IMG/VR virus record: IMGVR_UViG_3300037153_000087
Coordinates: 1-56,700 of that record
DNA from: a virus
Taxonomy: Duplodnaviria; Caudoviricetes
DNA length: 56,700 nt
Strand: one strand, 5' to 3'
Each line of letters starts with the position of its first letter. Positions within the stretch are counted from its first letter, which is position 1. Shown one piece after another: positions 1 through 56,700 of the stretch. The notes under the pieces were generated by a model. That model did no database searches and was not told the origin of the DNA. It was given only the letters and a program-made list of their open reading frames with translations. The position numbers and the translations under genes were made by a program.

Positions 1-47
1 GTCTTTGCCCCTTCCGGACTCCCCCCGTGGGGATACCCCCCCTTCCC

Positions 48-320
48 CTACCATGCCCTACTCGTCCTTCGGTCCTGCGACGCGCGACCTGCCTTGCTGT
101 TACACCTGAAGTGCGAACCAGCAGCGTTGTCGATGTCGTAGATCAGCTCGGGGTGCGTGTCTACGGACTTGATGTGCTCCAGGCTCCATGACATCGGGTC
201 TGGGTGCTCCAGGTCGGGGTCGATATCGAGTTCGCATCGATAGCAAACCCAAGCGCGTTCGAGTTGCTTAACTCGTACCACAAAGTTATGGTATGCAGTA
301 GTAGTGCGTGGTCCAGTCAT
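48..320 (-). CDS. HNH endonuclease (terminase-associated)
   Basis: CxxC...SLEH...H.RCN motif; lies directly upstream of terS on the circular map; ATG at 320 overlaps the upstream stop. Confidence 0.85.
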   Translation of the reverse strand: MTGPRTTTAYHNFVVRVKQLERAWVCYRCELDIDPDLEHPDPMSWSLEHIKSVDTHPELIYDIDNAAGSHFRCNSKAGRASQDRRTSRAW

Positions 321-454
321 TTGCCCACCGCCATTGCCCACACGATGATTGACGGCGCGACGTACAGCATGAAGAACAGGATGGTCAGGGCAACCAGGGT
401 ACGCAGTACAATGTGGATCAGTATCCACTCCAGTACCCGCCCTACGATACCCAC
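317..454 (-). CDS. Small membrane protein (45 aa; not in the ORF track)
   Basis: GTG...TGA, MGIVGRVLEWILIHIVLRTLVALTILFFMLYVAPSIIVWAMAVGK; ATGA coupling to the HNH gene. Confidence 0.55.
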   Translation of the reverse strand: MGIVGRVLEWILIHIVLRTLVALTILFFMLYVAPSIIVWAMAVGK

Positions 455-643
455 GAGAACCTCGCTCCGTTATGGCCTGGTCTGTATATGCCAGTGGGGG
501 TGATCCGGTTTCCCAGACCACCCCCACCCGACAGGAGCACCCTCATGCTCGCACTTCCCCCAGGGAGTAGGCCGAACCCCCTATTGGCCGCGCACCCCCA
601 TCTTAACACGGCACCTTACCCTATAGCAAGACGCTTCTTACCG

Positions 644-919
644 TTACGGTCTTACCGGTATGCTGATTCGGTGGACCGCCACGTGACCCCCGTTCGGACT
701 GGTGTCCATGGGGTCGGGCACGAAATACCGCTGCCCGTCCTTCAACGCGAAGATCTCGACCACGATCTCGTTGCTGTAGATACTGATCTCGCGTAGATGT
801 TCGTAGTCCAGGCCCAGGTCCTTGATGAACGCGAGCAGCTTGGCCCGTTCCACCTGGTCGACCACCCCAGGGATGAACAGACCCTCTTGCGTGTCCGACC
901 CTGGCAGATGCTGGGTCAT
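644..919 (-). CDS. Hypothetical protein
   Basis: ATG preceded by GAGGAGG; phage-like codon use. Confidence 0.65.
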   Translation of the reverse strand: MTQHLPGSDTQEGLFIPGVVDQVERAKLLAFIKDLGLDYEHLREISIYSNEIVVEIFALKDGQRYFVPDPMDTSPNGGHVAVHRISIPVRP

Positions 920-1029
920 GGTTTCCTCCTCAGGGGGAGTGGCGTATCCGCCCTCGGGCGTCCGCACGGGTGATATGTTCGTCGTCGGCACCCCGTGATA
1001 CGGGCTTGCCCAGGCTCCATCGGCGAGGC

Positions 1030-1332
1030 TCACAGCGGATACCTTTCGCTGAGGTTGTCTACCTTGTTGTTGATCTGGTCGATCTTGGCCTCGATGCGCT
1101 CCTGGTCCTTGGCCTCGACCTTGAAGATCAGGTGTTTCGCGCCCAGCAGGAGTATGGCCTGGAACACGAGTTGCAGCCATTCGCTCTGCCAGTTCTCGAA
1201 CGTGGCCGCCCAGAACTCCTGCCACCCGGTTTCGGGAACCATGGTCAGCATCTGGCCGATCCACGATCCAGCGAACAGGGCTGCCAGCACCCAGACCGCA
1301 CCCCACCTGCGCAGGTGGTTCACGCGTTCCAC
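1030..1332 (-). CDS. Membrane protein, DUF6766-like
   Basis: Hydrophobic helices and a TFENWQSEWLQ motif. Confidence 0.6.
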   Translation of the reverse strand: MERVNHLRRWGAVWVLAALFAGSWIGQMLTMVPETGWQEFWAATFENWQSEWLQLVFQAILLLGAKHLIFKVEAKDQERIEAKIDQINNKVDNLSERYPL

Positions 1333-1871
1333 CCCTCTTCGATGATGAACTCGTCCCAGTGACCTGGAGTCGTGAACCGGGTGAACGCGTTGCCTCCCGG
1401 ATTCGGAAGGCCGACCTTCTCGTAGGCCCAGTCCGCGAAGCTGCTACAGACCACCGCTCCGGGAACCGCGTTGTCAGGCCACTCCTCGGCTGCCCGCAGT
1501 CTGATGTGCGTCGCCTGCCTGGCTGCCTCGGCTATCGCCTCCCAGTCATACGCGGTGTCGACCAGGCTTTCTGCGGCCTTGGCTATCAGGAACCGTTGCT
1601 CGTCGGTCTTCGGCTGGAGGTTGTTCGCGTTGGTCAGCGGCTGGTTCAATCGCTCGCCTACGTCGCACCAACCGGTACCAGAGGGCCTTCCCTCGATACC
1701 AACCCATCTTCCAGTGGCTGGGTCTTGGTGATGGACTATGATCACGTGGTTGCAGAACGCGGGGAGGTTCATCAACCTCGCGCCCAGCCGGATTCCCCAC
1801 GAAATCCACCACTTGCCCTCGCGCGTGACCAGCACGTCGCCGACCCCGATCATTCCTTTGAACCTCGGCAT
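1320..1871 (-). CDS. Permuted papain-like NlpC/P60 (YiiX/YebB-type) enzyme
   Basis: GDVL..., NH, YDW, VCSSFADWAY..G and TP motifs, with His before Cys. Confidence 0.7.
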   Translation of the reverse strand: MPRFKGMIGVGDVLVTREGKWWISWGIRLGARLMNLPAFCNHVIIVHHQDPATGRWVGIEGRPSGTGWCDVGERLNQPLTNANNLQPKTDEQRFLIAKAAESLVDTAYDWEAIAEAARQATHIRLRAAEEWPDNAVPGAVVCSSFADWAYEKVGLPNPGGNAFTRFTTPGHWDEFIIEEGWNA

Positions 1872-2061
1872 AGAGATTCCCTTCGACCATCGCCTCTCGG
1901 ATGGCCTTGCCTAGACCTGGAATAGTGTCGGTCGCCCAGTCTACGCCGATGACCTGAGGACACCAGCGTTCATGGTCGAGCCCGATCACGCCACCCTCCC
2001 CGAGAACAACCTCGCCTCGGCAGAGTGTGCATTTCATGCTCATGTTGACCTCCGGACACAG

Positions 2062-2100
2062 ACGAGCCCCCCGACGTCCTCCCAGCGTCGAGGGGCTCGC
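2062..2100. terminator. GC-rich hairpin downstream of the LTD gene
   Basis: cgagcccc-cgacg...cgtcg-aggggctcg inverted repeat. Confidence 0.55.
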
Positions 2101-2114
2101 ATCCGTGATGGCTT

Positions 2115-2663
2115 TTACGAGCAGCTCAGCGGACCGATCTTCTCGCGGAAGGAGGTGTACTGAACGTAGCTCTTGGTCTTGCCGTCAGCCGACTTCAGGC
2201 TCAGCGTGTCGCCGCTGTTGTTGAAGTGGTGGGTCGTGTTGCGGTAGATGGCCGCACTCGTGTTGGTCGGCTGGGTGTCGGTGCCCGTACCGTTGTACAG
2301 GTAGACGCTCGACATGGGCGGCATCTGGAACGTACCGTCGCCAGCCTTGAACGGACTGCCAGCCGGGAGGGTCGCACCCTGGAGCTTGAAGGTGTGGGGG
2401 AAGTTGTCCTGGACCCACCAGCCCTCGACGTTGACCGGAGCCGCACCCGTGTTGACGAGCCGCAGGAACTCGGCGTTGCGGTTGCCGTTGGTGTCGGTGC
2501 CAGGCGCGTTGTGACCGTACTCGTAGATCACGACGTCGCAGTTCGCGGCGAGGGACGCGTTGGCCGTCGAGCCGGAGCCCAGGGCGAACAGAGACGCTGC
2601 CATGAGCATGAACGCAGCAGCGGCTGACCAGAAAACCCGCTTCATGTTAGCGGTCTTGAACAT
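2115..2663 (-). CDS. Secreted lamin-tail-domain (LTD) protein
   Basis: Signal peptide (…ANA-S); N.E(F)..L.NTG..PVN..GW..D and FNNSGDT.SL LTD motifs. Confidence 0.75.
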   Translation of the reverse strand: MFKTANMKRVFWSAAAAFMLMAASLFALGSGSTANASLAANCDVVIYEYGHNAPGTDTNGNRNAEFLRLVNTGAAPVNVEGWWVQDNFPHTFKLQGATLPAGSPFKAGDGTFQMPPMSSVYLYNGTGTDTQPTNTSAAIYRNTTHHFNNSGDTLSLKSADGKTKSYVQYTSFREKIGPLSCS

Positions 2664-2786
2664 CGTGCCTCCGTAGTAGGTGTCCTGTGTACACTCTAGT
2701 AGAGCATGGGGCGTGTCGGACAGTCAAGAGCCCCCACCCTGCCCTGTTCGGGTTTGGTGTGGGGGCTCAAGCCGCAGGTCTCTGGC

Positions 2787-3296
2787 TCAGCCAGCCTGCT
2801 CGGTCTTCGCGGCGTTGTCAGCCTTGACCTTCGCGGCCTCGTCGCGAGCGAACTGGAGCTGACGCTCCTTCTCCGCCTTCGCGGCCTCGCGGTCGGCGGT
2901 CGCCTTGGCCTTGCGCTCCGCCTTGGCGGTCTCGCGCTGGATCGCGGCGCGCAGCTTGCCCTGCAGAAGCGCGGACCCGCCCTTGGCCTTCATGTCCTCG
3001 ACGGCCTGGTCGGCGGTCAGGTTGCCCGCGACGACCTCGCGCGTCAGGTGACCGGTCAGCTTGGCGTCGTGACCCGGAGCGAAGGTGCCCTTGCTCATTC
3101 CGCCGTTGCAGCCGTTGTCGCCGGGAACGGCGCACGCGCAGGCGGTGGCCTGCTTCGGAGCGGCCTTCGCGCGGGGGGCCTTCTCGGCCTTGGGGGCGGT
3201 CTGGCCCTCGGGGGCCTCGACCTTGGGGGCGGAAGCCGGAGCCTCGGCCTTGGCACCCTGCTTCATCTGCCGGATCTGCTCGCGAACGTTGCTCAT
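2787..3296 (-). CDS. Hypothetical protein, FAPGHDAKL-motif family (paralog 1)
   Basis: CAC...C...FAPGHDAKL; AGGAGG RBS; class-1 promoter upstream. Confidence 0.75.
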   Translation of the reverse strand: MSNVREQIRQMKQGAKAEAPASAPKVEAPEGQTAPKAEKAPRAKAAPKQATACACAVPGDNGCNGGMSKGTFAPGHDAKLTGHLTREVVAGNLTADQAVEDMKAKGGSALLQGKLRAAIQRETAKAERKAKATADREAAKAEKERQLQFARDEAAKVKADNAAKTEQAG

Positions 3297-3341
3297 CTCA
3301 GGTCCTCCTAGTCGGGAGGGCGGCTTGCCCTCGTAATTACT

Positions 3342-3370
3342 ATTTTATCATGCCTGGGGCTTGGACGCAA
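3342..3370 (-). promoter_or_regulatory. Class-1 promoter
   Basis: TTGCGT-N17-TAAAAT with TGn extension. Confidence 0.65.
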
Positions 3371-3755
3371 CCCCGTTGCTACGCGTAGCCTGGGCGTACG
3401 CGCCGTGACGAGGGTTCCAGGCCGCGAGGTTGATGTCGAGGATGTCGGTCAGGATCTCCTCGACGGTCGGCACGTGGGCCTTGTCCGCCTCGCGCACGTG
3501 AATAACGTGCGTCTCGGGTCGCCTGTCCGTGCCGATGTAGTTGGTGTACACCCGGAACTCAAGGTGCGCGTAGCTGAACCGGATCGTGTCCCCGAGCGGG
3601 CTGGCCCACTCGTCGTGTCGAATCGCCGTCCAGCTACGTCGCTCCAGCTCCGCCTTGACCTCTGCGATGCGCGTGACGTACTCGTCGATGCGCTGTCCCG
3701 TAATCATCTTCCCAGGGAAGCACGCCCAGGGTCTCCACACAAGACCCCTGGTCAC
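3348..3755 (-). CDS. Hypothetical protein
   Basis: GTGA-coupled to the upstream HTH gene. Confidence 0.55.
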   Translation of the reverse strand: MTRGLVWRPWACFPGKMITGQRIDEYVTRIAEVKAELERRSWTAIRHDEWASPLGDTIRFSYAHLEFRVYTNYIGTDRRPETHVIHVREADKAHVPTVEEILTDILDINLAAWNPRHGAYAQATRSNGVASKPQA

Positions 3756-3991
3756 GCGGGGACCACGTCAAGGAAAACGTTCGCTCGCAGGTACGCGCCG
3801 AACAACTCGGCATCGCTGGCCGCGTCGTTGAACGCCTTCATCGTCTCCAGGTCCTTGTCGAACTCGAACGCCTTCATGATCCGCTCGCGCAGGTCCACGC
3901 CAGGCCGACGTGCACCGCTCCTCAGACGGGAAGCCATCGACTCGGAGCAGCCCACGATCAACCCAAACTCTTCGTTAGTCATCTTGGTCAC
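3752..3991 (-). CDS. XRE-family helix-turn-helix protein
   Basis: TNEEFGLIVGCSESMASRLRSGARRP HTH pattern; GGAGG RBS. Confidence 0.8.
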   Translation of the reverse strand: MTKMTNEEFGLIVGCSESMASRLRSGARRPGVDLRERIMKAFEFDKDLETMKAFNDAASDAELFGAYLRANVFLDVVPA

Positions 3992-4026
3992 CTCCCGGTA
4001 TCTCCACCACTATCTCCTGGGTAAAA

Positions 4027-4056
4027 ATTCTATCACGAAGTGTGCCTCTCTGTCAA
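4027..4056 (-). promoter_or_regulatory. Class-2 promoter for the HTH gene
   Basis: TTGACA-N18-TAGAAT. Confidence 0.7.
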
Positions 4057-4104
4057 CCCCCGAGTAACCTTGCACCCGCCTTCACCGCGTGCTTTCCTGG
4101 AGGC

Positions 4105-4806
4105 ATGATGCATAAAGCGCACGTCCTCACGGGGGTTGCCGGAGTCACGACCTTCGCTGCCCTGGGCGACTTCACACCGACCGCGTTCGCCCTCGCCCTG
4201 ACTTCCGTTCCCGGCTTCACGCTCCTGCCCGACATCGACCACGCGCGTTCCATGGTCTCCTCCACTTACGGATTCCTCACGCGCGGGTTCTCCCTCCTCC
4301 TGGGTCACCGACGCGAGACGCACTCGTTCCCTGGAATCGCCGTGATCGGCCTCGCCACCTGGTTCGCCACGCTGTTCCTGGACAACATCGTCGCGCAGGT
4401 CTGGCTCGTCCTCCTCCTTACGCTCGGGTGGGCAGCGCTCCTGCGTACGGTCGGAATCAAGGGCTGGTTCGCCGACCTGCTGCCCGTGTCGGCTGCTGTG
4501 ATCGTGGTCTGTTACCGAGACGAGTGGATGGCGGCTGGTGGAGCCCCCTACCCCATCGAGTTCTTGCCCGTAGCCGTCGTCGTCGGCATGCTCCTTCACG
4601 TGGCTGGCGACTGCCTGACCAACTCGGGCTGCCCGCTGTGGTGGCCGTTCTCCAAGAAGCGAACCGCGTTCAGCTTCCGTCTGCGTCGCAAGGGCAAGAA
4701 GCGCTCGATCAAGACCAACTCGCGCTTCGAGCATCGCGTGGTCGTTCCCCTGCTCTGGCTCACGTCGATCGGCACGACTATATTGTGGGTTTCCGGTCTG
4801 GCATGA
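4105..4806 (+). CDS. Membrane-bound metal-dependent hydrolase (YdjM-like)
   Basis: M..H, LPDIDH, HR..THS, LH..GD.LT.SG.PL.WPF motifs; TM helices. Confidence 0.85.
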   Translation: MMHKAHVLTGVAGVTTFAALGDFTPTAFALALTSVPGFTLLPDIDHARSMVSSTYGFLTRGFSLLLGHRRETHSFPGIAVIGLATWFATLFLDNIVAQVWLVLLLTLGWAALLRTVGIKGWFADLLPVSAAVIVVCYRDEWMAAGGAPYPIEFLPVAVVVGMLLHVAGDCLTNSGCPLWWPFSKKRTAFSFRLRRKGKKRSIKTNSRFEHRVVVPLLWLTSIGTTILWVSGLA

Positions 4807-4860
4807 TAAAATAAAAGTACAACGAAGCGGGGAGCCTCCCCCAAACCGAAGGAGCTCGAA
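4783..4860 (+). promoter_or_regulatory. Class-1 promoter/leader/RBS cassette
   Basis: TTGTGG-N18-TAAAAT, G/C hairpin, GAAGGAGCTCGAA-ATG. Confidence 0.6.
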
Positions 4861-5259
4861 ATGGCCGTCATCATCAACAAGTACGCGGGTCGCTGCGACA
4901 ACTGCCAGAACCGCGTCGGCAAGGGTGAGGGCGTCGCCAAGCGCAAGGCTGGCAAGTGGATCGTCCTCTGCGCCAAGGACGCAGGCGAGACGCACGGCGC
5001 GCGGAACCCCTGGAAGCCCGCGCACAAGACCGCTGCTCTGGACTACGCCGAGACCCCGTACGAGGCGAGCCGCGAGCTGGCTCTGGTCGACCACGAGTAC
5101 GCGCACTCCGACGAGATGAGCGAGCCCTGCGAGTGCGGTGGGACGATGTGGTACAAGGCGACCGTGGGTGCGCCGATCTGCCCTGACTGCCGTCGCATGG
5201 TGGTCTACAAGTGGACCGGTGTCGGCACCGAGTTCACCCGCAGGATCGTGCAGCTCTGA
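4861..5259 (+). CDS. Hypothetical protein with Cys-rich zinc-ribbon motifs
   Basis: KYAGRCDNC, CECG...CPDC. Confidence 0.7.
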   Translation: MAVIINKYAGRCDNCQNRVGKGEGVAKRKAGKWIVLCAKDAGETHGARNPWKPAHKTAALDYAETPYEASRELALVDHEYAHSDEMSEPCECGGTMWYKATVGAPICPDCRRMVVYKWTGVGTEFTRRIVQL

Positions 5260-5305
5260 TCTTCCCCGAGGGGACTGGCCGAAAGGCTGGTCCCCTCCTC
5301 TGTGC

Positions 5306-5335
5306 TTGACACCCGGTCAACTCTCATGATAGAAT
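5306..5335 (+). promoter_or_regulatory. Class-2 promoter for purB
   Basis: TTGACA-N18-TAGAAT after a terminator-like hairpin (~5264-5298). Confidence 0.75.
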
Positions 5336-5354
5336 CCGCTCCCAGGAGGTGCTC

Positions 5355-6764
5355 ATGCTAGAGCGTTACACGTTGGAGCCCGTTGGCTCCTATTGGACCC
5401 GCGCTGCTCAATACGATCTGTGGCGCGAGGTCGAGATCTACGCTGCTAAGGTCAAGGGTGCGCCTGACGGCATCCTACGTGCGTTGGTCGACACCCCGGT
5501 TCCCGCAATCGAGGCGATCGAAGCCGAGGAGCGACTCGTGCGTCACGATGTGGTCGCGTTCCTGAACATGTGGCGTGAGAACATGTCGGTCGACGTCGCT
5601 GCCTGGGTCCACAAGGGTATGACCTCGTCGGACCTGGTCGACACCGCCAACGCGCTTCGGCTGGCAGCGGTCACGGACGAGATCCTCACCCAAGCGGGCA
5701 AGCTGGAGTACCTGCTGGCCAAGCACGCTATCCACCACTGGAAGACTCCGAGGGTAGCGAGAACCCACGGGCAGAACGCCCAGGCCAGTAGCTGGGGCTA
5801 TCGCGTGGCAGACTTCACGATAGCCCTGGAGCGCGTCATCAGCATACTTCGGTACGCCAGGGCAGACGCCTGCGTGGCCAAGATCTCAGGACCGGTCGGC
5901 GACTACCGAGATTCGAGTCTCGCGATGGAGGTCGCGTTCGGTCGCGACATGGGCCTCGAAGCCGCGTTCAGTGCGACCCAGGTCGTCAGTCGGGATCGGC
6001 TGGCTACCCTCATGTTCGCTCTGTCGCAGGTAGCGACCGTCATCGAAGCGATCGCCCTGGAGGTTCGACTCTCCTCGCATTCGCAGGTCGGCGAGCTGAG
6101 CGAGGGATTCGGCGAGCAGCAGGCAGGCTCGTCGGCCATGCCGCACAAACAGAACCCGATCATCAGCGAGCAGCTTACCGGCCTCGCCAAGATCGTTCGC
6201 GCCCAGGTGGTTCCGATCCAGGAGGGGGTGGCGCTCTGGCACGAGCGCGACATCTCGCATTCCTCTGTCGAGCGGATCGCCGTGCAGACGGCTACCGTCG
6301 TCACGCACTTCATGTTGGTTCGGTGCATCGAGCTGTTCCAGGGCCTGAACGTCCACACCGAGATCATGCAAGCCAACCTCGACTCTGCGCGCGACGCCAC
6401 CCTCTCCGCGAGAATCAAAGACCACCTGATTGAGGAGGGCCTGCACCCGAACACGGCGTGGGACGTCGTCCGCGAGGCTGCCTCGATCCCGCACCCCGAC
6501 CTGATCGCCAAGACCAATCAGGTCCTGCACCAGCACGGGTACGGCGTTCGGGTTCCCTACTTCAATGACGAGCCGACTCCTCACCATGAGCACGTGCTCA
6601 AGCACATGAACACGCTGCGTCGCAGGCACGAGCCGAGAACCGTCTATTTCGTCCCCCGGATGGCCGACCTCGACGGACCGACACAGGAGGAGCTGGCCAA
6701 GGGTATCAGCCTTGACGAGTTCCTGCGCGACATCCAGATGGGGGATGGCGATGGGGGGAACTGA
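5355..6764 (+). CDS. purB: Adenylosuccinate lyase (phage-encoded PurB)
   Basis: RHDVVAF, H.G.TSSD..DTA, RTHGQ, KISGPVG, GSSAMPHKQNP signature and WHERDISHSSVERI; AGGAGG RBS. Confidence 0.93.
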   Translation: MLERYTLEPVGSYWTRAAQYDLWREVEIYAAKVKGAPDGILRALVDTPVPAIEAIEAEERLVRHDVVAFLNMWRENMSVDVAAWVHKGMTSSDLVDTANALRLAAVTDEILTQAGKLEYLLAKHAIHHWKTPRVARTHGQNAQASSWGYRVADFTIALERVISILRYARADACVAKISGPVGDYRDSSLAMEVAFGRDMGLEAAFSATQVVSRDRLATLMFALSQVATVIEAIALEVRLSSHSQVGELSEGFGEQQAGSSAMPHKQNPIISEQLTGLAKIVRAQVVPIQEGVALWHERDISHSSVERIAVQTATVVTHFMLVRCIELFQGLNVHTEIMQANLDSARDATLSARIKDHLIEEGLHPNTAWDVVREAASIPHPDLIAKTNQVLHQHGYGVRVPYFNDEPTPHHEHVLKHMNTLRRRHEPRTVYFVPRMADLDGPTQEELAKGISLDEFLRDIQMGDGDGGN

Positions 6765-7095
6765 CGGACCGCGCAAGCTGGCCATGGAGTCGGCTGCTCT
6801 GCGCTACGGTCAGTTCGAGGCCGAGCGTCGGTTCGTGGGTGGCCCGTTGGACGGACAGGTTAAGGACCTCCCCCCCTCGCAAGACCGGTTCTACGTGGTG
6901 GACGTCGACCAGGCCATGGCCTATCTGTTCCCCGAGGGAACGGACCGTCCGACCGATTCCGGCCCACGATCGGGCACGTACGAGCTGTGGATGAACTACA
7001 GACGCGAGCGAGTCATGCGGTGGCTGGGCTGGGACGACGAGCGCGCCTACAACCTGTTCGTAGCCGACAACGCGTCTCCGGACGCCAACGATTAA
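6745..7095 (+). CDS. Hypothetical protein
   Basis: FVGGPLDG motif common in small phage proteins; start uncertain. Confidence 0.6.
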   Translation: MAMGGTDGPRKLAMESAALRYGQFEAERRFVGGPLDGQVKDLPPSQDRFYVVDVDQAMAYLFPEGTDRPTDSGPRSGTYELWMNYRRERVMRWLGWDDERAYNLFVADNASPDAND

Positions 7096-7107
7096 GGAGG
7101 TACCCTC

Positions 7108-7401
7108 ATGCTCGTGGATATCATCGTCTGCCTGATCTCGGCAGCCATCGGGTTCTGGATCGGTCAGAGCTGGGCCAAGGCTCGACGCGTGATTCAGGAC
7201 TCGACCATCAAGCCCGTCAGGTACCGACTCCTGGAGATCACCTACTACGACCAGCACAAGGTCCAGGAGCTGCACCGGTTCCTCTGGGCGCACGAGTACG
7301 ACGACTGGGAGGACGCCCAGGCCGAGGCCAAGAAGCGCACCGACGAGGACACCCTCAAGAATACGTTCAACCACGAATACGTCGTAGTGGAGGCACCATG
7401 A
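7108..7401 (+). CDS. Hypothetical protein with N-terminal TM anchor
   Basis: AAGGAGG RBS; hydrophobic N-terminus. Confidence 0.7.
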   Translation: MLVDIIVCLISAAIGFWIGQSWAKARRVIQDSTIKPVRYRLLEITYYDQHKVQELHRFLWAHEYDDWEDAQAEAKKRTDEDTLKNTFNHEYVVVEAP

Positions 7402-7832
7402 ACAGTTTCGAACCCGAGACCAGCGACCTGATCATACGGACGCTCGAAGCCCGCAAGTACACCCTGCGTCAGGTGCTGAGCCAGCAGGTCCTCGACCACT
7501 TGGGGATCGACGTCGCGACCGATCATCTTTACGACCGGATCGCCGTTACTCTGGCCATGACCATGTACGGCGAGCGGACTGCCAAGGCCGAGGCCGAAGA
7601 GACCATGGCGTTTCCGACCACATGGTGGCAGCACCTCAAGCTCCAGTATGCGCCCGAGTGGTTCAAGGCGCGCTGGCCCGTCAAGACCGACACGTGGCGT
7701 CTCAAGGTCGTGGCCGACCAGTGGCGGATGTACGCCAACATGGAGAAGCCGCTGCCCGAGGCTCAATGGGGCAGGCCGTTCCAGACCGTTGACCCGCGCA
7801 CCTACTCGGCTTGGGAACCTTACGGTCCCTGA
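7398..7832 (+). CDS. Hypothetical phage protein
   Basis: ATGA coupling; P.TWWQHLK...W...RWPV motif. Confidence 0.7.
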   Translation: MNSFEPETSDLIIRTLEARKYTLRQVLSQQVLDHLGIDVATDHLYDRIAVTLAMTMYGERTAKAEAEETMAFPTTWWQHLKLQYAPEWFKARWPVKTDTWRLKVVADQWRMYANMEKPLPEAQWGRPFQTVDPRTYSAWEPYGP

Positions 7833-7889
7833 CCTCGTGCCCCTGGGTCGCTACTTGACTCGGGGGCACGCCCGTGTTTTGCTGGAATT

Positions 7890-8066
7890 ATGCAGGTAAA
7901 CAACTTCTCAGACCCCCGCATCGCAAAGATCCAGGCTCGCCTCGACCTGCTCGATGACGAGAACGCCGACCGACACGGCGCGTCGCCTGGATACGCGCTG
8001 GAGGACATCCAGCGAATCATCAACGGCGAAGAGCCCCTCTCGACCAAGGAGAATCAGAAGTCATGA
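7890..8066 (+). CDS. Small hypothetical protein, probably leaderless (not in the ORF track)
   Basis: 58 aa; ATG ~6 nt after a putative -10 of the promoter starting TTGACT at 7855. Confidence 0.55.
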   Translation: MQVNNFSDPRIAKIQARLDLLDDENADRHGASPGYALEDIQRIINGEEPLSTKENQKS

Positions 8067-8221
8067 CCTGGGAGTACAAGGTCGCGTCGAAGACCAACCG
8101 AGACGGCCATTTCGAGGAGTGGCTGAACCTGTTCGGTCGCGAGGACTGGGAGCTGGTCCAGTACAACGTCAGCTCGTCGGGCACCGTGATCACGGCCACG
8201 TTCAAGCGCAAGAAGAGGTAA
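8063..8221 (+). CDS. DUF4177-like small protein (not in the ORF track)
   Basis: MTWEYKV...LN.FG.E.WELV...FKR pattern. Confidence 0.7.
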   Translation: MTWEYKVASKTNRDGHFEEWLNLFGREDWELVQYNVSSSGTVITATFKRKKR

Positions 8222-8280
8222 CCGGGAAAGCGCCTTCAAAACTGTTATCAGCCCGTTATAAACGAGCCCCCCTTCGAACA

Positions 8281-8359
8281 TTGCGTTGGGGGGCTCTCGC
8301 ATGATTTAATAAAATTACGAACGAGGGGGGGCCTCCCCCGAAACCAGAAGGAGCCGAAA
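8281..8359 (+). promoter_or_regulatory. Class-1 promoter/leader/RBS cassette
   Basis: TTGCGT-N18-TTTAAT, AAAATTACGAACGA, G/C hairpin, GAAGGAG. Confidence 0.7.
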
Positions 8360-8824
8360 ATGTCGAAGACCCAGAAGACCGCCAAGACCCTCCGCCCCTG
8401 CGCTTGCAGCACCTTCACCGCCTACAACATCGAGGGCGACGTCGAGTTCACCACCTGCTGCAACGCCCAGACCACCCGCACCTTCGCTCCTGGCCACGAC
8501 GCTCGCCTCAAGGGTCACCTGATCCGCTGGGCCGTCCTGGGCTACGAGATCCGGGTCGGGGACGTCACCAAGGACGCGGTCTCCTGGGCCTCCTCGTTCG
8601 GCTTCGGCTACATGGTCGCCGCTGGCATCAAGCGCTCCGCCCTCCGCGCGGAGGCCAAGGCCAACAAGATCGCCAAGCGGATCAACAAGAAGGTCGAGCA
8701 GGCTCCGGTCGTCAAGGCCAAGGTCGGGCGCTGGATCTACGAGGGCACCCTCCTCGACGGCACCTTCACCTACCTGGACAAGAAGCTGAACGCCCAGCAC
8801 ACCACCAAGTTCACGGTCCTCTAG
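8360..8824 (+). CDS. FAPGHDARL-motif family protein (paralog 2)
   Basis: PCAC...CC...FAPGHDARLKG; C-terminal KVGRW.Y.G. Confidence 0.8.
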   Translation: MSKTQKTAKTLRPCACSTFTAYNIEGDVEFTTCCNAQTTRTFAPGHDARLKGHLIRWAVLGYEIRVGDVTKDAVSWASSFGFGYMVAAGIKRSALRAEAKANKIAKRINKKVEQAPVVKAKVGRWIYEGTLLDGTFTYLDKKLNAQHTTKFTVL

Positions 8825-8825
8825 T

Positions 8826-8854
8826 CGGGTCGGGGGGCTTCGGCCCCCCTCCCC
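8826..8854 (+). terminator. Hairpin with cUUCGg tetraloop
   Basis: ggggggc-ttcg-gcccccc; near-identical copy at ~9116-9133. Confidence 0.65.
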
Positions 8855-8861
8855 TTCCTAC

Positions 8862-8936
8862 TTGACACGCTGGCAAGCCTGTGGTTTAATTGAAATTACA
8901 GGGGGGCGCTGGGCCTCCCGCAGAGAGGAGCTTCCC
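8862..8936 (+). promoter_or_regulatory. Class-1 promoter cassette
   Basis: TTGACA-N17-TTTAAT; GAGGAG RBS. Confidence 0.7.
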
Positions 8937-9110
8937 TTGAAGATCGTCAAAGTCACCGTCCTCGTCGAGGTTGACGACGCCTGCACCGACCCCGTAGAGG
9001 TCGCGCTGAACCTGCTCGACGAGCTGACCGAGAGCGCCAACAAGGGCGGCACCGACGAGCACGTCCTGGGCGTCGGGTTCGAGAACAAGGGCGAGGTCGT
9101 CGACTCGTAG
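8937..9110 (+). CDS. Small acidic hypothetical protein
   Basis: TTG start with RBS; hairpin downstream. Confidence 0.6.
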   Translation: MKIVKVTVLVEVDDACTDPVEVALNLLDELTESANKGGTDEHVLGVGFENKGEVVDS

Positions 9111-9153
9111 TCAACCGGGGGCTTCGGCCCCCCTATCCTCCCAAGGAGAGCAA

Positions 9154-9516
9154 ATGCTCGACCTGATCTGGAAAGTCCGAGGGTTCGTGCTGGCCTGCCT
9201 GGCTGGCGCGCTGGTCGCCCTGCTCGTCTCGTGTGGCGCTGGGGGCAACCCTGGTCCGACCGACGAGCCCAAGCCGGAGTGCACCCCCGGCAAGATCGTC
9301 GAGATCGTGGACTCGACCAAGAAGGAAGCCGAGGCTGGCAACGCGGTGGCGTTCAAGCTGACACAGTGCGGAACCCGCAAGCTCAAGCGTCAGCCGATCT
9401 CCGAGGAGGTCTGGCTCAACAACGCGAACTGCGACGTCGGTAGGTTCTACCCCAAGTGCGTCAACGACTGGGGCGAGCCGGGCATCCGACTCCCGTCCGA
9501 CCCTGCTGAAGGCTGA
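9154..9516 (+). CDS. Putative lipoprotein
   Basis: Hydrophobic signal ending LVS-C; AAGGAG RBS. Confidence 0.65.
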   Translation: MLDLIWKVRGFVLACLAGALVALLVSCGAGGNPGPTDEPKPECTPGKIVEIVDSTKKEAEAGNAVAFKLTQCGTRKLKRQPISEEVWLNNANCDVGRFYPKCVNDWGEPGIRLPSDPAEG

Positions 9517-9540
9517 ACCCTCGTGCCCCCGTGTTGCGAC

Positions 9541-9617
9541 TTGACACGGGGGCACGCTTGTGGTTTAATTGTAATTAGAGGGGGCCGCTGGGGTCCCCCC
9601 TTCCGAAGGAGCCGGAA
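9541..9617 (+). promoter_or_regulatory. Class-1 promoter cassette
   Basis: TTGACA-N17-TTTAAT; G/C hairpin; GAAGGAG. Confidence 0.75.
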
Positions 9618-9794
9618 ATGGCCAAGATCGACACCTCCCGCTACGTCGCCTCACACGGCAGCGAGCCCAAGCCGGGTCAGTTCGGCCAGTGGATCCTCGA
9701 AAACGCGAGCGGGTCGCGCTCGATCTCCCGTACCTGCTACTGGCGTCAGCTCAAGGCGATGAAGCTCGAATTCGAGTGGTTCCTCAAGCCGTAA
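9618..9794 (+). CDS. Small hypothetical protein (58 aa; not in the ORF track)
   Basis: MAKIDTSRYVASHGSEPKPG...; strong RBS. Confidence 0.7.
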   Translation: MAKIDTSRYVASHGSEPKPGQFGQWILENASGSRSISRTCYWRQLKAMKLEFEWFLKP

Positions 9795-9829
9795 CGCCAC
9801 CCTCCCCACGAGAAGACAGGAGTCACCCA

Positions 9830-10021
9830 ATGCCTCGCCTGGACCGACCCCGGTACGAGCCGGAATACCGCGAATACGAGCTTCGGGTCGTGGTTCGCGT
9901 GCACCGGTCGATGCCGGAAGACAACGACCCCGCGCTGGTGGTCGAGCTGCTCAAGGACATCCGTCACCTGGCGTCTGGCGACGTCGTTACAATCGAAGCA
10001 AACCGAAAGGTCGAAGACTGA
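9830..10021 (+). CDS. Hypothetical protein
   Basis: AGGAG RBS; TGATG coupling to the next gene. Confidence 0.6.
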   Translation: MPRLDRPRYEPEYREYELRVVVRVHRSMPEDNDPALVVELLKDIRHLASGDVVTIEANRKVED

Positions 10022-10413
10022 TGGCAACCTTCCGCTTCTCCGTCGAGATCGGCACCGACGACGACCAGGTCGACCCGGCTGTCGCCGAGTCCCGGATCCG
10101 CGCGCTGCGCGAGTGGCTGATGCAGGCCCCCGTGCGCGACCTGGGCACCCTGTTCGTGTCGGACGTCGAGATCAACCCGACCGCCGTCAGCGACCCGCAC
10201 CCCGTGATGGTCACCCAAGCCGGGTTCGGGCTGTTGAAGCCCGAGAACGTCGCCAAGGCCCTGTTCACCGTCTGGGGTTACTGCCCCAAGGTCGAATCGA
10301 TCACCCCCGCGTCGAACGGCGTGTGGCTGGTCCCGGTCCCCCTCAACATCCTCGCGTCCGAGCAGTACGAGTGGATCGGACCTGACAGCATCCGGGTGAT
10401 GGTCTCCTCCTAG
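10021..10413 (+). CDS. Hypothetical protein
   Basis: Coupled ORF, high GC3. Confidence 0.7.
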   Translation: MATFRFSVEIGTDDDQVDPAVAESRIRALREWLMQAPVRDLGTLFVSDVEINPTAVSDPHPVMVTQAGFGLLKPENVAKALFTVWGYCPKVESITPASNGVWLVPVPLNILASEQYEWIGPDSIRVMVSS

Positions 10414-10450
10414 CCCCCAACTTGCCCCCGTGCCAGGCCCATTAGGGTAC

Positions 10451-10529
10451 TTGACACGGGGGCAAGTCTGTGATTTAATGGAATTAGAGCGAGGGGGGCG
10501 GTTCCCCCTCCCGAGTCAAGGAGCTTCAA
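10451..10529 (+). promoter_or_regulatory. Class-1 promoter cassette
   Basis: TTGACA-N17-TTTAAT; hairpin; AAGGAG. Confidence 0.75.
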
Positions 10530-10910
10530 ATGGCCTCTCGCATCGCGACCCTCACCCTCCGCGTGAAGTACGACACGGACACGGTCCTGAACCCCGCGCA
10601 CCTGATCGGTGGGACGATCGACGAGATCCTGAGCTGGAACGCCGAGACCGACAACAAGCGGCTCGGCATCCGGTTCGAGTGCAGCGACGCCGAGTACGAG
10701 GACGCTGCCCAGGCCGCTCGGCGCGAGGCCCTGATGCTGACCGGTCTCTACCTCGACGCTGCCGCCGCTGGCGACTGCACCTCGCTCACCGACCTGGTAT
10801 TCGAGGCGGTCAAGACCTGGTGCGCGGAGGAGGGCCTCGACGACACGTTCAAGGCGTTCCTGACGCTCCAGCGCGAGGCGATGGCCGCTGGCTTCGGCCA
10901 GACCAAGTAG
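10530..10910 (+). CDS. Hypothetical acidic protein
   Basis: RBS plus ATG; hairpin downstream. Confidence 0.75.
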   Translation: MASRIATLTLRVKYDTDTVLNPAHLIGGTIDEILSWNAETDNKRLGIRFECSDAEYEDAAQAARREALMLTGLYLDAAAAGDCTSLTDLVFEAVKTWCAEEGLDDTFKAFLTLQREAMAAGFGQTK

Positions 10911-10970
10911 GCAACACGGGGGGTGTCCGACCTGGGCACCCCCTCCCCCTTCTATCAAGGCGAGGACAAC

Positions 10971-11111
10971 ATGCCGAAGGTGACGATCACCTACACCAAG
11001 GAATCCGGCAAGGCGACGTCGGTCCGCGTGGTCCCCGAGGCCGAGGCGCGCGAACTCGAAGACCTCCCGTTCACGAGCAACGACGTCGTGTCGGTGAAGG
11101 TCGAGGGCTGA
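10971..11111 (+). CDS. Small hypothetical protein
   Basis: GAGGA RBS; MPKVTITY... Confidence 0.6.
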   Translation: MPKVTITYTKESGKATSVRVVPEAEARELEDLPFTSNDVVSVKVEG

Positions 11112-11114
11112 GCC

Positions 11115-11360
11115 GTGAGCACCTACGGAACCAAGGGTGGCGACGGTGCAAGCCTGAACCCCGGCAGGCCGATCAAGCACACCCAGCCCGTGTGCGGCAA
11201 CATCACGTATGTCCAGGGTCAGATTAGGTGTGGCGCGTGCGGGTCGAGCACCCCCATCAAGGGGCGCGAAGGCCAGGAGATTAAGGGCGCGCGAGTCACG
11301 TGCGGGACCTGTAAGACCGTCAACATCTGGACCCTCCTCCGGTTCATTCCCAACAACTAG
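11115..11360 (+). CDS. Small zinc-ribbon protein
   Basis: H...C, CGAC and CGTC motifs. Confidence 0.6.
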   Translation: MSTYGTKGGDGASLNPGRPIKHTQPVCGNITYVQGQIRCGACGSSTPIKGREGQEIKGARVTCGTCKTVNIWTLLRFIPNN

Positions 11361-11375
11361 AAAGGCACTCCTCCC

Positions 11376-11552
11376 ATGACGCGCAGCCAGGCAAACCGCC
11401 TCATCGCCGCAAAGCGCGGAGGCGCGATCCTGAAGGCTCCGAACGGGCTCCAGGTCGCCCACAAGCCGAGGTTCACCAACGACGACCACCCGTGGGAAGA
11501 CGAGAACGGGCACCGTTGGGAGTCGAAGCGGATCGTGGCGCGAGTCCCGTAG
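11376..11552 (+). CDS. Small hypothetical protein (58 aa; not in the ORF track)
   Basis: GAAAGG RBS; MTRSQANRLIAAKRGG... Confidence 0.55.
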   Translation: MTRSQANRLIAAKRGGAILKAPNGLQVAHKPRFTNDDHPWEDENGHRWESKRIVARVP

Positions 11553-11591
11553 CCGTTATCAAGCCGTGATCTCCGGACCCCCGCGTTGAAC

Positions 11592-11668
11592 TTGACGTCG
11601 GGGGTCCAAACATGATTTAATAAAATTACGAACGAGGGGGGCGGTCCCCCAGACGAGAGGAGCTCGAA
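11592..11668 (+). promoter_or_regulatory. Class-1 promoter cassette
   Basis: TTGACG-N18-TTTAAT; CATGATTTAATAAAATTACGAACGAGGGGGG identical to the 8300 copy. Confidence 0.75.
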
Positions 11669-11806
11669 ATGCTGAAGGGCAAGTGCATCCGCGAGGGTTG
11701 TGGCGAGGTTGTCGACTTCGGTGACATCGAGGTCGTCGGCGAGGGTTTCGTCTGCAGCCTGATCTGCGAGGGCATCGTCAACGGGACGATCGAGGTCGTC
11801 AACTAG
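11669..11806 (+). CDS. Small 4-Cys protein (45 aa; not in the ORF track)
   Basis: C....C ... CS..C; GAGGAG RBS. Confidence 0.65.
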   Translation: MLKGKCIREGCGEVVDFGDIEVVGEGFVCSLICEGIVNGTIEVVN

Positions 11807-11834
11807 CCCCCCCAAGAGGCCCCCTCCGGAAACA

Positions 11835-11912
11835 TTGACGGAGGGGGCCTTCGCATGATTTAATTTTATTAGAGGGGGGCGGTCGGCCCCCCCGCCCTCG
11901 AAGGAGCTCGAA
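11835..11912 (+). promoter_or_regulatory. Class-1 promoter cassette
   Basis: TTGACG-N18-TTTAAT; hairpin; GAAGGAGCTCGAA-ATG. Confidence 0.75.
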
Positions 11913-12164
11913 ATGCAGAACTTCCACCGTCCCGTTTCCCTCGTCGGCAACGCGCGCTTCGCTCGCCTGCACCGCGAGGACGTCGGGCACTGGGTCTTCA
12001 AGCACATCGAAACGGGCGTCGGCTTCGAGTTCGACGGCCAGTACGGCGAGGCGATGGCCGCCCTGGAGATGGACTTCTTCGAGCAGGGCCTGCCCGAGGG
12101 CGTGTACGAGCTGGACCTCCGCGATGACCGCGTCAAGGACCCCACGAACCTTTACGACATCTGA
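11913..12164 (+). CDS. Hypothetical acidic protein
   Basis: Strong RBS; followed by a gagcccccg...cgggggctc hairpin (~12173-12205). Confidence 0.75.
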   Translation: MQNFHRPVSLVGNARFARLHREDVGHWVFKHIETGVGFEFDGQYGEAMAALEMDFFEQGLPEGVYELDLRDDRVKDPTNLYDI

Positions 12165-12211
12165 GCACAGAAGAGCCCCCGACTCCGATTCAGGAGCGGG
12201 GGCTCAGCTAT

Positions 12212-12309
12212 GTAGCCAGGGGGGTAGCCATCCCCATCGCCCAGGCGTCCGCCGAATGCCTACGGAAACCCTGCGGGCTAGGGGGGTGGCTATACTGCGG
12301 GCTACCCCC
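12212..12309. repeat. 12-bp-periodic TAGCC/GGCTA repeats, candidate clt (TraB recognition) locus
   Basis: CTGCGGGCTA at 12271 and 12295, GGGGTGGCTA at 12283, inverted GTAGCCA at 12212 and 12224; immediately 3' of the traB-like gene. Confidence 0.45.
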
Positions 12310-12326
12310 TCTGACCGGCCAGGCTG

Positions 12327-14090
12327 TCATTCCGGAGGGCTCACGAGCGGCACCAGCTCTCTGGGGTCCGGAGTGGCCAGACGGTAGGTACCCGCCTGGT
12401 CATCCCGGATGATCTCGATCCCCTTCCGGTTGCGCAGCCGCTTGATGGCGTCGTAAACCTGCTTGGTCTCCAGCCGAAGACCCGTTTCGATCTCCTGCCG
12501 AGTGACCTCGTCCCGGTGCCGGAGCAGGTTCAGAACCCGAGTGTCAACCGTCAGCGGAACGCCACCCTCCCCCCAGGGAGAACCATCAAGCCCGACCTTG
12601 TAGTCGGCCAGCCTGGCGACCTCGCTGGCCAGGTCGGAGTCACTGATGTACGGTGCCTTCCGGGGGATCGGCTTGCGGTATTCCTCGTTGCGGATCAGGT
12701 ACTCGCCAGGCCCAGCCAGCAACGTGTTGGGGTCCCAGCCCTTAGACTTCCAGTCCTGGCCGAACGCGTATTGCGCGTGGGCTGCCTCCTCCAGCCGCGT
12801 GCAGATCCGGTTCTTGTAGTTGGTCCGGCTGTCCGTGCTCCCGCCGAAGGCCGCAGCGCTGGGTGCCTGGGTCGCCTCTAGCAGGTAGACGCCGAACGCG
12901 CGATAGAGCCGCGACGCCTCCGCGTTCAGCTCCGGCAACGTCGGTAGACCGTCTACCTTCCACTTCTTCGAGGTCAGCTCGGCCATCTCGTCGACCACCA
13001 GTAGGATGTACGGGCCAAACTCCTCGTCCCAGCTCCGGATACCCTCCCGGTTCATGATCTCCGACCGCCTGTCGGTCTCCTGGTCGAGCCAGTCGAAAAC
13101 GTCGCGAGCCTGGTACCCGTCCTTGGCCAGGGTGACCATCAGCGGGCTGACCGGAGCCAGCTCCACCCCCTTCTTCATGTCGATCCCCAACACCGCCATA
13201 CCCCGCTGGACCGCAGCGAGAATGAACTGGTTGGTGATGTTCGACTTGCCGTTGCCGCTCGTCCCGAGGACCAGCGTGTGACGGTCGAGCAGCTTCACGA
13301 GCGTGGCCGCGTCGTCCTCGTCGGGACCGAGGTAGACGGGGTCGGACAGGTCTCCAGCCGTGTCGGGCACGTACGCGATGACGCTCTCGAACGTGCGCTT
13401 AGCGGTGTACTTGACGATGAGCTGGTTGTCGGCCACACCGTCTTCGAGCGCGTACTTGCCAGTCCCCGCGAGGGCACCCGCGACCCTGCCCCAGTTGAGC
13501 CGGAGCTTGGCCCGATCGAGGCCAGGAGGGCAGGCGAGAACCATGCGGTAGCCGTTCTTGATCGGCTCCACGAACACGCCCAGAAGCTCCTGCTTGAACA
13601 GCTCCCAGACCGCCGTACGGATGGCCGTCTCCTCCTGCGTGTGACCCGTCAGCATGGGCTGGTACTCGGGCGTGAGCCGCTTTTCGAGCGTGAGCAGCGC
13701 GGTTTGCGCGCGGATCTCGCCGATGGCGTAGCGCTGGAGCTTGATCTTCTTGTCGAGGTCCTTCGTGGACGAGTGGTGCTCGAACCACAACCGCATCCCG
13801 AACGCGCTGGCCGAAGCTGCCAGCCAGGCCCAGAGGCTGACCACATCGACACCGAACCAGGTCACCGCCCCCGCATAGGCGAAAGCTCCGGCAAACCCGA
13901 ATGCGACTGGCCAACCCTTCTTAAACCCGATATAGGTGGCTCCAGCCGCAGCCGCGTACCCCAACATGGCCATGCCCTCCGGATTCGGAGAGTTGATGTG
14001 CATGGCGAGACCCGCCGACAGGATGAGTGTCGACGGGCCAATGGAGTACCCGACCCTCTTCAGGGCCTGGAACCTCGCCTCTCTGGTCAC
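12327..14090 (-). CDS. FtsK/SpoIIIE-family DNA translocase, TraB-like
   Basis: N-terminal TM helices; Walker A GTSGNGKS; IDMKKGVEL; Walker B LVVDE; ATQ.P; C-terminal winged helix. Confidence 0.85.
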   Translation of the reverse strand: MTREARFQALKRVGYSIGPSTLILSAGLAMHINSPNPEGMAMLGYAAAAGATYIGFKKGWPVAFGFAGAFAYAGAVTWFGVDVVSLWAWLAASASAFGMRLWFEHHSSTKDLDKKIKLQRYAIGEIRAQTALLTLEKRLTPEYQPMLTGHTQEETAIRTAVWELFKQELLGVFVEPIKNGYRMVLACPPGLDRAKLRLNWGRVAGALAGTGKYALEDGVADNQLIVKYTAKRTFESVIAYVPDTAGDLSDPVYLGPDEDDAATLVKLLDRHTLVLGTSGNGKSNITNQFILAAVQRGMAVLGIDMKKGVELAPVSPLMVTLAKDGYQARDVFDWLDQETDRRSEIMNREGIRSWDEEFGPYILLVVDEMAELTSKKWKVDGLPTLPELNAEASRLYRAFGVYLLEATQAPSAAAFGGSTDSRTNYKNRICTRLEEAAHAQYAFGQDWKSKGWDPNTLLAGPGEYLIRNEEYRKPIPRKAPYISDSDLASEVARLADYKVGLDGSPWGEGGVPLTVDTRVLNLLRHRDEVTRQEIETGLRLETKQVYDAIKRLRNRKGIEIIRDDQAGTYRLATPDPRELVPLVSPPE

Positions 14091-14983
14091 GGCGTGTTGA
14101 CACCGCCCTTCTTGATCTCACGTCGGATGGCCGCCTCCAGCGACCCCCGGTTGACGTCCGGACGCTCGGTCACGATCGTGTTGAAAACCAAGTCCTTGGG
14201 AGCACCCTGGGCGAGCAGCTCGCGAACACGCTCGGCCATGCTCGGCGAGCTGCTCGAGCCGTTCGAGCCCGTGTTCGGGCCGGTGAGAACGCTGGTGTTC
14301 GGCTGCTCGACGAGCTGCTCGGTGTGCTCGTTCGAGCTGCTCGCGAGCTGCTCGGCACCCCACACGTCGCGCCTGCTCGCCTCGATCGCGAGCTTGAGGG
14401 CAACCGCCTGGTCGTCGGCCATGGCCACCTTGCGCAGGACCTCCGCGACAGCGAGCTGAGCGTGGGCCTTGCTGACCACCGCATTGACCCAAGCCTCGTG
14501 CTCAGGGTCGAGGTCCCGGTCGACGAACTTCATGATCGCGAGCCACAGGACCTTGGCGAACAGGCTGACAGCGGCACCGACGACGGCCAACGGGATGTTG
14601 TCAAGCACCACCCCATGCCAGCCGATGAAGAACATCGTGACGACGAGCAGAGCCCAGCCGAGGTTGCGCGGGAACCCGCGCTTCTTGGGGTCGAAGCGTG
14701 CCTTCCACTCCAGGATGAGGCAGATCGCCCAACTGATGTCGAACAGGAGAGCAGCCAGGAACCCGACGCCTCCGCCGAGAAGTTGGCCGATACTGACGGT
14801 CGACCAGGTGATCGCGATGAGCGTGAGGATGCCGACCAGACCGAACGCAAGACGCGTGGCCAGCTCGTCCCAGTTGCGCGGGATGATGGGGATCTTCTCG
14901 GTCTCCGTGACCATGACGGTCTCGGTACGGTCACCGATCGTAACTTCCTTGGGTACCTGCACGGTACGGACGTTGAACTTCAT
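14087..14983 (-). CDS. SpdB-like plasmid spread/transfer membrane protein
   Basis: PR.WD, WST.SIG.LL, FD..W...L..EW..R motifs; 4 TM helices, coiled coil and HTH-like tail; coupled to the traB-like gene. Confidence 0.65.
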   Translation of the reverse strand: MKFNVRTVQVPKEVTIGDRTETVMVTETEKIPIIPRNWDELATRLAFGLVGILTLIAITWSTVSIGQLLGGGVGFLAALLFDISWAICLILEWKARFDPKKRGFPRNLGWALLVVTMFFIGWHGVVLDNIPLAVVGAAVSLFAKVLWLAIMKFVDRDLDPEHEAWVNAVVSKAHAQLAVAEVLRKVAMADDQAVALKLAIEASRRDVWGAEQLASSSNEHTEQLVEQPNTSVLTGPNTGSNGSSSSPSMAERVRELLAQGAPKDLVFNTIVTERPDVNRGSLEAAIRREIKKGGVNTP

Positions 14984-15037
14984 GAGGACCTCGCCTGTCG
15001 CTTGGCCAGCAACTCCGTTGCTGGGAGGGAAGAACCT

Positions 15038-15153
15038 ATCTTATCATGGGATCTGTCCGCGTGTCAAGTATTAACTACGGACCGTTACGGTGTGACGGGA
15101 GTGACTACGCGTCGTAGCAGGACTTGCCAGGGTGTCACGCCTCATGATAAGAT
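15038..15153. promoter_or_regulatory. Divergent class-2 promoter pair with a central palindrome
   Basis: Minus TTGACA-N18-TAAGAT (15067-15038); plus TTGCCA-N18-TAAGAT (15124-15153); ACCGTTACGGT at 15081. Confidence 0.7.
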
Positions 15154-15184
15154 CGTAGCACAACGACAGAAAGGGGCTCCTACG

Positions 15185-15544
15185 ATGGGACGTCCTCAGA
15201 CCAAGGCCCGACTGCTCGCGTTCTTCGACAAGCGGATCGGCCAGGTCGTCACCCTCGACGAACTCCAGCGCGAGTTCCCCGACCTGACCTCGGACCAGCT
15301 CCGGGTGGGCGTCGGCAACCTGCGCAACTCCCCCTCGAACGAGTCGGGTGGATTCGACATGAAGACCTCTCTTCAGGTCGTCGCCCGTGGGAACGCCTGG
15401 ACCTGGCGACCCGTTCAGGCCCTCACCGCCACCTCCCCCCAGGAAAGCCAGAAGCGTTGCTTCGAGGAGGTCGGCCAGACCCGCGACGGGTCGATGATCA
15501 TCCAGGCCGACGACGGCACGCTGTGGAAGGCGGTTGAGCTGTGA
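15185..15544 (+). CDS. Hypothetical protein, possible winged-helix DNA-binding protein
   Basis: LLAFF....GQVVTLDEL...L...Q....V.NLR pattern; GAAAGGGG RBS. Confidence 0.6.
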   Translation: MGRPQTKARLLAFFDKRIGQVVTLDELQREFPDLTSDQLRVGVGNLRNSPSNESGGFDMKTSLQVVARGNAWTWRPVQALTATSPQESQKRCFEEVGQTRDGSMIIQADDGTLWKAVEL

Positions 15545-15879
15545 GACTGCGGACCCTGTCCGCGACGCTGGTGGCTGGCGCGTTTGCGCTGGCCGCCTGC
15601 GGCGGACCCTCGACCGGGACCGTGACCGACAAGCGCTACTCGCCCGGTTACGTGATCTACCACCCCGGACACTTCACGACGGTCTGCGCGTCGTTCAACG
15701 CCAAGGGCATGTGCACCTCGCGCTACCAGGTGTGGACGGCTGGCTGGACCCAATGGGTTCCCGACTCCTGGAAGCTCCAACTTCGCAATGGCGAGGATGA
15801 GGGCTGGACGTCGGTACCCGAATCGAACTGGCAGGCTTGCACGGTCGGCCAGACTTACGACGGAGGTCGATGTGGCTAG
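15541..15879 (+). CDS. Putative lipoprotein
   Basis: Lipobox LAA-C; GTVTDK.Y.P and W....VG..Y motifs. Confidence 0.7.
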   Translation: MRLRTLSATLVAGAFALAACGGPSTGTVTDKRYSPGYVIYHPGHFTTVCASFNAKGMCTSRYQVWTAGWTQWVPDSWKLQLRNGEDEGWTSVPESNWQACTVGQTYDGGRCG

Positions 15880-16243
15880 GAGTCGGCGCGAGGTCGAGCA
15901 GCAGATTCGCGACCTCCAGAAATACCTCGAAGGTCTGCCCCCGCGACCCGACGAGCCGTGCAAGGGTTGGCGCGACGACAACCCGCTGAGCCCGATGTGT
16001 GTGCGGTTCAAGCTCCGACCCGGCAAGGATCGGTCGGTGTACCAGTACGTGGCGATGCGCGTCCGAGAACTCTGGTGGGTCACGGGCGACACCGCTCCGA
16101 GTGAGATCAACTGGGAGCAGCTCTGGGACTGGATCGAGCGTTGCGGGGGCCTGGTCGACGGTCCGATGGAATACTCGACCAACTGGACCTCCGTCACCTA
16201 CTCGACGACCGAGCCTCCCCCCGACGTAACCGTCTACAAGTAA
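15872..16243 (+). CDS. Hypothetical protein
   Basis: GGAGG RBS; Y.Y.A.R....WWVTG....W..L..W motif. Confidence 0.65.
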   Translation: MARSRREVEQQIRDLQKYLEGLPPRPDEPCKGWRDDNPLSPMCVRFKLRPGKDRSVYQYVAMRVRELWWVTGDTAPSEINWEQLWDWIERCGGLVDGPMEYSTNWTSVTYSTTEPPPDVTVYK

Positions 16244-16256
16244 CCGAGGAGTCATC

Positions 16257-16487
16257 GTGACCTTCCGTTCCTCCCGCAAGGCCGACACCGGTCTGTTCCT
16301 GTCTGTAATCCTGCTGGCGGGTGCCTGGGCGTTGTCCGCCTGGGTGCTGATGCTGGTCATCGGCAACTTCCACCACGCTGGGTTCCCCTTCCCCGCGATC
16401 GGGTTCTGGCAGACCTTCTGGGCCATGACCCCCCTGTACATCGGCAGTACGATCGTCGGAGTCGTCAAGGGCTTGTCCGGACGGTAG
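16257..16487 (+). CDS. Small membrane protein
   Basis: Two TM helices; PAIGFWQ. Confidence 0.7.
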   Translation: MTFRSSRKADTGLFLSVILLAGAWALSAWVLMLVIGNFHHAGFPFPAIGFWQTFWAMTPLYIGSTIVGVVKGLSGR

Positions 16488-16558
16488 CACCAGCTTGGCG
16501 GATCCTCCCGATCGGGGGCGAGGGTCCGCCTTACTGGCGAGATCGAAAGGAGTTCGAC

Positions 16559-16693
16559 ATGGCGCACAAGACCTGCCGGAGCCGAGGCTGCAAGTGCGTG
16601 TGGTACTATGCCGGATGGACCGGTGCGCGCAAGACCTGGAAGTGCGCGCGTTGCCCGCGTCACACGTTCAAGGCACCCCGAGGAGTCAAGTGA
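16559..16693 (+). CDS. Small Cys-rich basic protein (44 aa; not in the ORF track)
   Basis: AAAGGAG RBS; GTGA coupling to the nuclease. Confidence 0.6.
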   Translation: MAHKTCRSRGCKCVWYYAGWTGARKTWKCARCPRHTFKAPRGVK

Positions 16694-17640
16694 CTGAGCA
16701 CATCATCAGCCCGTCCGAACTCGACGTCATGCGGCAATGCCCGTTGAGGCATCAACTGCTATACGGCGAGCGCTGGACCAAACCGGTCAAGGACGAGTCG
16801 CACCCGCTCGCGTTCGGCACTCTCTGGCACAGCGTGCTGGAGGCCCATTACCGCTCGATCAAGCTGGAGCAGGACAAGGCCCAGCGCGACATGGGCGGAT
16901 GGAAGAACTTCGACCGGTCGGTCGCCAGGGTGTTCGCCCAGCGCAACGCGCTGGCCGTGATCAGCGAGGTCGAAGACGCCGAGGTGGCCGAGCTGCTGGC
17001 CTGGATGTACGACGGTCACGTCGAGAAGTGGGGGATCGACCCCGAATGGCAGATCGTCGCCATCGAACACCTGGGCGTCGTAGACCTGCCCGGTCCCCCT
17101 GGCGTGACCACCGAGCTGACGTTCAAGCTCAAGTTCCGCATGGACATGATCATCAAGTGGGACGGTCGGCTGTGGATCGTCGACAACAAGAGCTGCAAGA
17201 ACCTTCCGAATCGGCTGGAGCTTGACCTCGACGACCAGTTCGGGCTGTACCACTGGGCTGGCAACGAGATGGGGCTGAACGTGTTCGGCACCATGCACAA
17301 CGCTGCCCGCAAGACGATGCTCAAGGGCGACGTGACTGGGGAGAATCCCAGCGCGCTGGATAACCGGTTCCGCAGGACTCCGCTTACGCGCGGAAAAGTG
17401 GAGCTGGAGACCATCGCGCTGGAAGCCTGGCAGGAGGCCATGGCACGTTACCAGGGCCTGGAGAACATCGAGGCACTGAAGGCGAACGGGCTGCGCATCG
17501 AAGCACAACGCCACCCCTCCCCCATGACCTGCGGCTGGAAATGCGACTTCACCGAGGCGTGCATCGCTGGCCGCAAGGGGGTCGACTTGCGCGGGTATAT
17601 CCAGCGCAAGGGCTACAAGCAGGACTTCACAAGGCACTAG
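16690..17640 (+). CDS. PD-(D/E)XK RecB/Cas4-like exonuclease
   Basis: SPS....QCP, GT..H..LE, E...D...IVDNKS, Q..LY and terminal C..C.F...C. Confidence 0.85.
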   Translation: MTEHIISPSELDVMRQCPLRHQLLYGERWTKPVKDESHPLAFGTLWHSVLEAHYRSIKLEQDKAQRDMGGWKNFDRSVARVFAQRNALAVISEVEDAEVAELLAWMYDGHVEKWGIDPEWQIVAIEHLGVVDLPGPPGVTTELTFKLKFRMDMIIKWDGRLWIVDNKSCKNLPNRLELDLDDQFGLYHWAGNEMGLNVFGTMHNAARKTMLKGDVTGENPSALDNRFRRTPLTRGKVELETIALEAWQEAMARYQGLENIEALKANGLRIEAQRHPSPMTCGWKCDFTEACIAGRKGVDLRGYIQRKGYKQDFTRH

Positions 17641-17647
17641 GAGAGAC

Positions 17648-17890
17648 ATGCGCATCCTCATGATCTGGCTGCTCGCCTCGCTGTTCATGGCGAAGAGCAG
17701 TTACAGCAACAGTCAGGGCAACTGCGTTGACGTGTGGGTCGACTCGGACGGGATGGTCAACGTGGCCAACACCCGCCAGGAGGGCGACCCCAACAGGCCG
17801 ATCGTCAAGTACACCGAGGACGAGTGGCTGGCGTTCACGCAGGGCTGCCACAACCACGAGTTCGAGTACCGGAACCTGGAGAGGCGATGA
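17648..17890 (+). CDS. DUF397 domain protein
   Basis: KSSYS...GNCVDV...P....T..EW.AF..G signature. Confidence 0.85.
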   Translation: MRILMIWLLASLFMAKSSYSNSQGNCVDVWVDSDGMVNVANTRQEGDPNRPIVKYTEDEWLAFTQGCHNHEFEYRNLERR

Positions 17891-18198
17891 CACCCGAGGA
17901 GATGCAGGCAGGCGAGATCCTGCCACAGGTCGGCGAGGTGGCTGCGCATATCGGCAGACAGTACGAGTGCACAAGCGTCGAGTGGGATCGCGAGGACGAC
18001 GAAATCGTCGTCACCTACCGGAGGAGGTACGCCGACTCGCACGGCGAACCCTTGCCCGACCCTTTCAAGCGGGGGTTCCTGGGCATGAGCACGACGGCAA
18101 TGATCTTTGACGAGGCTGCCACCTGGCGCGACGCGTCCGTGTACGAGTTCCCGAAGCGGGACAACCCGCCTGAGTGGGGGAACCGGGACGGTGGCTGA
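17887..18198 (+). CDS. Hypothetical protein
   Basis: ATGA-coupled ORF. Confidence 0.6.
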   Translation: MTPEEMQAGEILPQVGEVAAHIGRQYECTSVEWDREDDEIVVTYRRRYADSHGEPLPDPFKRGFLGMSTTAMIFDEAATWRDASVYEFPKRDNPPEWGNRDGG

Positions 18199-18412
18199 AA
18201 TCAAGTACAAGATCCTGTTCTACAAGGATCGACCCTGGTACACCCGACAGTACGACGTCAAGATGTCGGCGGAGGGCTTCATGGTCCCCGATTCGGTGTG
18301 GCTGGCGAGCTTCTGGACCGTCAAGGGAGCGCGCAAGTTCGTCGAACGACAGGCCAAGAAGCGTGACTTCAAGGTGATCGAAGACGCCGTACTCCAGCAC
18401 AAAGAGCAGTGA
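18191..18412 (+). CDS. Hypothetical protein
   Basis: Overlapping start; followed by a hairpin at ~18411-18447. Confidence 0.6.
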   Translation: MAEIKYKILFYKDRPWYTRQYDVKMSAEGFMVPDSVWLASFWTVKGARKFVERQAKKRDFKVIEDAVLQHKEQ

Positions 18413-18452
18413 ACCCGACCCCCTGCCGTCAAGGTGGGGGGTCGATTCATAC

Positions 18453-18482
18453 TTGACAACTGGTCACCCGCTATGATAGGAT
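18453..18482 (+). promoter_or_regulatory. Class-2 promoter
   Basis: TTGACA-N18-TAGGAT. Confidence 0.75.
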
Positions 18483-18489
18483 AGGTGGT

Positions 18490-18633
18490 ATGGACGACAC
18501 TTGCCCGGTGAACCCTTACACGAACGAGCACTACTGGCTGAACGTAGACGCGTTCCTGGTGTGCATGTTCTGCGAGGCCGAGCAGCCGATCCGCAGTGTC
18601 GAAACCGTAGAGGTGAAAGGAGGTATCCTTTGA
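18490..18633 (+). CDS. Small Cys/His protein, probably leaderless (not in the ORF track)
   Basis: ATG 7 nt after the -10; CP.....EH.W......C..C. Confidence 0.55.
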   Translation: MDDTCPVNPYTNEHYWLNVDAFLVCMFCEAEQPIRSVETVEVKGGIL

Positions 18634-18920
18634 ATCAAGAACGGAAGGGCTGGCGCTCGCGGGGTTCGACCCATCGCAAGGTGATCGTCCTCGCGGGTGA
18701 CCACGCCCAGTTCCTGAAGTTCTGTCGGGATCGCAAGATCCGGCACGACACGGCGATCCACGCCAAGTCGCCTGCGGACATCAGAGGTCAGGAGTACGTC
18801 CAGGTCTACAAGACTGGGACGTGGTACCTGATGGACCGCGAGACGCTGGCGGAGATCGTGGACGCGATTCGGGCCGTTGACCAAGTCGGCATAGCCGAAG
18901 AAGAGGACTACGCCCTGTGA
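18630..18920 (+). CDS. Hypothetical protein
   Basis: TTG start after AAAGGAGGT. Confidence 0.6.
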   Translation: MNQERKGWRSRGSTHRKVIVLAGDHAQFLKFCRDRKIRHDTAIHAKSPADIRGQEYVQVYKTGTWYLMDRETLAEIVDAIRAVDQVGIAEEEDYAL

Positions 18921-19489
18921 AGATCTACATCAACGAACAGGACCTCGTTCATCGAGGCGAGTGGGAGGTCAGTAGCGAGCCGATCGATGTGACGCCGCTC
19001 CAGGTCGTCAAGCCCGACATGCGCTGGAGCCACGTCGACTCGAAGGGTCACTACCACGCGTTCAGCGACAACAAGGAGGAGCAGCTCCCGACCCTGCGAC
19101 GCGAGAACCTCACCCACGAGCACAGCGAAGACCTGGGTGACGACGAGGTCGAAGTGTGGACCTCGATCGAGGTGGTGTACCACTGCCACCTGTGCGACGA
19201 GAAGATCGAACCCAAGTGGGACGTCAGTACCCCTACCCACCGAATCATGGCACCTGGTAGGCTGTCCTGGCGGGTGGGCGTGCGCGCGATCGGCTCGAAT
19301 TGCGGGCTGCTCAGCCAGCTCAACGGCCAGGAGGTGTCGGTGCGGGTCGAGGACGACGAGCAGACCCTGTTCGGCATCGGCCTGTTCCGGGTCAGTGCTG
19401 GCGAGGGGGGCGACGGTCCTGTCAGGCTGTTCGGCGACGTGTACGGCAGGGGTCCCCTTGGCGTACGGAACAAGAAGGGCAACAGATGA
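18917..19489 (+). CDS. Hypothetical protein
   Basis: Coupled at both ends; W.HVD..GH.H and C..C motifs. Confidence 0.7.
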   Translation: MKIYINEQDLVHRGEWEVSSEPIDVTPLQVVKPDMRWSHVDSKGHYHAFSDNKEEQLPTLRRENLTHEHSEDLGDDEVEVWTSIEVVYHCHLCDEKIEPKWDVSTPTHRIMAPGRLSWRVGVRAIGSNCGLLSQLNGQEVSVRVEDDEQTLFGIGLFRVSAGEGGDGPVRLFGDVYGRGPLGVRNKKGNR

Positions 19490-20340
19490 GCCTGGCTGAC
19501 GAGAACGAGGTCGTGCGAGCCGTGTTCTACGGCAGGTACGGTACGGGCAAGACGACGGCAGCCGCTCACGCGGCTCATCTCGGCAAGATGGTCTACATCG
19601 ACGCCGAGAAGCGGCTCAAGGGCGGACCGCTGCGCAGGCTGGGGGTGCCGATCGACAACATCGAGCCCTTCCGCACGATCCAGCACGAGGCCCTGGAGAA
19701 GCTGATCTGGGACATCAAGGGTCGGCTGCACGACGAGCCTGGCAGCGTCGCTGCGATCGGGCTGGATGGTGTCGACGAGACCACCAAGCTGCTGGTCGGC
19801 GAGGTGCTCAACGAGAACACCGAGAAGCTGATGGCCCGAGCCGAGAAGCGTGGCGAGGTCGTCGAGGTCAACCCCTATCAGGTCGATATCGACATGTGGG
19901 GCGAGATGACCGAGCAGTTCAGGCGGTTCCTCAGGCACACGAAGGACCTCGACTGCCACCTGGTGTTCACCAGCCACGAGCGTCGAGTGCAGGACGACGA
20001 CGGCACCGTGAGCTACGGACCCGCTGCCACGCCTGCGGTCCAGGCCGACCTGATGAGCTATGTGGACGTGGTCGGCCACACATACATCGACGCGGGGTAC
20101 TACGTCGCCAGGTTCGCGCCTGGGACCAAGTACGAGGCCAAGGACACGTTCGGCGTTCTGCCTGCGGTCATGGCCAACCCCACCATGGATCGAGTCGTCG
20201 CCTACGTCAGGGAAGAGCTGACGGCGGAGACCGACCCGGTTCAGCAGGAGTACCTCACCCACAGAGCTGAAGTGGCCGCGAAGGCCAAGGACGCAATCGT
20301 GGCGTCCGGAGGTGAACGCAGGCGCAGAACCAGGGCTTGA
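19486..20340 (+). CDS. AAA_24/Sak4-like ATPase
   Basis: FYGRYGTGKT Walker A; IDAE; LDG; FTSHE; AKD. Confidence 0.85.
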   Translation: MSLADENEVVRAVFYGRYGTGKTTAAAHAAHLGKMVYIDAEKRLKGGPLRRLGVPIDNIEPFRTIQHEALEKLIWDIKGRLHDEPGSVAAIGLDGVDETTKLLVGEVLNENTEKLMARAEKRGEVVEVNPYQVDIDMWGEMTEQFRRFLRHTKDLDCHLVFTSHERRVQDDDGTVSYGPAATPAVQADLMSYVDVVGHTYIDAGYYVARFAPGTKYEAKDTFGVLPAVMANPTMDRVVAYVREELTAETDPVQQEYLTHRAEVAAKAKDAIVASGGERRRRTRA

Positions 20341-20366
20341 CAGCCTGGCAAGTCCTATGATAAGCT
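20337..20366 (+). promoter_or_regulatory. Class-2 promoter
   Basis: TTGACAGCCTGGCAAGTCCTATGA-TAAGCT. Confidence 0.75.
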
Positions 20367-20424
20367 GCTAGAGCATTCCCACTCCGGGGGTGTGGCATCC
20401 GCCGAAAATAACAAGGGAGAAGAG

Positions 20425-20931
20425 ATGCCGAAGCTCAACCCGACCAAGGCCGCTGAAGTCCGCAAGGCGGGTGAGGAGGGCAGCAAGTTCGTCCTCCTGC
20501 CCGTGGGCCTCTACGTCGTCAAGCTCATGGACGTCGAGTCCAAGGAGTCCTCGAAGGGCGACCCGATGTGGGTCTGGACCTTCGAGACCGTCCGGTTCCT
20601 CGACGGCGAGCCCAAGAACGACAAGGGCGAGGTCGTCAACGTCTCCGGCAAGGAGATCCGGTACTACACCGTCATCAAGGACACCACGCTGTGGGACCTG
20701 GACCGCGTGTTCGGTGCCTTCGGTGTGGAGCCGGACACCGACACCGACGAGCTGATGGGCGACGAGATCGTCGTCATGGTCGAGCAGGAGCCGATCACGC
20801 GAGGCAAGTCCAAGGGCAAGATGGGCAACTCCATCTCCGACCTGATGAGCCTGGCGGACGGCGAGGCCAAGGCCAACGACGACGAGTACGAGTCGGTCGA
20901 CGGGGGTTCCACCGAGGAGCCCCCTTTCTAG
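20425..20931 (+). CDS. ssDNA-binding protein, DUF669/gp2.5-like
   Basis: LLP.G.Y...SSKG.PM; acidic tail ending PPF; follows the Sak4-like gene. Confidence 0.75.
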   Translation: MPKLNPTKAAEVRKAGEEGSKFVLLPVGLYVVKLMDVESKESSKGDPMWVWTFETVRFLDGEPKNDKGEVVNVSGKEIRYYTVIKDTTLWDLDRVFGAFGVEPDTDTDELMGDEIVVMVEQEPITRGKSKGKMGNSISDLMSLADGEAKANDDEYESVDGGSTEEPPF

Positions 20932-21045
20932 AAGAACCCGGTCACGGTTACTGGGAGTCCGGTGACTACTGACCCCTAACCCCTGCCCCTGCGTCCATCA
21001 CCACCCCCGGACGCAGGGGCAGGTCCGTCTTAAAAGGTAGAGAGG

Positions 21046-23736
21046 ATGCTACTCTTGAGTAATCACGCGGAAGCCATTAGGAGGCTCCAAGATGAATGGG
21101 GATTCGTCCCTCTGCCCTGCGCACCAGGCGAGAAGCACCCTTACGTAAACTGGACCGACTACCGCGACACGCCACCCTCCCCCGAGGAAACAACCCTCTG
21201 GTTCGAGGACCCGGAAACTGGGGCCTGGACGATCACCGGTCCGATCAGCGGCTGGGCGGTTCTGGACACAGACAACGAGGCTGGCGAGGCCCTGTGGCGC
21301 GAGCGACTGGGCGACCTGCTCGAACAGACCGCCTGCGTCCGGACTCGGCGAGGCTACCACTACTTCTTCAAGGTGCCACACGACCGACCGTTCCCCCGAT
21401 GGACCTGGGAGCAGGACCCCGAGGCGATCGAGCGCGATGCGCACTTCGACGTGCTGGGCAACGGCTACGGCGTGATGATCCCGCCAAGCCCGTTCCCCGA
21501 TGGACCCGCCAACGACGGACGGGAAATCTATGAGTGGGTGCGGGGGCCTGAGTGCGCGCTGGACGCTCCAGCATCGTTGCGGAAGCCGTCCAAGGGCCTC
21601 CAGCGGCCTGCCCGATCAGCGGAGGCCGCGAGCGGTCGGAGCACCCTGGCTGGACTGCTGACGAATCGACCGGACGAGGGCAACCGGAACAACTGGCACA
21701 ACAAGGTCGCTGGCCACATGGCCAAGGTGATCCCGTTCGAGGACGGGTTCCTGGCGCTGGCCTCGATCGTCAACGACTCGCTCAATAACCCGATGGACGA
21801 GGGCGAGCTGCTCAAGACCTGGCGTCAAGCTTGGACCACCGAGCATGACAAGGGCAAGATGGGCAACGAGGACACCGGTTGGTTGTCGACGGACGGTAAG
21901 CGCATCTACACGGTGATTCGGGCCAAAGACGAGGAGGACCGCAACACGTACCTGCCTTACCCGTGGCTGAACGGGGACATCCGGGTCATCGGCGTTAACG
22001 AGGACGAGACCGGAGGCAGGGCGTACATGGTCGAGATCGTCCGGGAGCGTGGTGAACCGGTGCAGGACGTCGTTAAGCCGTCGATCCTGGCGACAGCAGC
22101 CGACCGCTGGCTCGGTGGGTTCGGTATGTCGGTGATGACACCGCCTGTGGGCAAGGTCGATGTGGCTGGGAGGGCTGGCACCGGGAATCGGCTGATCCGG
22201 TTCTTCGAGGCTCAGGAACCGCCGAGGTTCCGAGTCGTGCAGTGCCTGGGCTGGAACCACGAGTACCAGGTGTTCCTGACGAACACGGGCGTCATCCTTG
22301 GCGTGCCTGGGGAAGCCGAGCTGAGCAAGTTCGATGGCGTGAGGCCCAACCCCGAGATCGCAGAGAACGACCTGGTCAGTGTACGGTACGGGTTCGAGGC
22401 CAGCGAGGACGAGGCCATCGCCGTGCTGAAGGAGGTCATGCGGTTCCACTACGAGGAGTTCACGGCTGTGTTCGCGAGCTTCTGCGTGGCGAGCGTCTTG
22501 AAGGGGCAGATGGAACCGCTGACCAACGTCTGGCCGTACCCGATCGTCGAAGCACCCTCCGGCTCGTCCAAGTCGCACGGATTCATTCCAATGATCCAGC
22601 AGCTCATTGGCCGAAGGGGCAAGGCGGGCACGTTCACCAAGGCCGCTGCCCGCGACGCGCTGGGAGCCCACAGGTGTCTGCCCGAGTGGATTGACGACCC
22701 GGACGACCTTAACAACGTCAAGGAGCTGCTCCGGCTCTGCGCGTCCGAGGGAACCTCGAAGAGGAAGGGCGGCATCGACTTCCGGAAGAACATCGTCACC
22801 GAGCTGGTGTCAACGCCGATCATCACGGCGGAGTCGGTGGGGCTGCTCGACCAGAAGGCGTACATGGACCGAGCGATCGCTCTGACGCTGCGCAACCCGC
22901 AGACCCGAATGTCGCTCCACGACCCGAGCAAGCCCCAGATCGACGACATTGACGATCTGCGCTCCAAGTACGGCGGAGACCTCTCGTGCCTGGCTGGGCA
23001 CGTGGTGAGCCTCATCCTCCAGCGGCGTTCTCTGGTGACCGCCGAGCGGTTCCGGCAGTACCGTGCTGGGCACCCAGGCAGGCACGCGGACAAGTTGGCC
23101 ATCTTGAAGATGGGCGCGTTCGTGCTGGCCGACATCCTGGGTCCCGACTTCCAGTGGGTCGTCGATAACGTCGAAGCGTGGATCGCCGAACAGGAGTACG
23201 ACCCGAACGCGAACAGGCTGACGCGTCGGCTCATTCCCGACGCCATCACACTGTTGGGCGTGCACGACGTTCCCAAGCACTGGGAGGGCAACGCGCCCAG
23301 CCCCGTGCTCGTACGGAAAGACAAGGACGGGAACGAAGCGATCTGGGTCAACACTCGGCACCTGGCACTTTGGTGGTACGCGCACACGAAGGGTCGGATC
23401 GAGGAGCGGACCGACACCGAGGACGCGTTGACGCAGCAGGCCGACGCCCTAGGCATGAAGGGTCGGAAGGCTGGCGAGCAGGGCGTCGACTTCATCAAGG
23501 TCAACTATCAGTCGATCGAGGGACGACGCACCAACGCGATCTATCGGCGACTGCCGGACATGGTTTCGGAACGGCTGCTGGACGGGTTGCTGGCGGAGGA
23601 CACCCCCAGGTCACAGGGTGCCTCACGGGGGGCCTCGCGCGGAGGACGGGGGGGTCCTCAGCCCCAGAATGGCAGTAAACCAAGGTTGGATGCTGACACC
23701 GTGTCACGGATCAGAACCCAGCGGAGCACCCCCTGA
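21046..23736 (+). CDS. Bifunctional primase-polymerase with C-terminal helicase-like domain
   Basis: VLDTD, VRTRRGYHYFF and PPS prim-pol motifs; G.RN primase C-terminal; P-loop-like APSGSSKS; IDD. Confidence 0.85.
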   Translation: MLLLSNHAEAIRRLQDEWGFVPLPCAPGEKHPYVNWTDYRDTPPSPEETTLWFEDPETGAWTITGPISGWAVLDTDNEAGEALWRERLGDLLEQTACVRTRRGYHYFFKVPHDRPFPRWTWEQDPEAIERDAHFDVLGNGYGVMIPPSPFPDGPANDGREIYEWVRGPECALDAPASLRKPSKGLQRPARSAEAASGRSTLAGLLTNRPDEGNRNNWHNKVAGHMAKVIPFEDGFLALASIVNDSLNNPMDEGELLKTWRQAWTTEHDKGKMGNEDTGWLSTDGKRIYTVIRAKDEEDRNTYLPYPWLNGDIRVIGVNEDETGGRAYMVEIVRERGEPVQDVVKPSILATAADRWLGGFGMSVMTPPVGKVDVAGRAGTGNRLIRFFEAQEPPRFRVVQCLGWNHEYQVFLTNTGVILGVPGEAELSKFDGVRPNPEIAENDLVSVRYGFEASEDEAIAVLKEVMRFHYEEFTAVFASFCVASVLKGQMEPLTNVWPYPIVEAPSGSSKSHGFIPMIQQLIGRRGKAGTFTKAAARDALGAHRCLPEWIDDPDDLNNVKELLRLCASEGTSKRKGGIDFRKNIVTELVSTPIITAESVGLLDQKAYMDRAIALTLRNPQTRMSLHDPSKPQIDDIDDLRSKYGGDLSCLAGHVVSLILQRRSLVTAERFRQYRAGHPGRHADKLAILKMGAFVLADILGPDFQWVVDNVEAWIAEQEYDPNANRLTRRLIPDAITLLGVHDVPKHWEGNAPSPVLVRKDKDGNEAIWVNTRHLALWWYAHTKGRIEERTDTEDALTQQADALGMKGRKAGEQGVDFIKVNYQSIEGRRTNAIYRRLPDMVSERLLDGLLAEDTPRSQGASRGASRGGRGGPQPQNGSKPRLDADTVSRIRTQRSTP

Positions 23737-23915
23737 GGCCCCCTGGAGGACAGCCTGAGGACCCAGGGGTGTAAATACTCCCTCCCAAGTGAGAAATAGA
23801 TGAGGACATGAGGACCCCTGTAGTGTGTGGTGGTCGTGCGTACGCAGGCACACATACGGGCGCACACGGGCACGTGCACGCGAGGCGCTGCTCTCCGGGG
23901 GTCCTCGCGTCCTCA
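23733..23915. repeat. Non-coding GAGGAC repeats, candidate replication origin
   Basis: GAGGAC at 23746, 23757, 23802, 23810; inverted GTCCTC at 23901, 23909; AT-richer patch between. Confidence 0.4.
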
Positions 23916-23928
23916 CCCCCGTTCGGGC

Positions 23929-23958
23929 TTGACAAAGTGTCACCTCCCATGATAGGAT
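23929..23958 (+). promoter_or_regulatory. Class-2 promoter
   Basis: TTGACA-N18-TAGGAT. Confidence 0.75.
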
Positions 23959-23987
23959 CGTGGGCAGACCGACGACAGGAGGCTACG

Positions 23988-25703
23988 GTGGGTGTTTTCG
24001 AGGACGTGCTGGCTGGACTGGGCTACGCGCCCAGGCCACAGCAGACGGAGCTGGTCCGCGTGGCCCGAGAGACCATGCGGGGAGGGCAGCGATTCGTGCA
24101 GGCAGGCACAGGCACCGGTAAGTCCTACGCCGTGTTGTCGGTGGCCCTGGAGCACGCGCGCCAGACGGGCATGCCAAGCGTGGTCATCTGCCCGAACAAC
24201 ACGCTGATCGACCAGTACGTCACCAAGGACGCTCCCGCCGTGAATGGCATCGCTGGCGGCAAGTTCGTCCACATCAAGGGACGGAACCGCTACGTCTGCG
24301 CCGACAGTGCAGCGCTCATCTTCAAGAAGCGCGACGGGGTTCAGGCTCTGTTCCTGGGCTGGGCAGCCCAGGGCGGTGGCTTCCTGGAGTGGGCCAAGCT
24401 CGGACTCGACGAGTCGTATGCGTGCCCTGGGTCGGACGTCTGCGACGGCGAGCTTTGCGGCGCGATCATGGCCCGAATGGCAGCGGTTGACGCCGACGTG
24501 ATCATCACCAACGCGCACGTCCTGATGTGGGACTACCTCATCGGGATCTACACGGCGGGTGCGGCTGGTCTGCTGCCCGAATACGGCGCGCTGTTCGTTG
24601 ACGAGTGTCACGAGCTGGAGTCGGTCGGCAGGGGCTGCCTGTCCGACGAGATCACCTCGAAGAGCCCGGTTGCGGACGAGGTCCCCCGGCTCAAGGAGTG
24701 GATGGCCGAGGTCGGACGCAACATGGTCAAGGAGGGTAGGCGCGAGCAGGCCCTTGAACAGAGCCTGGCCATCCAGCAGATGGCTGCCGAGGCGACCCGC
24801 ATGGCCGTCGACCTCGAATACTCGTACGGCGACGAGATCCCCAAGACGGTCAAGCGTCAGATCAAGCGGCTCCGCAAGTTCGCCGATATCGCGACCAACG
24901 ACTCGCCGTTCCACGTGTCGATAGTGGAGGCTTTTGACTCTCCTGGGGAGGGTGGCGCTCGCGCGCTGGACAAGGTTCAACTTCGACGCGTCTGCGTGGA
25001 TGCGTCCAGCCAGTTCGCCGAGATCCTGACCGCGCAACCGACTGTGCTCGTGTCCGGAACGATTCCGGGGTCCGACCGTCGTCGGCTGGGCCTGCCCAAG
25101 GTCCGGATTGCCGACGTTGGCCACCCGTTCGACTACTCCAAGTCGACGCTGGTCGTCAGTCGCTACAGCCCCAAGGAGTCAACCGACATCGTGCACCGAG
25201 TCAACTCGGCGGTTCGGGCGATTAACCAGACCAAGGGCGGCACGCTGCTCCTGTTCACGAGCTGGGCTGACCTGGAGACCGTGACCCCCCTCATCGCCGA
25301 GCGGCTCGACGCGGGAATCGACGTTTACGCGCAGTCGAAGGACGAACCCGCCACCCTCCCCGAGGACGTCGAAGCCTTCCGGCAGGACGGCAACGCGGTG
25401 TTGGCTGGAGTGCGGAGCCTATTCACGGGCCTGGACATCCCAGGGCCTGCGCTGCGACAGGTCATTCTGTGGAAGCTGCCGTACGCAGTTCCGACCATCG
25501 AGGTCAAGGCGATTCAGGACCGGTTCGGCAGGGCGGTGTACCGGGACCAGATGACCATGACGCTGGTTCAGGCTGTTGGTCGGCTTATTCGGACGACCGA
25601 CGACGAGGGACGCATATTGATCATGGACTGCCGAGCCGCGAAACTGCGCTGGGCAGACGACCGGATGGCGTACCACCTCGACGAGTTCAGGAGGCAGCGG
25701 TGA
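23988..25703 (+). CDS. DinG/YoaA-family SF2 helicase
   Basis: RPQQ Q-motif; AGTGTGKS; KGRNRY.C with further Cys; DECH; SGT; LLLFTS; QAVGRLIR. Confidence 0.92.
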   Translation: MGVFEDVLAGLGYAPRPQQTELVRVARETMRGGQRFVQAGTGTGKSYAVLSVALEHARQTGMPSVVICPNNTLIDQYVTKDAPAVNGIAGGKFVHIKGRNRYVCADSAALIFKKRDGVQALFLGWAAQGGGFLEWAKLGLDESYACPGSDVCDGELCGAIMARMAAVDADVIITNAHVLMWDYLIGIYTAGAAGLLPEYGALFVDECHELESVGRGCLSDEITSKSPVADEVPRLKEWMAEVGRNMVKEGRREQALEQSLAIQQMAAEATRMAVDLEYSYGDEIPKTVKRQIKRLRKFADIATNDSPFHVSIVEAFDSPGEGGARALDKVQLRRVCVDASSQFAEILTAQPTVLVSGTIPGSDRRRLGLPKVRIADVGHPFDYSKSTLVVSRYSPKESTDIVHRVNSAVRAINQTKGGTLLLFTSWADLETVTPLIAERLDAGIDVYAQSKDEPATLPEDVEAFRQDGNAVLAGVRSLFTGLDIPGPALRQVILWKLPYAVPTIEVKAIQDRFGRAVYRDQMTMTLVQAVGRLIRTTDDEGRILIMDCRAAKLRWADDRMAYHLDEFRRQR

Positions 25704-25948
25704 GCAGAACGTTCTACTATCGGCAGGTTCAGCCTCCCCCCGAGGGGGAGTACATTGACCTCGCCCTGGGTGTGGCCATCCAGAAGGAGGGAGGTGCCGA
25801 CTGGGGCGAGTCGGTCGTCATCAAGAAGGGCGACTGGATGCACGCGTTCGTCAAGGGCCTGGCCGCGTCGGGCACGATGGAAGGCGCGCAGGAGTTGGCC
25901 GACGCCATCGAGCGGCTCGAAACGATTCAGGTCTACGTACGGTTCTGA
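25700..25948 (+). CDS. Hypothetical protein
   Basis: AGGAGG RBS; GTGA coupling. Confidence 0.65.
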   Translation: MSRTFYYRQVQPPPEGEYIDLALGVAIQKEGGADWGESVVIKKGDWMHAFVKGLAASGTMEGAQELADAIERLETIQVYVRF

Positions 25949-25962
25949 GCCCGTTACGGTAC

Positions 25963-25992
25963 TTGACAGCCTGGCAAGTCCTATGATAGGAT
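25963..25992 (+). promoter_or_regulatory. Class-2 promoter
   Basis: TTGACAGCCTGGCAAGTCCTATGA-TAGGAT, preceded by CCGTTACGGT. Confidence 0.75.
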
Positions 25993-26038
25993 CGTAGTAG
26001 TGGGGGCGGAGAGCCCCCTAGGCGAGAGGATTCCTCCC

Positions 26039-26209
26039 ATGACCAACGAGCCGATCACCAAGGACAGCACCGACGCCGAGCTGCGCGACGCCTACAACCG
26101 TGGCGTCCGGATCTCGACCCTGATGCGCCTGACGGGCAAGAGCTACCAGGACATCCAGGGTCGGCTCCAGCGGATCGGTGCGCGGATGCGGACGGGGGAC
26201 AAGCGCTAA
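26039..26209 (+). CDS. Small helix-turn-helix protein
   Basis: LR.AY..G..I..L...TGKSY..I...L...G..MR. Confidence 0.65.
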   Translation: MTNEPITKDSTDAELRDAYNRGVRISTLMRLTGKSYQDIQGRLQRIGARMRTGDKR

Positions 26210-26466
26210 TGGCGAAGAACTACCACACCCCCAACATGGGCAGCAGCCCGCTCGACGGCATCGCCAACGCGTCGGCTGCGATTCAGGCCCTGTGGAAGAA
26301 GATCAAGGGCAAGAAGCCGCTCAGCCCGACCGAGTTCGCGAAGGCCAAGGCCAACGCGATGATCACGTCGGCTGCCGAGTCGGCTGGGATCACGCTCGGG
26401 ATGTGCAAGCATCGTGGTACCAAGCGCGGTTCGAAGTGCGGCGGCTGCGGTAGTAAGATCTGGTAG
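26209..26466 (+). CDS. Hypothetical basic protein with C-terminal Cys cluster
   Basis: TAATG coupling; C.H....C..C. Confidence 0.65.
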   Translation: MAKNYHTPNMGSSPLDGIANASAAIQALWKKIKGKKPLSPTEFAKAKANAMITSAAESAGITLGMCKHRGTKRGSKCGGCGSKIW

Positions 26467-26496
26467 TTGACGGAGCGTCAACCACCGTGATAGGAT
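26467..26496 (+). promoter_or_regulatory. Class-2 promoter for the DNA polymerase
   Basis: TTGACG-N18-TAGGAT. Confidence 0.65.
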
Positions 26497-26551
26497 CTCG
26501 TAATGAGCCCCTCGCCCAGTAGGGTGGGGGGCTCCACCAATTGGAGGATAC

Positions 26552-28591
26552 GTGAGACTGCGTGACCTGCCGGACGGCTACCCGATCGAGGTGGACACCG
26601 AGACCTCAAATCTATACGTCGACGCTGGTGGCCGAATCGCGGCGGTCAGCTTCGCGTTCCGGGTGCCAGACGCCCAAGGCGAATCCGACCCAAGCCAGCC
26701 GCTGGTCTGGAAGGCGGTATCGTTCGACCAGGGCGTCGACCACCTCCCGCTCGGGGACAAGACCCTCAACGACCGGACGATCAAGCGTCTATCGAAGTGG
26801 CCCGACTGGGCACTGGACGAGGACGCCAGGAACCTCCCCCCTGAGAAGTACGTCGAGCTGACCAAGGAGTTCAGCCGACTGCGGATCTGCTGGCACAACG
26901 CCAAGTTCGACCTGTCGATGTTCAGGGCTGGCCTCCGAGGCGAGGAGGCTGCAACGGCGATCGACCTGGAGGACAACACCTACTGGGACACCCAACTGGC
27001 GCAGAATGTGATCGACCCGCGTTGGGGAGTCGCCCTCAAGCCGACCGCTGTCCGGCTGCACCTGGGTGCCGAGCTGGGCGTCAAGGAGGGCATGGAGGAC
27101 GACGAGGCCGAGGCCCTTAAGCCGTGGCTCGGACCGAAGTCGGGCAAGAACGCCGACCCCCGGTACGACCTGGTCCCCTGGTCGATCATGGGTCCCTACG
27201 CCAAGATGGACGCTGCCCTGACGATCCTGCTCCGTGAACACCAGTGGGAGCTGCTGGCCGAGCAGTACGCGTTCGTCATGCACCACATCTCCCGCGAGAC
27301 GGACCTCATGAAGGTTCTGTATCGCATGGAGGGGCGTGGCGTCGGCTTCGACGTGCCGTTGGCGATTCAGATGCAAGAGCTGATCGAGGAGGAGCGCAAG
27401 CGCACAGCCGCCACCCTCCCCTTCGAACCGACCCCCAACAAGGCGCGCGTCTACTTCTTCGGCGACCCCCCGGACGGGCTGGGCCACGACAAGTACGACG
27501 ACAAGCTGACCGAGAAGAAGCGCGAGCCCCAGGTCGACGACGAGGTCATCAGTCGGCTGGCAGCGGAGGAGTGGGAAGGTCGGCGCATCGCGCAGATCTA
27601 CCAGCGACACGAAGCCCTGAAGAGCGCCAACGCGAAGTGGTACGGAGCCTGGCCGTACATGGCTGGGCCTGACGGCAGGCTGCGTACGAACCACAAGCAG
27701 AATGGCACCGTTAGTGGTCGGCTGAGCGTCGAGCGGATCCAGCTCCAGGCGATCCCCCAGCCGTACCAGATGCCCAAGGTGGACGGGCTGGTCGGCGTGC
27801 GCGACCTGTTCATCGAGACTGAGAAATGCTCGTGCGGGTGTGGCGTCCTGGAGATGTGGGAGTTCGACGTAAGCCAGGCCGAGATTCGGATCGCGACGGC
27901 ACGAGCCCAATGCAGGCCGATGCTCGAAGGCTTCTACCGAGGCGACGACTCGCACAGCATCGCCTGCCGACTGATGTTCGGCGCGGTGTTCGACAAGGAC
28001 GGGTTCGGGGGCAACGAGGAGGCACACCCGGACTGGGACGAGTTCCGCCAGGTGTCGAAACGCTGCAACCTGGGCATTCTGTACGGCGCAGGCGTCAAGA
28101 TCATCCGTGAGCAGATCATGAAGTTCACGGGGGTCGTCTACCCGATGCGCCAGGTGGGGATCTGGGTCAACCAGTGGAACGAAGCGTTCCCCCAGATGGG
28201 CGAGCGGCTGGAGCTGATGAGCCGGATGGCCCAGCGCCAGGGGTTCGTCAAGCTGATCAACGGCAGGCAGCGCTGGTTCAGTCCGTACGAGGACCTGCAC
28301 AAGGCGTTCAACCAGGAGGTGCAGGGGTCGCTGGCCGAGGTCATGAAGGAGATCATGATCGAGGTCGAGAACGAGTTCCCGAACGCGCTGCTCCTCCAGA
28401 TTCACGACTCGATCATCCTGCGGCTGAGCCGCTGCCAGCTCGCAGCCGGAGCGTCCGACCGCGTGAGCAAGATTATGGCCACGCGATTCGAGGAGGCGTT
28501 CGTTAGCAGGTGGAAGGACAGCGGCAAGCTGGTCCGGGTGCCGTTCCGCTCGGACGCCAAGAGGTTCGGTCGCAAGGAGGCAGCGGCGTGA
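26552..28591 (+). CDS. Family A DNA polymerase with 3'-5' exonuclease (candidate DpoZ)
   Basis: Exo DTET, HNAKFD, YA..D; SGRLS; motif A DVSQAEIR; motif B R..SK..NLGILYG; motif C IHDS. Confidence 0.93.
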   Translation: MRLRDLPDGYPIEVDTETSNLYVDAGGRIAAVSFAFRVPDAQGESDPSQPLVWKAVSFDQGVDHLPLGDKTLNDRTIKRLSKWPDWALDEDARNLPPEKYVELTKEFSRLRICWHNAKFDLSMFRAGLRGEEAATAIDLEDNTYWDTQLAQNVIDPRWGVALKPTAVRLHLGAELGVKEGMEDDEAEALKPWLGPKSGKNADPRYDLVPWSIMGPYAKMDAALTILLREHQWELLAEQYAFVMHHISRETDLMKVLYRMEGRGVGFDVPLAIQMQELIEEERKRTAATLPFEPTPNKARVYFFGDPPDGLGHDKYDDKLTEKKREPQVDDEVISRLAAEEWEGRRIAQIYQRHEALKSANAKWYGAWPYMAGPDGRLRTNHKQNGTVSGRLSVERIQLQAIPQPYQMPKVDGLVGVRDLFIETEKCSCGCGVLEMWEFDVSQAEIRIATARAQCRPMLEGFYRGDDSHSIACRLMFGAVFDKDGFGGNEEAHPDWDEFRQVSKRCNLGILYGAGVKIIREQIMKFTGVVYPMRQVGIWVNQWNEAFPQMGERLELMSRMAQRQGFVKLINGRQRWFSPYEDLHKAFNQEVQGSLAEVMKEIMIEVENEFPNALLLQIHDSIILRLSRCQLAAGASDRVSKIMATRFEEAFVSRWKDSGKLVRVPFRSDAKRFGRKEAAA

Positions 28592-28734
28592 AAGAGGTAA
28601 GCATCGCGGTCTGGTTCGCCATCAGCACCATGTGCGTGATCCTGACCATCATCGGGGTCGTGCACGACATGTCGGACGGCAAGGCTGACGGAATGCGATA
28701 CGTGAACGGATGTGAGACCAGTGAGAGCAGATAA
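28588..28734 (+). CDS. Small membrane protein
   Basis: AAGGAGG RBS; one TM helix. Confidence 0.55.
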   Translation: MKEVSIAVWFAISTMCVILTIIGVVHDMSDGKADGMRYVNGCETSESR

Positions 28735-28918
28735 GCACGCGCACGAGCGTAATCTGCTCATGACCAGAGCACAGTCCCGAGTGTTCGAGGTGCTGCTCGC
28801 GTACAACATGTCAGACCTCGAATTTCTCAAGGTGCTGACCGAGGTCCAGCGGATGCTGGTCGGTCGCATGGTAGCACGTGAACACAAGGAGGTCAGCGAT
28901 GGACAACCACCCGAATGA
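28712..28918 (+). CDS. Hypothetical protein
   Basis: Fills the operon; start uncertain. Confidence 0.5.
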   Translation: MRPVRADKHAHERNLLMTRAQSRVFEVLLAYNMSDLEFLKVLTEVQRMLVGRMVAREHKEVSDGQPPE

Positions 28919-29066
28919 GCCGCTCGACGTTAGGACGATGGCGATCATGGCCCACGAATACTTCACGAGCATGAAGGCCGCTGGGTTCACGATCCGACAG
29001 TCGCTCTACCTGACAGCGTGCATGCTGACTGGCGGACCGAAGGTCACGCCCGAGGAGGAGGACTAG
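28899..29066 (+). CDS. Small hypothetical protein
   Basis: AAGGAGG RBS; HE.F.S...AGFT..Q motif typical of actinophage proteins. Confidence 0.65.
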   Translation: MDNHPNEPLDVRTMAIMAHEYFTSMKAAGFTIRQSLYLTACMLTGGPKVTPEEED

Positions 29067-29209
29067 TGCGGCCAATCGAATGTCAGGCGTGCCCTGACGG
29101 GAACCGGAGCAAGTTCAACTTCACGAACAAGGGCCTGGCCAACATGGTCGGACACCTGGTCAAGAAGCACGGATTCACGTTCTTGCTCGCAGTCAAGTCG
29201 GTAGTCTAG
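29066..29209 (+). CDS. Small C2H2-like zinc-finger protein
   Basis: C..C...H....H; GGAGGA RBS. Confidence 0.55.
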   Translation: MRPIECQACPDGNRSKFNFTNKGLANMVGHLVKKHGFTFLLAVKSVV

Positions 29210-29225
29210 TTCGTGACCGAGAAGG

Positions 29226-29816
29226 GTGTCGAACCTCGTGAGTGACGAAAAGTGGGACGGGCCACCTGAACAGGACCCGTTTTGGCATGAGCTGGAGGAG
29301 CGCAACACGGGCGAGTTCTGGAAGGTCGAGCCAGGCGAGCACGAGGAGCCGACCGCACTGGAGAAGGTGCTCGACACGGTCACTATTCCAGCGGTCACGG
29401 AAAAGCGATCGCACCGCCACAGGGCGCGTGGTGCCAGGCGTGGGCGCGCGTGGGTCTCCGCGCTGGTCGTAGCGATCACTGCGGGCAGTCTCGGAGCGGT
29501 GGCCTGGGGCAGTAGGCAGCCATACGCCACCTCCCCCACAGGGAACGCCCGAACCCAGGTCACTCACACGGTGACGGTCACCCCCTCACCGAGCGTGATG
29601 CCTGTTCCAGGTCCGATCGTGACCAAGTGGCGTACGCGCACTAAGCCAGGTCCGACCAAGACCGTGACCGAGACGCCCGAGCCGCAGGTCAGCGTGTCGA
29701 CCCAGCGGATAACCGAGGAGCCCGAGATCGTGGTCAGCGTCAAACCGGGTCCGACCGTGACGGTCACAGTGACGGAGGAGGCAGACGATGGTTTCCCTTT
29801 CCCAGACGGAGAGTGA
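29226..29816 (+). CDS. Membrane protein with Thr/Pro/Val-rich extracellular tail
   Basis: Single TM helix; repeated PGPT.TVT. Confidence 0.7.
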   Translation: MSNLVSDEKWDGPPEQDPFWHELEERNTGEFWKVEPGEHEEPTALEKVLDTVTIPAVTEKRSHRHRARGARRGRAWVSALVVAITAGSLGAVAWGSRQPYATSPTGNARTQVTHTVTVTPSPSVMPVPGPIVTKWRTRTKPGPTKTVTETPEPQVSVSTQRITEEPEIVVSVKPGPTVTVTVTEEADDGFPFPDGE

Positions 29817-30381
29817 GGGATCGACGTCCCCCATCCTCAATTTCCTCTCCATCGACCCAGGGGACATACACCAGGGCACCGCGTACTTCGAGATCGATAT
29901 CGCGTACAACGCCGAGACCCGGACGGGCGACCCCTCGCTCATCTGCCACTGGACTCGCGACCTCACCAGAGCCAAGCTCCTCACCCTCGTGGAGGAGGCC
30001 AACATCGACGCCCTCGTCGTCGAAAAGTACGTGCTGTACCCGTGGATGGCGAGGGAGCAGGGTTACTCCGACTTCCCAACCGTCAAGGTAATCGGGGTGC
30101 TGGAGTACATCGCCGAGGTGCGCGGAATCCCGATCTTCATCCAGGGTGCCGACATCAAGAAGAAGTCGAGGCGCATCGGGGAGAGGTCGGGGTTCCCTGG
30201 CGCTATCCGGATGATCGGCACCGGTCAGGGTCGATATCGAGGCTGGGACTATCACGGTCCCAGTCAGCACGAGCGGGATGCGACCGCTCACGGCGTGTGG
30301 TGGGCCTTCCGTCACCCGGCAAGCGTAATTCGAAACAAGGACCTGCACAAGCAGTGCAAGTTGGTTAGGAGGATGGGTTAA
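29788..30381 (+). CDS. RuvC-like Holliday junction resolvase
   Basis: LSIDPG...G.A; VVE; H.RDA.AH. Confidence 0.75.
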   Translation: MVSLSQTESEGSTSPILNFLSIDPGDIHQGTAYFEIDIAYNAETRTGDPSLICHWTRDLTRAKLLTLVEEANIDALVVEKYVLYPWMAREQGYSDFPTVKVIGVLEYIAEVRGIPIFIQGADIKKKSRRIGERSGFPGAIRMIGTGQGRYRGWDYHGPSQHERDATAHGVWWAFRHPASVIRNKDLHKQCKLVRRMG

Positions 30382-30629
30382 TGGAAGTTGGAGCCAAGGA
30401 CACGTTGGGTCGAGTGCTGAGGATCATCCGGAACCGTAAGGTCCTGGTCAGGAGCCAGCAGACTCACAGCATCGCGGTGTGCGAAACCGAAGGGTGCGGC
30501 TGGTCGCTGGAGGGCAAGAACGCGATGGGCGTCGGCAGCCAGCACGCAGCGTCGAAGTGCCACAAGGTGAACGTGCGGCGCGAGGTGCAGACTGAGTACG
30601 ACGGCGAGACGCCCAACGTCCGGGCTTGA
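30381..30629 (+). CDS. Hypothetical Cys/His protein
   Basis: C....CGW...H....H.V. Confidence 0.6.
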   Translation: MEVGAKDTLGRVLRIIRNRKVLVRSQQTHSIAVCETEGCGWSLEGKNAMGVGSQHAASKCHKVNVRREVQTEYDGETPNVRA

Positions 30630-30655
30630 CAGCCTGGCAGATCCTATGATAAGCT
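30626..30655 (+). promoter_or_regulatory. Class-2 promoter for the purZ operon
   Basis: TTGACAGCCTGGCAGATCCTATGA-TAAGCT. Confidence 0.75.
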
Positions 30656-30685
30656 ACGAGGACTCTACGACAGGAGGCACTCACA

Positions 30686-31828
30686 ATGGGTGGTAAGATC
30701 AGCGTCGTCGTCGGCGGACAGTTCGGGTCGGAGGCCAAGGGCGCGGTTGCCGGGTTCCTCTCGTCCGACCGCAACTGGTGGACCCGTCCGGCTCGACAGA
30801 CGGTCTGCGTGAGGGTCGGTGGCCCGAACGCTGGACACACGGTCTACGGGAGCTGCCCGAGCGACTGCGACGAGGGCGGAACCCCGGCTCACGAGCTGGG
30901 TCACCCCTGGCGACTCCGCCAGATCCCGGTCGCTGCCGTCACCAACCCGGAGTCCCAGCTCCTCATCGCGGCTGGCTCCGAGGTGGACATGTCGGTCCTC
31001 CGGGAGGAGTGGCGTCAGCTCAACAGCGCGGGTTACCAGCTCAGGGGTCGGCTCAACATCGACTACAGCGCGACCCTGCTGGAGGAGCGGCACATCACGC
31101 AGGAGCAGGGCGACGGGCTCAACGGTAGGATCGGCTCGACGGCCAAGGGCATCGGAGCCGCGAGGGCAGACCGAATCTGGCGCAAGGCGAGCATCATGCG
31201 CAGCCAGTACGACGTCATGAGGGCGATGGGTATCCTGCTCGTCGACTCGACCACCATGCTGACGATGCGGCTCGAAGCGCAGAACCACGTGATCATCGAG
31301 GGCACCCAGGGCTACGGGCTGGGCCTGCACACCGAGTTCTATCCGCAGGTCACGAGCGGCAACTGCCGAGCCATCGACTTCCTGGCGCAGTGCGGCATCA
31401 GCCCCTGGTCGGCGATGGTGACCGACCTCGACGTGTGGGTGGTCGCCAGGACCTACCCGATCCGGGTCGCTGGCAACAGCGGTCCGCTGGCCGACGAGAC
31501 CTCGTGGGAAGAGCTGGGTCTGGAGCCCGAACAGACCACCGTCACCAAGAAGACTCGGCGAGTCGGCGGATGGGACGGCGAGCTGGTTCGACGCGCGGTG
31601 TGGGCGAACGGCGGAGGCTGGAACGACCATGTCAAGATCGCGCTGATGATGGCCGACTACAAGATCCCTGGGCTCAAGGGGATCCGCGACAGCAACGACA
31701 TCAACAACCAGGATTACGATGCTCTCCAGAAGCTGGTACGCGAGGTCGAGGGGCAGACCGACGCCCGTGTGGGCCTGGTCGGAACTGGCCCGACGTCCAT
31801 TCTCGATCTTCGCGGCTGGAACCTCTGA
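30686..31828 (+). CDS. purZ: N6-succino-2-amino-dAMP synthetase (PurZ/PurZ0-type PurA paralog)
   Basis: GGQFGSEAKG with Ser replacing the PurA catalytic Asp; GPNAGHT; GST.KG.G; EGTQG; PIRVAGNSGPL; TTVTKK.RRV; compact archaeal-type length. Confidence 0.88.
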   Translation: MGGKISVVVGGQFGSEAKGAVAGFLSSDRNWWTRPARQTVCVRVGGPNAGHTVYGSCPSDCDEGGTPAHELGHPWRLRQIPVAAVTNPESQLLIAAGSEVDMSVLREEWRQLNSAGYQLRGRLNIDYSATLLEERHITQEQGDGLNGRIGSTAKGIGAARADRIWRKASIMRSQYDVMRAMGILLVDSTTMLTMRLEAQNHVIIEGTQGYGLGLHTEFYPQVTSGNCRAIDFLAQCGISPWSAMVTDLDVWVVARTYPIRVAGNSGPLADETSWEELGLEPEQTTVTKKTRRVGGWDGELVRRAVWANGGGWNDHVKIALMMADYKIPGLKGIRDSNDINNQDYDALQKLVREVEGQTDARVGLVGTGPTSILDLRGWNL

Positions 31829-31926
31829 TGGGCAAGCAGGTGCAGGTCAAGAAGCAAGGCAAGAAGCCCAAGCCTGCGACCGACATCGACCGGCGCAGCC
31901 CGAGCGGCAAGGAGCACAAGAACTGA
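31828..31926 (+). CDS. 32-aa Lys-rich peptide
   Basis: TGATG-coupled on both sides. Confidence 0.5.
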   Translation: MGKQVQVKKQGKKPKPATDIDRRSPSGKEHKN

Positions 31927-32312
31927 TGAACAAGCTCAAGCGCGAGCAGCTCGCTACGGAGCTGGCCACCTGGTGGCAGCTCAAGGCGAGCGACGAGACC
32001 GACATGGTGGTCGGCAAGGCAGTCGAGTACGGAGGCGAGGGAGCGGCCATCGACCTGCTGGACATCGGCTACGCGATGGCACTCGCGATCGGTCGGGAGG
32101 TCGACGACGAGGAGGCCACCGAGCTGGGGATCTACTTCTACATGGTCGGCAAGATGGCCAGGTGGAAGGCCGCAGTGACCGAGGGCAGGCGCGTCAGCGA
32201 CGACACGATCCTCGACATCGGCATCTACTGCCGGATGGCCCAGCGTAACCGCGAAGTCGGTGGCTGGCCGTTCGGTCCGAAGCCCCCGACGACGGAGATC
32301 GTCAAGCCGTAA
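31926..32312 (+). CDS. All-alpha (MazG/DUF1599-like) nucleotide pyrophosphohydrolase
   Basis: K..EYG, E.G..F...K..R and DDT..D...Y pattern; in the purZ operon. Confidence 0.6.
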   Translation: MNKLKREQLATELATWWQLKASDETDMVVGKAVEYGGEGAAIDLLDIGYAMALAIGREVDDEEATELGIYFYMVGKMARWKAAVTEGRRVSDDTILDIGIYCRMAQRNREVGGWPFGPKPPTTEIVKP

Positions 32313-32366
32313 TCGGGTCGGGGGTCGAAAGGCCCCCACCCCTTTCATATCTAAGGAGAAACCCCC

Positions 32367-33260
32367 ATGATCGTGTACTTCGCTGAGCCGATCGACCAGG
32401 ACCAGGCCAATTACGTCGAGATCGAGTTCCGGACCACCATGCAGAACCACCTCCTGCGGACCGGTGCCAGCGTCTACCGTCCGGCAACCGCCTGGAACCT
32501 GGCGAGCATCGACCGTCACACGAGCGCGGTGGCCGAGAAGGTCAACCGAACCGCGCTGGCCGAGGCCGACCTCCTGGTCGCGCGCCTGCCCGAGGGGACC
32601 GCCAGCGTCGGCGTTCCGATGGAGATCGAGTACGCGACCCGCGTGCTGGGGATTCCCGCGATCGTGGTCGGCGTGGGAGGCGTGGCGCTCCAGGCCAACC
32701 CGATGGTCTGGCTGGTCGACGGGCGCAACATCGGCAAGTTCGACCGGATGTACGAGATGGTCGCACGCGAGAAGGCCAACGACGTCAAGCCGCTGTACCA
32801 CGTGGGCAGCCTCAACCCGAGGTCCTACCCTGGCGACGCGGGCATCGATCTGGTGGCCAACGCCGACACGGTCATCCCGGCTCACGGGACGGCGAGGGTC
32901 CCGACCGGTAACCACTTCCAGTTCCCTCAGGGAGTGTGGGGCTGGATCGTCGCGAGGTCGAGCACGTTCGAGACCTACGGCGTGCAGATCCTGCCGGGCA
33001 TCATCGACGAGGGTTACACGGGCGAGCTGTTCGCGAACGCGCTGAACGAGTCGGACCAGCCGAGGCTGATCAAGGCGGGTAGCCGACTCTGCCAGATCAT
33101 CCTGTTCGAGAACAAGACGGCGCAGTACGCGCCGATCCAGGTCGACAAGATCGAGGAGCGCGACCGAGGCAGCAACGGGTTCGGGTCGACCGGTGCCAAC
33201 GGTCATTTCCTGAGCAACGGTCCCGACTCGATCAAGGTCATGACTGGGGAAATCTCCTAA
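32367..33260 (+). CDS. Fusion of nucleoside 2-deoxyribosyltransferase/dNMP-glycosidase-like domain and trimeric dUTPase-like domain
   Basis: N-terminal VYFA.P...ADLLVA...SVG..MEI.YA; C-terminal DAGIDL, RSS, GIIDEGYTGE, R.CQ and RG.NGFGSTG. Confidence 0.85.
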   Translation: MIVYFAEPIDQDQANYVEIEFRTTMQNHLLRTGASVYRPATAWNLASIDRHTSAVAEKVNRTALAEADLLVARLPEGTASVGVPMEIEYATRVLGIPAIVVGVGGVALQANPMVWLVDGRNIGKFDRMYEMVAREKANDVKPLYHVGSLNPRSYPGDAGIDLVANADTVIPAHGTARVPTGNHFQFPQGVWGWIVARSSTFETYGVQILPGIIDEGYTGELFANALNESDQPRLIKAGSRLCQIILFENKTAQYAPIQVDKIEERDRGSNGFGSTGANGHFLSNGPDSIKVMTGEIS

Positions 33261-33362
33261 CGAGCGCGCAACGCCACCGCCCCCAGGGAAGACAATACTA
33301 CCCCCCAGGTTAGTAGTCGGGGTATACTGGGTGCGGTAGCTACCAGCGCACAAGGAGTTAGC

Positions 33363-33659
33363 ATGGCTCATGCAGTCGTGGCCTACCGGGACGGCAAGTC
33401 CCCGCTGGCCAAGTTCGTCACGCTGGACAAGGACGAGGCCGACAGGGTCTGCGAGGAGGGCAACCAGGGCGGTTCGACCTACTACAAGGTCGAGGACTAC
33501 AACCCGGACGTTCACACCGGGCAGCCGAAGATGACCCCCGAGGCCGAAGCGGAGATCGGACCGATGGCGATCGCCGCTGGTCAGCTCAACCGCATCAAGC
33601 AGGGGTACACGCACCCTGGTGCCGAGGTCGGCGACCCGCCGAAGGACGACGACAAGTAA
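33363..33659 (+). CDS. Hypothetical protein
   Basis: AAGGAG RBS. Confidence 0.7.
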   Translation: MAHAVVAYRDGKSPLAKFVTLDKDEADRVCEEGNQGGSTYYKVEDYNPDVHTGQPKMTPEAEAEIGPMAIAAGQLNRIKQGYTHPGAEVGDPPKDDDK

Positions 33660-33726
33660 ACCCCCGAACTGGAACCCCTGGCCTCTCCCCCGTGGGGCTG
33701 GGGGTTCCTCTGTGAGAGGAGTGGGC

Positions 33727-34257
33727 ATGGCAAGGACCGAACGACCTCGCAGGGACGAGCGCGCAGAGGAGCAAGCTCGACGCGAGCAGGAGCGGTTGGA
33801 CCGCGAACAGCGTCAAGCGGCGAGGCAGGCCGAGCGAGAAGAGAAGTTGCGTCAACGTCAGGCCAGGCAGCGGGAGCGTGCGTTGCGACCCGAGCGCGTT
33901 CGTAACGGCGACCGACCTGCCGAGCCTCGCAACGGCCAGATTATTCACGTGGTCGACGAGCGCAAATACCTGAGGTTCAACGATCAGCTCGACGAGCCCG
34001 GTTGGGAAGAGGTCGAGCGACACAGGCCCTGCGACAACTGGATCCGCAAGGGCGATCCGGTTGAGTTGAACGTTCACGAGTGCGTCAACGATCAGACACC
34101 GGTCGTGGTGTTCCAGTGCGAGCGCTGCCAGACCAAATACCGGGTGGCGCGCAACGAGGCCGACGCGTTCGCGTTCCGGTACAGAGACTGTCCGACCTGC
34201 GGAACCCCGTGGACCGAGGACATGCCGCGCGACGCGATCGCGAAGGATTTCAGGTGA
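33727..34257 (+). CDS. Hypothetical protein, charged N-terminus plus zinc ribbon
   Basis: R/E-rich helix; CERC...CPTC. Confidence 0.7.
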   Translation: MARTERPRRDERAEEQARREQERLDREQRQAARQAEREEKLRQRQARQRERALRPERVRNGDRPAEPRNGQIIHVVDERKYLRFNDQLDEPGWEEVERHRPCDNWIRKGDPVELNVHECVNDQTPVVVFQCERCQTKYRVARNEADAFAFRYRDCPTCGTPWTEDMPRDAIAKDFR

Positions 34258-34297
34258 TGGTCGGGGGGTTCCTCGTCAGGAACCCCCCTGAGTCGGG

Positions 34298-34417
34298 TTA
34301 GCGCTTCCGGCGACGCGAATTCGAGATCCGCGCTGCCTTGGACTTGGAGTAGCCCTTGCGCCTCAGGGCCTCATAGACCCGAGGACGCTTGATGGACCGA
34401 TACTTCTTGCCAGGCAA
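34298..34417 (-). CDS. 39-aa highly basic peptide (not in the ORF track)
   Basis: GGAGGTGA RBS then TTG; MPGKKYRSIKRPRVYEALRRKGYSKSKAARISNSRRRKR. Confidence 0.7.
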   Translation of the reverse strand: MPGKKYRSIKRPRVYEALRRKGYSKSKAARISNSRRRKR

Positions 34418-34492
34418 GGCGATCACCTCCTCCCGACCTGTCCCCCAGTCTACCCTGCCCAGGCCAGCGGAAACAGCGGCTTATTACGGTAC

Positions 34493-34554
34493 TTGACAAG
34501 GGGGCACGTGCCATGATTGAATAGTGGTACAAGGTTAAACAAAAGGAGCTCGAA
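34493..34554 (+). promoter_or_regulatory. Class-1-like promoter and RBS
   Basis: TTGACA-N18-TTGAAT; AAGGAGCTCGAA-ATG. Confidence 0.65.
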
Positions 34555-35295
34555 ATGCCGAAGTACGACGCCACCGACCGCCAGCTCTCCTTCATCGTGA
34601 GCCTGGCCTGCGAGCGCGGTTTCACCTTCGCGGACAACAAGCTGACCCGAGGCGAGACGGTCATCGACCTCGCCAAGCAGAGCAAGCGCGGAGCGTCGAA
34701 CATCATCGGCTGGATGAAGGACGAGCCCAAGCAGGCGACCGCTCCTCAGGCCCCCAAGCGCTACGCGACCGAAAAGCAGGTCAGCTACCTGGTGTCGCTG
34801 GCCGACCGCGCTGGCTGGGAAGTCGAGGACACCAAGGTCACCAAGCCCGAGGGCACCGAGGTCGAGCTGACCAAGCTGGCCGTCGAGGTAGCGTCGGAGC
34901 TGATCACCGAGCTGAAGAACGCCCCTCGCGCGAGCTACGCGGCCAAGAAGAACGCCAACGTCAAGATCACGTCGGACGGCATGTACCGGATGGACGGGGT
35001 CGTGTACAAGGTTCAGGTCGCCGTTCACGGATCGGGCTACCTCTACGCCAAGCGGCTGGTCATCGACACCGAGGCCGTGACCGACGAGAACGGCAAGATC
35101 GTCAAGTCGGGCAGCGGGCACTTCGAGCGCGACCCCCAGGCGATCCTCAAGCTGCGCGACGAGCACCGACTGACCGTGGCGGACGCGAAGGCGTTCGGCG
35201 ACCTCTACGGAATGTGCGTGAGGTGCGCTGCCACCCTCACCGACGAAGAGAGCATCGGTCGCGGGATGGGTCCCGTCTGCGCGGGCAAGATCTAA
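34555..35295 (+). CDS. DUF6011-domain protein with two AT.(K/R)Q repeats
   Basis: C-terminal C.RC...LTD.ES..RG.GPVC; ATDRQLSFI and ATEKQVSYL repeats. Confidence 0.8.
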   Translation: MPKYDATDRQLSFIVSLACERGFTFADNKLTRGETVIDLAKQSKRGASNIIGWMKDEPKQATAPQAPKRYATEKQVSYLVSLADRAGWEVEDTKVTKPEGTEVELTKLAVEVASELITELKNAPRASYAAKKNANVKITSDGMYRMDGVVYKVQVAVHGSGYLYAKRLVIDTEAVTDENGKIVKSGSGHFERDPQAILKLRDEHRLTVADAKAFGDLYGMCVRCAATLTDEESIGRGMGPVCAGKI

Positions 35296-35315
35296 AACGA
35301 GCCCACGGGAGGGGG

Positions 35316-35396
35316 TTGCGTTGCCCCCTCCCCTCATGATAAAATAAAATTAAGCACGGGGGGTTCCGCCCCCCTCCTCCCCCGAAGGAGCCCAAA
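35316..35396 (+). promoter_or_regulatory. Class-1 promoter cassette
   Basis: TTGCGT-N18-TAAAAT; hairpin; GAAGGAG. Confidence 0.7.
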
Positions 35397-36116
35397 ATGG
35401 CCCGCAAGAACACCGCCAAGACGCCCTGCGAGTGCAGCCGCTACTCCGTCCTCATCAACATCCGCACCGGCAACGACGGCAACCTGGTCTGGGACCAGGA
35501 GCTGACCACCGGTTGCCCCAAGACGCTGACGGGCCGCGACTTCGCCCCCGGACACGACGCCAAGCTCAAGGGCTTCCTGATCCGCGCGGGCATCGAGGGT
35601 CACGAGGTCTGCGACGACCAGGGCATCAGCTGCACCGCCGAGGCGATGGCGGGTCGGTACGGGTTCGCCCACATGGTGCGCGAGGGCGTCGAGAACGGCA
35701 AGTTCAAGCGCGCCGAGGCTGCCGAGCGTCGCAAGGCTCGTGAGCACAAGGCCGAGCTGCGCAACGACCGCGAGAACGAGAAGGCTGAGCGCAAGCTGGC
35801 CAAGGCTGCCAAGGTGGTCGAGACCACGCACGACGGCAACTCGGCTCGTCAGGAGCGCGAGCTGGCCGCCCTGGTCGCAGCCGAAGAGGCCAAGTTCGCC
35901 GAGCAGCAGGCCGCGCAGGCCGACGAGCGTCCCGAGCCCGAGTGGGACGACGAGCCCCAGGCCGTGATCATCGAAGAGCCGATGCCCGAGAGCGTCGAGA
36001 TGGTCGAGGCCAAGGTTGGCCGCTGGACCTACCTGGGCGAGGTCCGCAACGGCTGGTTCGTCTACTCGGACCGCAAGGGCAACAAGAAGTCGACGCAGGA
36101 CTTCGAGCTGGTCTAA
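35397..36116 (+). CDS. FAPGHDAKL-motif family protein (paralog 3)
   Basis: PCEC...C...FAPGHDAKLKG; C-terminal KVGRW.Y.G. Confidence 0.8.
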   Translation: MARKNTAKTPCECSRYSVLINIRTGNDGNLVWDQELTTGCPKTLTGRDFAPGHDAKLKGFLIRAGIEGHEVCDDQGISCTAEAMAGRYGFAHMVREGVENGKFKRAEAAERRKAREHKAELRNDRENEKAERKLAKAAKVVETTHDGNSARQERELAALVAAEEAKFAEQQAAQADERPEPEWDDEPQAVIIEEPMPESVEMVEAKVGRWTYLGEVRNGWFVYSDRKGNKKSTQDFELV

Positions 36117-36127
36117 CCAGACACAGA

Positions 36128-36161
36128 GAGACCCCCCCTGGGACCTGGACAGGGGGGGTCT
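36128..36161. terminator. Probably bidirectional hairpin between convergent arms
   Basis: gagaccccccctg...caggggggg-tctc. Confidence 0.7.
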
Positions 36162-36345
36162 CGGCTTGTGTGGGTGCCGCCCCCGAGGAGGCTACGAGAA
36201 CGGCACCCGGCTGGGCGGGTGTGCTAGTGCCGGAGCAGCGCCACAAGACGTTTCCGTCGTGTCCTCCTGGCTGCCCTAACCCACTCTGAGGACGCCACCC
36301 GCCGTGTGGGGGCCTGGGTTCCCCCTGGGGAGGGTGGCGTCCGGC

Positions 36346-36726
36346 TCATCGGTCCAGTCGATGCGTTGCGCGCGAGGTCGCGTTCTCCCAGGCGAGGACC
36401 TGACCGTCCTTGGGCGACACGCCGTTGCGGACCATCAGGCCGAGGATCATCGTGCCGAGGCCGACCAGTGCGGCTGCCAGCGACTCCGAGATCGGAAGGC
36501 CGAACATGGCCAGAGCCGTGAACGCGGTCCGAAGCGCACCGGTCAGGGCAGCGGGGGTCATCGGTCGGACCATGAACGCCTCGACAGCGGCGAACACCGC
36601 CGACGTGACGGTGAGGATCCAGGCAGCCATGTCGCCCGAGACCCCGAACACGGGAACGGCCACGACGACGGCGAGGATCGACTGCAGGGCAGCGAGCCAG
36701 GCGACTGGCTCCCACTTGAAGTTCAT
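36346..36726 (-). CDS. Holin
   Basis: 4 TM helices, EP..W...VR..V.P; directly after the endolysin. Confidence 0.75.
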   Translation of the reverse strand: MNFKWEPVAWLAALQSILAVVVAVPVFGVSGDMAAWILTVTSAVFAAVEAFMVRPMTPAALTGALRTAFTALAMFGLPISESLAAALVGLGTMILGLMVRNGVSPKDGQVLAWENATSRATHRLDR

Positions 36727-36734
36727 CTTGCCTC

Positions 36735-37772
36735 CTATTCGACGAACATCACGCTGACGCGTGCGTTCGTTACCTTCACCGGGCTGGCCGCGTGTGATCT
36801 GACACGCACCCGGAGCTTGCCGTTCTTGCGGAGGTTGCCCACCGCTGCGAAGTGGATCCGGTACGAGTCGGTCAGGATGTTCGGACCGATCTTGCCCGAC
36901 TCCATGAGCCTGTCGACGGGAGGGTTGACCGTCTTGTCGTAAACGTACTCCGCCGTGTCGCAGTCGATCACGTCGCCGAGCTGTGCCCCCTCGACGTCGG
37001 CACCGAACTCCAGCCAGTACAGGGTCGGCTCACCCTTGAGGATCGAGGGGTTCGCACCCTCGTCCGGGTGGACCTTGGTCGGGTCGGCGTACTCCGTGTC
37101 GAACAGCACATCGACCCACTCGTTGGGGTCGCATTCGGTCGGGCCTGCCTGGCTCGCTCCGAACGATGCGTAACCGATCACGTCTTCCTCCTGAGTGGGT
37201 GGTGCGGGCTTGGCTGGGGGCTTCGGCTGAGGCTTGGCCGCGTCCTTGGGGGGACGCTTGAGCGCTCCGCTCTTGACCATGTTGTAGACCGGAGTGCCAG
37301 GGCAGTCGGTGTACGTGAAGTCCCGATGACCGTAGACCGCCGACCGCAGCGAGTAGTCGTCCATCAGCCATTCACGAAGCCGAGCCCAGGCTCGTAGCGC
37401 GCCTTCGGTCGGCTGCTCGTTCGGACCGAGGCCGAATGTGCACGATACGTAACGGCTGTTACCGCCCTGGAGCTTGCCGGGTGTGGGGGCCTCCGCTGCC
37501 TGCTGATGGTTGACGCCACGACCTTCGAAGATGTAGTCGTGCGGGCACGCGAAGTAGGCGTATCCGACGTCGACCCAGCCCTGGTTCTTGTGCATGTTGC
37601 GGGTCGAGCGCCAGTACTCGAAGCACCCGTCGTGACCCTTGTCTCGGACCAGGTTACGGAGCCGGAACCCGGAGTCGTAGTGGGCGATCAAGCCCAGGTT
37701 GGTGGTTGCGCCTGCGGCTGGGGTTCTGCCCCAACCCAGTTCGCTTCGGCTTACGAACCTTGCGGGTGCCAT
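36735..37772 (-). CDS. Endolysin, N-acetylmuramoyl-L-alanine amidase (PGRP-like) plus C-terminal domain
   Basis: SR..LGW, AHY, GW.DVGY, FEGRG, GHRD..T.CPG; Pro/Lys linker. Confidence 0.88.
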   Translation of the reverse strand: MAPARFVSRSELGWGRTPAAGATTNLGLIAHYDSGFRLRNLVRDKGHDGCFEYWRSTRNMHKNQGWVDVGYAYFACPHDYIFEGRGVNHQQAAEAPTPGKLQGGNSRYVSCTFGLGPNEQPTEGALRAWARLREWLMDDYSLRSAVYGHRDFTYTDCPGTPVYNMVKSGALKRPPKDAAKPQPKPPAKPAPPTQEEDVIGYASFGASQAGPTECDPNEWVDVLFDTEYADPTKVHPDEGANPSILKGEPTLYWLEFGADVEGAQLGDVIDCDTAEYVYDKTVNPPVDRLMESGKIGPNILTDSYRIHFAAVGNLRKNGKLRVRVRSHAASPVKVTNARVSVMFVE

Positions 37773-37794
37773 GGGCTCCCTCCTTGGTTTGAGT

Positions 37795-38130
37795 TCAACG
37801 ATTGGCTTCGAGCTCCGCCACGCGATTAGCCAGACGCTGCCGCTCTCGCTTCTCTGTGGCGAGTTCGTCTTCGAGCTGTCGCCTTTTCGTCCGCTCGTCG
37901 TCGAGTTCAGCGCGCATCCGTCTGCGCTCCTCCTCGATCTCGGCTCGAAGCTCCTTAATCTCTGCCCTCAATCGATCGTTCATCTCGGACAGAGTCTTGA
38001 ACTCGAACGCCGACTGCTCCAGCTTCCCCGTGCGACGGTCGCGCAGGTAGTCGACGAGTGCTTTGACGATGCCGCCTCCCAGCAGGGCGACGACAACGGT
38101 ACCGATGGTCTGAATCCAGGTTGTGCTCAC
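37795..38130 (-). CDS. TM plus coiled-coil protein (lysis cassette)
   Basis: N-terminal TM helix; long heptad repeat. Confidence 0.7.
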   Translation of the reverse strand: MSTTWIQTIGTVVVALLGGGIVKALVDYLRDRRTGKLEQSAFEFKTLSEMNDRLRAEIKELRAEIEEERRRMRAELDDERTKRRQLEDELATEKRERQRLANRVAELEANR

Positions 38131-38564
38131 TGATCCCCCCTAAACCGGGAGGCGAAATCAACCCGCCTCAGGTAGGTCCCCGCTGCGATCGCCAAGAACG
38201 ATGTTCCAGCGAGGATACCCTGCGGACCAGCGACGATCACCAGAGCCACCGCGTACGCAGCGCACGATATGGACACGAGATACAGGCCCAAAATGAGGGC
38301 GGGCATCCGCGTGAGTACCAGATGACCATTGTTCTCCTTGATGCTGGTCAGACCCACCATCCAGGTTACACATCCGAGCAGCAAGCAAACCGACCAGAGC
38401 AGGGGTCCCCACCAGGGCAAGAACCTCATCAGCGAACTGGGCTGAGCCAGGCCGATGAGGGTGGATATCGAGCTGAACGTGCCCAGGAACGCGAACATGG
38501 CGTCCATTGGCGCGAGCCGAACCCACACCGGAAGTTTATGAACGAGTCGCGCCTGGAAGTTCAC
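38127..38564 (-). CDS. Membrane protein (4 TM)
   Basis: Hydrophobic helices; coupled to the next gene. Confidence 0.65.
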   Translation of the reverse strand: MNFQARLVHKLPVWVRLAPMDAMFAFLGTFSSISTLIGLAQPSSLMRFLPWWGPLLWSVCLLLGCVTWMVGLTSIKENNGHLVLTRMPALILGLYLVSISCAAYAVALVIVAGPQGILAGTSFLAIAAGTYLRRVDFASRFRGDQ

Positions 38565-38579
38565 GGGTGTAATCCTTCC

Positions 38580-38852
38580 TTACTCGGAGGGAGTGGTCGG
38601 AGTGACGCCCTGACCGGTTTCCCACACTCGGTTGGCGCTGATGACCTCGAAGTTGTCGGAGTCGTTGACCAGGTCCACGAACGCCTGGAACGCCTCCTCC
38701 TGGTCCGCGACCGGAGCCAGGTCGCCGATGGTGAACTTGAACTGGCTGAACCAGAGCTGACCCGCCATCTCCGGGTTCTCGCTGCCCGTGTACCGGACGT
38801 TCAGCAGGAACGACGCGCCGATCGGGTAGCCCTCTTCGGTTTCGAATGGCAT
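38580..38852 (-). CDS. Hypothetical protein, possible tail-fibre chaperone
   Basis: GGAGG RBS; position after the fibre genes. Confidence 0.6.
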   Translation of the reverse strand: MPFETEEGYPIGASFLLNVRYTGSENPEMAGQLWFSQFKFTIGDLAPVADQEEAFQAFVDLVNDSDNFEVISANRVWETGQGVTPTTPSE

Positions 38853-38861
38853 AACTACCTC

Positions 38862-39635
38862 CTACATTCCCGCGAAGACGCTGGCTGCTCCAAGGTCCTC
38901 GACGATCGTAAAGAAGTTGCCGTCAACGCGAGCGGTGATCGAGCCACCCGATGCCGCGTCGATCTTGGCAACCGACATGTTGATGTTTGCTATGGTCTCT
39001 GTCGACACAGCCGAAAAGAAGAACTGGAAGGTGAACGACTGGAAGTTGGTCGCTGGGCATCTAAAGTTGGAATCGCCCCCGAGCCGGGTGCCGTCTACCG
39101 ACCCGTTCCAGAGCTTGAACGATCCGCGCGTGTTGGCGACGCTGGACAGGCAGGAGATTTGGCCCGACACTCGATACGCCCGACCAGCGATGACCGGAGT
39201 GTTCTGAATGTTGCCGCTGATGATGTTGTTGTTGTCGGAGTTGTTGGTCGCTGTGGTGGTGTCGGTCGATCCCGAACCCAGCTTGCCATCAATGGCTCGC
39301 GATACGATGATTCCCCGAGCGGTGACGTCGTTGGTCGATGTCAGGCTGGCAACCGTGGCTGCTCCGGTCGAACTGAACGTGCCGTTGGCCGACAGGTTGC
39401 CGGGTACAGCCAGGTCGCTGCCCGAAACCCACGCGTCGATTGCGGAGCCCAACGCCACCCAGGTCGTGCCGTTGTACCACCGATACGCGTGCGTGTCGAT
39501 CTCGTAAATGAGCATGCCCTCGTGGGGGGCGAACGGGCGAGTTGTCGAGGACGCCACGATCACCCCCTGATCCATCAACATCTGGAGGTCACGCTGGCTG
39601 GGCGGTTCGCCCTGCCGGAAGATCTTGTAAGCCAT
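38862..39635 (-). CDS. Minor tail/receptor-binding protein 2
   Basis: RP..P.EGM..YE.DT...YNG..W N-terminus; beta-rich C-terminus. Confidence 0.7.
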   Translation of the reverse strand: MAYKIFRQGEPPSQRDLQMLMDQGVIVASSTTRPFAPHEGMLIYEIDTHAYRWYNGTTWVALGSAIDAWVSGSDLAVPGNLSANGTFSSTGAATVASLTSTNDVTARGIIVSRAIDGKLGSGSTDTTTATNNSDNNNIISGNIQNTPVIAGRAYRVSGQISCLSSVANTRGSFKLWNGSVDGTRLGGDSNFRCPATNFQSFTFQFFFSAVSTETIANINMSVAKIDAASGGSITARVDGNFFTIVEDLGAASVFAGM

Positions 39636-40264
39636 CAGCTCGTCGGACCCACCCTTCGCGCCCACAGCTCCGGCTGACGGTTGGCGTTCGTCATCTGGAG
39701 AGTGACACCGCTGTTCTGATACCCAGCCAGCTCGAAGTAATCACCAGCGCTGACGTTGATCATTCGGTGGAAACTCATTCGACCAGGAGGCCCAGAGCCC
39801 GAGTTCATGGACGACGATCGTCCGATCGGTGCGCCGTTCAGCAACAGGATTGCCTGACGCGCGCCGTTGATGTTGGCCTCGTACTCGATGACACCGCCGA
39901 CCTCGTACACGCCACCCATCCCAGAGGGAACAGTGAGCCTGCTCGGGTTGCCAGCCGTCCACATGTTGCGGATGTTCCACGCAGCCTGAGCGAACGAGAC
40001 CGTAGTTTGGACCGCCGAGCTGATCGACTGGTCGGAGGTTCGCTGAGCGCAGGCCGATGGCGGATTCAACACGGCGACTTCGCGCCAGCCTGAACCGTCG
40101 TAACCCATGTAGCGGTCGGTGTCGGTCTCGTAGCAGGTCATGCCCTCGGACGGCGACGCAGGTCGCGTACCGGAGGTGCAGGTAACGACCACCTGCTTCA
40201 TCAGATAGTTCTGAACGTCTGCGGAGGCCAACACCTCCTCTGTGGTAAAGACCTTGTAAGGCAC
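39635..40264 (-). CDS. Minor tail/receptor-binding protein 1 (C1q-like head)
   Basis: Same N-terminal module; C1q-like C-terminus (PSRLT.P..G.Y..., AGDYFEL..YQ.SG). Confidence 0.7.
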   Translation of the reverse strand: MPYKVFTTEEVLASADVQNYLMKQVVVTCTSGTRPASPSEGMTCYETDTDRYMGYDGSGWREVAVLNPPSACAQRTSDQSISSAVQTTVSFAQAAWNIRNMWTAGNPSRLTVPSGMGGVYEVGGVIEYEANINGARQAILLLNGAPIGRSSSMNSGSGPPGRMSFHRMINVSAGDYFELAGYQNSGVTLQMTNANRQPELWARRVGPTS

Positions 40265-40274
40265 GCCACCCTCC

Positions 40275-43200
40275 CTAGAATGGAACTACTTCGCTGAACT
40301 TGTCAGCGGCTTGGAAGTGCCAGGTGGTCCGCCAGTGGACCTGCGCAACGTCGTGCGAGATCCCCCGGATGATCACGTTCTGGACGATCGGATCGCCTCC
40401 TCCTGGAGGTCGACGGATGATTTGGATCATGTCCCCGATCTGGCGCTCCAGCACCTGGGGGAACAGACGCCATGGGTCCTTGAGGACGTTGATGGTCATC
40501 GACACGAACCGCATCTCCGGCTTGCTGCCGAGCGCCAAGATCCAGTTCGCGTAGGCCAGGGCCTCGCCATCGGTCTCCAACAGCAGGTCCTCGCGATTGT
40601 GCGTCGCTAGCAGGAACTTAGCGATGCTGGCCGTGTCCTCGACCACCTGGACCTCGCCACCAGCTCGACCGATGCTGACTTTGTTGACCATCTGCTGAAC
40701 ACCGGTCGTGTGGTTAAGCTCCTCCCATGGCAGCTCCTGCGGGTTGAGGTGGTTGTCGCCGAAGATGGCTTGGGGGACCGTGGACCGCTCGTCTTCCAGG
40801 ATCGCATTCCGGTTCCGGAACACGAACCGACCCGACGAGTCCATGTAACCCTCACCAAGCTCGGAGTCGACCGCGTGAACCATCTCGCTCAACACAGTGC
40901 CCTCAAGGGTCGTCTCCTGAAGTGTACTGTCTCCGATCTCGATGAGCCGCAGGTCGTTCGGCCAGAACACGGTGTCGAGAATCCGGTTCAGTCGGCTACC
41001 AGTGTCCTCGCCTCCGCCCTGGGGGTTAGACGGCAGGCGGTCCACGTTCTCGAACACCTTGAACGCGTCGGTGGCTGTGACGTTGGTCTCGGACCACAAC
41101 GGACCGTTGCCCTCGTCCCAGTGAATCTCGAACTCGTCAACGAAACCTCGCCACATCGGGTAGCGCTTAACATTGTTGGTGAACGGTTCCGCCTGGCTGC
41201 CCTTGACCATCTGGATGCCGTCGAAGTAGGCGATGATGTCGCCCACCGAGTGACCGCCAGTCGTCCAGATCTGGATGTTCAGACCATAGACGACCTTGCC
41301 GGGCTGGACCGTGGCCGTAGCCTTGACCCGCTCCCAGCGGTCTGCCTGCCTGGGCTTGTCAATGAACCCGAACGCGGCTGCCTCGGCACCCAGCTCGTCG
41401 GTCGCCCTGAACAGGAACGAGCCAAACTCGTCGTAGGCCGACGAGGGTACGTACACCCAGGTACTGAAGGTGATCTCCTCACCCTCGGCTGCCGTGCCGA
41501 CCTCCCAGCTCGTGTTAGCCTGCACCAGGTGGAATGTGTTGTCGGACAGCTTCTGGAGTCGCATCGACCAGCGACCGTAGATGCTGTGGGTCGTCGACGA
41601 GGTCATGGTGGTCGAGCCGTCAGTGGTCCAACCGGTCAGCGACCCCTCTTCGATCGAGGGGTTCGGAACCATATTGGTCTCGCTGCCCCAAGTCGCCATG
41701 AACCGGATCGGTCGCATGGGCAAGACCTGAGTCTCACCCTCGCCAATGGCGTTCAGGGTGCGGGTGCCGATGACTCCGGTAGCGAATCCGTTCGAGTCAA
41801 GGTCGGCGTACTCGGCGAACCCGTTGGCAACCGTCCAAGATGCGAGCTGACCACCGTCCGCCACTCCCCCCGCGAAACGAATCTCGCAGTCATTCGGCGT
41901 CAGGGGGGTGATGCCAGGCGTGTCGATGATGGCTGTGTTCGTGACCAGATCGACCTCGACCACCGGAGCCGACGCAGCCGCAACGTCTCGGACGCAGATT
42001 ACGATCAGGACGGAGTCAGCCGAGCTGCTCTTGGTGAACCCGTAGGTTGAGGGCTCCGACCCACCCGCGTACTTACCCCAGATCTTGAGGTGGCCTCGGT
42101 TGGTGCCGTACGACTCGTCGACCAGCGCGGTTCCCCAGCTCGCGCCTCCGGTCGGCGTGTTCATCGACGAGGCCGAACCCCAGTCGCTCAGGTTGATCGC
42201 GATCAGGTAGTCGCCCGACGCCGTGTTGTCCGGCTTTGCCAGCGAGGCTGACGGGCCGTAATGCGCCGTTGCCGACACCGACCGAATCGTGGCTGGTCCA
42301 GTGGACGCGTGCGACCGAACCCCGATCGTGACCGCGAACGTACGGTTAAGGCCCTTGGTGCAAACGAAGGTTTCAGGCTCGGTGTCCGCCGAACCCGATC
42401 CCGTGACGTACGGACCGTCGAGGTTGGTGGGGTCGAAACGCCGATCCTCGTTGCGCAGGGTGCACGACGCCTCGCCAGCCTCGTACCTGATCAGGGGGCC
42501 TTCTACCTGCGTGGCTCCTTGCCGTGTGGAGACCGTGGAGAGGTACGCGGAAACGTCCTCGAAGATCTCCCCGCCTATAGATGGGCCACCGCCTGGCGCG
42601 AGCTTTCCGACGTCCAGCTTGCCGCGTTCCGGGTCATCCAGCACCAAGTACCCCTGAGCGGCTGCGTCAGTGATGAACCCGATCTCGCACTGGATGTGCG
42701 GCATTCGGGGGTCACTGGTGTCCCTCGGGGGAGGTGGCGGTGGTGGGGGAGGAGGTTGGCCGCCTCGGTGCGTCAGGTCGATCGCGAAGTCTTGTTCCAG
42801 CGCAATGTCGAGGTTGGCCTCGATCGGAATCGTGACTTCACCGACGATCGTGTTCGCCGCATCGACCTCTTGTGCCCACCCCAGGTTCGCCGATAGGCCC
42901 ATGTCGGGCGTGATGGTGTTGGCAGCGTCGACCTCCTCCGCCCAGCCCAGGTCGGCTTCGGTCGGGGGAGCTGACGCCGACTGGAGGTTAACCGTCAGGG
43001 CGAACCGGTTCGGGGTTGTCGCGGAGAAGGTGGCGTTGCTGCTCGCAGTGGCCGACCCAGACGCCAGTTGCCGGTAACCAGCGCGCTGGAGTGAGTATTG
43101 GTTAGACTGGACGCTGGTGGTCAGCGTGAACGAAGGCCCACCGCCGTTGGCGATAGCCGTGACCGTACGGCTGGCCGACCCGTGCATACCGAACGCGCAC

Positions 43201-43640
43201 CGGTACTCCAGGTCGTCGGCTGCCAGCGGAGTCGCACCAGGGGTAGGAACGGTGGTGGACGACGTAGTAAGGTTAAGCGCGCTGGCCGTGAACTGCGGGG
43301 TTGAGCTGGTGTCGACGTCCTGAGCGCAGATCGCTGTGTACGCGGTGTCAGCGCTGCTCTGCTTATTGAACCCCCAGGTGGAGGGCTCAGACCCGTTGGT
43401 GAACTTCCAGAACACACGGACCTTCATGCCGTCGTTAGACAGCGTGTACGACCCGCCGATGTTCCAGCTCGCGCCTGCGTTGGCCTGAGCTGTCATGTCG
43501 CCAACAACCCCGGTGTCCGAGTTCATGAACACCATAACGAACCGACCGGATACGTCGGCACCGGTCGGGCGTGTGACCGAGATGGTCGTCGACCCTTGGT
43601 TCGTTCCGGTCGTGTGGTTTACATGACTAGCCTGGGGCAT
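40275..43640 (-). CDS. Large multidomain minor tail/baseplate protein
   Basis: LDD...G.LD hub start; L.N.DRRFDP.N; CBM-like NMVPNPSIE; poly-Pro linker. Confidence 0.75.
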   Translation of the reverse strand: MPQASHVNHTTGTNQGSTTISVTRPTGADVSGRFVMVFMNSDTGVVGDMTAQANAGASWNIGGSYTLSNDGMKVRVFWKFTNGSEPSTWGFNKQSSADTAYTAICAQDVDTSSTPQFTASALNLTTSSTTVPTPGATPLAADDLEYRCAFGMHGSASRTVTAIANGGGPSFTLTTSVQSNQYSLQRAGYRQLASGSATASSNATFSATTPNRFALTVNLQSASAPPTEADLGWAEEVDAANTITPDMGLSANLGWAQEVDAANTIVGEVTIPIEANLDIALEQDFAIDLTHRGGQPPPPPPPPPPRDTSDPRMPHIQCEIGFITDAAAQGYLVLDDPERGKLDVGKLAPGGGPSIGGEIFEDVSAYLSTVSTRQGATQVEGPLIRYEAGEASCTLRNEDRRFDPTNLDGPYVTGSGSADTEPETFVCTKGLNRTFAVTIGVRSHASTGPATIRSVSATAHYGPSASLAKPDNTASGDYLIAINLSDWGSASSMNTPTGGASWGTALVDESYGTNRGHLKIWGKYAGGSEPSTYGFTKSSSADSVLIVICVRDVAAASAPVVEVDLVTNTAIIDTPGITPLTPNDCEIRFAGGVADGGQLASWTVANGFAEYADLDSNGFATGVIGTRTLNAIGEGETQVLPMRPIRFMATWGSETNMVPNPSIEEGSLTGWTTDGSTTMTSSTTHSIYGRWSMRLQKLSDNTFHLVQANTSWEVGTAAEGEEITFSTWVYVPSSAYDEFGSFLFRATDELGAEAAAFGFIDKPRQADRWERVKATATVQPGKVVYGLNIQIWTTGGHSVGDIIAYFDGIQMVKGSQAEPFTNNVKRYPMWRGFVDEFEIHWDEGNGPLWSETNVTATDAFKVFENVDRLPSNPQGGGEDTGSRLNRILDTVFWPNDLRLIEIGDSTLQETTLEGTVLSEMVHAVDSELGEGYMDSSGRFVFRNRNAILEDERSTVPQAIFGDNHLNPQELPWEELNHTTGVQQMVNKVSIGRAGGEVQVVEDTASIAKFLLATHNREDLLLETDGEALAYANWILALGSKPEMRFVSMTINVLKDPWRLFPQVLERQIGDMIQIIRRPPGGGDPIVQNVIIRGISHDVAQVHWRTTWHFQAADKFSEVVPF

Positions 43641-44107
43641 TAGGCACCTGCACCCTGCGTGGCCTTAGCCAGGCCCTCGGCGTGAACGTTCAGGTTGAGG
43701 TTCGTGCCGTTGGTGGTCACGGACAGGTCGTAGTGGAACAGAGGAATGATCGCCGAGTCGGCCGAGCCGGAATCCGGCTTATAGCAGACCAGAGCCTTGA
43801 CGAGCGCGTTGTTGGACGCGCCACCCGCGTTGCTGAACACGATGGGGGTGTTGGCCGTCAACTCGGCTTCGTTGTTGGTGTTGTCCTGGCTGGCCGACAC
43901 CCCGGACAGGGTCTGGCGAGCGTAGTTCGTGAAGTTGGCTTCGGTGTTGGCAGCCGTCCAGGCCGCAAGGGTGTTGTGGTCGTCCAAGGTGTCGTCGGCC
44001 TGAACCGAGTCCTTGAACAGCACGACGATCAACGAGTCGCTCGCTGCTGGCAGCCCAGCGTAATACCGCCAGATGCCCTTAGCGACGTTACAAACGCGAG
44101 TTGCCAT
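43640..44107 (-). CDS. Conserved actinophage tail-associated protein
   Basis: NVAKG...YY; EANFTNYAR..L; position after the tape measure. Confidence 0.7.
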   Translation of the reverse strand: MATRVCNVAKGIWRYYAGLPAASDSLIVVLFKDSVQADDTLDDHNTLAAWTAANTEANFTNYARQTLSGVSASQDNTNNEAELTANTPIVFSNAGGASNNALVKALVCYKPDSGSADSAIIPLFHYDLSVTTNGTNLNLNVHAEGLAKATQGAGA

Positions 44108-47100
44108 TACTTGGTTCCCCTCCAGCGCTTACCGCTCTTAGACTCGTAAGCCACGATGTATTCGACGATCTCCTTGCCGACCTGACCCTTGGTAGTGCCC
44201 AACGGAACCTTCGGCTCGATGTAATAGGTGTTGCCTCCGCCGAGACCGGTGTCGAGCTGGTCCCGAGTGAATACGTATTCCGGCTCGCGCAGTCCGTTGT
44301 ACGCCAGAGTGTAACCAGGCTCCAGTACGCCACCGTTGTCGAACTTCAGACCGTATCGGCGAGTGAACAGCCCGTTGGTGGTTCCGCGAGCCGCTGCCCC
44401 CAGGACGACGCCAGCCGAACCGCGCGACTCGACGTTCATGTTGCCCAGGGTTCCCGCCATGTGGCCGACCCCCGCGTCCGTCACGCCGACCGTGAAGCCG
44501 GAGCGCAGGTTTCGAACCATTCCGTCCGGACCGCTGTTCGCGCCGAACGCGTGCGTGGAGTACAACCGGGAGTACGGGTTCCGACCTCTAATTACGTTCT
44601 GGATGGCGCTCATGAAGCCCGAGCAGTCGTACCCGCCAGGACCGACACCGCCCCACACGTAAGGCTTTCCGGCTTGTGCCTTCGCGAAGCGGGTGGCGGC
44701 TGCGACCCTGGGTCCTCCGACGCCCGACTCGACCTTGGACTCGATCCAGCCGACCACCTTGTCGGCGATCCACTTCGGAACCGCACTGATGATCTGCTTG
44801 ATGATACCGCCACCCGGAACCGCTGCTCCAAAGATCTTGTTGATGAGCGATCGGGCACCCTTGGCGACGTTGCCGATCGTGAAGTCCTTGACACCCTGGA
44901 TGAAGTCCCCGATGATACCGCCGAACGCGAAGTTGCCCGCGAATCCGGGAACGATTCCACCTCGTGCGAAGGCCAGACCCTCGCCCCCCAGTGCGTTGGG
45001 ACCGGTGAGCCAGCTCCGGACCGCTTTGGGGCCACCCGATCGGGCGATCGCGTTCGCGCTGTTGACGAACCCTCGACCGACCGCCTTGGTGAACTCGGGA
45101 CGGAAGATCGACTCACCAGGCGACACCGCAGCCAGGAGCTTGTCCTTACCAGGCGCGTAACCCGGCATGACACCACCCTGCGCGAACGTCGGCAGTGAGG
45201 GCAGTCTGGCCGAGATGCCGACGAACGAGGCCAGGTTGTCGACCAGCTTCTTGATGCCGTTGTTGTAGATCCCGATCACGAAGTTGACCGGAGTCTTGGC
45301 GATCGAGATTACCTTGTCCCAGATCCGCTTAATTCCGTCCACACCGGACTTGAACGCGTTCGGGATCGTCTGAGTGATCGTCTTGGCCAGGAAGTCGAAG
45401 ACTGGCTTGATGACCGAGTTCCACGCGGTCTTGATTACCGAGCCGACCTTGTTCATGATCGGCGCGACGATCGTGTTGTGGAACCACAGGAACCGGGGTC
45501 CCAGCGTGTTGAGCAGGAAGTTCTTGACCGCCTCGAACGCGGGCTTGATTACGTTGTTCCAGACGGTCTTGATGATGTTGCCGATAAGAGTGAAGTACGG
45601 CTTAACGATGTTGTTCCAGAGCCAGGTGATCACCGGGACCAGCACGGTCTTAATGAAGTTCCACAGGGCGGTGAACGCGGGCTTGATGACGTTCTCCCAC
45701 GCGAACTTGACCGCTGCCTGGATACCCTTCCATGCCGCCTGGACGATGTTCCTGAAGGTCTCCGAGTTGTTGTATGCGTAAACGATCGCCGCGACCAGCG
45801 CGGTAAGGATCGTGATGACCAGACCGATCGGGTTCGCCTTCATGGCCGCGTTCAGCAGCCACTGAGCCGCAGCCCAGAGCTTGGTGCCGATGGCCACTGC
45901 CTTGCTGGCAGCCTCGAAGATCAGCGTCTTCGCAGCCGAGCCAGCCGCAGCGAGTCCGGTCTTGAGATAGGCACCCGCCAGGCTCGACAGGTTGGTGACG
46001 AGCGTAACCGTGTGGCTGATGCCCGACGCCAAGGTCGAGCCGAAGTTTCGGACCGCTGCACCAGCCTTGGCCGCAGCCCCCGCGTTCTCGCCCAGCTTGG
46101 CGGTTCCACCGATCAGGCCCTGACCGAACTTAAAGGCCGCAGCCCCAGCTCCGACCATGCCCATGCTGACACCCTTAACGATGCCAATCAAACCGGACAG
46201 CTTGCCAGCGAGCGCCACCCCCACCAGGGAGAAAGCAATAAACTGGGTTGCCGCCCCTTGGACATCAGGAGGCAGAGCATTGATTAGCTTGACCAGCGCG
46301 CCCAGAGGACTGAGCAGCAGGGGCAGTACGTCGACGACATCGCGCAGGATCTGGTTCAAGAGGGCGAACGTCTGAGCAGCCTGCTGCTGGCCGCCAGCCG
46401 ACTGCGCCCACTGATTGAACTTGATGGTCATCTGTTCTAGCGAGTCCAGCACCCCGTCACCGGAGGTCTTGGCGTTGCTGAACACGGCGACCAGGCCCTG
46501 AATCGCGTTCTTGCCGATGGTACCGAGCTGGCTTAGTGTCTGGCCTGCCTTGGTGGCCCAGCCGGACAGCTTGCGGGCACCCTCCTCGGAGTTCAGGAAG
46601 GCAGCAGCGGCCTTGACGCCGTTTACCGCCCACATGCCCATGCGCTCCGCCAGGGGGGTACCTAGGTGCACAAGGTTTCCGATGGCCTTCAGAGCAGGCT
46701 GCACGACGGGTACGAACTGCGCCATGACCCGAGAGGTCATCTGGAACACGGAGTTGACTACGCCTCGGGCGAACGGGGTCTGGCCGAAAGCGAAGGCTTC
46801 CTTGGCTCCTGCGTTGAGGGAGGTGGCGACGTCGAGCATTCCGCGCTTGGCGGTTGGGAGGATGTTCTTGGCGAGCGGGTCGATCTCCTTGGCCAGACCA
46901 GCGAACGCCCGGTTCTGCGTGGCCTGCTGGATACCCTTAAGCTGGCCGATTACGCCCTTGGACTCCTTGACGAACGCCTGGGCGTTGGGGGCGAGCTTCT
47001 TCATCGCCTCTTCGAGCGCCTTAGCGTCGCCCTCGGCTACCGCCGACATCGCCTCGCCCATGCCCAGTAGGGCGACCTTAGTGACGAGCGAAGCGGTCTT

Positions 47101-47340
47101 GACTCCCGCCATTGCAGCGGGCAAAGCGACGATTGCGCCAGCCGCAGGAGCGACAGCAGCAGTGAGTGCCGTTGCCGCCCCAGCGACCGACCCGATGGCC
47201 GCAGCAGCCGCCCCACCCTTGGCGATCTTGGTGGTTACCGCGTCGAACTTCTCTGCGGCCTTGGCTGCGCGGTTGAAACCCCTCTCCATGGGAGTCAGGT
47301 CGACACCCAGACGGACCAGGAGGTTACGAATCGTCGCCAT
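44107..47340 (-). CDS. Tape measure protein with C-terminal NlpC/P60 domain
   Basis: Ala/Gly-rich helices; W-spaced repeats; FA.GG motifs; GKPYVWGG...YDCSG...H. Confidence 0.92.
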
Positions 47341-47982
47341 CCTCGGAAACCTCCTCCTGACCCCACTTGGGAACGAACTGCTCTACGCCCTTGATCTTCT
47401 TGCGACCCTTAGGGCTGGACAGCATGTACGTGACTCGTTCAGCGATCAGAGCAGCGGCTCTGTCTAGTCTCTCGTAGGGGTCGATCGGTCCGTTCATCCG
47501 CTCGAACGCTTGCCATTCCGTAAGCTCCCGACTGTCGATCTTGCCGAGCAGCTCGTCGACCGTCATCCCCAGTGCGAGAGCTAGCTTGAAGTAGAACCGT
47601 CGCTCTGGTCGCTCTCGGAGTTTCCCGCCAGCTCCTCCATGTCCTCGTCGGTCATGCCGCTCAGCCGCTGCGCGACCGAGAACACCCGCTCCAGCGCAAC
47701 GGCTGACTTCTCGCCGAGCCGCATGACGTCGGACCGCTCGAAGATCGGTTGGAACTGCTCGTTTACGGCGCACAGGACGATGAGGCGAGCGCGCATGTTC
47801 TCCAGGTTGACATCCCGCTGACCGCTCTTCTTGGCCTTGGTCAGGGAGTCAGCCTCGAACTTGTCACGCTCGCGACCCGTTAGACCCTTCACACGGACCT
47901 CGCCACCCCACTCGGGGACGGACACATCCTCAAAGACGATGTCCTGTGCGCTGAAGATTTCCTGCTTACCCAGTAGTGCCAT
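47324..47982 (-). CDS. Tail assembly chaperone, long -1 frameshift product
   Basis: -1 frame continues [33 protein letters not shown]...GP. Confidence 0.8.
47581..47982 (-). CDS. Tail assembly chaperone (short form)
   Basis: V.VPEWGG.VRV..L.G.ERD.FE; between major tail and tape measure. Confidence 0.85.
   Translation of the reverse strand: MALLGKQEIFSAQDIVFEDVSVPEWGGEVRVKGLTGRERDKFEADSLTKAKKSGQRDVNLENMRARLIVLCAVNEQFQPIFERSDVMRLGEKSAVALERVFSVAQRLSGMTDEDMEELAGNSESDQSDGSTSS
47620..47626 (-). other. Programmed -1 ribosomal frameshift site G GGA AAC
   Basis: XXXYYYZ heptamer in the correct phase near the chaperone 3' end. Confidence 0.85.
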
Positions 47983-48033
47983 TGTGGTTTCCTCTCCGGG
48001 GGACCAGCCCCCACCCAGGTTGGAGAAGTTGAG

Positions 48034-48522
48034 CTACGCAGCCGGGATGGCAACGTCCTCGATCGGCTCCGATGTGACAGCGAACTGGACCGTGATCCGA
48101 GCCGCCTCGTCGTCCGTGCCGAACGCCTTCGACAGCGACGTGACCGTCACCGGGAAGATGTCCATCTTGTAGGTAGCCGTGTCGCCTCCACCCAGCCGAC
48201 CGATGTAGCCGTTGGTGCCACGCGGGAGCAACGCCCGAACGTCCACACCGTTGGCCGCCGCGTAGAACACCAGCGACGACTCGTCGGCGGTGATCCGACC
48301 CGCGATGGTCGAAGTGAAGCGGCTGTTGATGTCGGGGGTCTCGATCTGGTCGGAAGAGACCGTGAATCCGTCGACCTCAGCGATCTCGGGCGACAGGTCG
48401 GTACCCGCGTCCAGCTCCAGCCGAGTCGGAGCCTCGGGGTCGAGCAGGTCGGGGATCCAGTAGTACTTGGTTACGCCAGTCGGGAAATACCGATCGACGG
48501 TCTGAATGGCGGTGGCGACCAT
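48034..48522 (-). CDS. Major tail protein
   Basis: PTR.EL.AG.DLS..I....G...TPD..SRFT..I.GR actinophage tail-tube motif. Confidence 0.85.
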   Translation of the reverse strand: MVATAIQTVDRYFPTGVTKYYWIPDLLDPEAPTRLELDAGTDLSPEIAEVDGFTVSSDQIETPDINSRFTSTIAGRITADESSLVFYAAANGVDVRALLPRGTNGYIGRLGGGDTATYKMDIFPVTVTSLSKAFGTDDEAARITVQFAVTSEPIEDVAIPAA

Positions 48523-48773
48523 CAGCCCTCAGCCTCCTTCTTGTCCTCAGCCTTGGTACGGCTACGCGAGGTGCGGGTGGTCTTCCGCTCCTCCGATTCC
48601 TCCTGAGACTCCTCGGCCTTCTGGTCGGGAGTCGGCTCGCCAGGCTGAGGAGGCTCGTCGCCCTCGGGGACTTGCTCCCAGCCCGCGTTGATGTGGAAGG
48701 GCAGGGACGATTCGGCCACCTCGATGGGGTCCCGATCGTCCAGGTTCGGGTGTCGGATCCAGACCTTCTTCAC
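48522..48773 (-). CDS. Small hypothetical protein
   Basis: IRHP.L...GW; TGATG coupling. Confidence 0.6.
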   Translation of the reverse strand: MKKVWIRHPNLDDRDPIEVAESSLPFHINAGWEQVPEGDEPPQPGEPTPDQKAEESQEESEERKTTRTSRSRTKAEDKKEAEG

Positions 48774-48775
48774 GG

Positions 48776-49111
48776 TCAGCCCCTCAGGCAGAGAACGGTC
48801 AGGTCACCAGCAGCGGAGTATGTGATGTTGGCCCGACCGCTCGCCGAGTTCCGGTACCGGTCGGTGACGGGAATGGCGAACAGGTCGGCGTTCGCGGGGA
48901 TGGTCACCACCCGATCCTGGATCGTCAGGTCGCCATCCACCGTCTCGGGCGTGGCAATGGTCACGGTCGGCGTGGTCGCCCCAGCGTTGCGGACGAGCAA
49001 CTTGACGTTCTTGCCCGTCTCGCAGGTGTCGCCACCTCCCGCAGCAGCAACGAACTTGTCGTCGAGCCGCAGACCGGTAAGCGTAGCCGCGTAGGTCTGT
49101 AGGTTGGCCAC
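48776..49111 (-). CDS. Virion-associated small beta protein
   Basis: AAA.GGD...L.V.N.....TVT..TP motif. Confidence 0.65.
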   Translation of the reverse strand: MANLQTYAATLTGLRLDDKFVAAAGGGDTCETGKNVKLLVRNAGATTPTVTIATPETVDGDLTIQDRVVTIPANADLFAIPVTDRYRNSASGRANITYSAAGDLTVLCLRG

Positions 49112-49119
49112 TGGTCCTC

Positions 49120-49551
49120 CTATCGAAACTTGAACTTACGGGTAGCGGCGTCGATTGCTCTGCCGATGTCGTTGTCAACGTCGTCTTGCCAGGGCTTGGC
49201 TGCCCTGAACAGGAACGGACGGGCTCGGTGGTTGACCCAGTTCTCTCGGTTGCCGAACACGGGCGACCGGAAGGTTCCCGGCCTGCCCTGGTTCTCCATC
49301 GGTCGGGCGTGTGGGGCCTTGTTCTTGTTGACCACCAGCGCGACATTCGGATTGCGCTTGGAAAACCCTACGCTGATCCTCGTGGCTCCAGGTATCCGGC
49401 TGCTCCACGCTGCGTTTCGACGGGCCTCCGCGAGCGGTCTCTGGGCACTCCTGCGCAGGACTGGCCGTAGCTCGCGCCGTACCTCGTTTGGGATCTTGCC
49501 CAGATCCTGCGCGAACCGCTTGAACTCTTGCTGACCAGTCCTCGGCATCAT
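49120..49551 (-). CDS. HK97 gp10-like neck/tail completion protein
   Basis: Basic; APHAR..E; RPFL..A; synteny. Confidence 0.7.
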   Translation of the reverse strand: MMPRTGQQEFKRFAQDLGKIPNEVRRELRPVLRRSAQRPLAEARRNAAWSSRIPGATRISVGFSKRNPNVALVVNKNKAPHARPMENQGRPGTFRSPVFGNRENWVNHRARPFLFRAAKPWQDDVDNDIGRAIDAATRKFKFR

Positions 49552-50027
49552 CGCCTCCGCTTGGTGAAGGCGTCGACTCCGATGATGAACTGAACCGTTG
49601 CCACAGGTCCCTGGTTGGTCTGTTCCAGGACGACCGAATCCGACCGGATCGAGACCCGAGCCACGAGCCCATCGAGCAGCGGGTTTTCCTGGAGTGCGTC
49701 CGCGATCTCGTTGATGAACTCGTAGGCTCGGTCTAGCACCTGCTTCATGTCGTCGTCACCGCGCCAGGACGACGCCAGGCAGATGATCTCGTAAGACTCC
49801 CGATCGGGATCCGACGTGAGCTGCTCCCGCGTACGAGTCGACTCAATGGCCGCTTCGCCAGGATTGCCGGTGAACGCGATCGCGATAACGTCGTCGTCGG
49901 TGGTGGTCACGTTCGGACCGTACAGCACCTGCACAGGCTTGCCGTCCACACCCGATGTGGCCAGCGAGTCGCGCACCAGGTTGACCAGCTTGTCCACCAC
50001 TGCCGGAATCGTCGAAACTGATCTCAT
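49548..50027 (-). CDS. Putative tail terminator/neck protein
   Basis: Synteny; V..GP; P.L.G.V. Confidence 0.55.
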   Translation of the reverse strand: MRSVSTIPAVVDKLVNLVRDSLATSGVDGKPVQVLYGPNVTTTDDDVIAIAFTGNPGEAAIESTRTREQLTSDPDRESYEIICLASSWRGDDDMKQVLDRAYEFINEIADALQENPLLDGLVARVSIRSDSVVLEQTNQGPVATVQFIIGVDAFTKRRR

Positions 50028-50611
50028 CCCACCCACACATCCCGTCGGGGTCGCTTGTCGAGTCCGAGCGTCTGCCGAACCGAGTAGGGCAACGCCCAGC
50101 TCGACCCAGGCACGATGACGCCATCTTGACCGACCTGGGGACGACCCGCCTGGCTGTTCTGTTGCGATCCCTTCCACAGGTGCGCTGCCAGGTCCAGCGC
50201 TGCCATTGTGAAGTTCGCGGGGATCGGCTCGCGTCCGGCTCGGTACTCGAAGTTGACGCCCTGTGCTGGCCAATACAGGGAGTGGCGTACGATGCCCTCG
50301 ACCGATTCGAGGTACCAGCCATTCACGGGGTCGGCATATGTCGGAATGTCCAGACCGGTGTACCGGTCGACGACTCGCGTAATCTCGATGACGGGGGTGT
50401 GGCTCAGTATGATCGGCACGTCCCGACGCTCCTTGGGGTAGAACGTCTCGACCGCATCCACTGACGCCACCTCCCCCATGCGATCACGAATCATCTCACA
50501 CGACGCCTCAACGTAGAGAGTGAACTCATCGTCAGCGGTGGCCGACGACTTGTTCAGCTTGTCCTTGAGTTGAGCCGTCGTGATGAAGGGCTCAGGCGTT
50601 GTCAGGATCAT
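50024..50611 (-). CDS. Head-tail connector/adaptor
   Basis: K..L......DD....AS..I; Y.AG..P....A.L.LA.HLW. Confidence 0.75.
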   Translation of the reverse strand: MILTTPEPFITTAQLKDKLNKSSATADDEFTLYVEASCEMIRDRMGEVASVDAVETFYPKERRDVPIILSHTPVIEITRVVDRYTGLDIPTYADPVNGWYLESVEGIVRHSLYWPAQGVNFEYRAGREPIPANFTMAALDLAAHLWKGSQQNSQAGRPQVGQDGVIVPGSSWALPYSVRQTLGLDKRPRRDVWVG

Positions 50612-50945
50612 CGGGATCCACCAGCCCGAGCTGTCGCGCCTGCTCCTCCTCCGTCTGCTCCGGGGGCTTCTCGTCGGCCTTCTTCCGGGAGCGGCTCGCG
50701 CGCTTCGCGGGTTCGGTGCGGGTGCGTCGCTCGCCAGGCGCAGCGGTTGCCGCCTCGACGTTGGACTGCTGCCGCTCCTTGCGCTGGGACACGTGGACCT
50801 CGACGTCCTCGAAGTTCGCGGGGAATCGCTTGACGACCGGATCGCTGTCCTCGTACAGATCGCCCTGTCGGACGACCTGGGGAGTGACCCTGCCCTCGTT
50901 GTTGTTCATGATGCCGAATGACGTCTTCGCTCGCTTGATAGCCAC
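50592..50945 (-). CDS. Hypothetical capsid-adjacent protein
   Basis: G......DP.V...P..FE; VEAATAAPGE.R. Confidence 0.7.
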   Translation of the reverse strand: MAIKRAKTSFGIMNNNEGRVTPQVVRQGDLYEDSDPVVKRFPANFEDVEVHVSQRKERQQSNVEAATAAPGERRTRTEPAKRASRSRKKADEKPPEQTEEEQARQLGLVDPDDPDNA

Positions 50946-50979
50946 CTTAACCTCCGGTTAATGGGTTCGGGGTAAGGAT

Positions 50980-51015
50980 TGGCGGGGGGAGTCGGTGGGC
51001 GAACTCCCCCCGCCA
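50980..51015 (-). terminator. Hairpin after the major capsid gene
   Basis: tggcgggggga gt...actccccccgcca. Confidence 0.7.
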
Positions 51016-51021
51016 GGCTTC

Positions 51022-52533
51022 TTAGACGGCGGTCTCGATGTTGAGCATCCGGAACGCGTTGTCGTTGATCGAGTCGGCACCGACCCGGTACCACGCGTAC
51101 CAGCCACGCTGACCGGTCGGACGGCGGTTCGCGCCCATGAGGTGCGGGATGAACTCGACGGTCATACCGATCCGGTCGGTGATGACGTAGTTCTCGAAGT
51201 CGCCGTAGATGAGGACGTAGTTGTCGCCAGCCGCAGCCGGGTTCCACGTGTCGTCCATGTTCTCGGCCTCGTAAGCCGGACGACCCAGGAGCTGGTTCGG
51301 CACGTCGGCACCGATGCGCTCCCAGAGGTTCGCGCCACCCGCCGTGTCGAACTGCCGGACCAGGTTGAAGATCGCCCGGTTGGCGACGTAGCTGGATCCG
51401 CTCCGGAAGTCGGTCGGCAGCGCACCGTCCAGGGCGTAGAGGTCGGCGATCGTGAACGCCTCACCCGCAGCCGTGACGATACTGATTCCGCCAGCGCTGG
51501 CCGCCAGTGCCGTTACGATACCGGTCGGCTGGTTGGTGCCCGTACCGACCGTCAGGGCCTCCGCCTCCAGCGTGTCCTTGCCACGCGCCAGCAGTCGACC
51601 GACCTCCGCCGTGACGTTGGCCGCGTCGCCCATCGCCTCGATCGAGATCGGCACGAAGCCGTTGGCCTTGTGGTTGGGGATCGCCAGCGGACCGAAGGTC
51701 GGCGTGTCGTCGGTGGTCTCTTCCTCTTCCGGACGCCAGTGCCACACGACGTCGCTCGCGCTGACGCCGTTCCAGACGTCGCCCGTGGCCACGACCTTGC
51801 GGGAGATCTGCCGGATCGGGTTGCGGGTGCCCGTGGAGGTCAGCACCAGAGTCGGGTCGAGCTGGAACGGCACCAGGTAGCCGCCCTCGGCGTCGGTCAG
51901 CGACATGGCCCGCTCCAGGGCGCGCTGCTCCTCGGGCGACACCAGGTGACCCCTGCCCATGGCGACCTTCTGCCACGCGCGGAGGTACTCGGGCGAGGAG
52001 GTGGCGAGCGCCATCCGAGCGATGGACCCGTCCTTGTCGTCGAACATCTCCAGCACGTGCGTGGCCGCCGCGCGGATCTTGTCGTTCGCACCGCTCATCT
52101 TCTCGACGGCGGAGATCGCCCGAGCGCGCAGTTCCTGCGTGACCTCCTCGCGGCTCCGGCTGAACGTCCGAACCTCGCTCAGGTCCCAGGGGTTGCGGAA
52201 TCGACCGCTGCGCACGTCGTCCGGGTTCAGCAGCGGGTCACGGTCGTAGTCGTTGCCGTAGTTGCTACCGGGCTCGACGCCCGAACCCCGCTCGGTGCGA
52301 AGGTTGAGAGCAGCGGGCACTCGCTCGGTGGCCTGGGCAGCGCCACGAACGCGAGCCAGAGCCGCGTTGCGCTCCAGCTTGCGGCGGTGAGCGTCGACCT
52401 CACCGAACTCGCGAGTCAGCTCGTCGAACTGCTGCTCCTGCTCGGCGGTCGGGTCTTCGATGGCACCGAGCCGCTCCAGCTCGGATGTGATGTCCTTCAG
52501 TCGGATGACTGACTGGCCGTGGCTGAGTTCCAT
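51022..52533 (-). CDS. HK97-fold major capsid protein
   Basis: Delta-domain coiled coil; GGYLVP; G.G..QP.GI; LLGRP; GDF..Y.I.DR.G. Confidence 0.92.
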   Translation of the reverse strand: MELSHGQSVIRLKDITSELERLGAIEDPTAEQEQQFDELTREFGEVDAHRRKLERNAALARVRGAAQATERVPAALNLRTERGSGVEPGSNYGNDYDRDPLLNPDDVRSGRFRNPWDLSEVRTFSRSREEVTQELRARAISAVEKMSGANDKIRAAATHVLEMFDDKDGSIARMALATSSPEYLRAWQKVAMGRGHLVSPEEQRALERAMSLTDAEGGYLVPFQLDPTLVLTSTGTRNPIRQISRKVVATGDVWNGVSASDVVWHWRPEEEETTDDTPTFGPLAIPNHKANGFVPISIEAMGDAANVTAEVGRLLARGKDTLEAEALTVGTGTNQPTGIVTALAASAGGISIVTAAGEAFTIADLYALDGALPTDFRSGSSYVANRAIFNLVRQFDTAGGANLWERIGADVPNQLLGRPAYEAENMDDTWNPAAAGDNYVLIYGDFENYVITDRIGMTVEFIPHLMGANRRPTGQRGWYAWYRVGADSINDNAFRMLNIETAV

Positions 52534-53477
52534 CAGCGCGTCTCCAATGGCTTGATCGAGTCGACCTGAGCGCGGAGCGCGACGAGGACCTCGGGGTCAA
52601 TCAGTCGCCGCTTCGGCTGCTTGGTCGTGTCTTCCGGTGTGGTCACGGTCGACGGGTGGTCATTGGAGACCGGCGCGTCCTTCGGCTCAGCTCGGGTGTC
52701 CTCGGGGGACGGCTCGACCTTTGCCTGCTGCCCTACGGGGGCTGCTGCACCCCATAGTACCACACTAGCGGTTTGCCTGCGAAGATCCTCGTCCTCCTCC
52801 AGCGTGTCGAGGATCGAGGTTGCATCGGTGGCCAGGCCCTGCTGGACCTTCCGACGAACGTCGGCGTTGCTCCGGATCAGTGACGCCACCTCCCTCGCGC
52901 GAACACCTACAGTCGTTTGCGTGTACGCGGGGAACACGACCGGACCCAGCTCGTGCAGCCGCAGCTCGATCAGTTCGCGCTTGAGGGGGCCTCGGTCGCC
53001 AGCGTCCCACAGAAGTTCGGCGATCTCGTACGGGTCCTTGAGTTCCTTGTCGCTGTTGTCGTACCACTTCTCCCGGACCACATCGAACCGGAAGCTCATG
53101 CCCTTGATGTTGCCCTCGGCGATGGCCATCCGGACGGGCTCAATCAGCCAGTTGTCCGACATGCGGGCTTCAGTGTACAGCCCCTCGTCGTCCTCGCGCA
53201 GTTCCCGAATCGAGGCGATGGGGATGCTCCCGATGAGGGGGTGGCGTCCGTGATCGAACTGCATGACGGGGGTCCGCTCGCGCAGTGTCTTGCGGAAGGC
53301 ACCCTTCCGAATCTCCTCCTGGAACGTGCCCTCCCACGAGTTGATCTCGGTCGGCTGGCCGAACACCGCGCCATAGCCGTTGAGGTTGAAGCCGTCGTTG
53401 GAGTCGTCGCGCTCGTCGTCAGATCGGACGAACCCGACCTCACGGCAGAGGTTGTCACGCGTCGGGGTTGTCGCCAT
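52533..53477 (-). CDS. HK97-family prohead protease
   Basis: GYGAVF; E.I..GAF; FDH; GMSF.F; E.GPV.FPAY. Confidence 0.92.
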   Translation of the reverse strand: MATTPTRDNLCREVGFVRSDDERDDSNDGFNLNGYGAVFGQPTEINSWEGTFQEEIRKGAFRKTLRERTPVMQFDHGRHPLIGSIPIASIRELREDDEGLYTEARMSDNWLIEPVRMAIAEGNIKGMSFRFDVVREKWYDNSDKELKDPYEIAELLWDAGDRGPLKRELIELRLHELGPVVFPAYTQTTVGVRAREVASLIRSNADVRRKVQQGLATDATSILDTLEEDEDLRRQTASVVLWGAAAPVGQQAKVEPSPEDTRAEPKDAPVSNDHPSTVTTPEDTTKQPKRRLIDPEVLVALRAQVDSIKPLETR

Positions 53478-54828
53478 TACCAGTTCCCTCCTCGGTTGCC
53501 GGAGCCGTGTCCTCTTCAGCCCCCGGTTCTTGAAGCTGCACCGACAGCAGCCCAGTGTGCTTACCCTTCAGGATGCCCAGATCCTCGGATGTGACCGCCT
53601 CGACAACGGTGTCGGGGTCCCAACCTCCGTCGCCCAGTTCGCGGATGATACCCGCCTTGGTCTCCAGGATCTTGGCCATGTCGAGTGCATCCTCGCGCAG
53701 CGAGGGCACCGAGCTGGTGTCGTACCAGAGCCTTGAACCGTTGTCCGGCAACGGCAGGATCTCTTGAAGACTTCCGCACATGTTGGCCCACAGGTGAGCC
53801 ATCGTCCCGTCAGTGAACCTACGCCACGCGGCCTTGTAGTTGCCCGCGTTGAGGCTGGACCCCTGCAGACCCTCGCTGAATCCAGCGATGACCGGAGGCA
53901 CTCCAGCCGCTGCCGCCAGCCTCGTCTCACCTCGACCCATGATGTCCGTGAACGCCATGGCCTGGAAGTCGGAACCGACGATCGTGATGTCAGCGCCACC
54001 CCCCACCGTGAGAGTCTTATATGCGTTCTCGACTCCTCGGTGTTCGAGGTTCATCATCTCCTTGAACTTCTTGAACTGCTCGAAGCTGACCGCAGCGTCC
54101 ATGGCCACGACCATGTTGGGCGTCGCGCCGTTCTCGAAGAACTTGGTCTGGTGTGTCGACATGAGCTTGTCGTTGATCAACTGTCGGATGACCGGAGTGA
54201 TCCAGCTCATGCCTCGGTAGTTCGCCAGCGGGTCGGGGTAGGGCGCGAAGTGGCTGACCTCATCCGGCAGGAACGGTACGGGGTCGTCGTGGTACCCGAT
54301 ACCGCCTTCCCAGTACAGGTAGCCCACCCTCTTATACCCTACTATGCCACCCCGGAACCTTCTCGGCTCCAGGACGATCTCCACCCAGTCAGGCCGCAGC
54401 CGTACCAGCTCGTCCTCGACTCGCGTAACGTACCCGTTGCCCGTCAGGTCGGCGTCGACGATTTGGCCCATCAGCAGGTCTTGGGTGGTTCCGCCAGCGA
54501 ACGGTCGATCGAGGATGCGAAGGTCGGGCGTAACGAACGTCCCGGAGGGCTTACCCTGCCGGAGCCGCTGCCAGTTGAACATGATCGACGAGAACACGCT
54601 CATCCGGATGGCCATCAGGCTGAAGATCGGACCGTGTCCGCCGTACGCGGCTTGGGCGTAACCGGTCAGGCCCTGGGGCGTAGTCTCAACGTTTTGGCCC
54701 GCGAGCGTCTGCTGGTACGTGCCGTAGGCCATGAGATTGCCGACCATCGAAATGTAGTCGTCGATGGTTTGCATCTGGTACTGGCGCTCGGCGAGCTGTC
54801 GCTGCCTGACTCGCTCAAGGGCGTTCAC
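53455..54828 (-). CDS. HK97-family portal protein
   Basis: GNGY; LRPD.V; G.S; FF.NGA.P; GVPP..G. Confidence 0.9.
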   Translation of the reverse strand: MNALERVRQRQLAERQYQMQTIDDYISMVGNLMAYGTYQQTLAGQNVETTPQGLTGYAQAAYGGHGPIFSLMAIRMSVFSSIMFNWQRLRQGKPSGTFVTPDLRILDRPFAGGTTQDLLMGQIVDADLTGNGYVTRVEDELVRLRPDWVEIVLEPRRFRGGIVGYKRVGYLYWEGGIGYHDDPVPFLPDEVSHFAPYPDPLANYRGMSWITPVIRQLINDKLMSTHQTKFFENGATPNMVVAMDAAVSFEQFKKFKEMMNLEHRGVENAYKTLTVGGGADITIVGSDFQAMAFTDIMGRGETRLAAAAGVPPVIAGFSEGLQGSSLNAGNYKAAWRRFTDGTMAHLWANMCGSLQEILPLPDNGSRLWYDTSSVPSLREDALDMAKILETKAGIIRELGDGGWDPDTVVEAVTSEDLGILKGKHTGLLSVQLQEPGAEEDTAPATEEGTGNGDNPDA

Positions 54829-54958
54829 TGGTCACCCCCCGAGCCGAGTCGACCCCGATCTGGTAGGCGGTTCGAATCCATCCCATTCCCATCTCGATCT
54901 TGGTCACCGCCCACCCGGTGAAGATGACGACGTTAAATAGCGCGCTGACGAGGATCAT
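54815..54958 (-). CDS. Small hypothetical protein
   Basis: ATGA-coupled between terL and portal. Confidence 0.5.
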   Translation of the reverse strand: MILVSALFNVVIFTGWAVTKIEMGMGWIRTAYQIGVDSARGVTSERP

Positions 54959-56445
54959 TCCCAGCTTGCCCAGGGCTCCACTTCCTCGGCTGTCGTGTTG
55001 AACCCCAGCGCGCCCAGGGTTGCCGCGTATAGCGGACTGATGTCCTCGTCTGTAGTCCTGCGTGACCATGCCCAGGAGTCTCCAATCACTCGCTTGTCGG
55101 CTCCAGCAAGCGCGTAGGCCATCGCCTTGTCGCCCAGGTGGACCATCCTGCTGTATCGAACCGCGTCGTAGAACCAGCCACACCACTGACAGATCTCGGT
55201 GATGTTGGGCGTCAGGACGGGGATCTCACGTTCAAGCTCCCCTTCCTTGTAGAGTCGGGCGAGCCCCTTCCGGAGGCCAGGAACCAGCGAGCCAAGAGGT
55301 CCCTTACCGTCGATCACGAAACACTTCGGATTCCACTTGACGGCCAGCACCAGAGCGCGGTCAAGCATCCAGCCAGTGCCGGGTGAGTGGTCGGTGATCT
55401 CCAGAGTTTCCAAACCCCCCTGGTTCTTGCCCCAGGCACCGATAGCGCCATACGACTTTTCGGGAGTGCAGTCGAGCCCGAACGCCACCTCCCCCGTGAG
55501 AACACTATCCGAGTCAAGGCAGTCGTTCCACATCTGCTCCTTGATGACTCGCCATTTGTCCTGCGTCGCGTCGGGCCACTGATTGAGGTAGGCGCGTCGG
55601 AAGTCGGCGAGGTCCATTGACTCCTTGTCGTCCCGGATGGCCTGGATGTCGATGGTGTAGCCCAGCGCGGGCATGCACTCCCACCAAACCTCTTCATCCT
55701 CGGGGTCCGCGTCCTCGGGTGCCGACCACTCGAAGTAGGCCACACCAGTGTTGACCCCAGCCTCGCACCGCGCTCGACCCGCGTCTACCTTGGACTTCAG
55801 GAACACGCTCTTCTCGGTGCCAGCCGTCGACACGACCCACTGCTGAGGCATCGGCCTTGTGATCATCGCGGGCTTGAACGCCTGCTCCAGGCGGTTATCG
55901 ACCTGAGCGAACGCCTCGTCGATCACGCCTAGGTCGAGCGTTTCGCCGTGTCCAGCGGTTGATGTACTTGGGATCACGCCGTGTCGGCTGCCGTTTCGCC
56001 ACTTGATCGCCTCGTGTCCGAGCTGGAGCTTAACCCTGAAGTCGTTCTTGAACTTCGACTCGCGGAGGGTGGCGACGTGCTCCTCTTCCCACTTCAGACG
56101 GGCTGCGCCTCGCGTCTGTGCCGTGTAGAGGATGCGCTGCTTGGTGCCGAACCCCAGCGCGCGTTGAACCATCATACTCAGGAGGAGGGTCGTCTTGCCC
56201 GACTGCCTCGGGACCGTCAACACGACCTCGCGATAGACCAGCCGACCCGTATCGGGGTTGACCTCCAAGGCCACGTCGGCAACATAGCGCTGCCAGGGCA
56301 TCAGAGGTGTTCCCAGCTCCTCAGCGATGCGCGCTACTGCGGGTCCATAGGTCGGACGGCTTGGTGTCCTTCCAGTCGCCCACCTCGGGGGACAACTGCG
56401 GGGTTGAGATGTCACGCTGGAGGTCGCTTCGATCATCGTCGTCAT
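54955..56445 (-). CDS. terL: Terminase large subunit
   Basis: LMPWQ; VPRQSGKT; IDEA; STAG; EWSA; nuclease GLD; start uncertain. Confidence 0.93.
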   Translation of the reverse strand: MTTMIEATSSVTSQPRSCPPRWATGRTPSRPTYGPAVARIAEELGTPLMPWQRYVADVALEVNPDTGRLVYREVVLTVPRQSGKTTLLLSMMVQRALGFGTKQRILYTAQTRGAARLKWEEEHVATLRESKFKNDFRVKLQLGHEAIKWRNGSRHGVIPSTSTAGHGETLDLGVIDEAFAQVDNRLEQAFKPAMITRPMPQQWVVSTAGTEKSVFLKSKVDAGRARCEAGVNTGVAYFEWSAPEDADPEDEEVWWECMPALGYTIDIQAIRDDKESMDLADFRRAYLNQWPDATQDKWRVIKEQMWNDCLDSDSVLTGEVAFGLDCTPEKSYGAIGAWGKNQGGLETLEITDHSPGTGWMLDRALVLAVKWNPKCFVIDGKGPLGSLVPGLRKGLARLYKEGELEREIPVLTPNITEICQWCGWFYDAVRYSRMVHLGDKAMAYALAGADKRVIGDSWAWSRRTTDEDISPLYAATLGALGFNTTAEEVEPWASWE

Positions 56446-56650
56446 CCGCTGCCTCCTGAATCCTGTTGAGGGTCTCCGTCAGTTGCTTGGCGACTGCGGC
56501 TGTTGCCATGCCCGCGTCGAGGTCGAGCTTGCTGGCCAGATTGTAGGCGACTTCGCAGAGTGATCGAACGAACGCGCCCTGTAGCTTGAGCTTGAGGATG
56601 TCGTTGCGTACCTGCGTCTCGATTGGGCCGTAATTACTCACAGTTCCCAC
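56321..56650 (-). CDS. Terminase small subunit
   Basis: Helical LA..LD....A...K.L..TL pattern; directly upstream of terL. Confidence 0.65.
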   Translation of the reverse strand: MGTVSNYGPIETQVRNDILKLKLQGAFVRSLCEVAYNLASKLDLDAGMATAAVAKQLTETLNRIQEAADDDDDRSDLQRDISTPQLSPEVGDWKDTKPSDLWTRSSAHR

Positions 56651-56700
56651 CTAATCACGCGCTGTTGATCCCCCCATGGTCCGAAAAGAAAGAGAAAGAC

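Follow-up and report, generated by a model that had tools for sequence, protein, structure and literature searches.

Does a phage with a Z-genome, i.e., one carrying 2-aminoadenine (Z) instead of adenine (A), still purge restriction sites from its own sequence, and if so, which ones? The avoidance of short palindromes (restriction sites) is a known phenomenon in phage genomes. Restriction-site avoidance in prokaryotic genomes is treated in PMC4687349, and the searches made found no literature on the effect of Z on site avoidance in a phage's own sequence. The window analysed here is a whole contig of 56,700 nucleotides (positions 1 to 56700, no strand assigned), an IMG/VR virus record with a GC content of 63.4% and a completeness of 79%. 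The first-pass annotation had claimed that A-free palindromes were purged genome-wide while A-containing ones abounded, and that only the A-free ones remained under selection as Z shields the others.

The gene content of the contig points to Z. A homologue of the purZ0-type 2-aminoadenylosuccinate synthetase (380 aa; 30686 to 31828, plus strand) matched PF00709 (58.5 and 49.1 bits), and its top PDB match was 7vf6 (E 2.9e-80), the PurZ0 of Gordonia phage Archimedes (PMC12884076). In its GSEAKG motif, a serine invariant across 10 PurZ sequences stands at the place of the PurA catalytic aspartate, and serine in place of Asp13 is the published criterion for PurZ (PMC8515928). A DmtZ-DutZ-like fusion of 297 aa (32367 to 33260, plus strand), composed of an NDT-like N-terminal part and a dUTPase domain (PF00692, residues 149-276, 5e-23), is a homologue of DmtZ-DutZ of Arthrobacter phage Wayne (ALY10777.1; alignment along the entire protein, 30% identity for residues 3-276, E 2e-40), a dATP/dGTP-clearing enzyme (PMC12884076), and by this homology is predicted to clear dATP and supply dGMP. 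Furthermore, a family A DNA polymerase (PolA; 26552 to 28591, plus strand) lies in a replication module adjoining purZ0. No HD or MazG domain was found in the scanned ORFs neighbouring the purZ0 and DmtZ-DutZ genes, and a 197-aa ORF (31719-32312) considered as the counterpart of Wayne DUF5664 was rejected for want of similarity. By its PurZ0, DmtZ-DutZ and PolA genes, the contig is assigned to the predicted PurZ0-type (Z-genome) actinophages. It is like the PurZ/PurZ0 phages S-2L, phiVC8, Wayne and Ghobes in the Asp-to-Ser exchange of PurZ0, the Wayne-like DmtZ-DutZ and the family A polymerase; its virion DNA most likely carries Z instead of A.

A megablast search with 25 kb of the contig found no near-identical isolate among 50,697 phage records. 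The relatives that share 55-84% identity with the major capsid protein (51022 to 52533, minus strand; the terminase large subunit lies at 54955 to 56445, minus strand) are contigs without purZ, the nearest capsid relatives within genomes are mostly Streptomyces prophages, likewise without purZ, and the nearest PurZ sequences (50-52%) belong to Streptomyces phages. Judging from these capsid and PurZ relatives, the host is probably a Streptomyces-like actinomycete. No DNA methyltransferase (PF00145, PF01555, PF02086) was found in the contig, and no integrase was found there either; the phage is therefore probably lytic.

Eleven hexamers were depleted genome-wide, namely GGCGCC, GCCGGC, CCGCGG, GGGCCC, CCCGGG, CGGCCG, CTCGAG, CAGCTG, GAGCTC, AGGCCT, and CTGCAG. 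Expected counts were obtained from Markov models of orders 0-4 and from a synonymous-codon shuffle keeping proteins and codon usage (300 replicates). As had been noted by eye, the first five words have zero copies and CGGCCG has a single one (43759 to 43764), far below the 22-40 (order 2), 18-34 (order 3), 7-19 (order 4), or 20-41 (shuffle) copies expected for each of these six; their lowest counts among the 300 shuffles were 9-25. It was also correct that GCGCGC is unavoided (43 vs 31-45 expected); CGCGCG is at expectation as well (37 vs 38-58), and 6 of the 8 G/C-only palindromic hexamers are thus depleted. On the other hand, GAGCTC, described as very frequent, has 5 copies (at 4852, 11660, 11904, 34546, and 37810) vs 28-36 expected, and CTCGAG and CTGCAG, described as occurring, are present but once (14253 to 14258; 28-49 expected) and 4 times (10-19 expected), respectively. 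CAGCTG (1 copy at 35627 to 35632 vs 28-42 expected) and AGGCCT (0 vs 13-28) are purged as well, an observation that the first-pass annotation does not mention. GTCGAC and CGATCG are abundant, with 63 copies each, but at Markov expectation (63-79) rather than in excess, and CGATCG, not GTCGAC, exceeds the codon-shuffle mean (40). The other 20 palindromes with two A/T positions had a pooled observed/expected ratio (O/E) of 1.06. The contrast between purged A-free and abundant A-containing sites was hence overstated: the six G/C-only words are purged, but five A-containing ones are depleted too. Nor does selection act only on A-free sites, with four to five A/T-containing palindromes purged equally hard and two A-free ones unavoided.

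The depletions are specific to the palindromes. One-letter neighbours of CTCGAG (1 copy) such as CTCGAC (68) and GTCGAG (67), of CAGCTG (1) such as CAGCTC (52) and GAGCTG (74), and of AGGCCT (0) such as AGGCCA (39) and AGGCCG (48), along with TGGCCA (44), are abundant. The reported spelling of Ala-Gly as GCT-GGC and of Gly-Ala as GGT-GCC was borne out (33 vs 10.4 and 27 vs 10.9 expected), GCC-GGC and GGC-GCC both being at 0 (vs 22 and 20 expected), and the codon pairs CTC-GAG (0 vs 21), CAG-CTG (0 vs 19), and GAG-CTC (2 vs 22.7) were similarly rerouted. It is scarcely credible that composition (codon usage, amino-acid content, dinucleotide or mutation bias) produced the deficit without any selection on the sites: the deficit partly shrinks at Markov order 4 (GCCGGC expected 6.7), but the synonymous shuffles retain the six G/C-only words of which 0-1 copies are observed, the one-letter neighbours are plentiful, palindromes make up 10 of the 20 lowest z-scores among 2080 canonical hexamers, and the observed counts of the 11 palindromes were reached in 0 of 300 shuffles. 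Shorter cores (GGCC, CCGG, GCGC, CGCG, AGCT, and TCGA) were rejected as the true targets, as they stand at 0.74-1.15 of the shuffle mean and TGGCCA, ACCGGT, and TCCGGA are abundant; degenerate RCCGGY, YGGCCR, RGCGCY, and GRGCYC were rejected for the contig because ACCGGT, TGGCCA, AGCGCT, and GAGCCC are undepleted.

Given that the depletions are palindrome-specific and made by synonymous codon choice, they have the pattern of restriction-site avoidance. As in other phages showing it, palindromic 6-mers fall below a composition-aware expectation through synonymous choices, and the effect is strongest in integrase-less phages and varies by lineage. Unlike in ordinary avoidance, this phage also carries a base-substitution pathway, and the set avoided by purZ phages is skewed, with G/C-only and a few A/T-containing palindromes purged and most A/T-containing ones at expectation. 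We favour, as probable though well short of secure, a reading of ordinary restriction avoidance that partial shielding by Z has plausibly reshaped. Type II restriction-modification systems of the hosts would have selected away about eleven palindromic sites, almost entirely via synonymous codon and codon-pair choice, and the purged set would probably be the overlap of host-common specificities with those enzymes that still cut despite Z. Free of Z, G/C-only sites would always be exposed; for A/T-containing sites, selection would persist only if the enzyme tolerates the additional amino group in the minor groove, and the sites of Z-blocked enzymes would drift back to expectation. The contig suggests Z-tolerant enzymes for sites of the CTCGAG, GAGCTC, CAGCTG, and AGGCCT types, and partly of the CTGCAG type; presumably, the avoided sites match the Streptomyces and Nocardia enzymes SacI, SacII, StuI, NaeI, and NarI. 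Z would be only partial armour, because about eleven sites still needed recoding.

Published digests fit partial shielding. In PMC12944874, Z stops many of the enzymes that read adenine but leaves others active; of 147 enzymes, 53% were resistant or partly so. SalI (GTCGAC) fully or nearly fully cuts dZ DNA, which contradicts the earlier prediction of SalI resistance. For six sites whose enzymes are listed there as blocked or partly blocked by dZ, strong avoidance (by a cut-off picked post hoc) was seen in 5 of 63 genome-site pairs in purZ+ actinophages vs 16 of 42 in integrase-less non-Z actinophages.

We then compared isolates in a panel of 30 fetched records, all reported, which are small and related samples with integrase presence alone as the proxy for lifestyle. 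The pooled G/C-only O/E was 0.16-0.63 in 14 of 15 purZ+ genomes and 0.50-0.97 in 16 purZ- genomes; the purZ+ exception was S-2L (0.85), the archetype of Z-genomes, which unlike the contig shows almost no avoidance. At the lineage level, the S6/AT2 ratio differed between purZ+ and purZ- (order 3, p=1e-5). Compared with 7 non-Z lineages lacking an integrase, purZ+ lineages had a lower S6 (0.46 vs 0.75, p=0.007), and their other two-A/T palindromes had a higher O/E (0.99 vs 0.79, p=0.026). G/C-only depletion was also stronger in purZ+ phages than in same-host non-Z isolates, which shielding alone does not predict.

Could the host repertoire alone dictate avoidance, with purZ incidental and the skew arising with or without Z? 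On this view, high-GC actinomycetes would carry mostly G/C-rich specificities that skew avoidance to G/C-only sites, and host repertoire alone could explain the contig because overlapping sets are avoided by R4, phiC31, and phiBT1, which are Streptomyces phages without Z. The contig shares with phiC31 and R4 the avoidance of CCGCGG, GCCGGC, GGGCCC, CAGCTG, GAGCTC, CTCGAG, and AGGCCT (phiC31 avoids CCGCGG, GCCGGC, GGGCCC, CAGCTG, and GAGCTC; R4 avoids CCCGGG, CCGCGG, AGGCCT, CAGCTG, CTCGAG, and CTGCAG), and its capsid module is related to prophages of Streptomyces. R4 also avoids GCATGC and GGATCC, both of which the contig keeps (O/E 0.56 and 0.67), and Vendetta, a non-Z Gordonia phage, avoids 5 of 8 G/C-only sites. 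However, on one and the same Arthrobacter strain, CTGCAG, GGATCC, CGATCG, CGTACG, and GTGCAC are avoided by non-Z phages and mostly not by Z phages (GTCGAC and CTCGAG are avoided by both alike), and the pattern recurs in three proteobacterial purZ phages.

Viral contigs bear on the same alternative. PurZ alone as a query retrieved no viral-contig relatives, and purZ relatives were collected with alignment A1; capsid alignment A3 was used for relatives, a seven-phage TerL alignment being too divergent. G/C-only palindromes were depleted to a similar extent in purZ+ clusters and random viral loci (median O/E 0.56 vs 0.61, p=0.95), as host repertoire alone would have it, and at GC 0.53-0.59 purZ+ clusters were no more depleted than random loci. 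The remaining 20 two-A/T palindromes nevertheless lay closer to expectation in purZ+ clusters (0.92 vs 0.74, p=3e-6; p=4e-4 within GC 0.50-0.66), in line with the isolates. Taken together, we regard host repertoire alone as unlikely, though worth weighing seriously, and infer that shielding by Z may have caused the skew.

A cause within the phage, such as a nuclease, packaging or replication function of purZ0 phages that cuts or binds GCCGGC, GGCGCC, GGGCCC, CCGCGG, GAGCTC, and CTCGAG, appears highly improbable. All 11 actinobacterial purZ+ genomes (five named host genera plus the host of the contig) have almost no GCCGGC or GGCGCC, and non-Z phages of the same strains tolerate both words (GCCGGC O/E 1.53 in Dismas and TomBrady12; 0.72-1.02 in Eyre, Kiko, and Guacamole), as such a function would predict. 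Yet no candidate gene was identified, unrelated non-Z phages sporadically avoid the same words, S-2L lacks nearly all of the avoidance, and the avoided sets differ among purZ lineages (at CCCGGG, CGGCCG, GTCGAC, and GCGCGC), as predicted by host-driven selection.

In high-GC purZ+ IMG/VR clusters, strong avoidance (again by a post hoc cut-off) was seen for GAGCTC in 24 of 27 and for CTCGAG in 25 of 30, and 4 of the 8 G/C-only words were commonly avoided; CCCGGG, CGGCCG, CGCGCG, and GCGCGC were each avoided in 1 of the 29-31 testable clusters. We tentatively suggest, as a possibility somewhat short of probable, that purZ phages share an imprint across phyla, with G/C-only sites purged, most A/T-containing sites released and a small fixed set (CTCGAG, GAGCTC, CAGCTG, and AGGCCT) still purged. 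If so, the evolutionary footprint of whole-genome base substitution could be measured in the sequence of the phage itself. The imprint would be a natural read-out of Z-tolerant restriction specificities, with XhoI-, SacI-, PvuII-, and StuI-type enzymes predicted to cut Z-DNA; such a cheap prediction of the enzymes that Z fails to stop would be useful for typing Z-DNA and gauging Z protection. The imprint could further serve to enrich fragments of Z-genomes without purZ, e.g., locus L393.

As a stand-alone detector of Z-phages, the signal is weak. As for the proposal that it might find them without relying on purZ, the split was near-complete in the 30 isolates; the AUC for purZ status was 0.79 when capsid relatives served as the comparison and 0.63 when random loci did. 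A joint criterion picked post hoc held for 10 of 11 and for 22 of 42 purZ+ sets vs 0 of 16, 4 of 38, and 2 of 36 purZ- sets. A G/C-only O/E of ≤0.35 was reached by 10 of 36 random viral loci without detected purZ; no purZ turned up in any of these 36 random contigs, which says little for those with a Z-like signature because they are 15-47% complete. Among the few sites left in the contig, GAGCTC at 11660 and 11904 and CTGCAG at 11752 cluster within 250 bp (11660 to 11909, no strand assigned).

The word depletion in the window holds up and belongs to a known phenomenon, restriction-site avoidance. As the first-pass annotation had read by eye, GGCGCC, GCCGGC, CCGCGG, GGGCCC and CCCGGG do not occur and CGGCCG has a single copy, at 43759; GCGCGC (43 copies), also as described there, is not avoided and stands at expectation, as does CGCGCG (37 copies). 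The proposed opposition of purged A-free and abundant A-containing sites held only in part, since five A-containing palindromes are depleted too. GAGCTC, said to be very frequent, has 5 copies against about 30 expected. CTCGAG and CTGCAG are present as claimed, yet at 1 versus 28-49 and 4 versus 10-19 expected, while CAGCTG occurs once (28-42 expected) and AGGCCT never (13-28 expected). GTCGAC and CGATCG, also called very frequent, have 63 copies each, which is the Markov expectation.

When the 2080 canonical hexamers of the window are ranked by order-3 z-score, 10 of the bottom 20 are palindromes. Their specificity is visible from neighbouring words, with CTCGAG at 1 versus CTCGAC at 68, CAGCTG at 1 versus GAGCTG at 74, and AGGCCT at 0 versus AGGCCG at 48 (TGGCCA, 44). 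When synonymous codons were shuffled within 66 genes from a rough GC3-based caller (86% coding), the window counts of all eleven depleted words were lower than the minimum over 300 shuffles. Codon pairs were rerouted as had been suggested (GCC-GGC 0 versus 22 expected, GCT-GGC 33 versus 10.4), and this extended to A-containing sites (CTC-GAG 0 versus 21, CAG-CTG 0 versus 19, GAG-CTC 2 versus 22.7 expected). Composition and protein content thus cannot explain the depletion; it reflects selection on DNA words, which is how restriction avoidance is known to show itself.

Furthermore, the avoided set reached beyond palindromes. The A-free, non-palindromic pair GCCCCG/CGGGGC has the lowest z-score of all hexamers in the window, with one copy, at 23300, against about 46 expected by codon shuffle and 55-59 by Markov models; elsewhere, its observed/expected ratio (O/E) was 0.12 in phage Wayne and 0.68-1.43 in every other testable genome of our isolate panel. 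Several A-free non-palindromic words are missing from the window and kept by other panel genomes. Depletion confined to the window affected CCGGC with a C or G after it, CCGGC with an A or G before it, and each of the four [CG]GGCC[CG] words; CCGGCG/CGCCGG has 4 copies versus 53-68 expected, and the eight-base CRCCGGYG none versus 14.7. These CCGGC- and GGCC-type losses suggest extra host specificities beyond plain hexamers. Conversely, ACCGGT (41 versus 21), CGATCG (63 versus 40) and ACGCGT (29 versus 18) exceed their codon-shuffle means, and CCCCC/GGGGG runs number 264 versus 153 expected (order-2 Markov). The excess words and runs are possibly escape routes of recoding. Of the nine GAGCTC and CTGCAG sites that survive, three fall in a 250-bp stretch (11660-11909), which may represent recently acquired DNA that the purge has yet to reach.

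The window is an entire IMG/VR record of 56,700 bp, with 63.4% GC and an estimated completeness of 79%, and encodes a terminase, portal, major capsid protein, family A DNA polymerase, primase-polymerase, helicase and exonuclease. An adenylosuccinate-synthetase homologue (30686-31828, + strand) has as its best solved relative 7vf6 (E 2.9e-80), which is PurZ0 of Gordonia phage Archimedes (PMC12884076). It carries a GSEAKG motif with Ser at the position of PurA's catalytic Asp; this Ser is invariant across ten aligned PurZ sequences, and the replacement is stated for all PurZ in PMC8515928. Two genes downstream, a 297-aa protein with a C-terminal dUTPase domain aligns over its full length with the DmtZ-DutZ fusion of Wayne (30% identity, E 2e-40), for which dATP clearance and dGMP production were demonstrated (PMC12884076). 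Between them, at the position of Wayne's DUF5664 nucleotide hydrolase, a 197-aa ORF (31719-32312, + strand) had neither a Pfam or PHROG match nor similarity to that protein. On the strand opposite the replication genes lies a 587-aa FtsK/SpoIIIE-like protein (12327-14090, - strand; PHROG 1358, E 1e-25). Searches of the window for an integrase and for DNA methyltransferases of three Pfam families found none. Given PurZ0, the DmtZ-DutZ-like gene and the lack of a detected integrase, this is probably a lytic phage of the PurZ0 type, and we infer from its genes that its DNA would carry 2-aminoadenine (Z) in place of adenine.

The closest PurZ proteins are those of Streptomyces phages Galactica and Hiyaa (50-52% identity). 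Relatives of the capsid protein (51022-52533, - strand) occur in 80 viral contigs at 55-84% identity, and many of these are proviruses, integrated for the most part in Streptomyces; the closest in bacterial genomes (60-69%) are likewise mostly from Streptomyces, and also from Microbispora, Actinomadura and Planotetraspora. A Streptomyces-like host is therefore likely from these similarities. purZ was found in 0/39 capsid-relative contigs tested, including 0/20 with completeness of at least 90%. The genome is thus a clear mosaic, in which a Z replication module accompanies a head module shared with temperate phages.

We then considered 30 fetched isolate phage genomes, all of which are reported; members without purZ (non-Z) had been picked from a terminase match list and accession numbers before any k-mer statistic. 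A purZ search of the first 27 found 11 with and 16 without the gene, and each of the three proteobacterial phages carries it. The pooled O/E of the eight G/C-only palindromes (order-3 Markov) was 0.32 in the window, 0.21-0.63 in ten other actinobacterial purZ+ genomes, 0.26 in Vibrio J2, 0.18 in Acinetobacter JeffCo, 0.16 in Salmonella PMBT28 and 0.50-0.97 in the sixteen purZ- genomes. Cyanophage S-2L (L067-L069), the archetypal Z phage, reached 0.85 with almost no palindrome avoidance (only CCGCGG, 0.12, and GCGCGC, 0.24, were low), so not every Z genome bears the imprint. When 8 purZ+ lineages were set against 16 purZ- ones, their G/C-only to two-A/T palindrome ratios differed (p 1e-5 to 5e-4, Markov orders 1 to 4). 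With integrase genes as lifestyle proxy, seven purZ+ actinophage lineages had a G/C-only O/E of 0.46 versus 0.75 in seven integrase-less non-Z lineages (p=0.007), and 0.99 versus 0.79 (p=0.026) for 20 two-A/T palindromes that leave out CTCGAG, GAGCTC, CAGCTG and AGGCCT. GCCGGC and GGCGCC were near zero in 11/11 actinobacterial purZ+ genomes, CTCGAG was avoided in 9/11 and GAGCTC in 8/10 testable ones. Among phages from the same strains, GCCGGC O/E was 0 in Sucha and Zanella (purZ+) versus 1.53 in Dismas and TomBrady12 (non-Z). The first-pass model, in which Z shields A-containing sites and leaves only A-free palindromes under selection, does not by itself predict this harder G/C-only purge in purZ+ isolates than in same-strain non-Z phages. 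It might stem from natural host ranges that widen when A-reading enzymes no longer matter, from missing alternative means of anti-restriction, or from a phage-intrinsic cause.

For metagenomic comparison, 80 purZ+ loci yielded 56 of at least 10 kb without N, in 42 clusters, and 81 capsid-relative loci yielded 53 passing, in 38 clusters; three of the purZ+ loci correspond to isolates in the panel or close to it. At GC of at least 0.6, G/C-only O/E was 0.56 in purZ+ versus 0.80 in capsid-relative clusters (p=7e-7). Strong avoidance among testable purZ+ clusters was found for CCGCGG (25/30), GCCGGC (23/31), GGCGCC (17/31), GGGCCC (16/31), GAGCTC (24/27), CTCGAG (25/30), CAGCTG (9/28) and AGGCCT (7/22), and CCCGGG, CGGCCG, CGCGCG and GCGCGC had one avoiding cluster apiece. 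According to these counts, the recurring purZ+ signature is six to eight specific words, two to four of them with A/T, rather than all A-free words.

A background scan seeded with an arbitrary 14-mer gave 120 loci, of which 68 reached 8 kb or more and 36 had enough expected G/C-only sites; no purZ was found in these 36 contigs, many of which are fragments. Compared with this background, purZ+ clusters were no more depleted at G/C-only sites (0.56 versus 0.61, p=0.95) and clearly less depleted at the remaining two-A/T sites (0.92 versus 0.74, p=3e-6; 0.92 versus 0.77 in the shared GC range 0.50-0.66, p=4e-4), the direction expected under the shielding model. The contrast did not hold up as the stand-alone detector that had been envisaged: its AUC was 0.79 when capsid relatives served as negatives and 0.63 with random loci, 10/36 of which had a G/C-only O/E of 0.35 or less. 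One random IMG/VR locus (L393, GC 0.595) bears a Z-type imprint, with 0 G/C-only palindromes versus 54 expected and two-A/T sites at 0.78; its contig is 27% complete, and purZ was not found in that part. The proposed tie to adenine replacement finds support only as a softer, statistical claim. A limited search of open papers, including passages in surveys of Arthrobacter and Microbacterium phages, found nothing published on restriction-site avoidance by phages with Z genomes.

In PMC12944874, 47% of 147 enzymes still cut dZ DNA, and resistance was greatest at sites containing four to six Z. Among the 18 enzymes it shows as an example, SalI, ApoI, BstYI and BsaI cut, which contradicts the SalI resistance predicted at first pass, so the digestion test put forward there does not stand in that form, and the resistant or partly resistant enzymes included AatII, BamHI, NruI, PstI, PvuI and SphI (PMC12944874). 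Six GC-rich blocked sites were strongly avoided in 5/63 genome-site pairs of purZ+ actinophages, and in 16/42 pairs of integrase-less and 5/49 of integrase-bearing non-Z actinophages. Of the purged A-containing sites, those of XhoI, SacI and StuI are not known to occur in the pBR322 substrate. GTCGAC, the SalI site cut in Z-DNA, was purged in 3/3 Arthrobacter Z phages, as it was in the same-strain phages Amigo, Laroye and Tank. Such agreement between avoidance and dZ sensitivity, drawn from few enzymes, commercial rather than from hosts, and from related genomes, is the strongest argument here for Z shielding having shaped the avoided set.

Follow-up and report, generated by a model that had tools for sequence, protein, structure and literature searches.

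The window, the whole 56.7-kb stretch of DNA analysed here, comes from an uncultivated phage of actinobacterial type that is known as a metagenome record only. As an earlier note on this DNA had claimed, the phage carries genes for both PurB and PurZ, which we verified on the same record. Overall, we consider it rather likely that the purB product is an active adenylosuccinate lyase of a phage-only clade, acquired by an old actinobacterial capture, which travels with Z-genome phages of the PurZ0 type and converts the Z precursor. Its most likely role would be the conversion of N6-succino-2-amino-dAMP to dZMP, and phages of this kind probably provide for themselves a step with which the published accounts credit the host.

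The purB gene and its product

The purB-like adenylosuccinate lyase gene was placed at 5355..6764 on the + strand (469 aa plus stop) from the ORF list, family profiles, the tree and a structure model. The ORF listing opens it at GTG 5349 (5349..6764, +); ATG 5355 is the better start, because a Shine-Dalgarno sequence read directly in the DNA (AGGAGG; 5343..5348, +) lies six bases before it and the database copy of the protein begins there too. Further upstream, the promoter TTGACA-N18-TAGAAT (5306..5335, +) departs from the consensus at a single one of its 12 positions and carries TG ahead of the -10 hexamer. The window contains this exact form twice (expected, 0.00), while the looser form TTGACA-N18-TAnnnT, with one mismatch allowed, occurs 15 times against 2.6 expected, a count reached by 0 of 100 shuffles. 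The earlier note had assigned the purB promoter to the same type as those of purZ, polA, the helicase and SSB; this stood as one looser family and failed as one identical sequence. The looser form is common to purB, purZ (30626), polA (26467) and the SSB-like gene (20337), and the -10 hexamers vary among the promoters of these genes (TAAGCT, TAGGAT), so that the promoters are related without being the same. The promoter-like site of the helicase, at 23929, falls within the longest helicase ORF. Since the purB promoter belongs to the purZ0/polA/SSB-like family, purB is probably expressed together with replication and nucleotide genes.

A G+C-rich hairpin of 13 bp (5268..5297, +) separates the purB promoter from the upstream ORF, whose stop is at 5259; it resembles a terminator but has no T tract. 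Its RNA fold is predicted at -27.4 kcal/mol (z = -4.0) and none of 200 shuffles folded as well; placed directly before the promoter, it suggests that purB is a transcription unit of its own. A Pfam search of the ten ORFs around purB gave a single match, to a YdjM-like membrane protein, and found no nucleotide-related gene. Megablast of positions 5200-6900 against the phage collection returned no match, which indicates that this collection holds no close cultured relative.

The sequence confirmed the 5355-6764 product as a genuine PurB-like lyase of the fumarase/aspartase superfamily, intact and encoded by a phage that bears PurZ. It matched Pfam Lyase_1 (PF00206) over residues 73-283 with 118.3 bits (cut-off 27), and its best NCBIfam family was purB TIGR00928 (288.9 bits), which led the next family by 120 bits; the TIGR00928 score (288.9 / 288.7 bits) lies under the equivalog cut-off of 326.2 and covers profile positions 1-386 of 436. 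The best solved relatives were the adenylosuccinate lyases of T. maritima, B. anthracis, B. subtilis and S. aureus, with 209-232 bits over residues 1-378. The earlier description of a full-length PurB with intact motifs was borne out, as VRHDV, GMTSSD, ARTHGQ and GSSAMPHKQNP are all readable in the translation.

In the parts of the S. aureus PurB paper used here (PMC2917274), the catalytic residues are His68, His141 and Ser262, and AMP is contacted by Arg4, Tyr5, the carbonyl of Arg67, Asp69, Thr95, His141, Gln212, Asn276, Ser306 and Arg310. Ser262, His141 and His68 correspond to Ser259, His138 and His64 of the window PurB, which retains R4, Y5, R63-H64-D65, T90-S91-S92, H138, Q209, S259-S260, K265, N267, E272, S303 and R307. 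Two contacts are substituted: Thr95 of S. aureus is S92 in the window PurB (Ser in T. maritima too), and Asn276 is Gln273 (Arg in T. maritima). The signature loop reads G258-S259-S260-A-M-P-H-K265-Q-N267-P and, like H64 and H138, is invariant in all 54 rows of alignment A1. A wider residue tally covered 33 cellular rows and 49 rows of the phage clade described below (L278, identical to L038, was omitted). H64, T90, S91, S92, D93, H138, Q209, S259, S260, K265, N267, E272 and S303 were invariant in 49/49 phage-clade rows, and R307 was Arg in 48 and Lys in one.

The AlphaFold model of the window PurB has a mean pLDDT of 89.6. Residues about 1-425 are predicted to form the three-domain ADSL fold, with confident helices up to 425, and residues 430-469 form an acidic tail of low model confidence. 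Foldseek placed the model on B. anthracis PurB (2pfm, chain of 434 residues) over 440 columns with a target-normalised TM-score of 0.86. For ADSL_C (PF10397), Pfam gave no match in the window PurB and none was precomputed for the phage clade. Loss or replacement of domain 3 was considered and rejected as improbable, as the model and the Foldseek alignment cover the whole ADSL fold. The C-terminal fold has probably been kept in the model's terms while its sequence diverged; the phage clade has lost domain-3 residues whose conservation in cells is 91-100%.

The phage PurB clade and its linkage to purZ0

An IMG/VR scan with the single window protein returned only 2 loci; the scan with alignment A1 returned 191 PurB relatives, of which the best 80 were examined. 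In a FastTree phylogeny of 229 rows, from which four IMG/VR rows under 300 or 350 aa had been removed beforehand, a single branch (support 96) set the window, the Hiyaa group and IMG/VR phages of roughly 35 kb apart from the 79 GTDB cellular rows, all of which lay on its other side. A quick IQ-TREE run on 93 rows yielded a 50-row clade (SH-aLRT 96) with the window, Galactica, Ghobes and all PurZ0-linked virus rows but one (L274), which was placed among the cellular rows on a long branch. In the same tree, the sister of the phage clade consisted of 7 cellular actinobacterial rows, with a support of 100 for the union; these clade supports are FastTree or SH-aLRT values and not bootstrap values, and the program warned of long branches. 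The window PurB lies deep inside the 50-row clade, which has long internal branches, and shares 46-47% identity with the nearest cellular PurBs compared to 75% with a metagenomic phage-type PurB. The phage clade probably goes back to one old capture, the donor being an actinobacterium with a PurB of the short type. The earlier note had set a phage clade against a recent host capture, and the phage-only clade favours a phage-dedicated enzyme linked to PurZ.

Among the best 80 of the 191 relatives, 34 IMG/VR records carry a phage-clade PurB. A phrog_1211 match was found in 22 of them, the 12 without one are all less than 90% complete, and every near-complete record (8/8) holds PurZ. The PurZ genes from 12 of those 22 records scored 320-372 bits to the window PurZ0. 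Starting from the synthetase, 36 of the best 80 of 201 PurZ0 relatives in IMG/VR hold PurB at E <= 1e-10; among the near-complete PurZ0-type records of this set, PurB is present in 18/25 (one of the positives, G098, being a 58-bit partial match only) and absent in 7/25. In seven records (G114, G117, G122, G124, G127, G131 and G134), purB and purZ0 form an adjacent head-to-head pair, with a gap of 102 bp in G122; in the window, the two genes lie about 24-25 kb apart (25.3 kb start to start). Cellular PurA also gives phrog_1211 matches (14/14 control genomes), so that outside the phage clade a record scored as PurZ-positive may hold PurA.

Among cultured phages with a PurB match, all 5 Streptomyces and all 6 Gordonia records fall in genera with an equal number of PurZ matches, and both genes were seen directly in Galactica, Ghobes and Sapo. 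The 36 cultured-phage PurB matches include no Arthrobacter, Microbacterium or Vibrio phage, genera that account for 161 of the 207 PurZ/PurA matches. Taken with the seven pairs, the counts in near-complete records favour an enzyme linked to PurZ, the association on which the earlier note had built its proposal.

The purZ0-type gene for an N6-succino-2-amino-2'-deoxyadenylate synthetase (30686..31828, +; 380 aa) was recognised by phrog_1211 (286.9 bits) and Pfam Adenylsucc_synt, and the promoter upstream of it, TTGACA-N18-TAAGCT (30626..30655, +), belongs to the same looser family as that of purB. Compared to solved structures, the protein scored 273.5 bits to 7vf6, 127 to archaeal PurA, 103 to phiVC8 PurZ and 73 to S-2L PurZ. 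The score to 7vf6 is more than twice that to any PurA, and the enzyme is of the PurZ0 type, not of the phiVC8 or S-2L type. 7VF6 is the PurZ0 of Gordonia phage Archimedes, as stated in the consulted parts of the NAR 2026 paper (PMC12884076). The window PurZ0 is presumed to make the substrate of the phage lyase.

A further gene (32367..33260, +) encodes a 297-aa protein with a Pfam dUTPase domain at residues 149-276. Its C-terminal half has the dUTPase fold, PDB dUTPases match residues 140-280 only, and the N-terminal stretch of about 140 aa has no family match. Galactica, Keanu and Arthrobacter phages encode a long 'deoxyuridine triphosphatase' with which it aligns over 92-94% of its length at 33% identity. 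The fused DmtZ-DutZ enzyme described in the portions of PMC12884076 used here clears dATP in PurZ0 phages and is of the same length class, and by this analogy the window phage appears to carry a dATP-clearing enzyme. The window also encodes a family-A DNA polymerase (26552-28591); all 23 PDB matches to it were Taq or Klenow entries (44-53 bits), none of them DpoZ. No other gene of de novo purine synthesis was seen among the 31 window ORFs scanned.

Proposed role and alternative explanations

In the proposed pathway, PurZ0 (30686-31828) would condense dGMP and aspartate to N6-succino-2-amino-2'-deoxyadenylate, as expected from its homology to the characterised PurZ0. The phage PurB would then remove fumarate by the usual beta-elimination, with Ser259, His138 and His64 as the putative catalytic residues, to give dZMP, and cellular kinases would complete the route to dZTP. 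In the published Z pathway of phiVC8, S-2L and SH-Ab 15497, as far as the sources consulted describe it, PurZ acts with host PurB and host kinases, and the same chemistry is expected in the window phage. The lyase is the host's in those three phages, whereas it is phage-encoded in the window and in 18/25 near-complete PurZ0-type records among the best 80 of 201. The statement of the earlier note that characterised Z phages rely on host PurB agrees with the consulted parts of a preprint and a Nat Commun paper, both of 2025, and of the 2026 NAR paper on Ghobes. Because host PurB performs the lyase step in those phages, a phage copy is not required in general. The literature searched, with the 2021 Science papers, Tong et al. 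2023 and supplements outside its scope, makes no mention of a phage-encoded PurB in a Z phage and contains no biochemical test of any phage-clade PurB; the main text of PMC12884076 uses neither 'PurB' nor 'lyase', and that of the metaGPA preprint does not use 'lyase'.

An alternative explanation is that the clade is specialised, preferring N6-succino-2-amino-2'-dAMP over SAMP and SAICAR, and that host PurB handles this substrate poorly or differs structurally. We consider this rather unlikely. It is consistent with Gln140, two residues after the catalytic His138, which occurs in 46/49 phage-clade rows versus 0/33 cellular rows, and with Pro180 (48/49 versus 3/33), which lies within the Gly-Ala-Val-Gly loop. 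In S. aureus PurB this loop positions Gln212, which contacts N6, according to the sections of PMC2917274 drawn on here. The His that follows Gly-Val/Ile in 32/33 cellular rows is kept in only 8/49 phage-clade rows, and the loss of conserved domain-3 residues points the same way. The Mycobacterium PurBs of known structure belong to another, longer type and scored 69-77 bits to the window PurB compared to 232 for T. maritima. However, the AMP-contact residues are retained, with S92 for Thr95 and Gln273 for Asn276, and S. aureus PurB reads the ribose 2'-OH through a main-chain carbonyl alone (PMC2917274, sections as above), so that no sequence feature forces a preference for the deoxy form. Pro180 is also found in 3/7 rows of the cellular sister group. 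Lyases of the E. coli and human types normally carry Gln right after His-Gly, and Gln140 may be a plain reversion to the consensus of the superfamily. These comparisons give no more than a hint of specialisation for the Z substrate, with Gln140 specific to the clade and Pro180 nearly so. A doubtful extension of this view is that most PurZ0 phages inherit PurZ0 and the phage-clade PurB together as a module of two enzymes, arranged head to head in some, in which changes in the lyase (Gln140, Pro180, a relaxed domain 3) have shifted its preference to the 2-amino-2'-deoxy succinyl nucleotide. If so, dZMP synthesis would be independent of host PurB, and the published pathway would be corrected for the actinophage branch of Z phages.

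PurB could also act as a general helper of purine supply, mainly boosting the step from SAICAR to AICAR and with it the IMP, GMP and dGMP pool for PurZ0, and maybe AMP for ATP, rather than as the lyase of the Z branch. Cellular PurB is bifunctional (PMC2917274, in the parts considered), so the task of purB could just as well be to cleave SAICAR and feed the supply of IMP, GMP and dGMP; the retained ribonucleotide-binding residues, with the two substitutions named above, and the distance of some 24 kb from purZ0 also fit this role. Large virus records carry cell-like PurBs along with PurA-like genes, which indicates that phages can capture PurB for reasons unrelated to Z. We nevertheless judge a supply role to be unlikely. 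The scanned ORFs hold no further de novo purine gene, extra AMP or dAMP would run counter to the apparent dATP-clearing enzyme, and the clade is tied specifically to PurZ0 (8/8 near-complete records and seven head-to-head pairs), which fits consecutive steps better than a distant supply. That purB came along as a passenger or was captured from a host recently, and serves no dedicated phage role, is highly improbable: all 10 rows from large virus records in the 93-row tree do sit among cellular rows, but the window PurB is far closer to the metagenomic phage type than to cellular PurBs, lies deep in a clade with long internal branches and invariant catalytic residues, and has a phage-type promoter.

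If a PurB of this clade does perform the lyase step, as we favour, the actinophage (PurZ0) branch of Z phages would encode two consecutive steps to dZMP and not one, which would bear on rebuilding the pathway in other cells to make Z-DNA, on recognising Z phages in metagenomes and on the evolution and spread of the module. The phage clade would offer a natural set of lyases for studying discrimination of the 2-amino group, and Ghobes and Hiyaa-group phages are in culture. If the enzyme is an unspecialised PurB, a modest annotation gap would be filled.

Comparison with the closest known systems

The reading of purB as a singular feature of this phage did not hold, as Z phages of the Hiyaa and Ghobes groups already have a 'PurB-like adenylosuccinate lyase' annotated in GenBank; the window PurB adds one more member to a family that is annotated but uncharacterised. 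In Hiyaavirus (Streptomyces phages Hiyaa, Galactica, Keanu and Spocter), the enzyme is known by annotation only. Similar to the window PurB, it belongs to the phage-only clade and has no Pfam ADSL_C match; the two share 46% identity over residues 2-372, and the length is similar in Galactica (459 aa from the aligned start, compared to 469). Hiyaavirus genomes also carry a PurZ0-type gene (50-52% identity to that of the window) and a long dUTPase-like gene. Unlike the window PurB, the Hiyaavirus enzyme falls in a different subclade, and the alignment leaves out the C-terminal 90 residues; the distance between purB and purZ is 5 kb in Galactica compared to 24 kb in the window, and the genomes measure 81-83 kb, while the window phage has at least 56.7 kb.

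The cellular short-type PurBs (TIGR00928; T. maritima 1c3u, B. anthracis 2pfm, S. aureus 2x75) have the same fold over about 440 columns and share the catalytic and AMP-binding residues, and presumably the same beta-elimination of fumarate. The window PurB differs from them in its low identity (31-33%), its score under the family cut-off, a domain 3 beyond Pfam detection, a 45-residue tail and the Gln140/Pro180 signature, and in being virus-encoded and linked to purZ0.

Gordonia phage Ghobes annotates gene 36 as 'adenylosuccinate lyase', with relatives in Frizzle, Sapo and Archimedes, all of the PurZ0 group; phages of the Ghobes group were used in experimental work on Z-DNA synthesis, according to the parts of PMC12884076 considered. 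The Ghobes PurB falls in the same phage clade as that of the window and keeps the catalytic residues. In this group, identity to the window PurB is only 33-37% over residues 22-332; the Ghobes protein sits on a very long branch and is shorter (its annotated CDS spans 1134 bases). At position 140, either Ghobes or its partner L271 has Val instead of Gln, the tally holding one of each.

The lyase and its genomic setting

The 469-aa product of purB (5355-6764, + strand) was matched in Pfam by Lyase_1 as its sole domain (118 bits), with no match to the ADSL_C model, while its top NCBIfam family was purB (TIGR00928; 288.9 bits, short of the cut-off of 326.2 and covering profile positions 1-386 of 436). 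The closest solved structures were short-type bacterial adenylosuccinate lyases, with that of T. maritima first (232 bits). An AlphaFold model built from a 54-sequence PurB alignment reached a mean pLDDT of 89.6, with helices confident as far as residue ~425 and low confidence in the tail (430-469). Foldseek aligned 440 columns of this model to B. anthracis PurB (target-normalised TM-score, 0.86); the complete three-domain fold is thus predicted to be kept despite the silent ADSL_C model. Every AMP-contact and catalytic residue listed for S. aureus PurB in section 3.3 of PMC2917274 has a counterpart in the window protein. H64, T90-S91-S92-D93, H138, Q209, S259-S260, K265, N267, E272 and S303 were invariant in all 49 rows of the phage clade (the phage-only PurB branch described below), and position 307 was Arg in 48 of them. 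From its sequence we infer that the protein works as a PurB-type lyase. The earlier note's description of a full-length PurB-like lyase in a PurZ-bearing phage was confirmed, with an intact ORF, retained catalytic residues and a purZ0-type gene in the same record. The C-terminal tail (residues ~430-469; 6640-6764) is an extra element of the window's subclade, poorly modelled and with an acidic Asp/Gly-rich end. A similar hydrophobic-then-acidic pattern was seen in three related database proteins (P0002, P0007 and P0008), and the tail may be a docking peptide.

The synthetase ORF (30686-31828, +) scored 286.9 bits against the PurZ/PurA profile phrog_1211 and, among PDB entries, 273.5 bits against 7vf6; archaeal PurA reached 127, the phiVC8 enzyme 103 and S-2L PurZ 73. 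As 7VF6 is given in NAR 2026 (PMC12884076) as PurZ0 from the Gordonia phage Archimedes, this best structure match assigns the window synthetase to the PurZ0 type. A 297-aa protein is encoded at 32367-33260. Its C-terminal half adopts a dUTPase fold, and along its whole length it can be aligned with the long dUTPase-like genes found in Galactica, Keanu and Arthrobacter phages; in Arthrobacter phage Wayne, this class is described as a fused enzyme that takes dATP to adenine (PMC12884076). The region from 21 to 29 kb encodes a family-A polymerase along with a primase-polymerase and a helicase. The record is linear (56,700 bases; 79% complete by CheckV estimate) with a G+C content of 61-65% along its whole length. 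The host is probably an actinobacterium, because the terminase matched only Actinobacteria phages (1375 records, ~33% identity, with Mycobacterium, Arthrobacter and Gordonia phages on top).

Upstream signals of purB

The ORF listing gave the flagged frame as 5349-6764 (+), and an ATG at 5355, six bases after a Shine-Dalgarno AGGAGG (5343-5348, +) read from the sequence, yields the same 469-aa protein as the database copy. A 13-bp hairpin (5268-5297, +; RNA fold -27.4 kcal/mol, z = -4.0) is followed by the promoter TTGACA-N18-TAGAAT (5306-5335, +), which agrees with the consensus at 11 of 12 positions and has a TG preceding the -10 hexamer. Since the hairpin and then the promoter lie upstream, purB forms a separate transcription unit.

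The earlier note had assigned purB, purZ, polA, helicase and SSB to one promoter class. This stood for a promoter family, as relaxing the pattern to TTGACA-N18-TAnnnT and tolerating one mismatch gave 15 matches in the window vs 2.6 expected, and failed for an identical sequence, the exact pattern occurring only twice (the purB site and 4056-4027 on the opposite strand). Looser matches were found immediately 5' of purZ0 (30626), polA (26467), an SSB-like ORF (20337) and the ORFs beginning at 26000 and 34555; sites of the family include 5306, 15038(-), 18453, 20337, 23929, 25963, 26467, 30626 and 34493, and many matches have an inner GnCA and an ATGATA block in common. The site at 23929 falls within the longest helicase ORF, so that the true helicase start may be further downstream. 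The site at 34493 belongs to the gene of a 246-aa protein (34555-35295, +) with a C-terminal DUF6011 motif (44.6 bits) and a phrog_636 match (104.8 bits), which has this promoter of the purB family as its own. The second exact copy (4027-4056, -) points leftward within the overlap of the + strand ORFs 3405-4067 and 4042-4806. The latter, two genes 5' of purB, encodes an inner-membrane protein of the YdjM family (PF04307, 80 bits), which is unusual for a phage. Adjoining purB upstream, a 132-aa ORF (4861-5259, +) without Pfam match contains several Cys-x-x-Cys pairs and may encode a zinc-ribbon protein.

A phage-only PurB clade and its linkage to PurZ0

At the protein level, 36 of 50,697 phage records searched had a PurB match, and a phage PurB is therefore not singular to the window phage: the family is annotated, as 'PurB-like adenylosuccinate lyase' or 'adenylosuccinate lyase', in five Streptomyces phage records (Hiyaa twice, Galactica, Keanu and Spocter; 46% identity to the window PurB) and six Gordonia phage records (Ghobes twice, Frizzle, Sapo and Archimedes twice; 33-37%). 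PurZ/PurA matches occurred in 207 phage records, including five from Streptomyces and six from Gordonia phages, equal to the PurB counts of these genera. Both genes are present in Ghobes and in Galactica, in the latter 5 kb apart. Arthrobacter, Microbacterium and Vibrio phages, with 105, 18 and 38 PurZ matches, were absent from the 36 PurB records.

In a large protein collection, the best 42 matches and 12 further listed ones lacked the ADSL_C Pfam domain and came from contigs no longer than 89 kb, while from about rank 43 the matches were mostly 435-aa proteins with ADSL_C (46-47% identity), some named adenylosuccinate lyase of MAG Mycobacteriales or Frankiales. A FastTree of 229 rows (the window, 53 metagenomic, 14 of the 435-aa type, 80 from IMG/VR minus short ones, Galactica, Ghobes and 79 cellular from species genomes) contained one branch with support 96 that split off 138 rows, including all 79 species-genome rows, from the window, the Hiyaa group of Streptomyces phages and ~35-kb IMG/VR phages. 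Fifteen PurBs from PurZ0-bearing records were added for a quick IQ-TREE run (LG+G4, 93 rows), in which a short search, rooted at midpoint only and with the program's long-branch warning for Ghobes and the IMG/VR rows L274 and L273, gave a 50-row clade with an SH-aLRT of 96 (without bootstrap). It contains all PurZ0-linked virus rows, including Ghobes and the head-to-head group (below), except L274, which sits on a long branch among cellular rows. Its sister comprises seven cellular actinobacterial rows, one from a 485-kb MAG contig (support of the union, 100). Between a phage clade and a recent host capture, as posed in the earlier note, both trees (support 96 and SH-aLRT 96) favor a phage-only clade. 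Since all ten PurBs of large virus records included in the 93-row tree were placed among cellular rows, phages have captured cell-like PurBs separately as well. Very large virus records with a cell-like PurB also hold a PurA- or PurZ-like gene, e.g. G034 (427 kb), G054 (335 kb), G071 (316 kb) and G079 (312 kb); these genes may serve either AMP or Z synthesis.

Co-occurrence was surveyed in both directions. The 54-sequence alignment retrieved 191 IMG/VR relatives, of which the best 80 were examined (79 records scored): phrog_1211 matched in 28 of 49 and 14 of 30 PurB-holding records (42/79), and in 10/10 and 5/6 of those at least 90% complete. As each of the 14 control genomes also gave a phrog_1211 match, to its cellular PurA, matches outside the phage clade may be PurA. 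For the phage clade as defined by FastTree, 22 of 34 IMG/VR records from these best 80 had a match; the 12 others were 38-88% complete, and all eight records at least 90% complete were positive. PurZ sequences retrieved for 12 of the 22 scored 320-372 bits to the window PurZ0, vs 256 bits for Ghobes PurZ0. In reverse, an alignment of 15 PurZ0 sequences retrieved 201 relatives, and TIGR00928 (E <= 1e-10) was found in 20 of 50 and 16 of 30 of the best 80 records (36/80). Among those at least 90% complete, the count was 9/13 and 9/12 (18/25), including two qualified positives, G098 with a 58-bit partial match and G132 with a PurB on the cellular side of the tree. Overall, the clade-level linkage of purB and PurZ0 is strong. 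By ORF coordinates, purB (L264-L270) and purZ0 are adjacent and head-to-head on opposite strands in seven records (G114, G117, G122, G124, G127, G131 and G134), with a gap of 102 bp in G122, and these seven PurBs form a single subclade (support 100; IQ-TREE, 93 rows). Divergent promoters, or a site for a regulator common to both genes, could be located in this short shared intergenic stretch.

The Z branch and candidate substrate tuning

The earlier note gave the step from N6-succino-2-amino-dAMP to dZMP to host PurB, and the accounts consulted likewise name host PurB or host enzymes (the metaGPA preprint, a 2025 paper in Nat Commun, and the study of Ghobes and Wayne in NAR 2026). The words 'PurB' and 'lyase' are absent from the main text of the latter (PMC12884076), and among the full texts that could be searched, none dealt with a phage-encoded PurB in a Z phage. 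The clade-level linkage is, as far as searched, absent from print, while public Z-phage genomes already carry annotations of the gene family and the lyase step itself is known chemistry. The earlier note's reading is supported in part: judged from sequence, purB is rather likely to encode the phage's own Z-branch lyase. Specialization for the Z substrate is a separate hypothesis that we consider unlikely.

Residues were compared between 90 phage-type and 92 cellular rows, and between 49 clade and 33 cellular rows. Gln140, two past the catalytic His138, occurred in 46/49 clade rows and 0/33 cellular rows (Val or Ile there), and Pro180 in 48/49 vs 3/33, where Ala prevails and all three exceptions belong to the sister group. 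Residue 141 was His in 32/33 cellular vs 8/49 clade rows; residue 257, directly preceding the signature loop, was Lys in 30/33 cellular rows and variable in the clade; and several domain-3 positions were conserved (91-100%) in cellular rows and not in the clade (90 vs 92 rows). Pro180 stands in place of Ala in the Gly-Ala-Val-Gly loop, whose Ala carbonyl in S. aureus PurB holds Gln212, a residue contacting N6, while the ribose 2'-OH is described as read by a main-chain carbonyl only (PMC2917274). None of the AMP-contacting side chains differs. Gln140, Pro180 and the related differences are leads for substrate tuning, short of evidence for it.

The solved Mycobacterium PurBs (PDB 9oo0, 9op0 and 4nle) are of a longer type, with only 69-77 bits to the phage enzyme, and the cellular sisters of the phage clade, from other actinobacterial MAGs, are of a 435-aa short type. 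The PurB type of the hosts of PurB-carrying vs PurB-lacking Z phages could explain which of them need a phage copy.

Follow-up and report, generated by a model that had tools for sequence, protein, structure and literature searches.

Why a tailed phage should carry a pair of genes resembling the conjugation and spread functions of Streptomyces plasmids is the question raised by this locus. To our knowledge, these plasmids provide the only well-studied example of double-stranded DNA being transferred from cell to cell by a single FtsK-like pump and then spreading across cross-walls via Spd proteins. The stretch of DNA analyzed here (hereafter, the window) comprises 56,700 nt of IMG/VR record IMGVR_UViG_3300037153_000087. 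It belongs to a tailed phage of a Streptomyces-like host and encodes a terminase, a portal, a major head protein, and a tape measure, as well as a PurZ-like adenylosuccinate-synthetase homolog.

The operon and its two proteins

A first-pass annotation had described the locus as a two-gene operon with its own promoter, opposed in orientation to its neighbors, and this description is borne out by the current analysis (Table 1). The open reading frames of a membrane protein (MEM) and an ATPase are both present and exhibit a coding-type GC3 (0.87 for the MEM gene and 0.85 for the ATPase gene), with the stop codon of the former overlapping the GTG start codon of the latter by 4 nt. Both flanking genes (11913-12164 and 15185-15544) are encoded on the plus strand, and the spacer upstream of the operon contains two divergent σ70-like sites, as compared to 0.4 expected, one of which is a candidate operon promoter. 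The divergent gene at 15185-15544 lacks a Pfam match and its sole match, phrog_32114, is functionally unassigned in PHROGs. No GntR-type regulator (KorA/TraR) was found beside the operon or elsewhere in the window, and a DNA search of positions 12000-15200 against the phage collection returned no match. The annotation had also stated that no plasmid Rep, integrase, or excisionase accompanies the operon. The tyrosine integrase, serine recombinase, and resolvase families indeed have no match in the window, and no Rep turned up there either; however, CheckV estimates the record to be about 79% complete, so these absences are not conclusive for the phage as a whole.

Table 1. Features of the MEM-ATPase locus, in window coordinates.
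Feature	Position (strand)	Residues	Remarks
MEM gene	14087..14983 (-)	298 aa	SpdB_N-type membrane protein; matches phrog_35187
Four-TM domain	14522..14872 (-)	aa 38-154	pIJ101 SpdB-homologous part; hydrophobicity, AF2 helices
Ala/Arg-rich helix, 57 residues	14336..14506 (-)	aa 160-216	AF2; conserved in family alignment
C-terminal three-helix bundle, possible HTH	14108..14239 (-)	aa 249-292	AF2; atlas neighbors with PF27079 HTH_SpdB_C
ATPase gene	12327..14090 (-)	587 aa	FtsK/Tra superfamily
Four N-terminal Gly/Ala-rich helices	13773..14084 (-)	aa 3-106	Putative membrane anchor; moderately hydrophobic; AF2
RecA-like motor	12600..13343 (-)	aa 250-497	Walker A GTSGNGKS at 13242-13265; Walker B DE
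C-terminal winged helix	12378..12548 (-)	aa 515-571	AF2 H-H-H-beta-hairpin; weak Pfam HTH matches
Candidate σ70-like operon promoter	15067..15038 (-)		TTGACA-18-TAAGAT, TG-extended; 10/12 matches; consensus match alone
Second σ70-like site	15124-15153 (+)		Divergent; in spacer 14984-15185
Repeat cluster	12215..12310		Between ATPase stop and terminator; candidate clt-like cis site
GC-rich terminator-like hairpin	12197..12175 (-)		Site 12166..12212; between convergent genes

Hydrophobicity analysis of MEM revealed four hydrophobic segments, and in its AF2 model (pLDDT 76) the TM helices are followed by a long helix and a C-terminal three-helix bundle. The MEM family profile aligns with pIJ101 SpdB (hhalign 90.9%, E 1e-6) over 111 columns corresponding to residues 53-163 of the window protein. 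Furthermore, Pfam SpdB_N (PF27080) is tagged on 20 of the 75 matches to the MEM profile (8/66 in another set of relatives), and the atlas neighbors of MEM include a cluster named "Protein spdB". Together with the usual location of MEM proteins upstream of FtsK-type motors in AICE/plasmid-like loci, these results support the SpdB-like label given to it previously, and MEM is a remote homolog of pIJ101 SpdB. A kinship with DUF2637 (PF10935), to which the membrane protein at the SpdB position of the pIJ101-type plasmid L047 is assigned, was rejected due to the lack of a Pfam match at E<=1 and an hhalign value of 7.2%, and pZL12.73c was likewise ruled out as a member of the MEM family upon comparison. 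No solved structure matched MEM in a fold search (best E 2.2). None of the MEM, motor, and DUF2637 profiles matched phage phiC31, and its published SpdB2 homolog is therefore not linkable to the MEM family.

The ATPase scores 50.6 bits against Pfam FtsK_SpoIIIE (PF01580; gathering cut-off 24), and both its Walker A and Walker B motifs are invariant in 23/23 ATPase sequences. Its AF2 model (pLDDT 81) begins with four helices and continues into a RecA-like motor and a winged helix, and two of its relatives (P0021 and P0023) match HTH_Crp_2 at 26-27 bits. The predicted combination of an anchor, a single FtsK-like motor, and a C-terminal winged helix resembles that of the Tra/TraB class, and the tandem arrangement of two to three motor domains found in EccC/EssC is not present. 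Thus, hydrophobicity, Pfam, and AF2 models all agree with the earlier account of a 4-TM protein paired with a TM-FtsK ATPase-winged-helix protein. However, the further claim that this architecture establishes a TraB system went too far, as FtsK exhibits the same TM-motor-wHTH layout, which by itself does not signify TraB.

Lineage of the ATPase and conservation of the pair

The assignment of the ATPase to TraB can be upheld only in part. In phylogenetic trees, it belongs to a lineage composed mostly of phage and provirus sequences located apart from chromosomal FtsK and EccC, and an AU test rejected its grouping with FtsK, although marginally (p=0.0415) and for a group that was named after the first tree had been seen. 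The FtsK-like proteins of phages LittleE and SPG24 group with chromosomal FtsK, as do those of Bacillus phages and mycobacteriophages. Based upon these trees, the ATPase lineage appears to be distinct from both chromosomal FtsK and EccC. A specific affiliation with plasmid Tra proteins is possible but uncertain: the ATPase scores 19.5 bits against the NCBIfam TraB equivalog NF041214 (cut-off 800), and the tree backbone joining its lineage to TraB, pIJ101 Tra, C1, and pZL12 TraA is a polytomy, with pIJ101-type Tra changing position between trees. As a membership test, NF041214 is itself too narrow, since known Tra proteins also score far below 800 (49.6 bits for pIJ101-type Tra and 34.4 for AICE Tra, with Gilgamesh at 54.4), and the ATPase family profile matches pIJ101 Tra at 63.9 bits. 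A scan of viral contigs with the single ATPase sequence returned no match, whereas an alignment-based scan did find relatives. The neighbors of chromosomal P0023-type ATPases are mostly unannotatable, the exceptions being an integrase and a JmjC protein.

The gene pair recurs in related phages. The MEM and ATPase genes lie side by side in the same orientation in 23 of the 32 related loci that could be assessed, and the pair is retained down to about 30% identity; a portal is encoded in 20 of 30 related viral records, some of which have terminal repeats. The MEM partner is undetected upstream in 9/32 ATPase loci and the motor is absent nearby in 11 of the 12 MEM-bearing viral contigs, so the two are not strictly dependent on each other. 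In actinomycete chromosomes and plasmids, where enough downstream sequence is available, a MEM family gene is almost always followed by an FtsK-type motor (21/23 bacterial loci and 3/3 plasmids). In three small plasmids, the large genes following MEM showed no clear homology to the ATPase by pairwise BLAST, and an iterated motor profile recognized two of those three ATPases as FtsK-type. The AICE/plasmid-like bacterial MEM loci additionally encode a DUF927 protein and, in divergent orientation, a GntR/UTRA regulator, which is the layout of pIJ101 and pZL12 as well. A PurB-like neighbor in three bacterial loci (27% identity) is most likely the host purB. The terminase of the window matches only one of the 30 ATPase-bearing viral records, and weakly, indicating that those phages are not its close kin.

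In the Tra/TraB class, clt is a cluster of short repeats that lies at the 3' end of tra or beyond it and is bound by the winged helix. A repeat cluster also follows the ATPase gene in the window, where all three copies of GGGGGTRGCY occur at 12220-12309, the motif having been defined from these same copies. An exact 8-mer test of 35 loci was not significant (median control fraction 0.97; window 0.97), and a mismatch-tolerant repeat test reached p<=0.05 in 2/29 loci, a set that did not include the window. In a sister sub-clade, repeat clusters are found after the stop codon, with a GACCC motif that was picked after inspection, and two loci (L099 and L104) share the repeat motif and have identical recognition helices. 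The repeats of the sister sub-clade are suggestive of clt-like sites, and the cluster downstream of the ATPase gene in the window is a weak candidate for such a cis site.

Possible functions of the operon

As a preferred, albeit tentative, interpretation, the operon may encode a Tra/SpdB-type dsDNA membrane machine that moves replicating phage DNA across hyphal cross-walls. The ATPase would assemble into a ring pump of the FtsK type, with its four N-terminal helices as the anchor, its winged helix would select the DNA substrate, perhaps by binding the repeat cluster that directly follows the ATPase gene, and MEM would supply the partner membrane/pore component. Within a mycelium, its likeliest use would be the passage of replicating phage DNA across cross-walls into neighboring compartments and perhaps also between touching hyphae, such that the infected territory could grow without virions. 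The homology, the architecture, the intact catalytic motifs, and the conservation of the pair across many phages are observed here, and we infer that MEM and the ATPase act jointly and that phage DNA is their substrate, along with the direction and purpose of its transport. A lytic phage kills its own compartment quickly, and the benefit to be gained from such spread is therefore unproven. It is more doubtful that many actinophages, including integrase-less ones like the present PurZ-encoding phage, routinely move naked replicating genomes between compartments via a SpdB/Tra-type pump and an adjoining cis site. If so, this would constitute virion-independent cell-to-cell movement akin to that mediated by the movement proteins of plant viruses, and different in kind from the conjugation of plasmid-prophages.

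Several other roles are conceivable for the operon. It could direct DNA handling at septa or in spores in a SpoIIIE/FtsK-like manner, either placing phage DNA into spores as a carrier state or clearing or redistributing host DNA, with no spread along hyphae. FtsK matches the ATPase structurally as well as TcpA does, FtsK-like genes are common among phages of sporulating hosts (Bacillus contributing 125 of 190 records), and papers on Streptomyces phages tie such genes to host development. Nevertheless, we regard this as fairly unlikely, given that the aforementioned FtsK-like proteins of Bacillus phages and mycobacteriophages group with chromosomal FtsK, unlike the ATPase lineage, and that the partner MEM is of the SpdB type associated with plasmid spread. 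An unlikely role would be that of an exclusion or competition device, which blocks or expels the DNA of other phages, plasmids, or AICEs, or disturbs resident conjugation systems. This would be in keeping with the PHROGs category of the ATPase ("moron, auxiliary metabolic gene and host takeover"), the layout of the operon as an island that runs opposite to its surroundings and has a candidate promoter of its own, and the unpaired occurrence of each gene in some elements, but the conserved winged helix and local repeats suggest instead that the element recognizes its own DNA.

It is quite improbable that the operon is simply a hitch-hiking AICE/plasmid fragment gained by recombination and having no role for the phage. 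The same protein families do exist in AICE/plasmid-like loci and the ATPase has its nearest cellular relatives within an island that includes an integrase, yet the catalytic motifs are intact in every ATPase sequence, 18 relatives occur at 45-80% identity, and the pair is kept across highly diverged loci, with terminal repeats in some of the related records. Very unlikely is a role as an entry or lysis helper, whereby a pore former and an ATPase would pull the genome into the cell or provide holin-like late permeabilization (Tra = KilA, with pock-like growth arrest). In Thoma et al. (2015; PMC4447253), SpdB2 is described as making pores and giving lysozyme access to the wall. However, the operon is situated among early-type genes ~21 kb from the amidase gene (36735-37772), and lysis needs neither a sequence-reading winged helix nor a DNA motor.

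The suggestion that a conjugative Z-genome phage would represent a new lifestyle is overstated. The plasmid-phage pZL12/phage ZL12 has a functional tra locus (Zhong et al. 2010, as cited in PMC3583192 and PMC4487206), and Thoma et al. (2015; PMC4447253) already speculated that phage SpdB2 homologs spread phage DNA. What is new here is an apparently distinct, mainly phage-borne pump lineage whose pairing with an SpdB-type protein is conserved, present in phages both with and without integrases. That one-line speculation is thereby made testable on a defined set of genes. If phage genomes spread within the mycelium without virions, then plaque formation, compartment containment, receptor-based resistance, and phage-mediated gene flow in filamentous bacteria would all need to be rethought. 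If the module serves exclusion or spore carriage instead, it would still represent an uncharacterized, widespread actinophage function.

Comparison with known systems

When compared to systems of known function, the operon exhibits partial likenesses to several. Streptomyces lividans plasmid pIJ101 (NC_001387) likewise encodes an FtsK-type ATPase, Tra (KilA), beside a four-TM SpdB in one operon. However, the gene order is reversed in the phage, with spdB first, SpdA, KilB, and KorA/GntR are missing, the sequences have very little identity, the genes are carried by a tailed phage, and the ATPase is not robustly the sister of pIJ101 Tra in trees. For TraB-SpdB2 of pSVH1, Thoma et al. (2015; PMC4447253) describe a hexameric anchored pump with a C-terminal winged helix, a four-TM oligomeric Spd partner, and coupled genes. 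The phage operon resembles it in its predicted anchored pump with a winged helix, its four-TM partner, and its translationally coupled genes, whereas canonical TraB (NF041214) constitutes a separate clade, the ATPase scores low against it as given above, and MEM has no DUF2637 match. Among solved structures, the ATPase motor is best matched by TcpA (PDB 6o1w-6o1z; 87 bits), which serves Clostridium plasmid pCW3 as its conjugation coupling protein, and by the motor of FtsK (2ius, 6t8o; 78 bits), with Foldseek E about 1e-17 and TM 0.64-0.69. These matches cover the motor only, with the N-terminal helices, winged helix, and partner protein lying outside.

Two phages provide further parallels. In pZL12 (GQ919031), a tailed-phage genome similarly contains a tra locus of the Streptomyces type, which encodes a membrane protein as well as an FtsK-like ATPase. 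It differs in having ParAB, an integrase/recombinase, and a regulator of the GntR type. Furthermore, the pZL12 ATPase (71c) belongs to another lineage (C48), and its membrane protein 73c falls outside of the MEM family. In Streptomyces phage Gilgamesh, which has a 129-kb genome with a tyrosine integrase, a 155-aa membrane protein follows, rather than precedes, gp10, an annotated "FtsK-like DNA translocase". Despite these differences, gp10 is 30.6% identical to the ATPase, and both it and proteins of ~130-kb Streptomyces plasmids belong to the same 33-row ATPase lineage as that of the window.

The two-gene operon and its membrane protein

The minus-strand genes for the SpdB-type membrane protein (MEM) and the FtsK-type ATPase (ATP) form a genuine, conserved SpdB-type plus FtsK/Tra-type cassette: a variant, carried by phages, of the Streptomyces machinery for double-stranded DNA transfer and spread. 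The record carrying it, 56.7 kb with a completeness estimate of 79%, encodes a terminase, portal, major head protein and tape measure as well as an amidase, a family A polymerase, a PrimPol and a helicase, while its PurZ-like, PurB-like and dUTPase/DCD-family genes are, judged by homology, consistent with a 2-aminoadenine (Z) genome. The top PHROG match of the tape measure protein is labelled 'endolysin' (phrog_971, 322 bits), beside many tape-measure families, and this protein may carry a lytic domain.

The first-pass annotation had described a two-gene operon with its own promoter, which is borne out. The two ORFs overlap by 4 nt and are the sole minus-strand pair amid a long run of plus-strand genes, the 200-nt spacer 5' of the operon holds two divergent sigma70-like sites (2 observed versus 0.4 expected), and a terminator-like hairpin lies ~130 nt past the ATP stop. 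The divergent sites have a common -10 sequence, TAAGAT, inside an inverted repeat (CTTATCATG / CATGATAAG) that may act as an operator common to the operon and to the 119-aa gene diverging from it.

Coordinates of the operon and of other features in the window
Feature	Position	Strand	Evidence
Repeats, imperfect, direct and inverted	12215-12310		between ATP stop and terminator
ATP, 587 aa	12327-14090	-	
MEM, 298 aa	14087-14983	-	
Divergent promoter-like sites	15038-15153		
119-aa gene	15185-15544		phrog_32114, function unassigned
PurB-like lyase	5349-6764	+	homology
PurZ-like adenylosuccinate synthetase homologue	30686-31828	+	112 bits
dUTPase/DCD-family protein	32367-33260	+	homology
Tape measure protein	44107-47340	-	

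MEM has no match in the Pfam copy searched and only phrog_35187, of unassigned function, among PHROGs, and a fold search returned no solved structural counterpart. In its family, four TM helices follow a conserved N-terminal tail and precede a long Ala/Arg-rich helix, a variable linker and a small C-terminal helical bundle. Against pIJ101 SpdB, the family profile gave an hhalign probability of 90.9% (E 1e-6) over 111 columns across the TM domain. In a protein atlas, the domains PF27080 ('SpdB_N') and PF27079 ('HTH_SpdB_C') are present on nearby clusters, and PF27080 occurs as a precomputed tag on 8 of 66 single-sequence matches and 20 of 75 profile matches of MEM. Kinship with DUF2637, annotated on the Spd protein of a pIJ101-like plasmid, was rejected (hhalign 7% for MEM and 0.2% for pIJ101 SpdB). 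Three MEM relatives (P0038, P0042 and P0043) are fused C-terminally to a T5orf172/MUG113 (GIY-YIG-like) domain.

Domains and lineage of the ATPase

ATP matches Pfam FtsK_SpoIIIE at 50.6 bits and the PHROGs label 'FtsK/SpoIIIE-like protein'. In its AF2 model (pLDDT 81), four N-terminal helices lead through a linker helix to an alpha/beta domain, which is followed by a RecA-like motor and a C-terminal winged helix (residues 515-571, helix-helix-helix-hairpin). All 23 family sequences compared have the same Walker A (GTSGNGKS), Walker B (DE) and Gln-Pro (Q408, P410) motifs. By sequence and fold, the closest solved structures are TcpA, the coupling protein of the conjugative plasmid pCW3, and the FtsK motor, with EccC/EssC and HerA far behind. 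The NCBIfam TraB equivalog scores ATP at 19.5 bits; with a genuine pIJ101-type Tra reaching only 49.6, this model is too narrow to settle membership.

Two IQ-TREE 'quick' trees (68 rows by 279 columns and 80 rows by 272 columns) were built from an iteratively constructed motor-domain profile after manual thinning of the rows, in which duplicate EccC loci, a number of near-identical clade members and, for the second tree, EccC domains 2 and 3 were dropped. The first placed ATP within a fully supported clade whose sisters are, in order, the relative protein P0020, P0021-23, and Gilgamesh with a 130-kb plasmid; a pIJ101-type Tra was, weakly, the next sister. In the second, a 33-row lineage (SH-aLRT 94) brings the window clade together with Gilgamesh and the 130-kb plasmid, with other viral contigs and with chromosomal P0023-like genes. 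The backbone collapses into a polytomy, and two pIJ101-type rows are unstable between trees: that of the pIJ101-type plasmid L047 went from weak sister to no supported position, and pIJ101 Tra, present only in the second tree, grouped with lineage C1. EccC, the small AICE Tra proteins, canonical TraB, pZL12 TraA/C48 and C1 form separate groups. Chromosomal FtsK forms its own clade, joined by the FtsK-like proteins of mycobacteriophage LittleE and Bacillus phage SPG24; constraining the 33-row lineage, a group chosen post hoc after the first tree, with FtsK cost 44.5 lnL and was marginally rejected by the AU test (p-AU 0.0415). Because of this separate clade and the AU result, ATP does not cluster with non-conjugative FtsK, the outcome that the first-pass annotation had named as refuting. 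It stands apart from FtsK and EccC, but the trees show no specific affinity to TraB, the earlier assignment.

Viral loci and a candidate cis site

The ATP profile retrieved 30 IMG/VR and 22 metagenome loci. Among 40 non-duplicate strong matches, 32 were assessable (at least 900 nt upstream); a MEM ORF lies directly upstream on the same strand in 23 of these and was undetectable in the other nine. Of the 18 close ATP relatives (45-80% identity), 10 have contigs of precisely the same length as those of MEM relatives, suggesting that the two genes sit together there. The 30 viral records include five with terminal repeats and five proviruses; Phage_portal was found in 20 (17 above cut-off) and a tyrosine integrase in eight, including 6 of the 12 that are at least 90% complete. 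Of the viral contigs found via MEM (IMG/VR contigs L035-L046), 11 of 12 have no FtsK-type motor within 5 kb downstream of their divergent MEM-family genes, and SpdB-type proteins therefore also occur alone in phages. Terminase and portal genes lie a few kb away from several of these MEM genes. On a 115-kb viral contig (L034:11071-13086), a gene for an NlpC/P60 and SLT peptidoglycan hydrolase separates MEM from a downstream FtsK-type ATPase; such wall-cutting enzymes are frequent in transfer systems.

The repeats 3' of ATP are a candidate cis site, to be taken as a lead rather than a finding. GGGGGTRGCY, a motif derived from its own three copies, occurs in the entire window only within this interval. 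In a sister sub-clade (L096, L098, L099, L100, L102 and L104), the first ~150 nt past the ATPase stop contain GGGTC-core 8-mers (GGGGTCTC, GGGGTCCC, GGGTCGGA), picked after inspection, as 2-3 direct copies followed by 1-2 inverted ones. L099 is otherwise like L098 but has the motif of L104, and the predicted recognition helices of L099 and L104 are identical. The statistics are weak: an exact 8-mer repeat test over 35 loci gave a median control fraction of 0.97, a mismatch-tolerant test covering 29 loci other than the window gave p<=0.05 for 2 of them, and a post hoc GACCC count stood out in 8 of 24 loci and not in the window (0.53).

Proposed function and kinship with known transfer loci

Thoma et al. 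2015 (PMC4447253) show for pSVH1 that transfer cannot proceed without traB and that pocks and intramycelial spread require spdB3, spd79 and spdB2. SpdB2 is in their work a four-TM pore former that copurifies with TraB and has affinity for both DNA and peptidoglycan. The mechanism we favour, though tentatively and at somewhat less than an even chance, is that the ATPase would pump phage DNA across hyphal cross-walls. Its rivals are that the pair serves septum- or spore-directed DNA handling, that it is an exclusion device or an entry or lysis helper, or that it persists as a passenger remnant.

In the literature searched on Streptomyces phages, FtsK, TraB and SpdB2, a phage SpdB-Tra pair is neither described nor tested, and FtsK-like genes receive only passing mention in Streptomyces phage papers. 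The suggestion of a new lifestyle must be tempered, since the plasmid-phage pZL12 was known and Thoma et al. had already speculated that phage SpdB2 homologues might spread phage DNA; what stands is a conserved phage-borne SpdB/Tra-type cassette. A widespread, testable gene pair is now defined, also in phages without a detectable integrase.

Among 401 Streptomyces genomes searched, 11 carry the cellular relatives nearest to ATP; these lie in conserved islands of small genes of unassigned function, one of the islands with an integrase and none with a MEM match. The top plasmid-database ATPase matches are five Streptomyces 'plasmids' (H61-H65, 129-132 kb, with L095) of Gilgamesh size (129 kb), one also encoding a type I-E Cse2/CasB gene; these may be phage-plasmids.

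From bacteria (Streptomyces, Kitasatospora, Frankia and relatives), the MEM profile retrieved 30 loci, and it also matched three small plasmids. In L005, L010 and L015, a 480-aa lyase ~2 kb upstream of MEM, beside the spd/tra-like locus, is 27% identical to the phage PurB-like protein and is most likely host purB adjoining a common insertion site. Two loci carry a pair of FtsK-type ATPases and may be tandem or composite elements: in L004 both are C1 copies, and in L008 one is of AICE-Tra type and lies 8 kb upstream of the MEM and C1 genes. Downstream of MEM, an FtsK-type motor is encoded on the same strand within 5 kb in all three plasmids and in 21 of the 23 bacterial loci whose sequence extends far enough; at least three ATPase lineages (C1, C3 and C48) supply the cellular motors, and the loci also encode a DUF927 protein and, divergently, a GntR/UTRA regulator. 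The same layout is found in pIJ101, where korA diverges from tra-spdA-spdB, and in pZL12, where GntR diverges from a membrane protein, 72c and the FtsK-like 71c. Given these motor neighbours and this common arrangement, MEM is a regular part of actinomycete loci for double-stranded DNA transfer and spread.

Follow-up and report, generated by a model that had tools for sequence, protein, structure and literature searches.

The gene at 32367-33260 on the + strand of the window, by which we mean the whole 56,700-base stretch analysed here (an IMG/VR virus record of ~63% G+C with a completeness estimate of 79%), very probably encodes a bifunctional DmtZ-DutZ enzyme of a PurZ0-type phage with Z (2-aminoadenine) DNA. 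An earlier note on this DNA had described an NDT-like domain fused to a trimeric dUTPase beside purZ, with no DatZ recognisable, and this observation is confirmed in every part: the domain folds, the conservation of residues, the gene neighbourhood and the absence of DatZ from the record are established here. The use of Z in place of A in the DNA of this virus is predicted from gene content. The idea built on that observation is essentially right, yet already published in 2025-2026 and hence of little added value as a discovery; the 297-aa fusion is a divergent DmtZ-DutZ member from an uncultivated phage, of a kind already known. It contributes a divergent, uncultivated example of the DmtZ-DutZ route, ~33% identical to the assayed enzyme, with a shortened linker and an added C-terminal tail, and because residues identified by mutagenesis are kept across that distance, their importance appears more general. 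The most novel thing nearby, and a more useful lead than the fusion itself, is a conserved, unannotated helical protein of 128 aa (orf128) encoded in the fusion's own operon.

The proteins expressed by Poubanne et al. (NAR 2026; PMC12884076) were one of the NDT-Dut-like type, 307 aa long, from Arthrobacter phage Wayne, and the separate DmtZ and DutZ homologues from Gordonia phage Ghobes. As described in that article, DutZ converts dATP, dGTP and dUTP to dNMPs, and DmtZ cleaves dAMP to adenine and moves deoxyribose-5-phosphate (dR5P) onto the Z base; the specificities of the Wayne and Ghobes enzymes differ, and Ghobes DmtZ also cleaves dZMP. Among the PurZ0-type genomes it examined, dutZ was present in 98 of 98 and dmtZ in 85, fused in 77 of those, with DatZ plus either MazZ or DUF550 taking this place in PurZ-type phages. 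A 2025 preprint (10.1101/2025.10.22.683976) independently ties an NDT and a dUTPase to Wayne-like dZ phages that are without DatZ and MazZ.

The fusion gene and its protein

The features of the fusion gene are as follows.

32353-32358, + strand: Shine-Dalgarno AAGGAG, 8 nt 5' of the ATG (read from the sequence)
32367-33260, + strand: dmtZ-dutZ fusion gene, 297 aa plus stop (ORF listing, tblastn and alignment)
32367-32780, + strand: DmtZ (NDT-fold) domain, aa 1-138 (alignment with Ghobes DmtZ and Wayne, 34 homologues, fold matches, weak PF05014)
32793-33197, + strand: DutZ (trimeric dUTPase-fold) domain, aa 143-277 (PF00692, phrog_135, fold, alignment A2; motif 2 R-S-S-T)
33198-33257, + strand: C-terminal tail, aa 278-297 (low model confidence; missing in Wayne, Ghobes and Galactica)

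When the published enzymes were searched against the record with tblastn, Wayne DmtZ-DutZ matched 32373-33194 over query aa 5-305 (E 2e-36), Ghobes DmtZ matched at E 1.9e-10 and Ghobes DutZ at E 2.2e-17. Identity to the assayed enzymes lies between 30 and 40% (33-40% in alignment A1, described below; 33% for the Wayne fusion, 34% for Ghobes DmtZ and 33% for Ghobes DutZ). An AlphaFold2 model of the 297-aa protein, computed from 34 homologue sequences, has a mean pLDDT of 88.1 and a pTM of 0.59, and only its last 20 residues are poorly defined (pLDDT <50 at aa 278-290). A stretch of this tail, NGHFLxN(G/S)PD, stands in five of the 34 homologue rows (P0001, P0002, P0004, P0005 and P0006), and the tail, which follows motif 5, is common to the protein and just four other homologues. 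All 34 database homologues of the N-terminal domain also contain the dUTPase domain.

The N-terminal domain has the NDT fold and the DmtZ residues

The N-terminal domain has no Pfam match at the default threshold. With a lenient threshold, PF05014 (Nuc_deoxyrib_tr) aligns to aa 3-91 with an E-value of 0.027 and 15 bits, against a cut-off of 28.8, and 30 of the 34 homologues hit the same family when E<=1 is allowed, the best value being 2.1e-5. A profile of the 34 homologues searched against PDB sequences found only dUTPases among the matches listed (best 60 of 108), and Foldseek against the PDB, run with the whole model, missed the N-terminal domain because all whole-model matches listed were dUTPases. 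The domain was resolved by VIA-align, an exhaustive structural comparison of the model with 48,161 chains, in which the best non-dUTPase structures for aa 1-138 are NDT, MilB and RCL (Z 12.4-15.9). The top match, 6evs_B (Z 15.9, rmsd 2.5, 127 residues aligned), is followed by 7m5h_B (15.2), MilB 4ohr_A (14.3), 7o62_A (14.3) and 8rh3_A (13.7), with 1s2d_A (13.3), 1f8x_A (12.7; an entry whose title carries no organism) and RCL 2khz (12.4) lower down. These matches include five of the seven structures that PMC12884076 gives for the Wayne N-terminus, human DNPH1 being absent from them. The flavodoxin-like deoxyribosyltransferase domain of the earlier note is thus borne out by the best fold matches of aa 1-138 and by its conserved Tyr, Asp and Glu.

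Residue conservation places the domain with DmtZ. Six residues are singled out in Ghobes DmtZ by PMC12884076, five of which were mutated there (Y6, D12, P57, N77 and E103). In an alignment (A1) of the 297-aa protein with Wayne, CristinaYang, Galactica and Ghobes DmtZ, the Ghobes residues Tyr6, Asp12, Pro57, Asn77, Glu103 and Trp124 correspond to Y4, D10, P39, N60, E86 and W115 (the lid Trp) here, all identical, and these six positions are invariant in A1. None of the 34 homologues departs from N60 or E86, and conservation reaches 90% or more at Y4, D10 and P39. The Tyr/Asn/Glu catalytic triad (Ghobes Y6, N77 and E103) is accordingly present as Y4, N60 and E86, and the motif that had been read as G..MEI.YA is G82-V-P-M-E86-I-E-Y-A90, in which E86 aligns with Glu103, the catalytic residue in Ghobes DmtZ. 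The uncharged 5'-phosphate pocket of the Ghobes DmtZ model (Val11, Gln13, Val98 and Gly99) corresponds to I9, Q11, V81 and G82, the Val to Ile replacement being conservative.

The fold matches would also suit a classical nucleoside 2-deoxyribosyltransferase acting on deoxynucleosides, not dAMP, and joined to a functionally independent dUTPase: true nucleoside NDTs stand at the top of the list (6evs_B at Z 15.9, 7o62_A, 8rh3_A and 1f8x_A), and 10.1101/2025.10.22.683976 describes a dZ-phage-associated NDT (NDT-M2) that prefers the dA nucleoside. We nevertheless consider this improbable, given that the contacts to the 5'-phosphate are kept (I9, Q11, V81 and G82), that the product of the fusion partner is a dNMP, that the N-terminal domain of Wayne, the closest assayed relative, works on dAMP (PMC12884076), and that a nucleoside-producing enzyme such as DatZ was not found in the record.

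The C-terminal domain has the trimeric dUTPase fold and its five motifs

PF00692 (dUTPase) matches aa 149-276 with an E-value of 5.3e-23 and phrog_135 matches the domain at E 3.3e-36. Structurally, aa 143-262 match dUTPases in VIA-align (human dUTPase 24ok_A, Z 16.1), and canonical dUTPases reach Foldseek E-values of ~5e-12 and VIA Z-scores of up to 16.1 against the model. The five dUTPase motifs are present: D157-A-G-I-D-L162 (motif 1), R197-S-S199 (motif 2), G211-I-I-D-E-G-Y-T-G-E220 (motif 3), R240-L-C-Q243 (motif 4) and R267-G-S-N-G-F-G-S-T-G276 (motif 5). They are invariant or nearly so across the 34 homologues and agree, together with the PF00692 match, with the trimeric dUTPase with all five motifs that had been proposed from the sequence.

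A column comparison between dUTPase domains shows that motif 2 reads R-S-S-T in 60 of 60 purZ-linked domains versus (K/R)-S-G-L in 17 of 18 purZ-less ones; two further columns hold Y154 versus His and W191 versus Val. These columns are confounded with phylogeny, and R-S-S-T may be a phylogenetic signature only. To our knowledge, no residues have been established that let DutZ accept purines, so this property is not readable from the sequence.

The presence of all five canonical motifs, the annotation of homologue records as 'deoxyuridine triphosphatase' and the full dUTPase activity retained by the Wayne fusion, whose highest apparent kcat is still on dUTP (PMC12884076), could be taken to indicate a strictly dUTP-specific dUTPase that excludes uracil, carrying an N-terminal domain that is catalytically dead, regulatory or structural. 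We give this very little credence: the N-terminal triad and Asp10 are conserved over 34 homologues, a constancy that a dead domain would not need; the N-terminal domain is found almost only beside purZ; and dATP and dGTP are both substrates of the relatives that have been assayed (PMC12884076).

Neighbouring genes of a probable Z-DNA pathway

Further features of the record, all on the same strand, are these.

5349-6764, + strand: PurB-like adenylosuccinate lyase (PF00206 Lyase_1, E 6e-34)
26552-28591, + strand: family-A DNA polymerase with 3'-5' exonuclease, candidate DpoZ-1-type (PF00476, E 6e-31; PF01612)
30686-31828, + strand: purZ, PurZ0 type (PF00709, phrog_1211; P-loop GGQFGSEAKG, with Ser replacing the PurA catalytic Asp)
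31828-31926, + strand: lysine-rich micro-ORF of 32 codons, overlapping purZ and the next ORF through TGATG (status uncertain)
31926-32312, + strand: orf128, a 128-aa helical protein of an unannotated family accompanying purZ0 (no Pfam or PHROG match; model)

The fusion gene starts 539 nt downstream of purZ, so that the two are neighbours as the earlier note had it, with one 128-aa ORF in between. In a tree of 55 PurZ rows, the PurZ of the record groups with Archimedes PurZ0, Ghobes, Wayne and Galactica in a clade of 44 rows (SH-aLRT 99), and phiVC8 and S-2L PurZ lie outside this PurZ0 clade; it is closest in sequence to Galactica (52% identity), followed by Archimedes (44%), phiVC8 (32%) and S-2L (29%). 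Upstream of purZ lie genes for a PrimPol, a helicase and the family-A polymerase. Compared along its full length with the Korravirus polymerases of CristinaYang and Wayne, this polymerase shows 32% identity. The PurB-like lyase is 46% identical to the Galactica gene annotated 'PurB-like adenylosuccinate lyase'.

Neither DatZ nor its companions were found in the record

Searches of the 56.7-kb record (~79% complete) for HD-domain DatZ gave no match to PF01966, PF13023 or PF12917, and tblastn with S-2L and phiVC8 DatZ reached a best E-value of 0.12, as the earlier reading of no recognisable DatZ had anticipated. As a positive control, PF12917 detects DatZ in phiVC8 (2.6e-15) and S-2L (3e-13); it finds none in Wayne or Ghobes. 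S-2L MazZ has no tblastn counterpart in the record, and no homologue of DUF550 was found there. For DUF5664-1, a pyrophosphohydrolase of the Arthrobacter-phage subgroup, PF18909 gave no match and Wayne DUF5664 a best tblastn E-value of 0.30; the PF18909 control on 14 genomes was silent, but this profile was validated on Wayne gp51. PF04447 likewise has no match in the record, a result without a positive control since the 14-genome control was silent for it. Ghobes also is without DUF5664 according to PMC12884076, and this family is therefore not defining for the whole PurZ0 group. Genes for DatZ or DUF5664 could sit on the missing part of the record.

The N-terminal domain occurs with purZ

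By tblastn, the N-terminal domain is found in 110 records of the phage collection (105 Arthrobacter, 3 Gordonia and 2 Streptomyces), and the tallies of this domain and of purZ, 105 Arthrobacter records each, agree at genus level only. Focusing on CristinaYang, Galactica, Wayne and Ghobes, purZ lies one to three genes upstream in 4/4.

We classified IMG/VR loci by profile HMMs, taking the best 80 of 545 tblastn-confirmed relatives, a choice that biases the sample. The N-terminal domain occurs in 49 of the 80 loci, 45 of which have a purZ homologue in the locus (within 6 kb). By arrangement, the N- and C-terminal domains share one frame in 20 loci (purZ homologue in 18) and occupy separate frames in 29 (purZ homologue in 27), and the dUTPase stands alone in 31 (purZ homologue in 13). 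The N-domain loci without purZ comprise three with a contig end close upstream (L013, L043 and L082) and one, L074, whose record carries a PF00709 gene elsewhere. PurZ P-loops have Ser in 50 of the 51 recovered, L037 having Asp. DatZ and MazZ were found in none of the 80 loci.

A first tree of dUTPase domains, built without close relatives, put the 297-aa protein on a long branch beside 17 purZ-less dUTPases. We reject this grouping as a long-branch effect, because it disappeared once 33 fused close relatives were added. In the resulting 118-row tree (a quick search over 142 columns, with SH-aLRT support only), the protein belongs to a clade of fused proteins that has 25 rows (95), and the 17 purZ-less dUTPases lie on one side of a branch (98), with the other 101 rows, including Wayne, Ghobes and Galactica, opposite. 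A PF00709 gene is absent from the entire records of four representatives of the 17, and present in that of the one stray, L042. The earlier note had held that wide occurrence unrelated to purZ would count against its idea, and taking together the 45 of 49 N-domain loci with purZ, the accounted-for exceptions and the separation in the tree, such occurrence is not what we find.

A helical protein in the DUF5664 slot

The model of orf128 shows a four-helix arrangement (pLDDT 87). Members of its family occur in 39 of the 80 related loci; purZ is in the locus in 38 of these, always where the contig allows, and none of the 39 contains DUF5664. In most PurZ0-type clusters sampled here, orf128 replaces DUF5664. 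The family is large, with 946 cluster representatives at E<=1e-3, one of which (P0183) is fused to an adenylosuccinate-synthetase domain, and it extends to Ghobes gp51 and to the C-terminus of Galactica gp66.

Annotation searches returned little. Pfam at E<=5 with 10 members gave sub-threshold matches scattered over three members, and no family that the members had in common or that is connected with nucleotides; PHROGs gave no match; an orf128 profile against PDB sequences was empty or at noise level; Foldseek found nothing at E<=0.001; and the wide VIA search reached a best Z of 6.6, for a helical hairpin only. In the ESM Atlas, the relatives of orf128 are unnamed viral clusters with weak, unconfirmed hints of DUF1599 (in 14% of one cluster) and of DUF6378 (10%). 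We rejected orf128 as a relative of MazZ (hhalign against S-2L MazZ, probability 0.9%) and as a relative of DUF5664 (hhalign against Wayne DUF5664, probability 0.2%). No mention of it was seen in the parts of PMC12884076 consulted, supplements aside. We tentatively suggest that orf128 might be an unrecognised component of PurZ0-type Z-DNA synthesis, either a new nucleotide-pool enzyme in the DUF5664-1 slot or a partner or regulator of PurZ0.

A proposed pathway

All substrates and activities of the 297-aa protein proposed below are those of relatives ~33% identical to it. In a first step, the DutZ domain would hydrolyse dATP, dGTP and dUTP to monophosphates and pyrophosphate, which would drain dATP and supply dGMP, the substrate of PurZ0. 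The DmtZ domain would then bind dAMP, and Glu86 would displace adenine, with Tyr4 setting its orientation and Asn60 assisting it, and leave a covalent deoxyribose-5-phosphate-enzyme intermediate; Asp10 would read the 6-amino group, so that adenine is chosen over guanine. Resolution of the intermediate by water would give the net conversion of dAMP to adenine and dR5P, and alternatively a free Z base could take it to yield dZMP. Finally, PurZ0, the PurB-like lyase (5349-6764) and host kinases would produce dZTP, to be incorporated by the phage family-A polymerase (26552-28591). By the proposed DutZ and DmtZ steps, the fusion would thus fill the jobs that DatZ and MazZ have in PurZ-type phages.

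Each of the functional suggestions made earlier gains support from this comparison. A channel from dNTP through dNMP to free base is backed by the biochemistry of the Wayne and Ghobes homologues in PMC12884076, whose named residues are kept here, and base exchange feeding the dZ pool by the transfer of dR5P to Z that the same article reports for those homologues; a role as an alternative to DatZ is supported by the adjoining PurZ0-type purZ and the failure to find DatZ in the record. Exchange could even be the main role, with dZMP salvaged from free Z base and dAMP serving as the deoxyribose-5-phosphate donor: transfer from dAMP to Z reached ~20% in vitro in PMC12884076, where a second route to dZTP is proposed. 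However, hydrolysis predominated in vitro for the Wayne and Ghobes enzymes in that work, and where an infected cell would obtain free Z base is a matter of hypothesis. Salvage as the main role is therefore most unlikely in our judgement, though it differs from our preferred reading in emphasis only and is not exclusive of it.

Comparison with known systems

Wayne DmtZ-DutZ (ALY10777.1, 307 aa) is the closest counterpart of the fusion, with the two domains in identical order and the named catalytic and substrate residues kept. In both phages a PurZ0-type purZ and a family-A polymerase gene precede the fusion, and DatZ is found in neither record. The proteins differ between and beyond their domains: the alignment rows of Wayne carry ~30 extra inter-domain residues, whereas the protein here is almost without a linker (aa 139-142) and carries eight additional residues behind the nucleophile helix, as well as the 20-residue C-terminal tail. 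So short a linker might place an NDT-type assembly on the three-fold axis of the dUTPase trimer. The gene order differs as well, DUF5664 directly following purZ in Wayne and the unrelated orf128 family occupying that slot here.

In Ghobes, DmtZ (AOE44404.1) and DutZ (AOE44406.1) are encoded by two genes rather than the one seen here, of which the same activities would be expected; the mutated DmtZ residues Y6, D12, P57, N77 and E103 align with identical residues here, and an orf128-family domain is present in gp51, right behind purZ. The Z-cluster of the Streptomyces phage Galactica resembles that of the record, with purZ0, a helical ORF, dmtZ-dutZ, a purB-like lyase and a family-A polymerase.

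DNPH1/Rcl, MilB and bacterial NDTs share with the N-terminal domain an alpha/beta fold and the Tyr/Glu nucleophile arrangement over 121-135 aligned residues, but are only 12-18% identical to the protein and have no fused dUTPase. The third triad position is Asn here versus the usual Asp, and a transferase-type Pro is present, as PMC12884076 describes for DmtZ. The canonical trimeric dUTPases of E. coli (Dut), M. tuberculosis and human have the same fold and five motifs as the C-terminal domain. The DatZ (HD/YfbR-like dATP triphosphohydrolase) and MazZ or DUF550 proteins of S-2L and phiVC8 do the same jobs that the fusion is predicted to perform, namely dATP removal and dGMP supply, with folds and chemistry unrelated to it, the product of DatZ being dA plus triphosphate.

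The orf128 family and its link to purZ

Two features lie just downstream of the window's PurZ0-type purZ gene (purZ0):

31828-31926, + strand: putative micro-ORF of 32 codons, lysine-rich, with TGATG stop/start overlaps at both ends
31926-32312, + strand: orf128, encoding a helical protein of 128 aa from an unannotated family, between purZ0 and the fusion gene dmtZ-dutZ

The TGATG overlaps tie the putative micro-ORF to both of its neighbours, purZ on the upstream side and orf128 on the downstream side, and it is these stop/start junctions that suggest that the three ORFs may be translationally coupled. Homologues of orf128 occur in 39 of the 80 related loci (the best 80 of 545 confirmed relatives), with DUF5664 found alongside the family in 0 of these 39; Ghobes gp51 and Galactica gp66, from a Gordonia and a Streptomyces phage, contain further homologues. 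Searches of Pfam, PHROG, PDB sequences and folds with the family, which comprises 946 cluster representatives (E<=1e-3), gave no match. One representative, P0183 (491 aa), carries a PF00709 adenylosuccinate-synthetase domain (E 1.8e-28) followed by an orf128-family domain (aa 380-483), an architecture that, as a single case, reflects either a natural PurZ-orf128 fusion or gene-call read-through.

Sequence features of the fusion protein

Two segments of the dmtZ-dutZ product were compared across homologues:

32955-32966, + strand: dUTPase motif 2, R-S-S-T (aa 197-200)
33198-33257, + strand: C-terminal tail (aa 278-297) following dUTPase motif 5 and containing NGHFLSNGPD

Ser199 is present in all purZ-linked dUTPase domains (60/60), whereas 17 of 18 purZ-less domains have Gly there; similar splits are seen at Y154 (versus His) and W191 (versus Val). 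The three residues are possible specificity markers, or may mark clades only. The NGHFLSNGPD motif is common to 5/34 homologues, counting the window protein, and the tail is modelled with low confidence; the proteins of Wayne (an Arthrobacter phage), Ghobes and Galactica lack it.

Alternative gene arrangements among related loci

At one viral locus, L037 (5785-7908), the gene order is dUTPase, NDT-like, PurA-like. The P-loop of this PurA-like protein (GGQFGDEGKG) keeps Asp, as opposed to the Ser of PurZ, so the synthetase that accompanies the NDT/dUTPase pair there is of the PurA type and not of the PurZ type. Three other loci (L044, L055 and L059) have purZ, then dutZ, with a separate NDT-like gene farther downstream. 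Their PurZ proteins, ~35% identical to that of the window, fall in a 7-row clade of the PurZ tree that lies outside the 44-row PurZ0 clade and is also separate from phiVC8 and S-2L.

Host indications and the second pathway step

Three further genes bear on host and pathway:

12327-14090, - strand: FtsK/SpoIIIE-family protein
21046-23736, + strand: large PrimPol-PriCT protein
5349-6764, + strand: PurB-like adenylosuccinate lyase (Lyase_1, E 6e-34)

An actinobacterial host is suggested by the first two in combination with a G+C content of 63% and with nearest relatives that are phages of Streptomyces and Arthrobacter. Given the lyase gene, which lies 25 kb from purZ, the phage would itself encode the second step of the dZ pathway; the predicted enzyme shares 46% identity with the lyase of Galactica.
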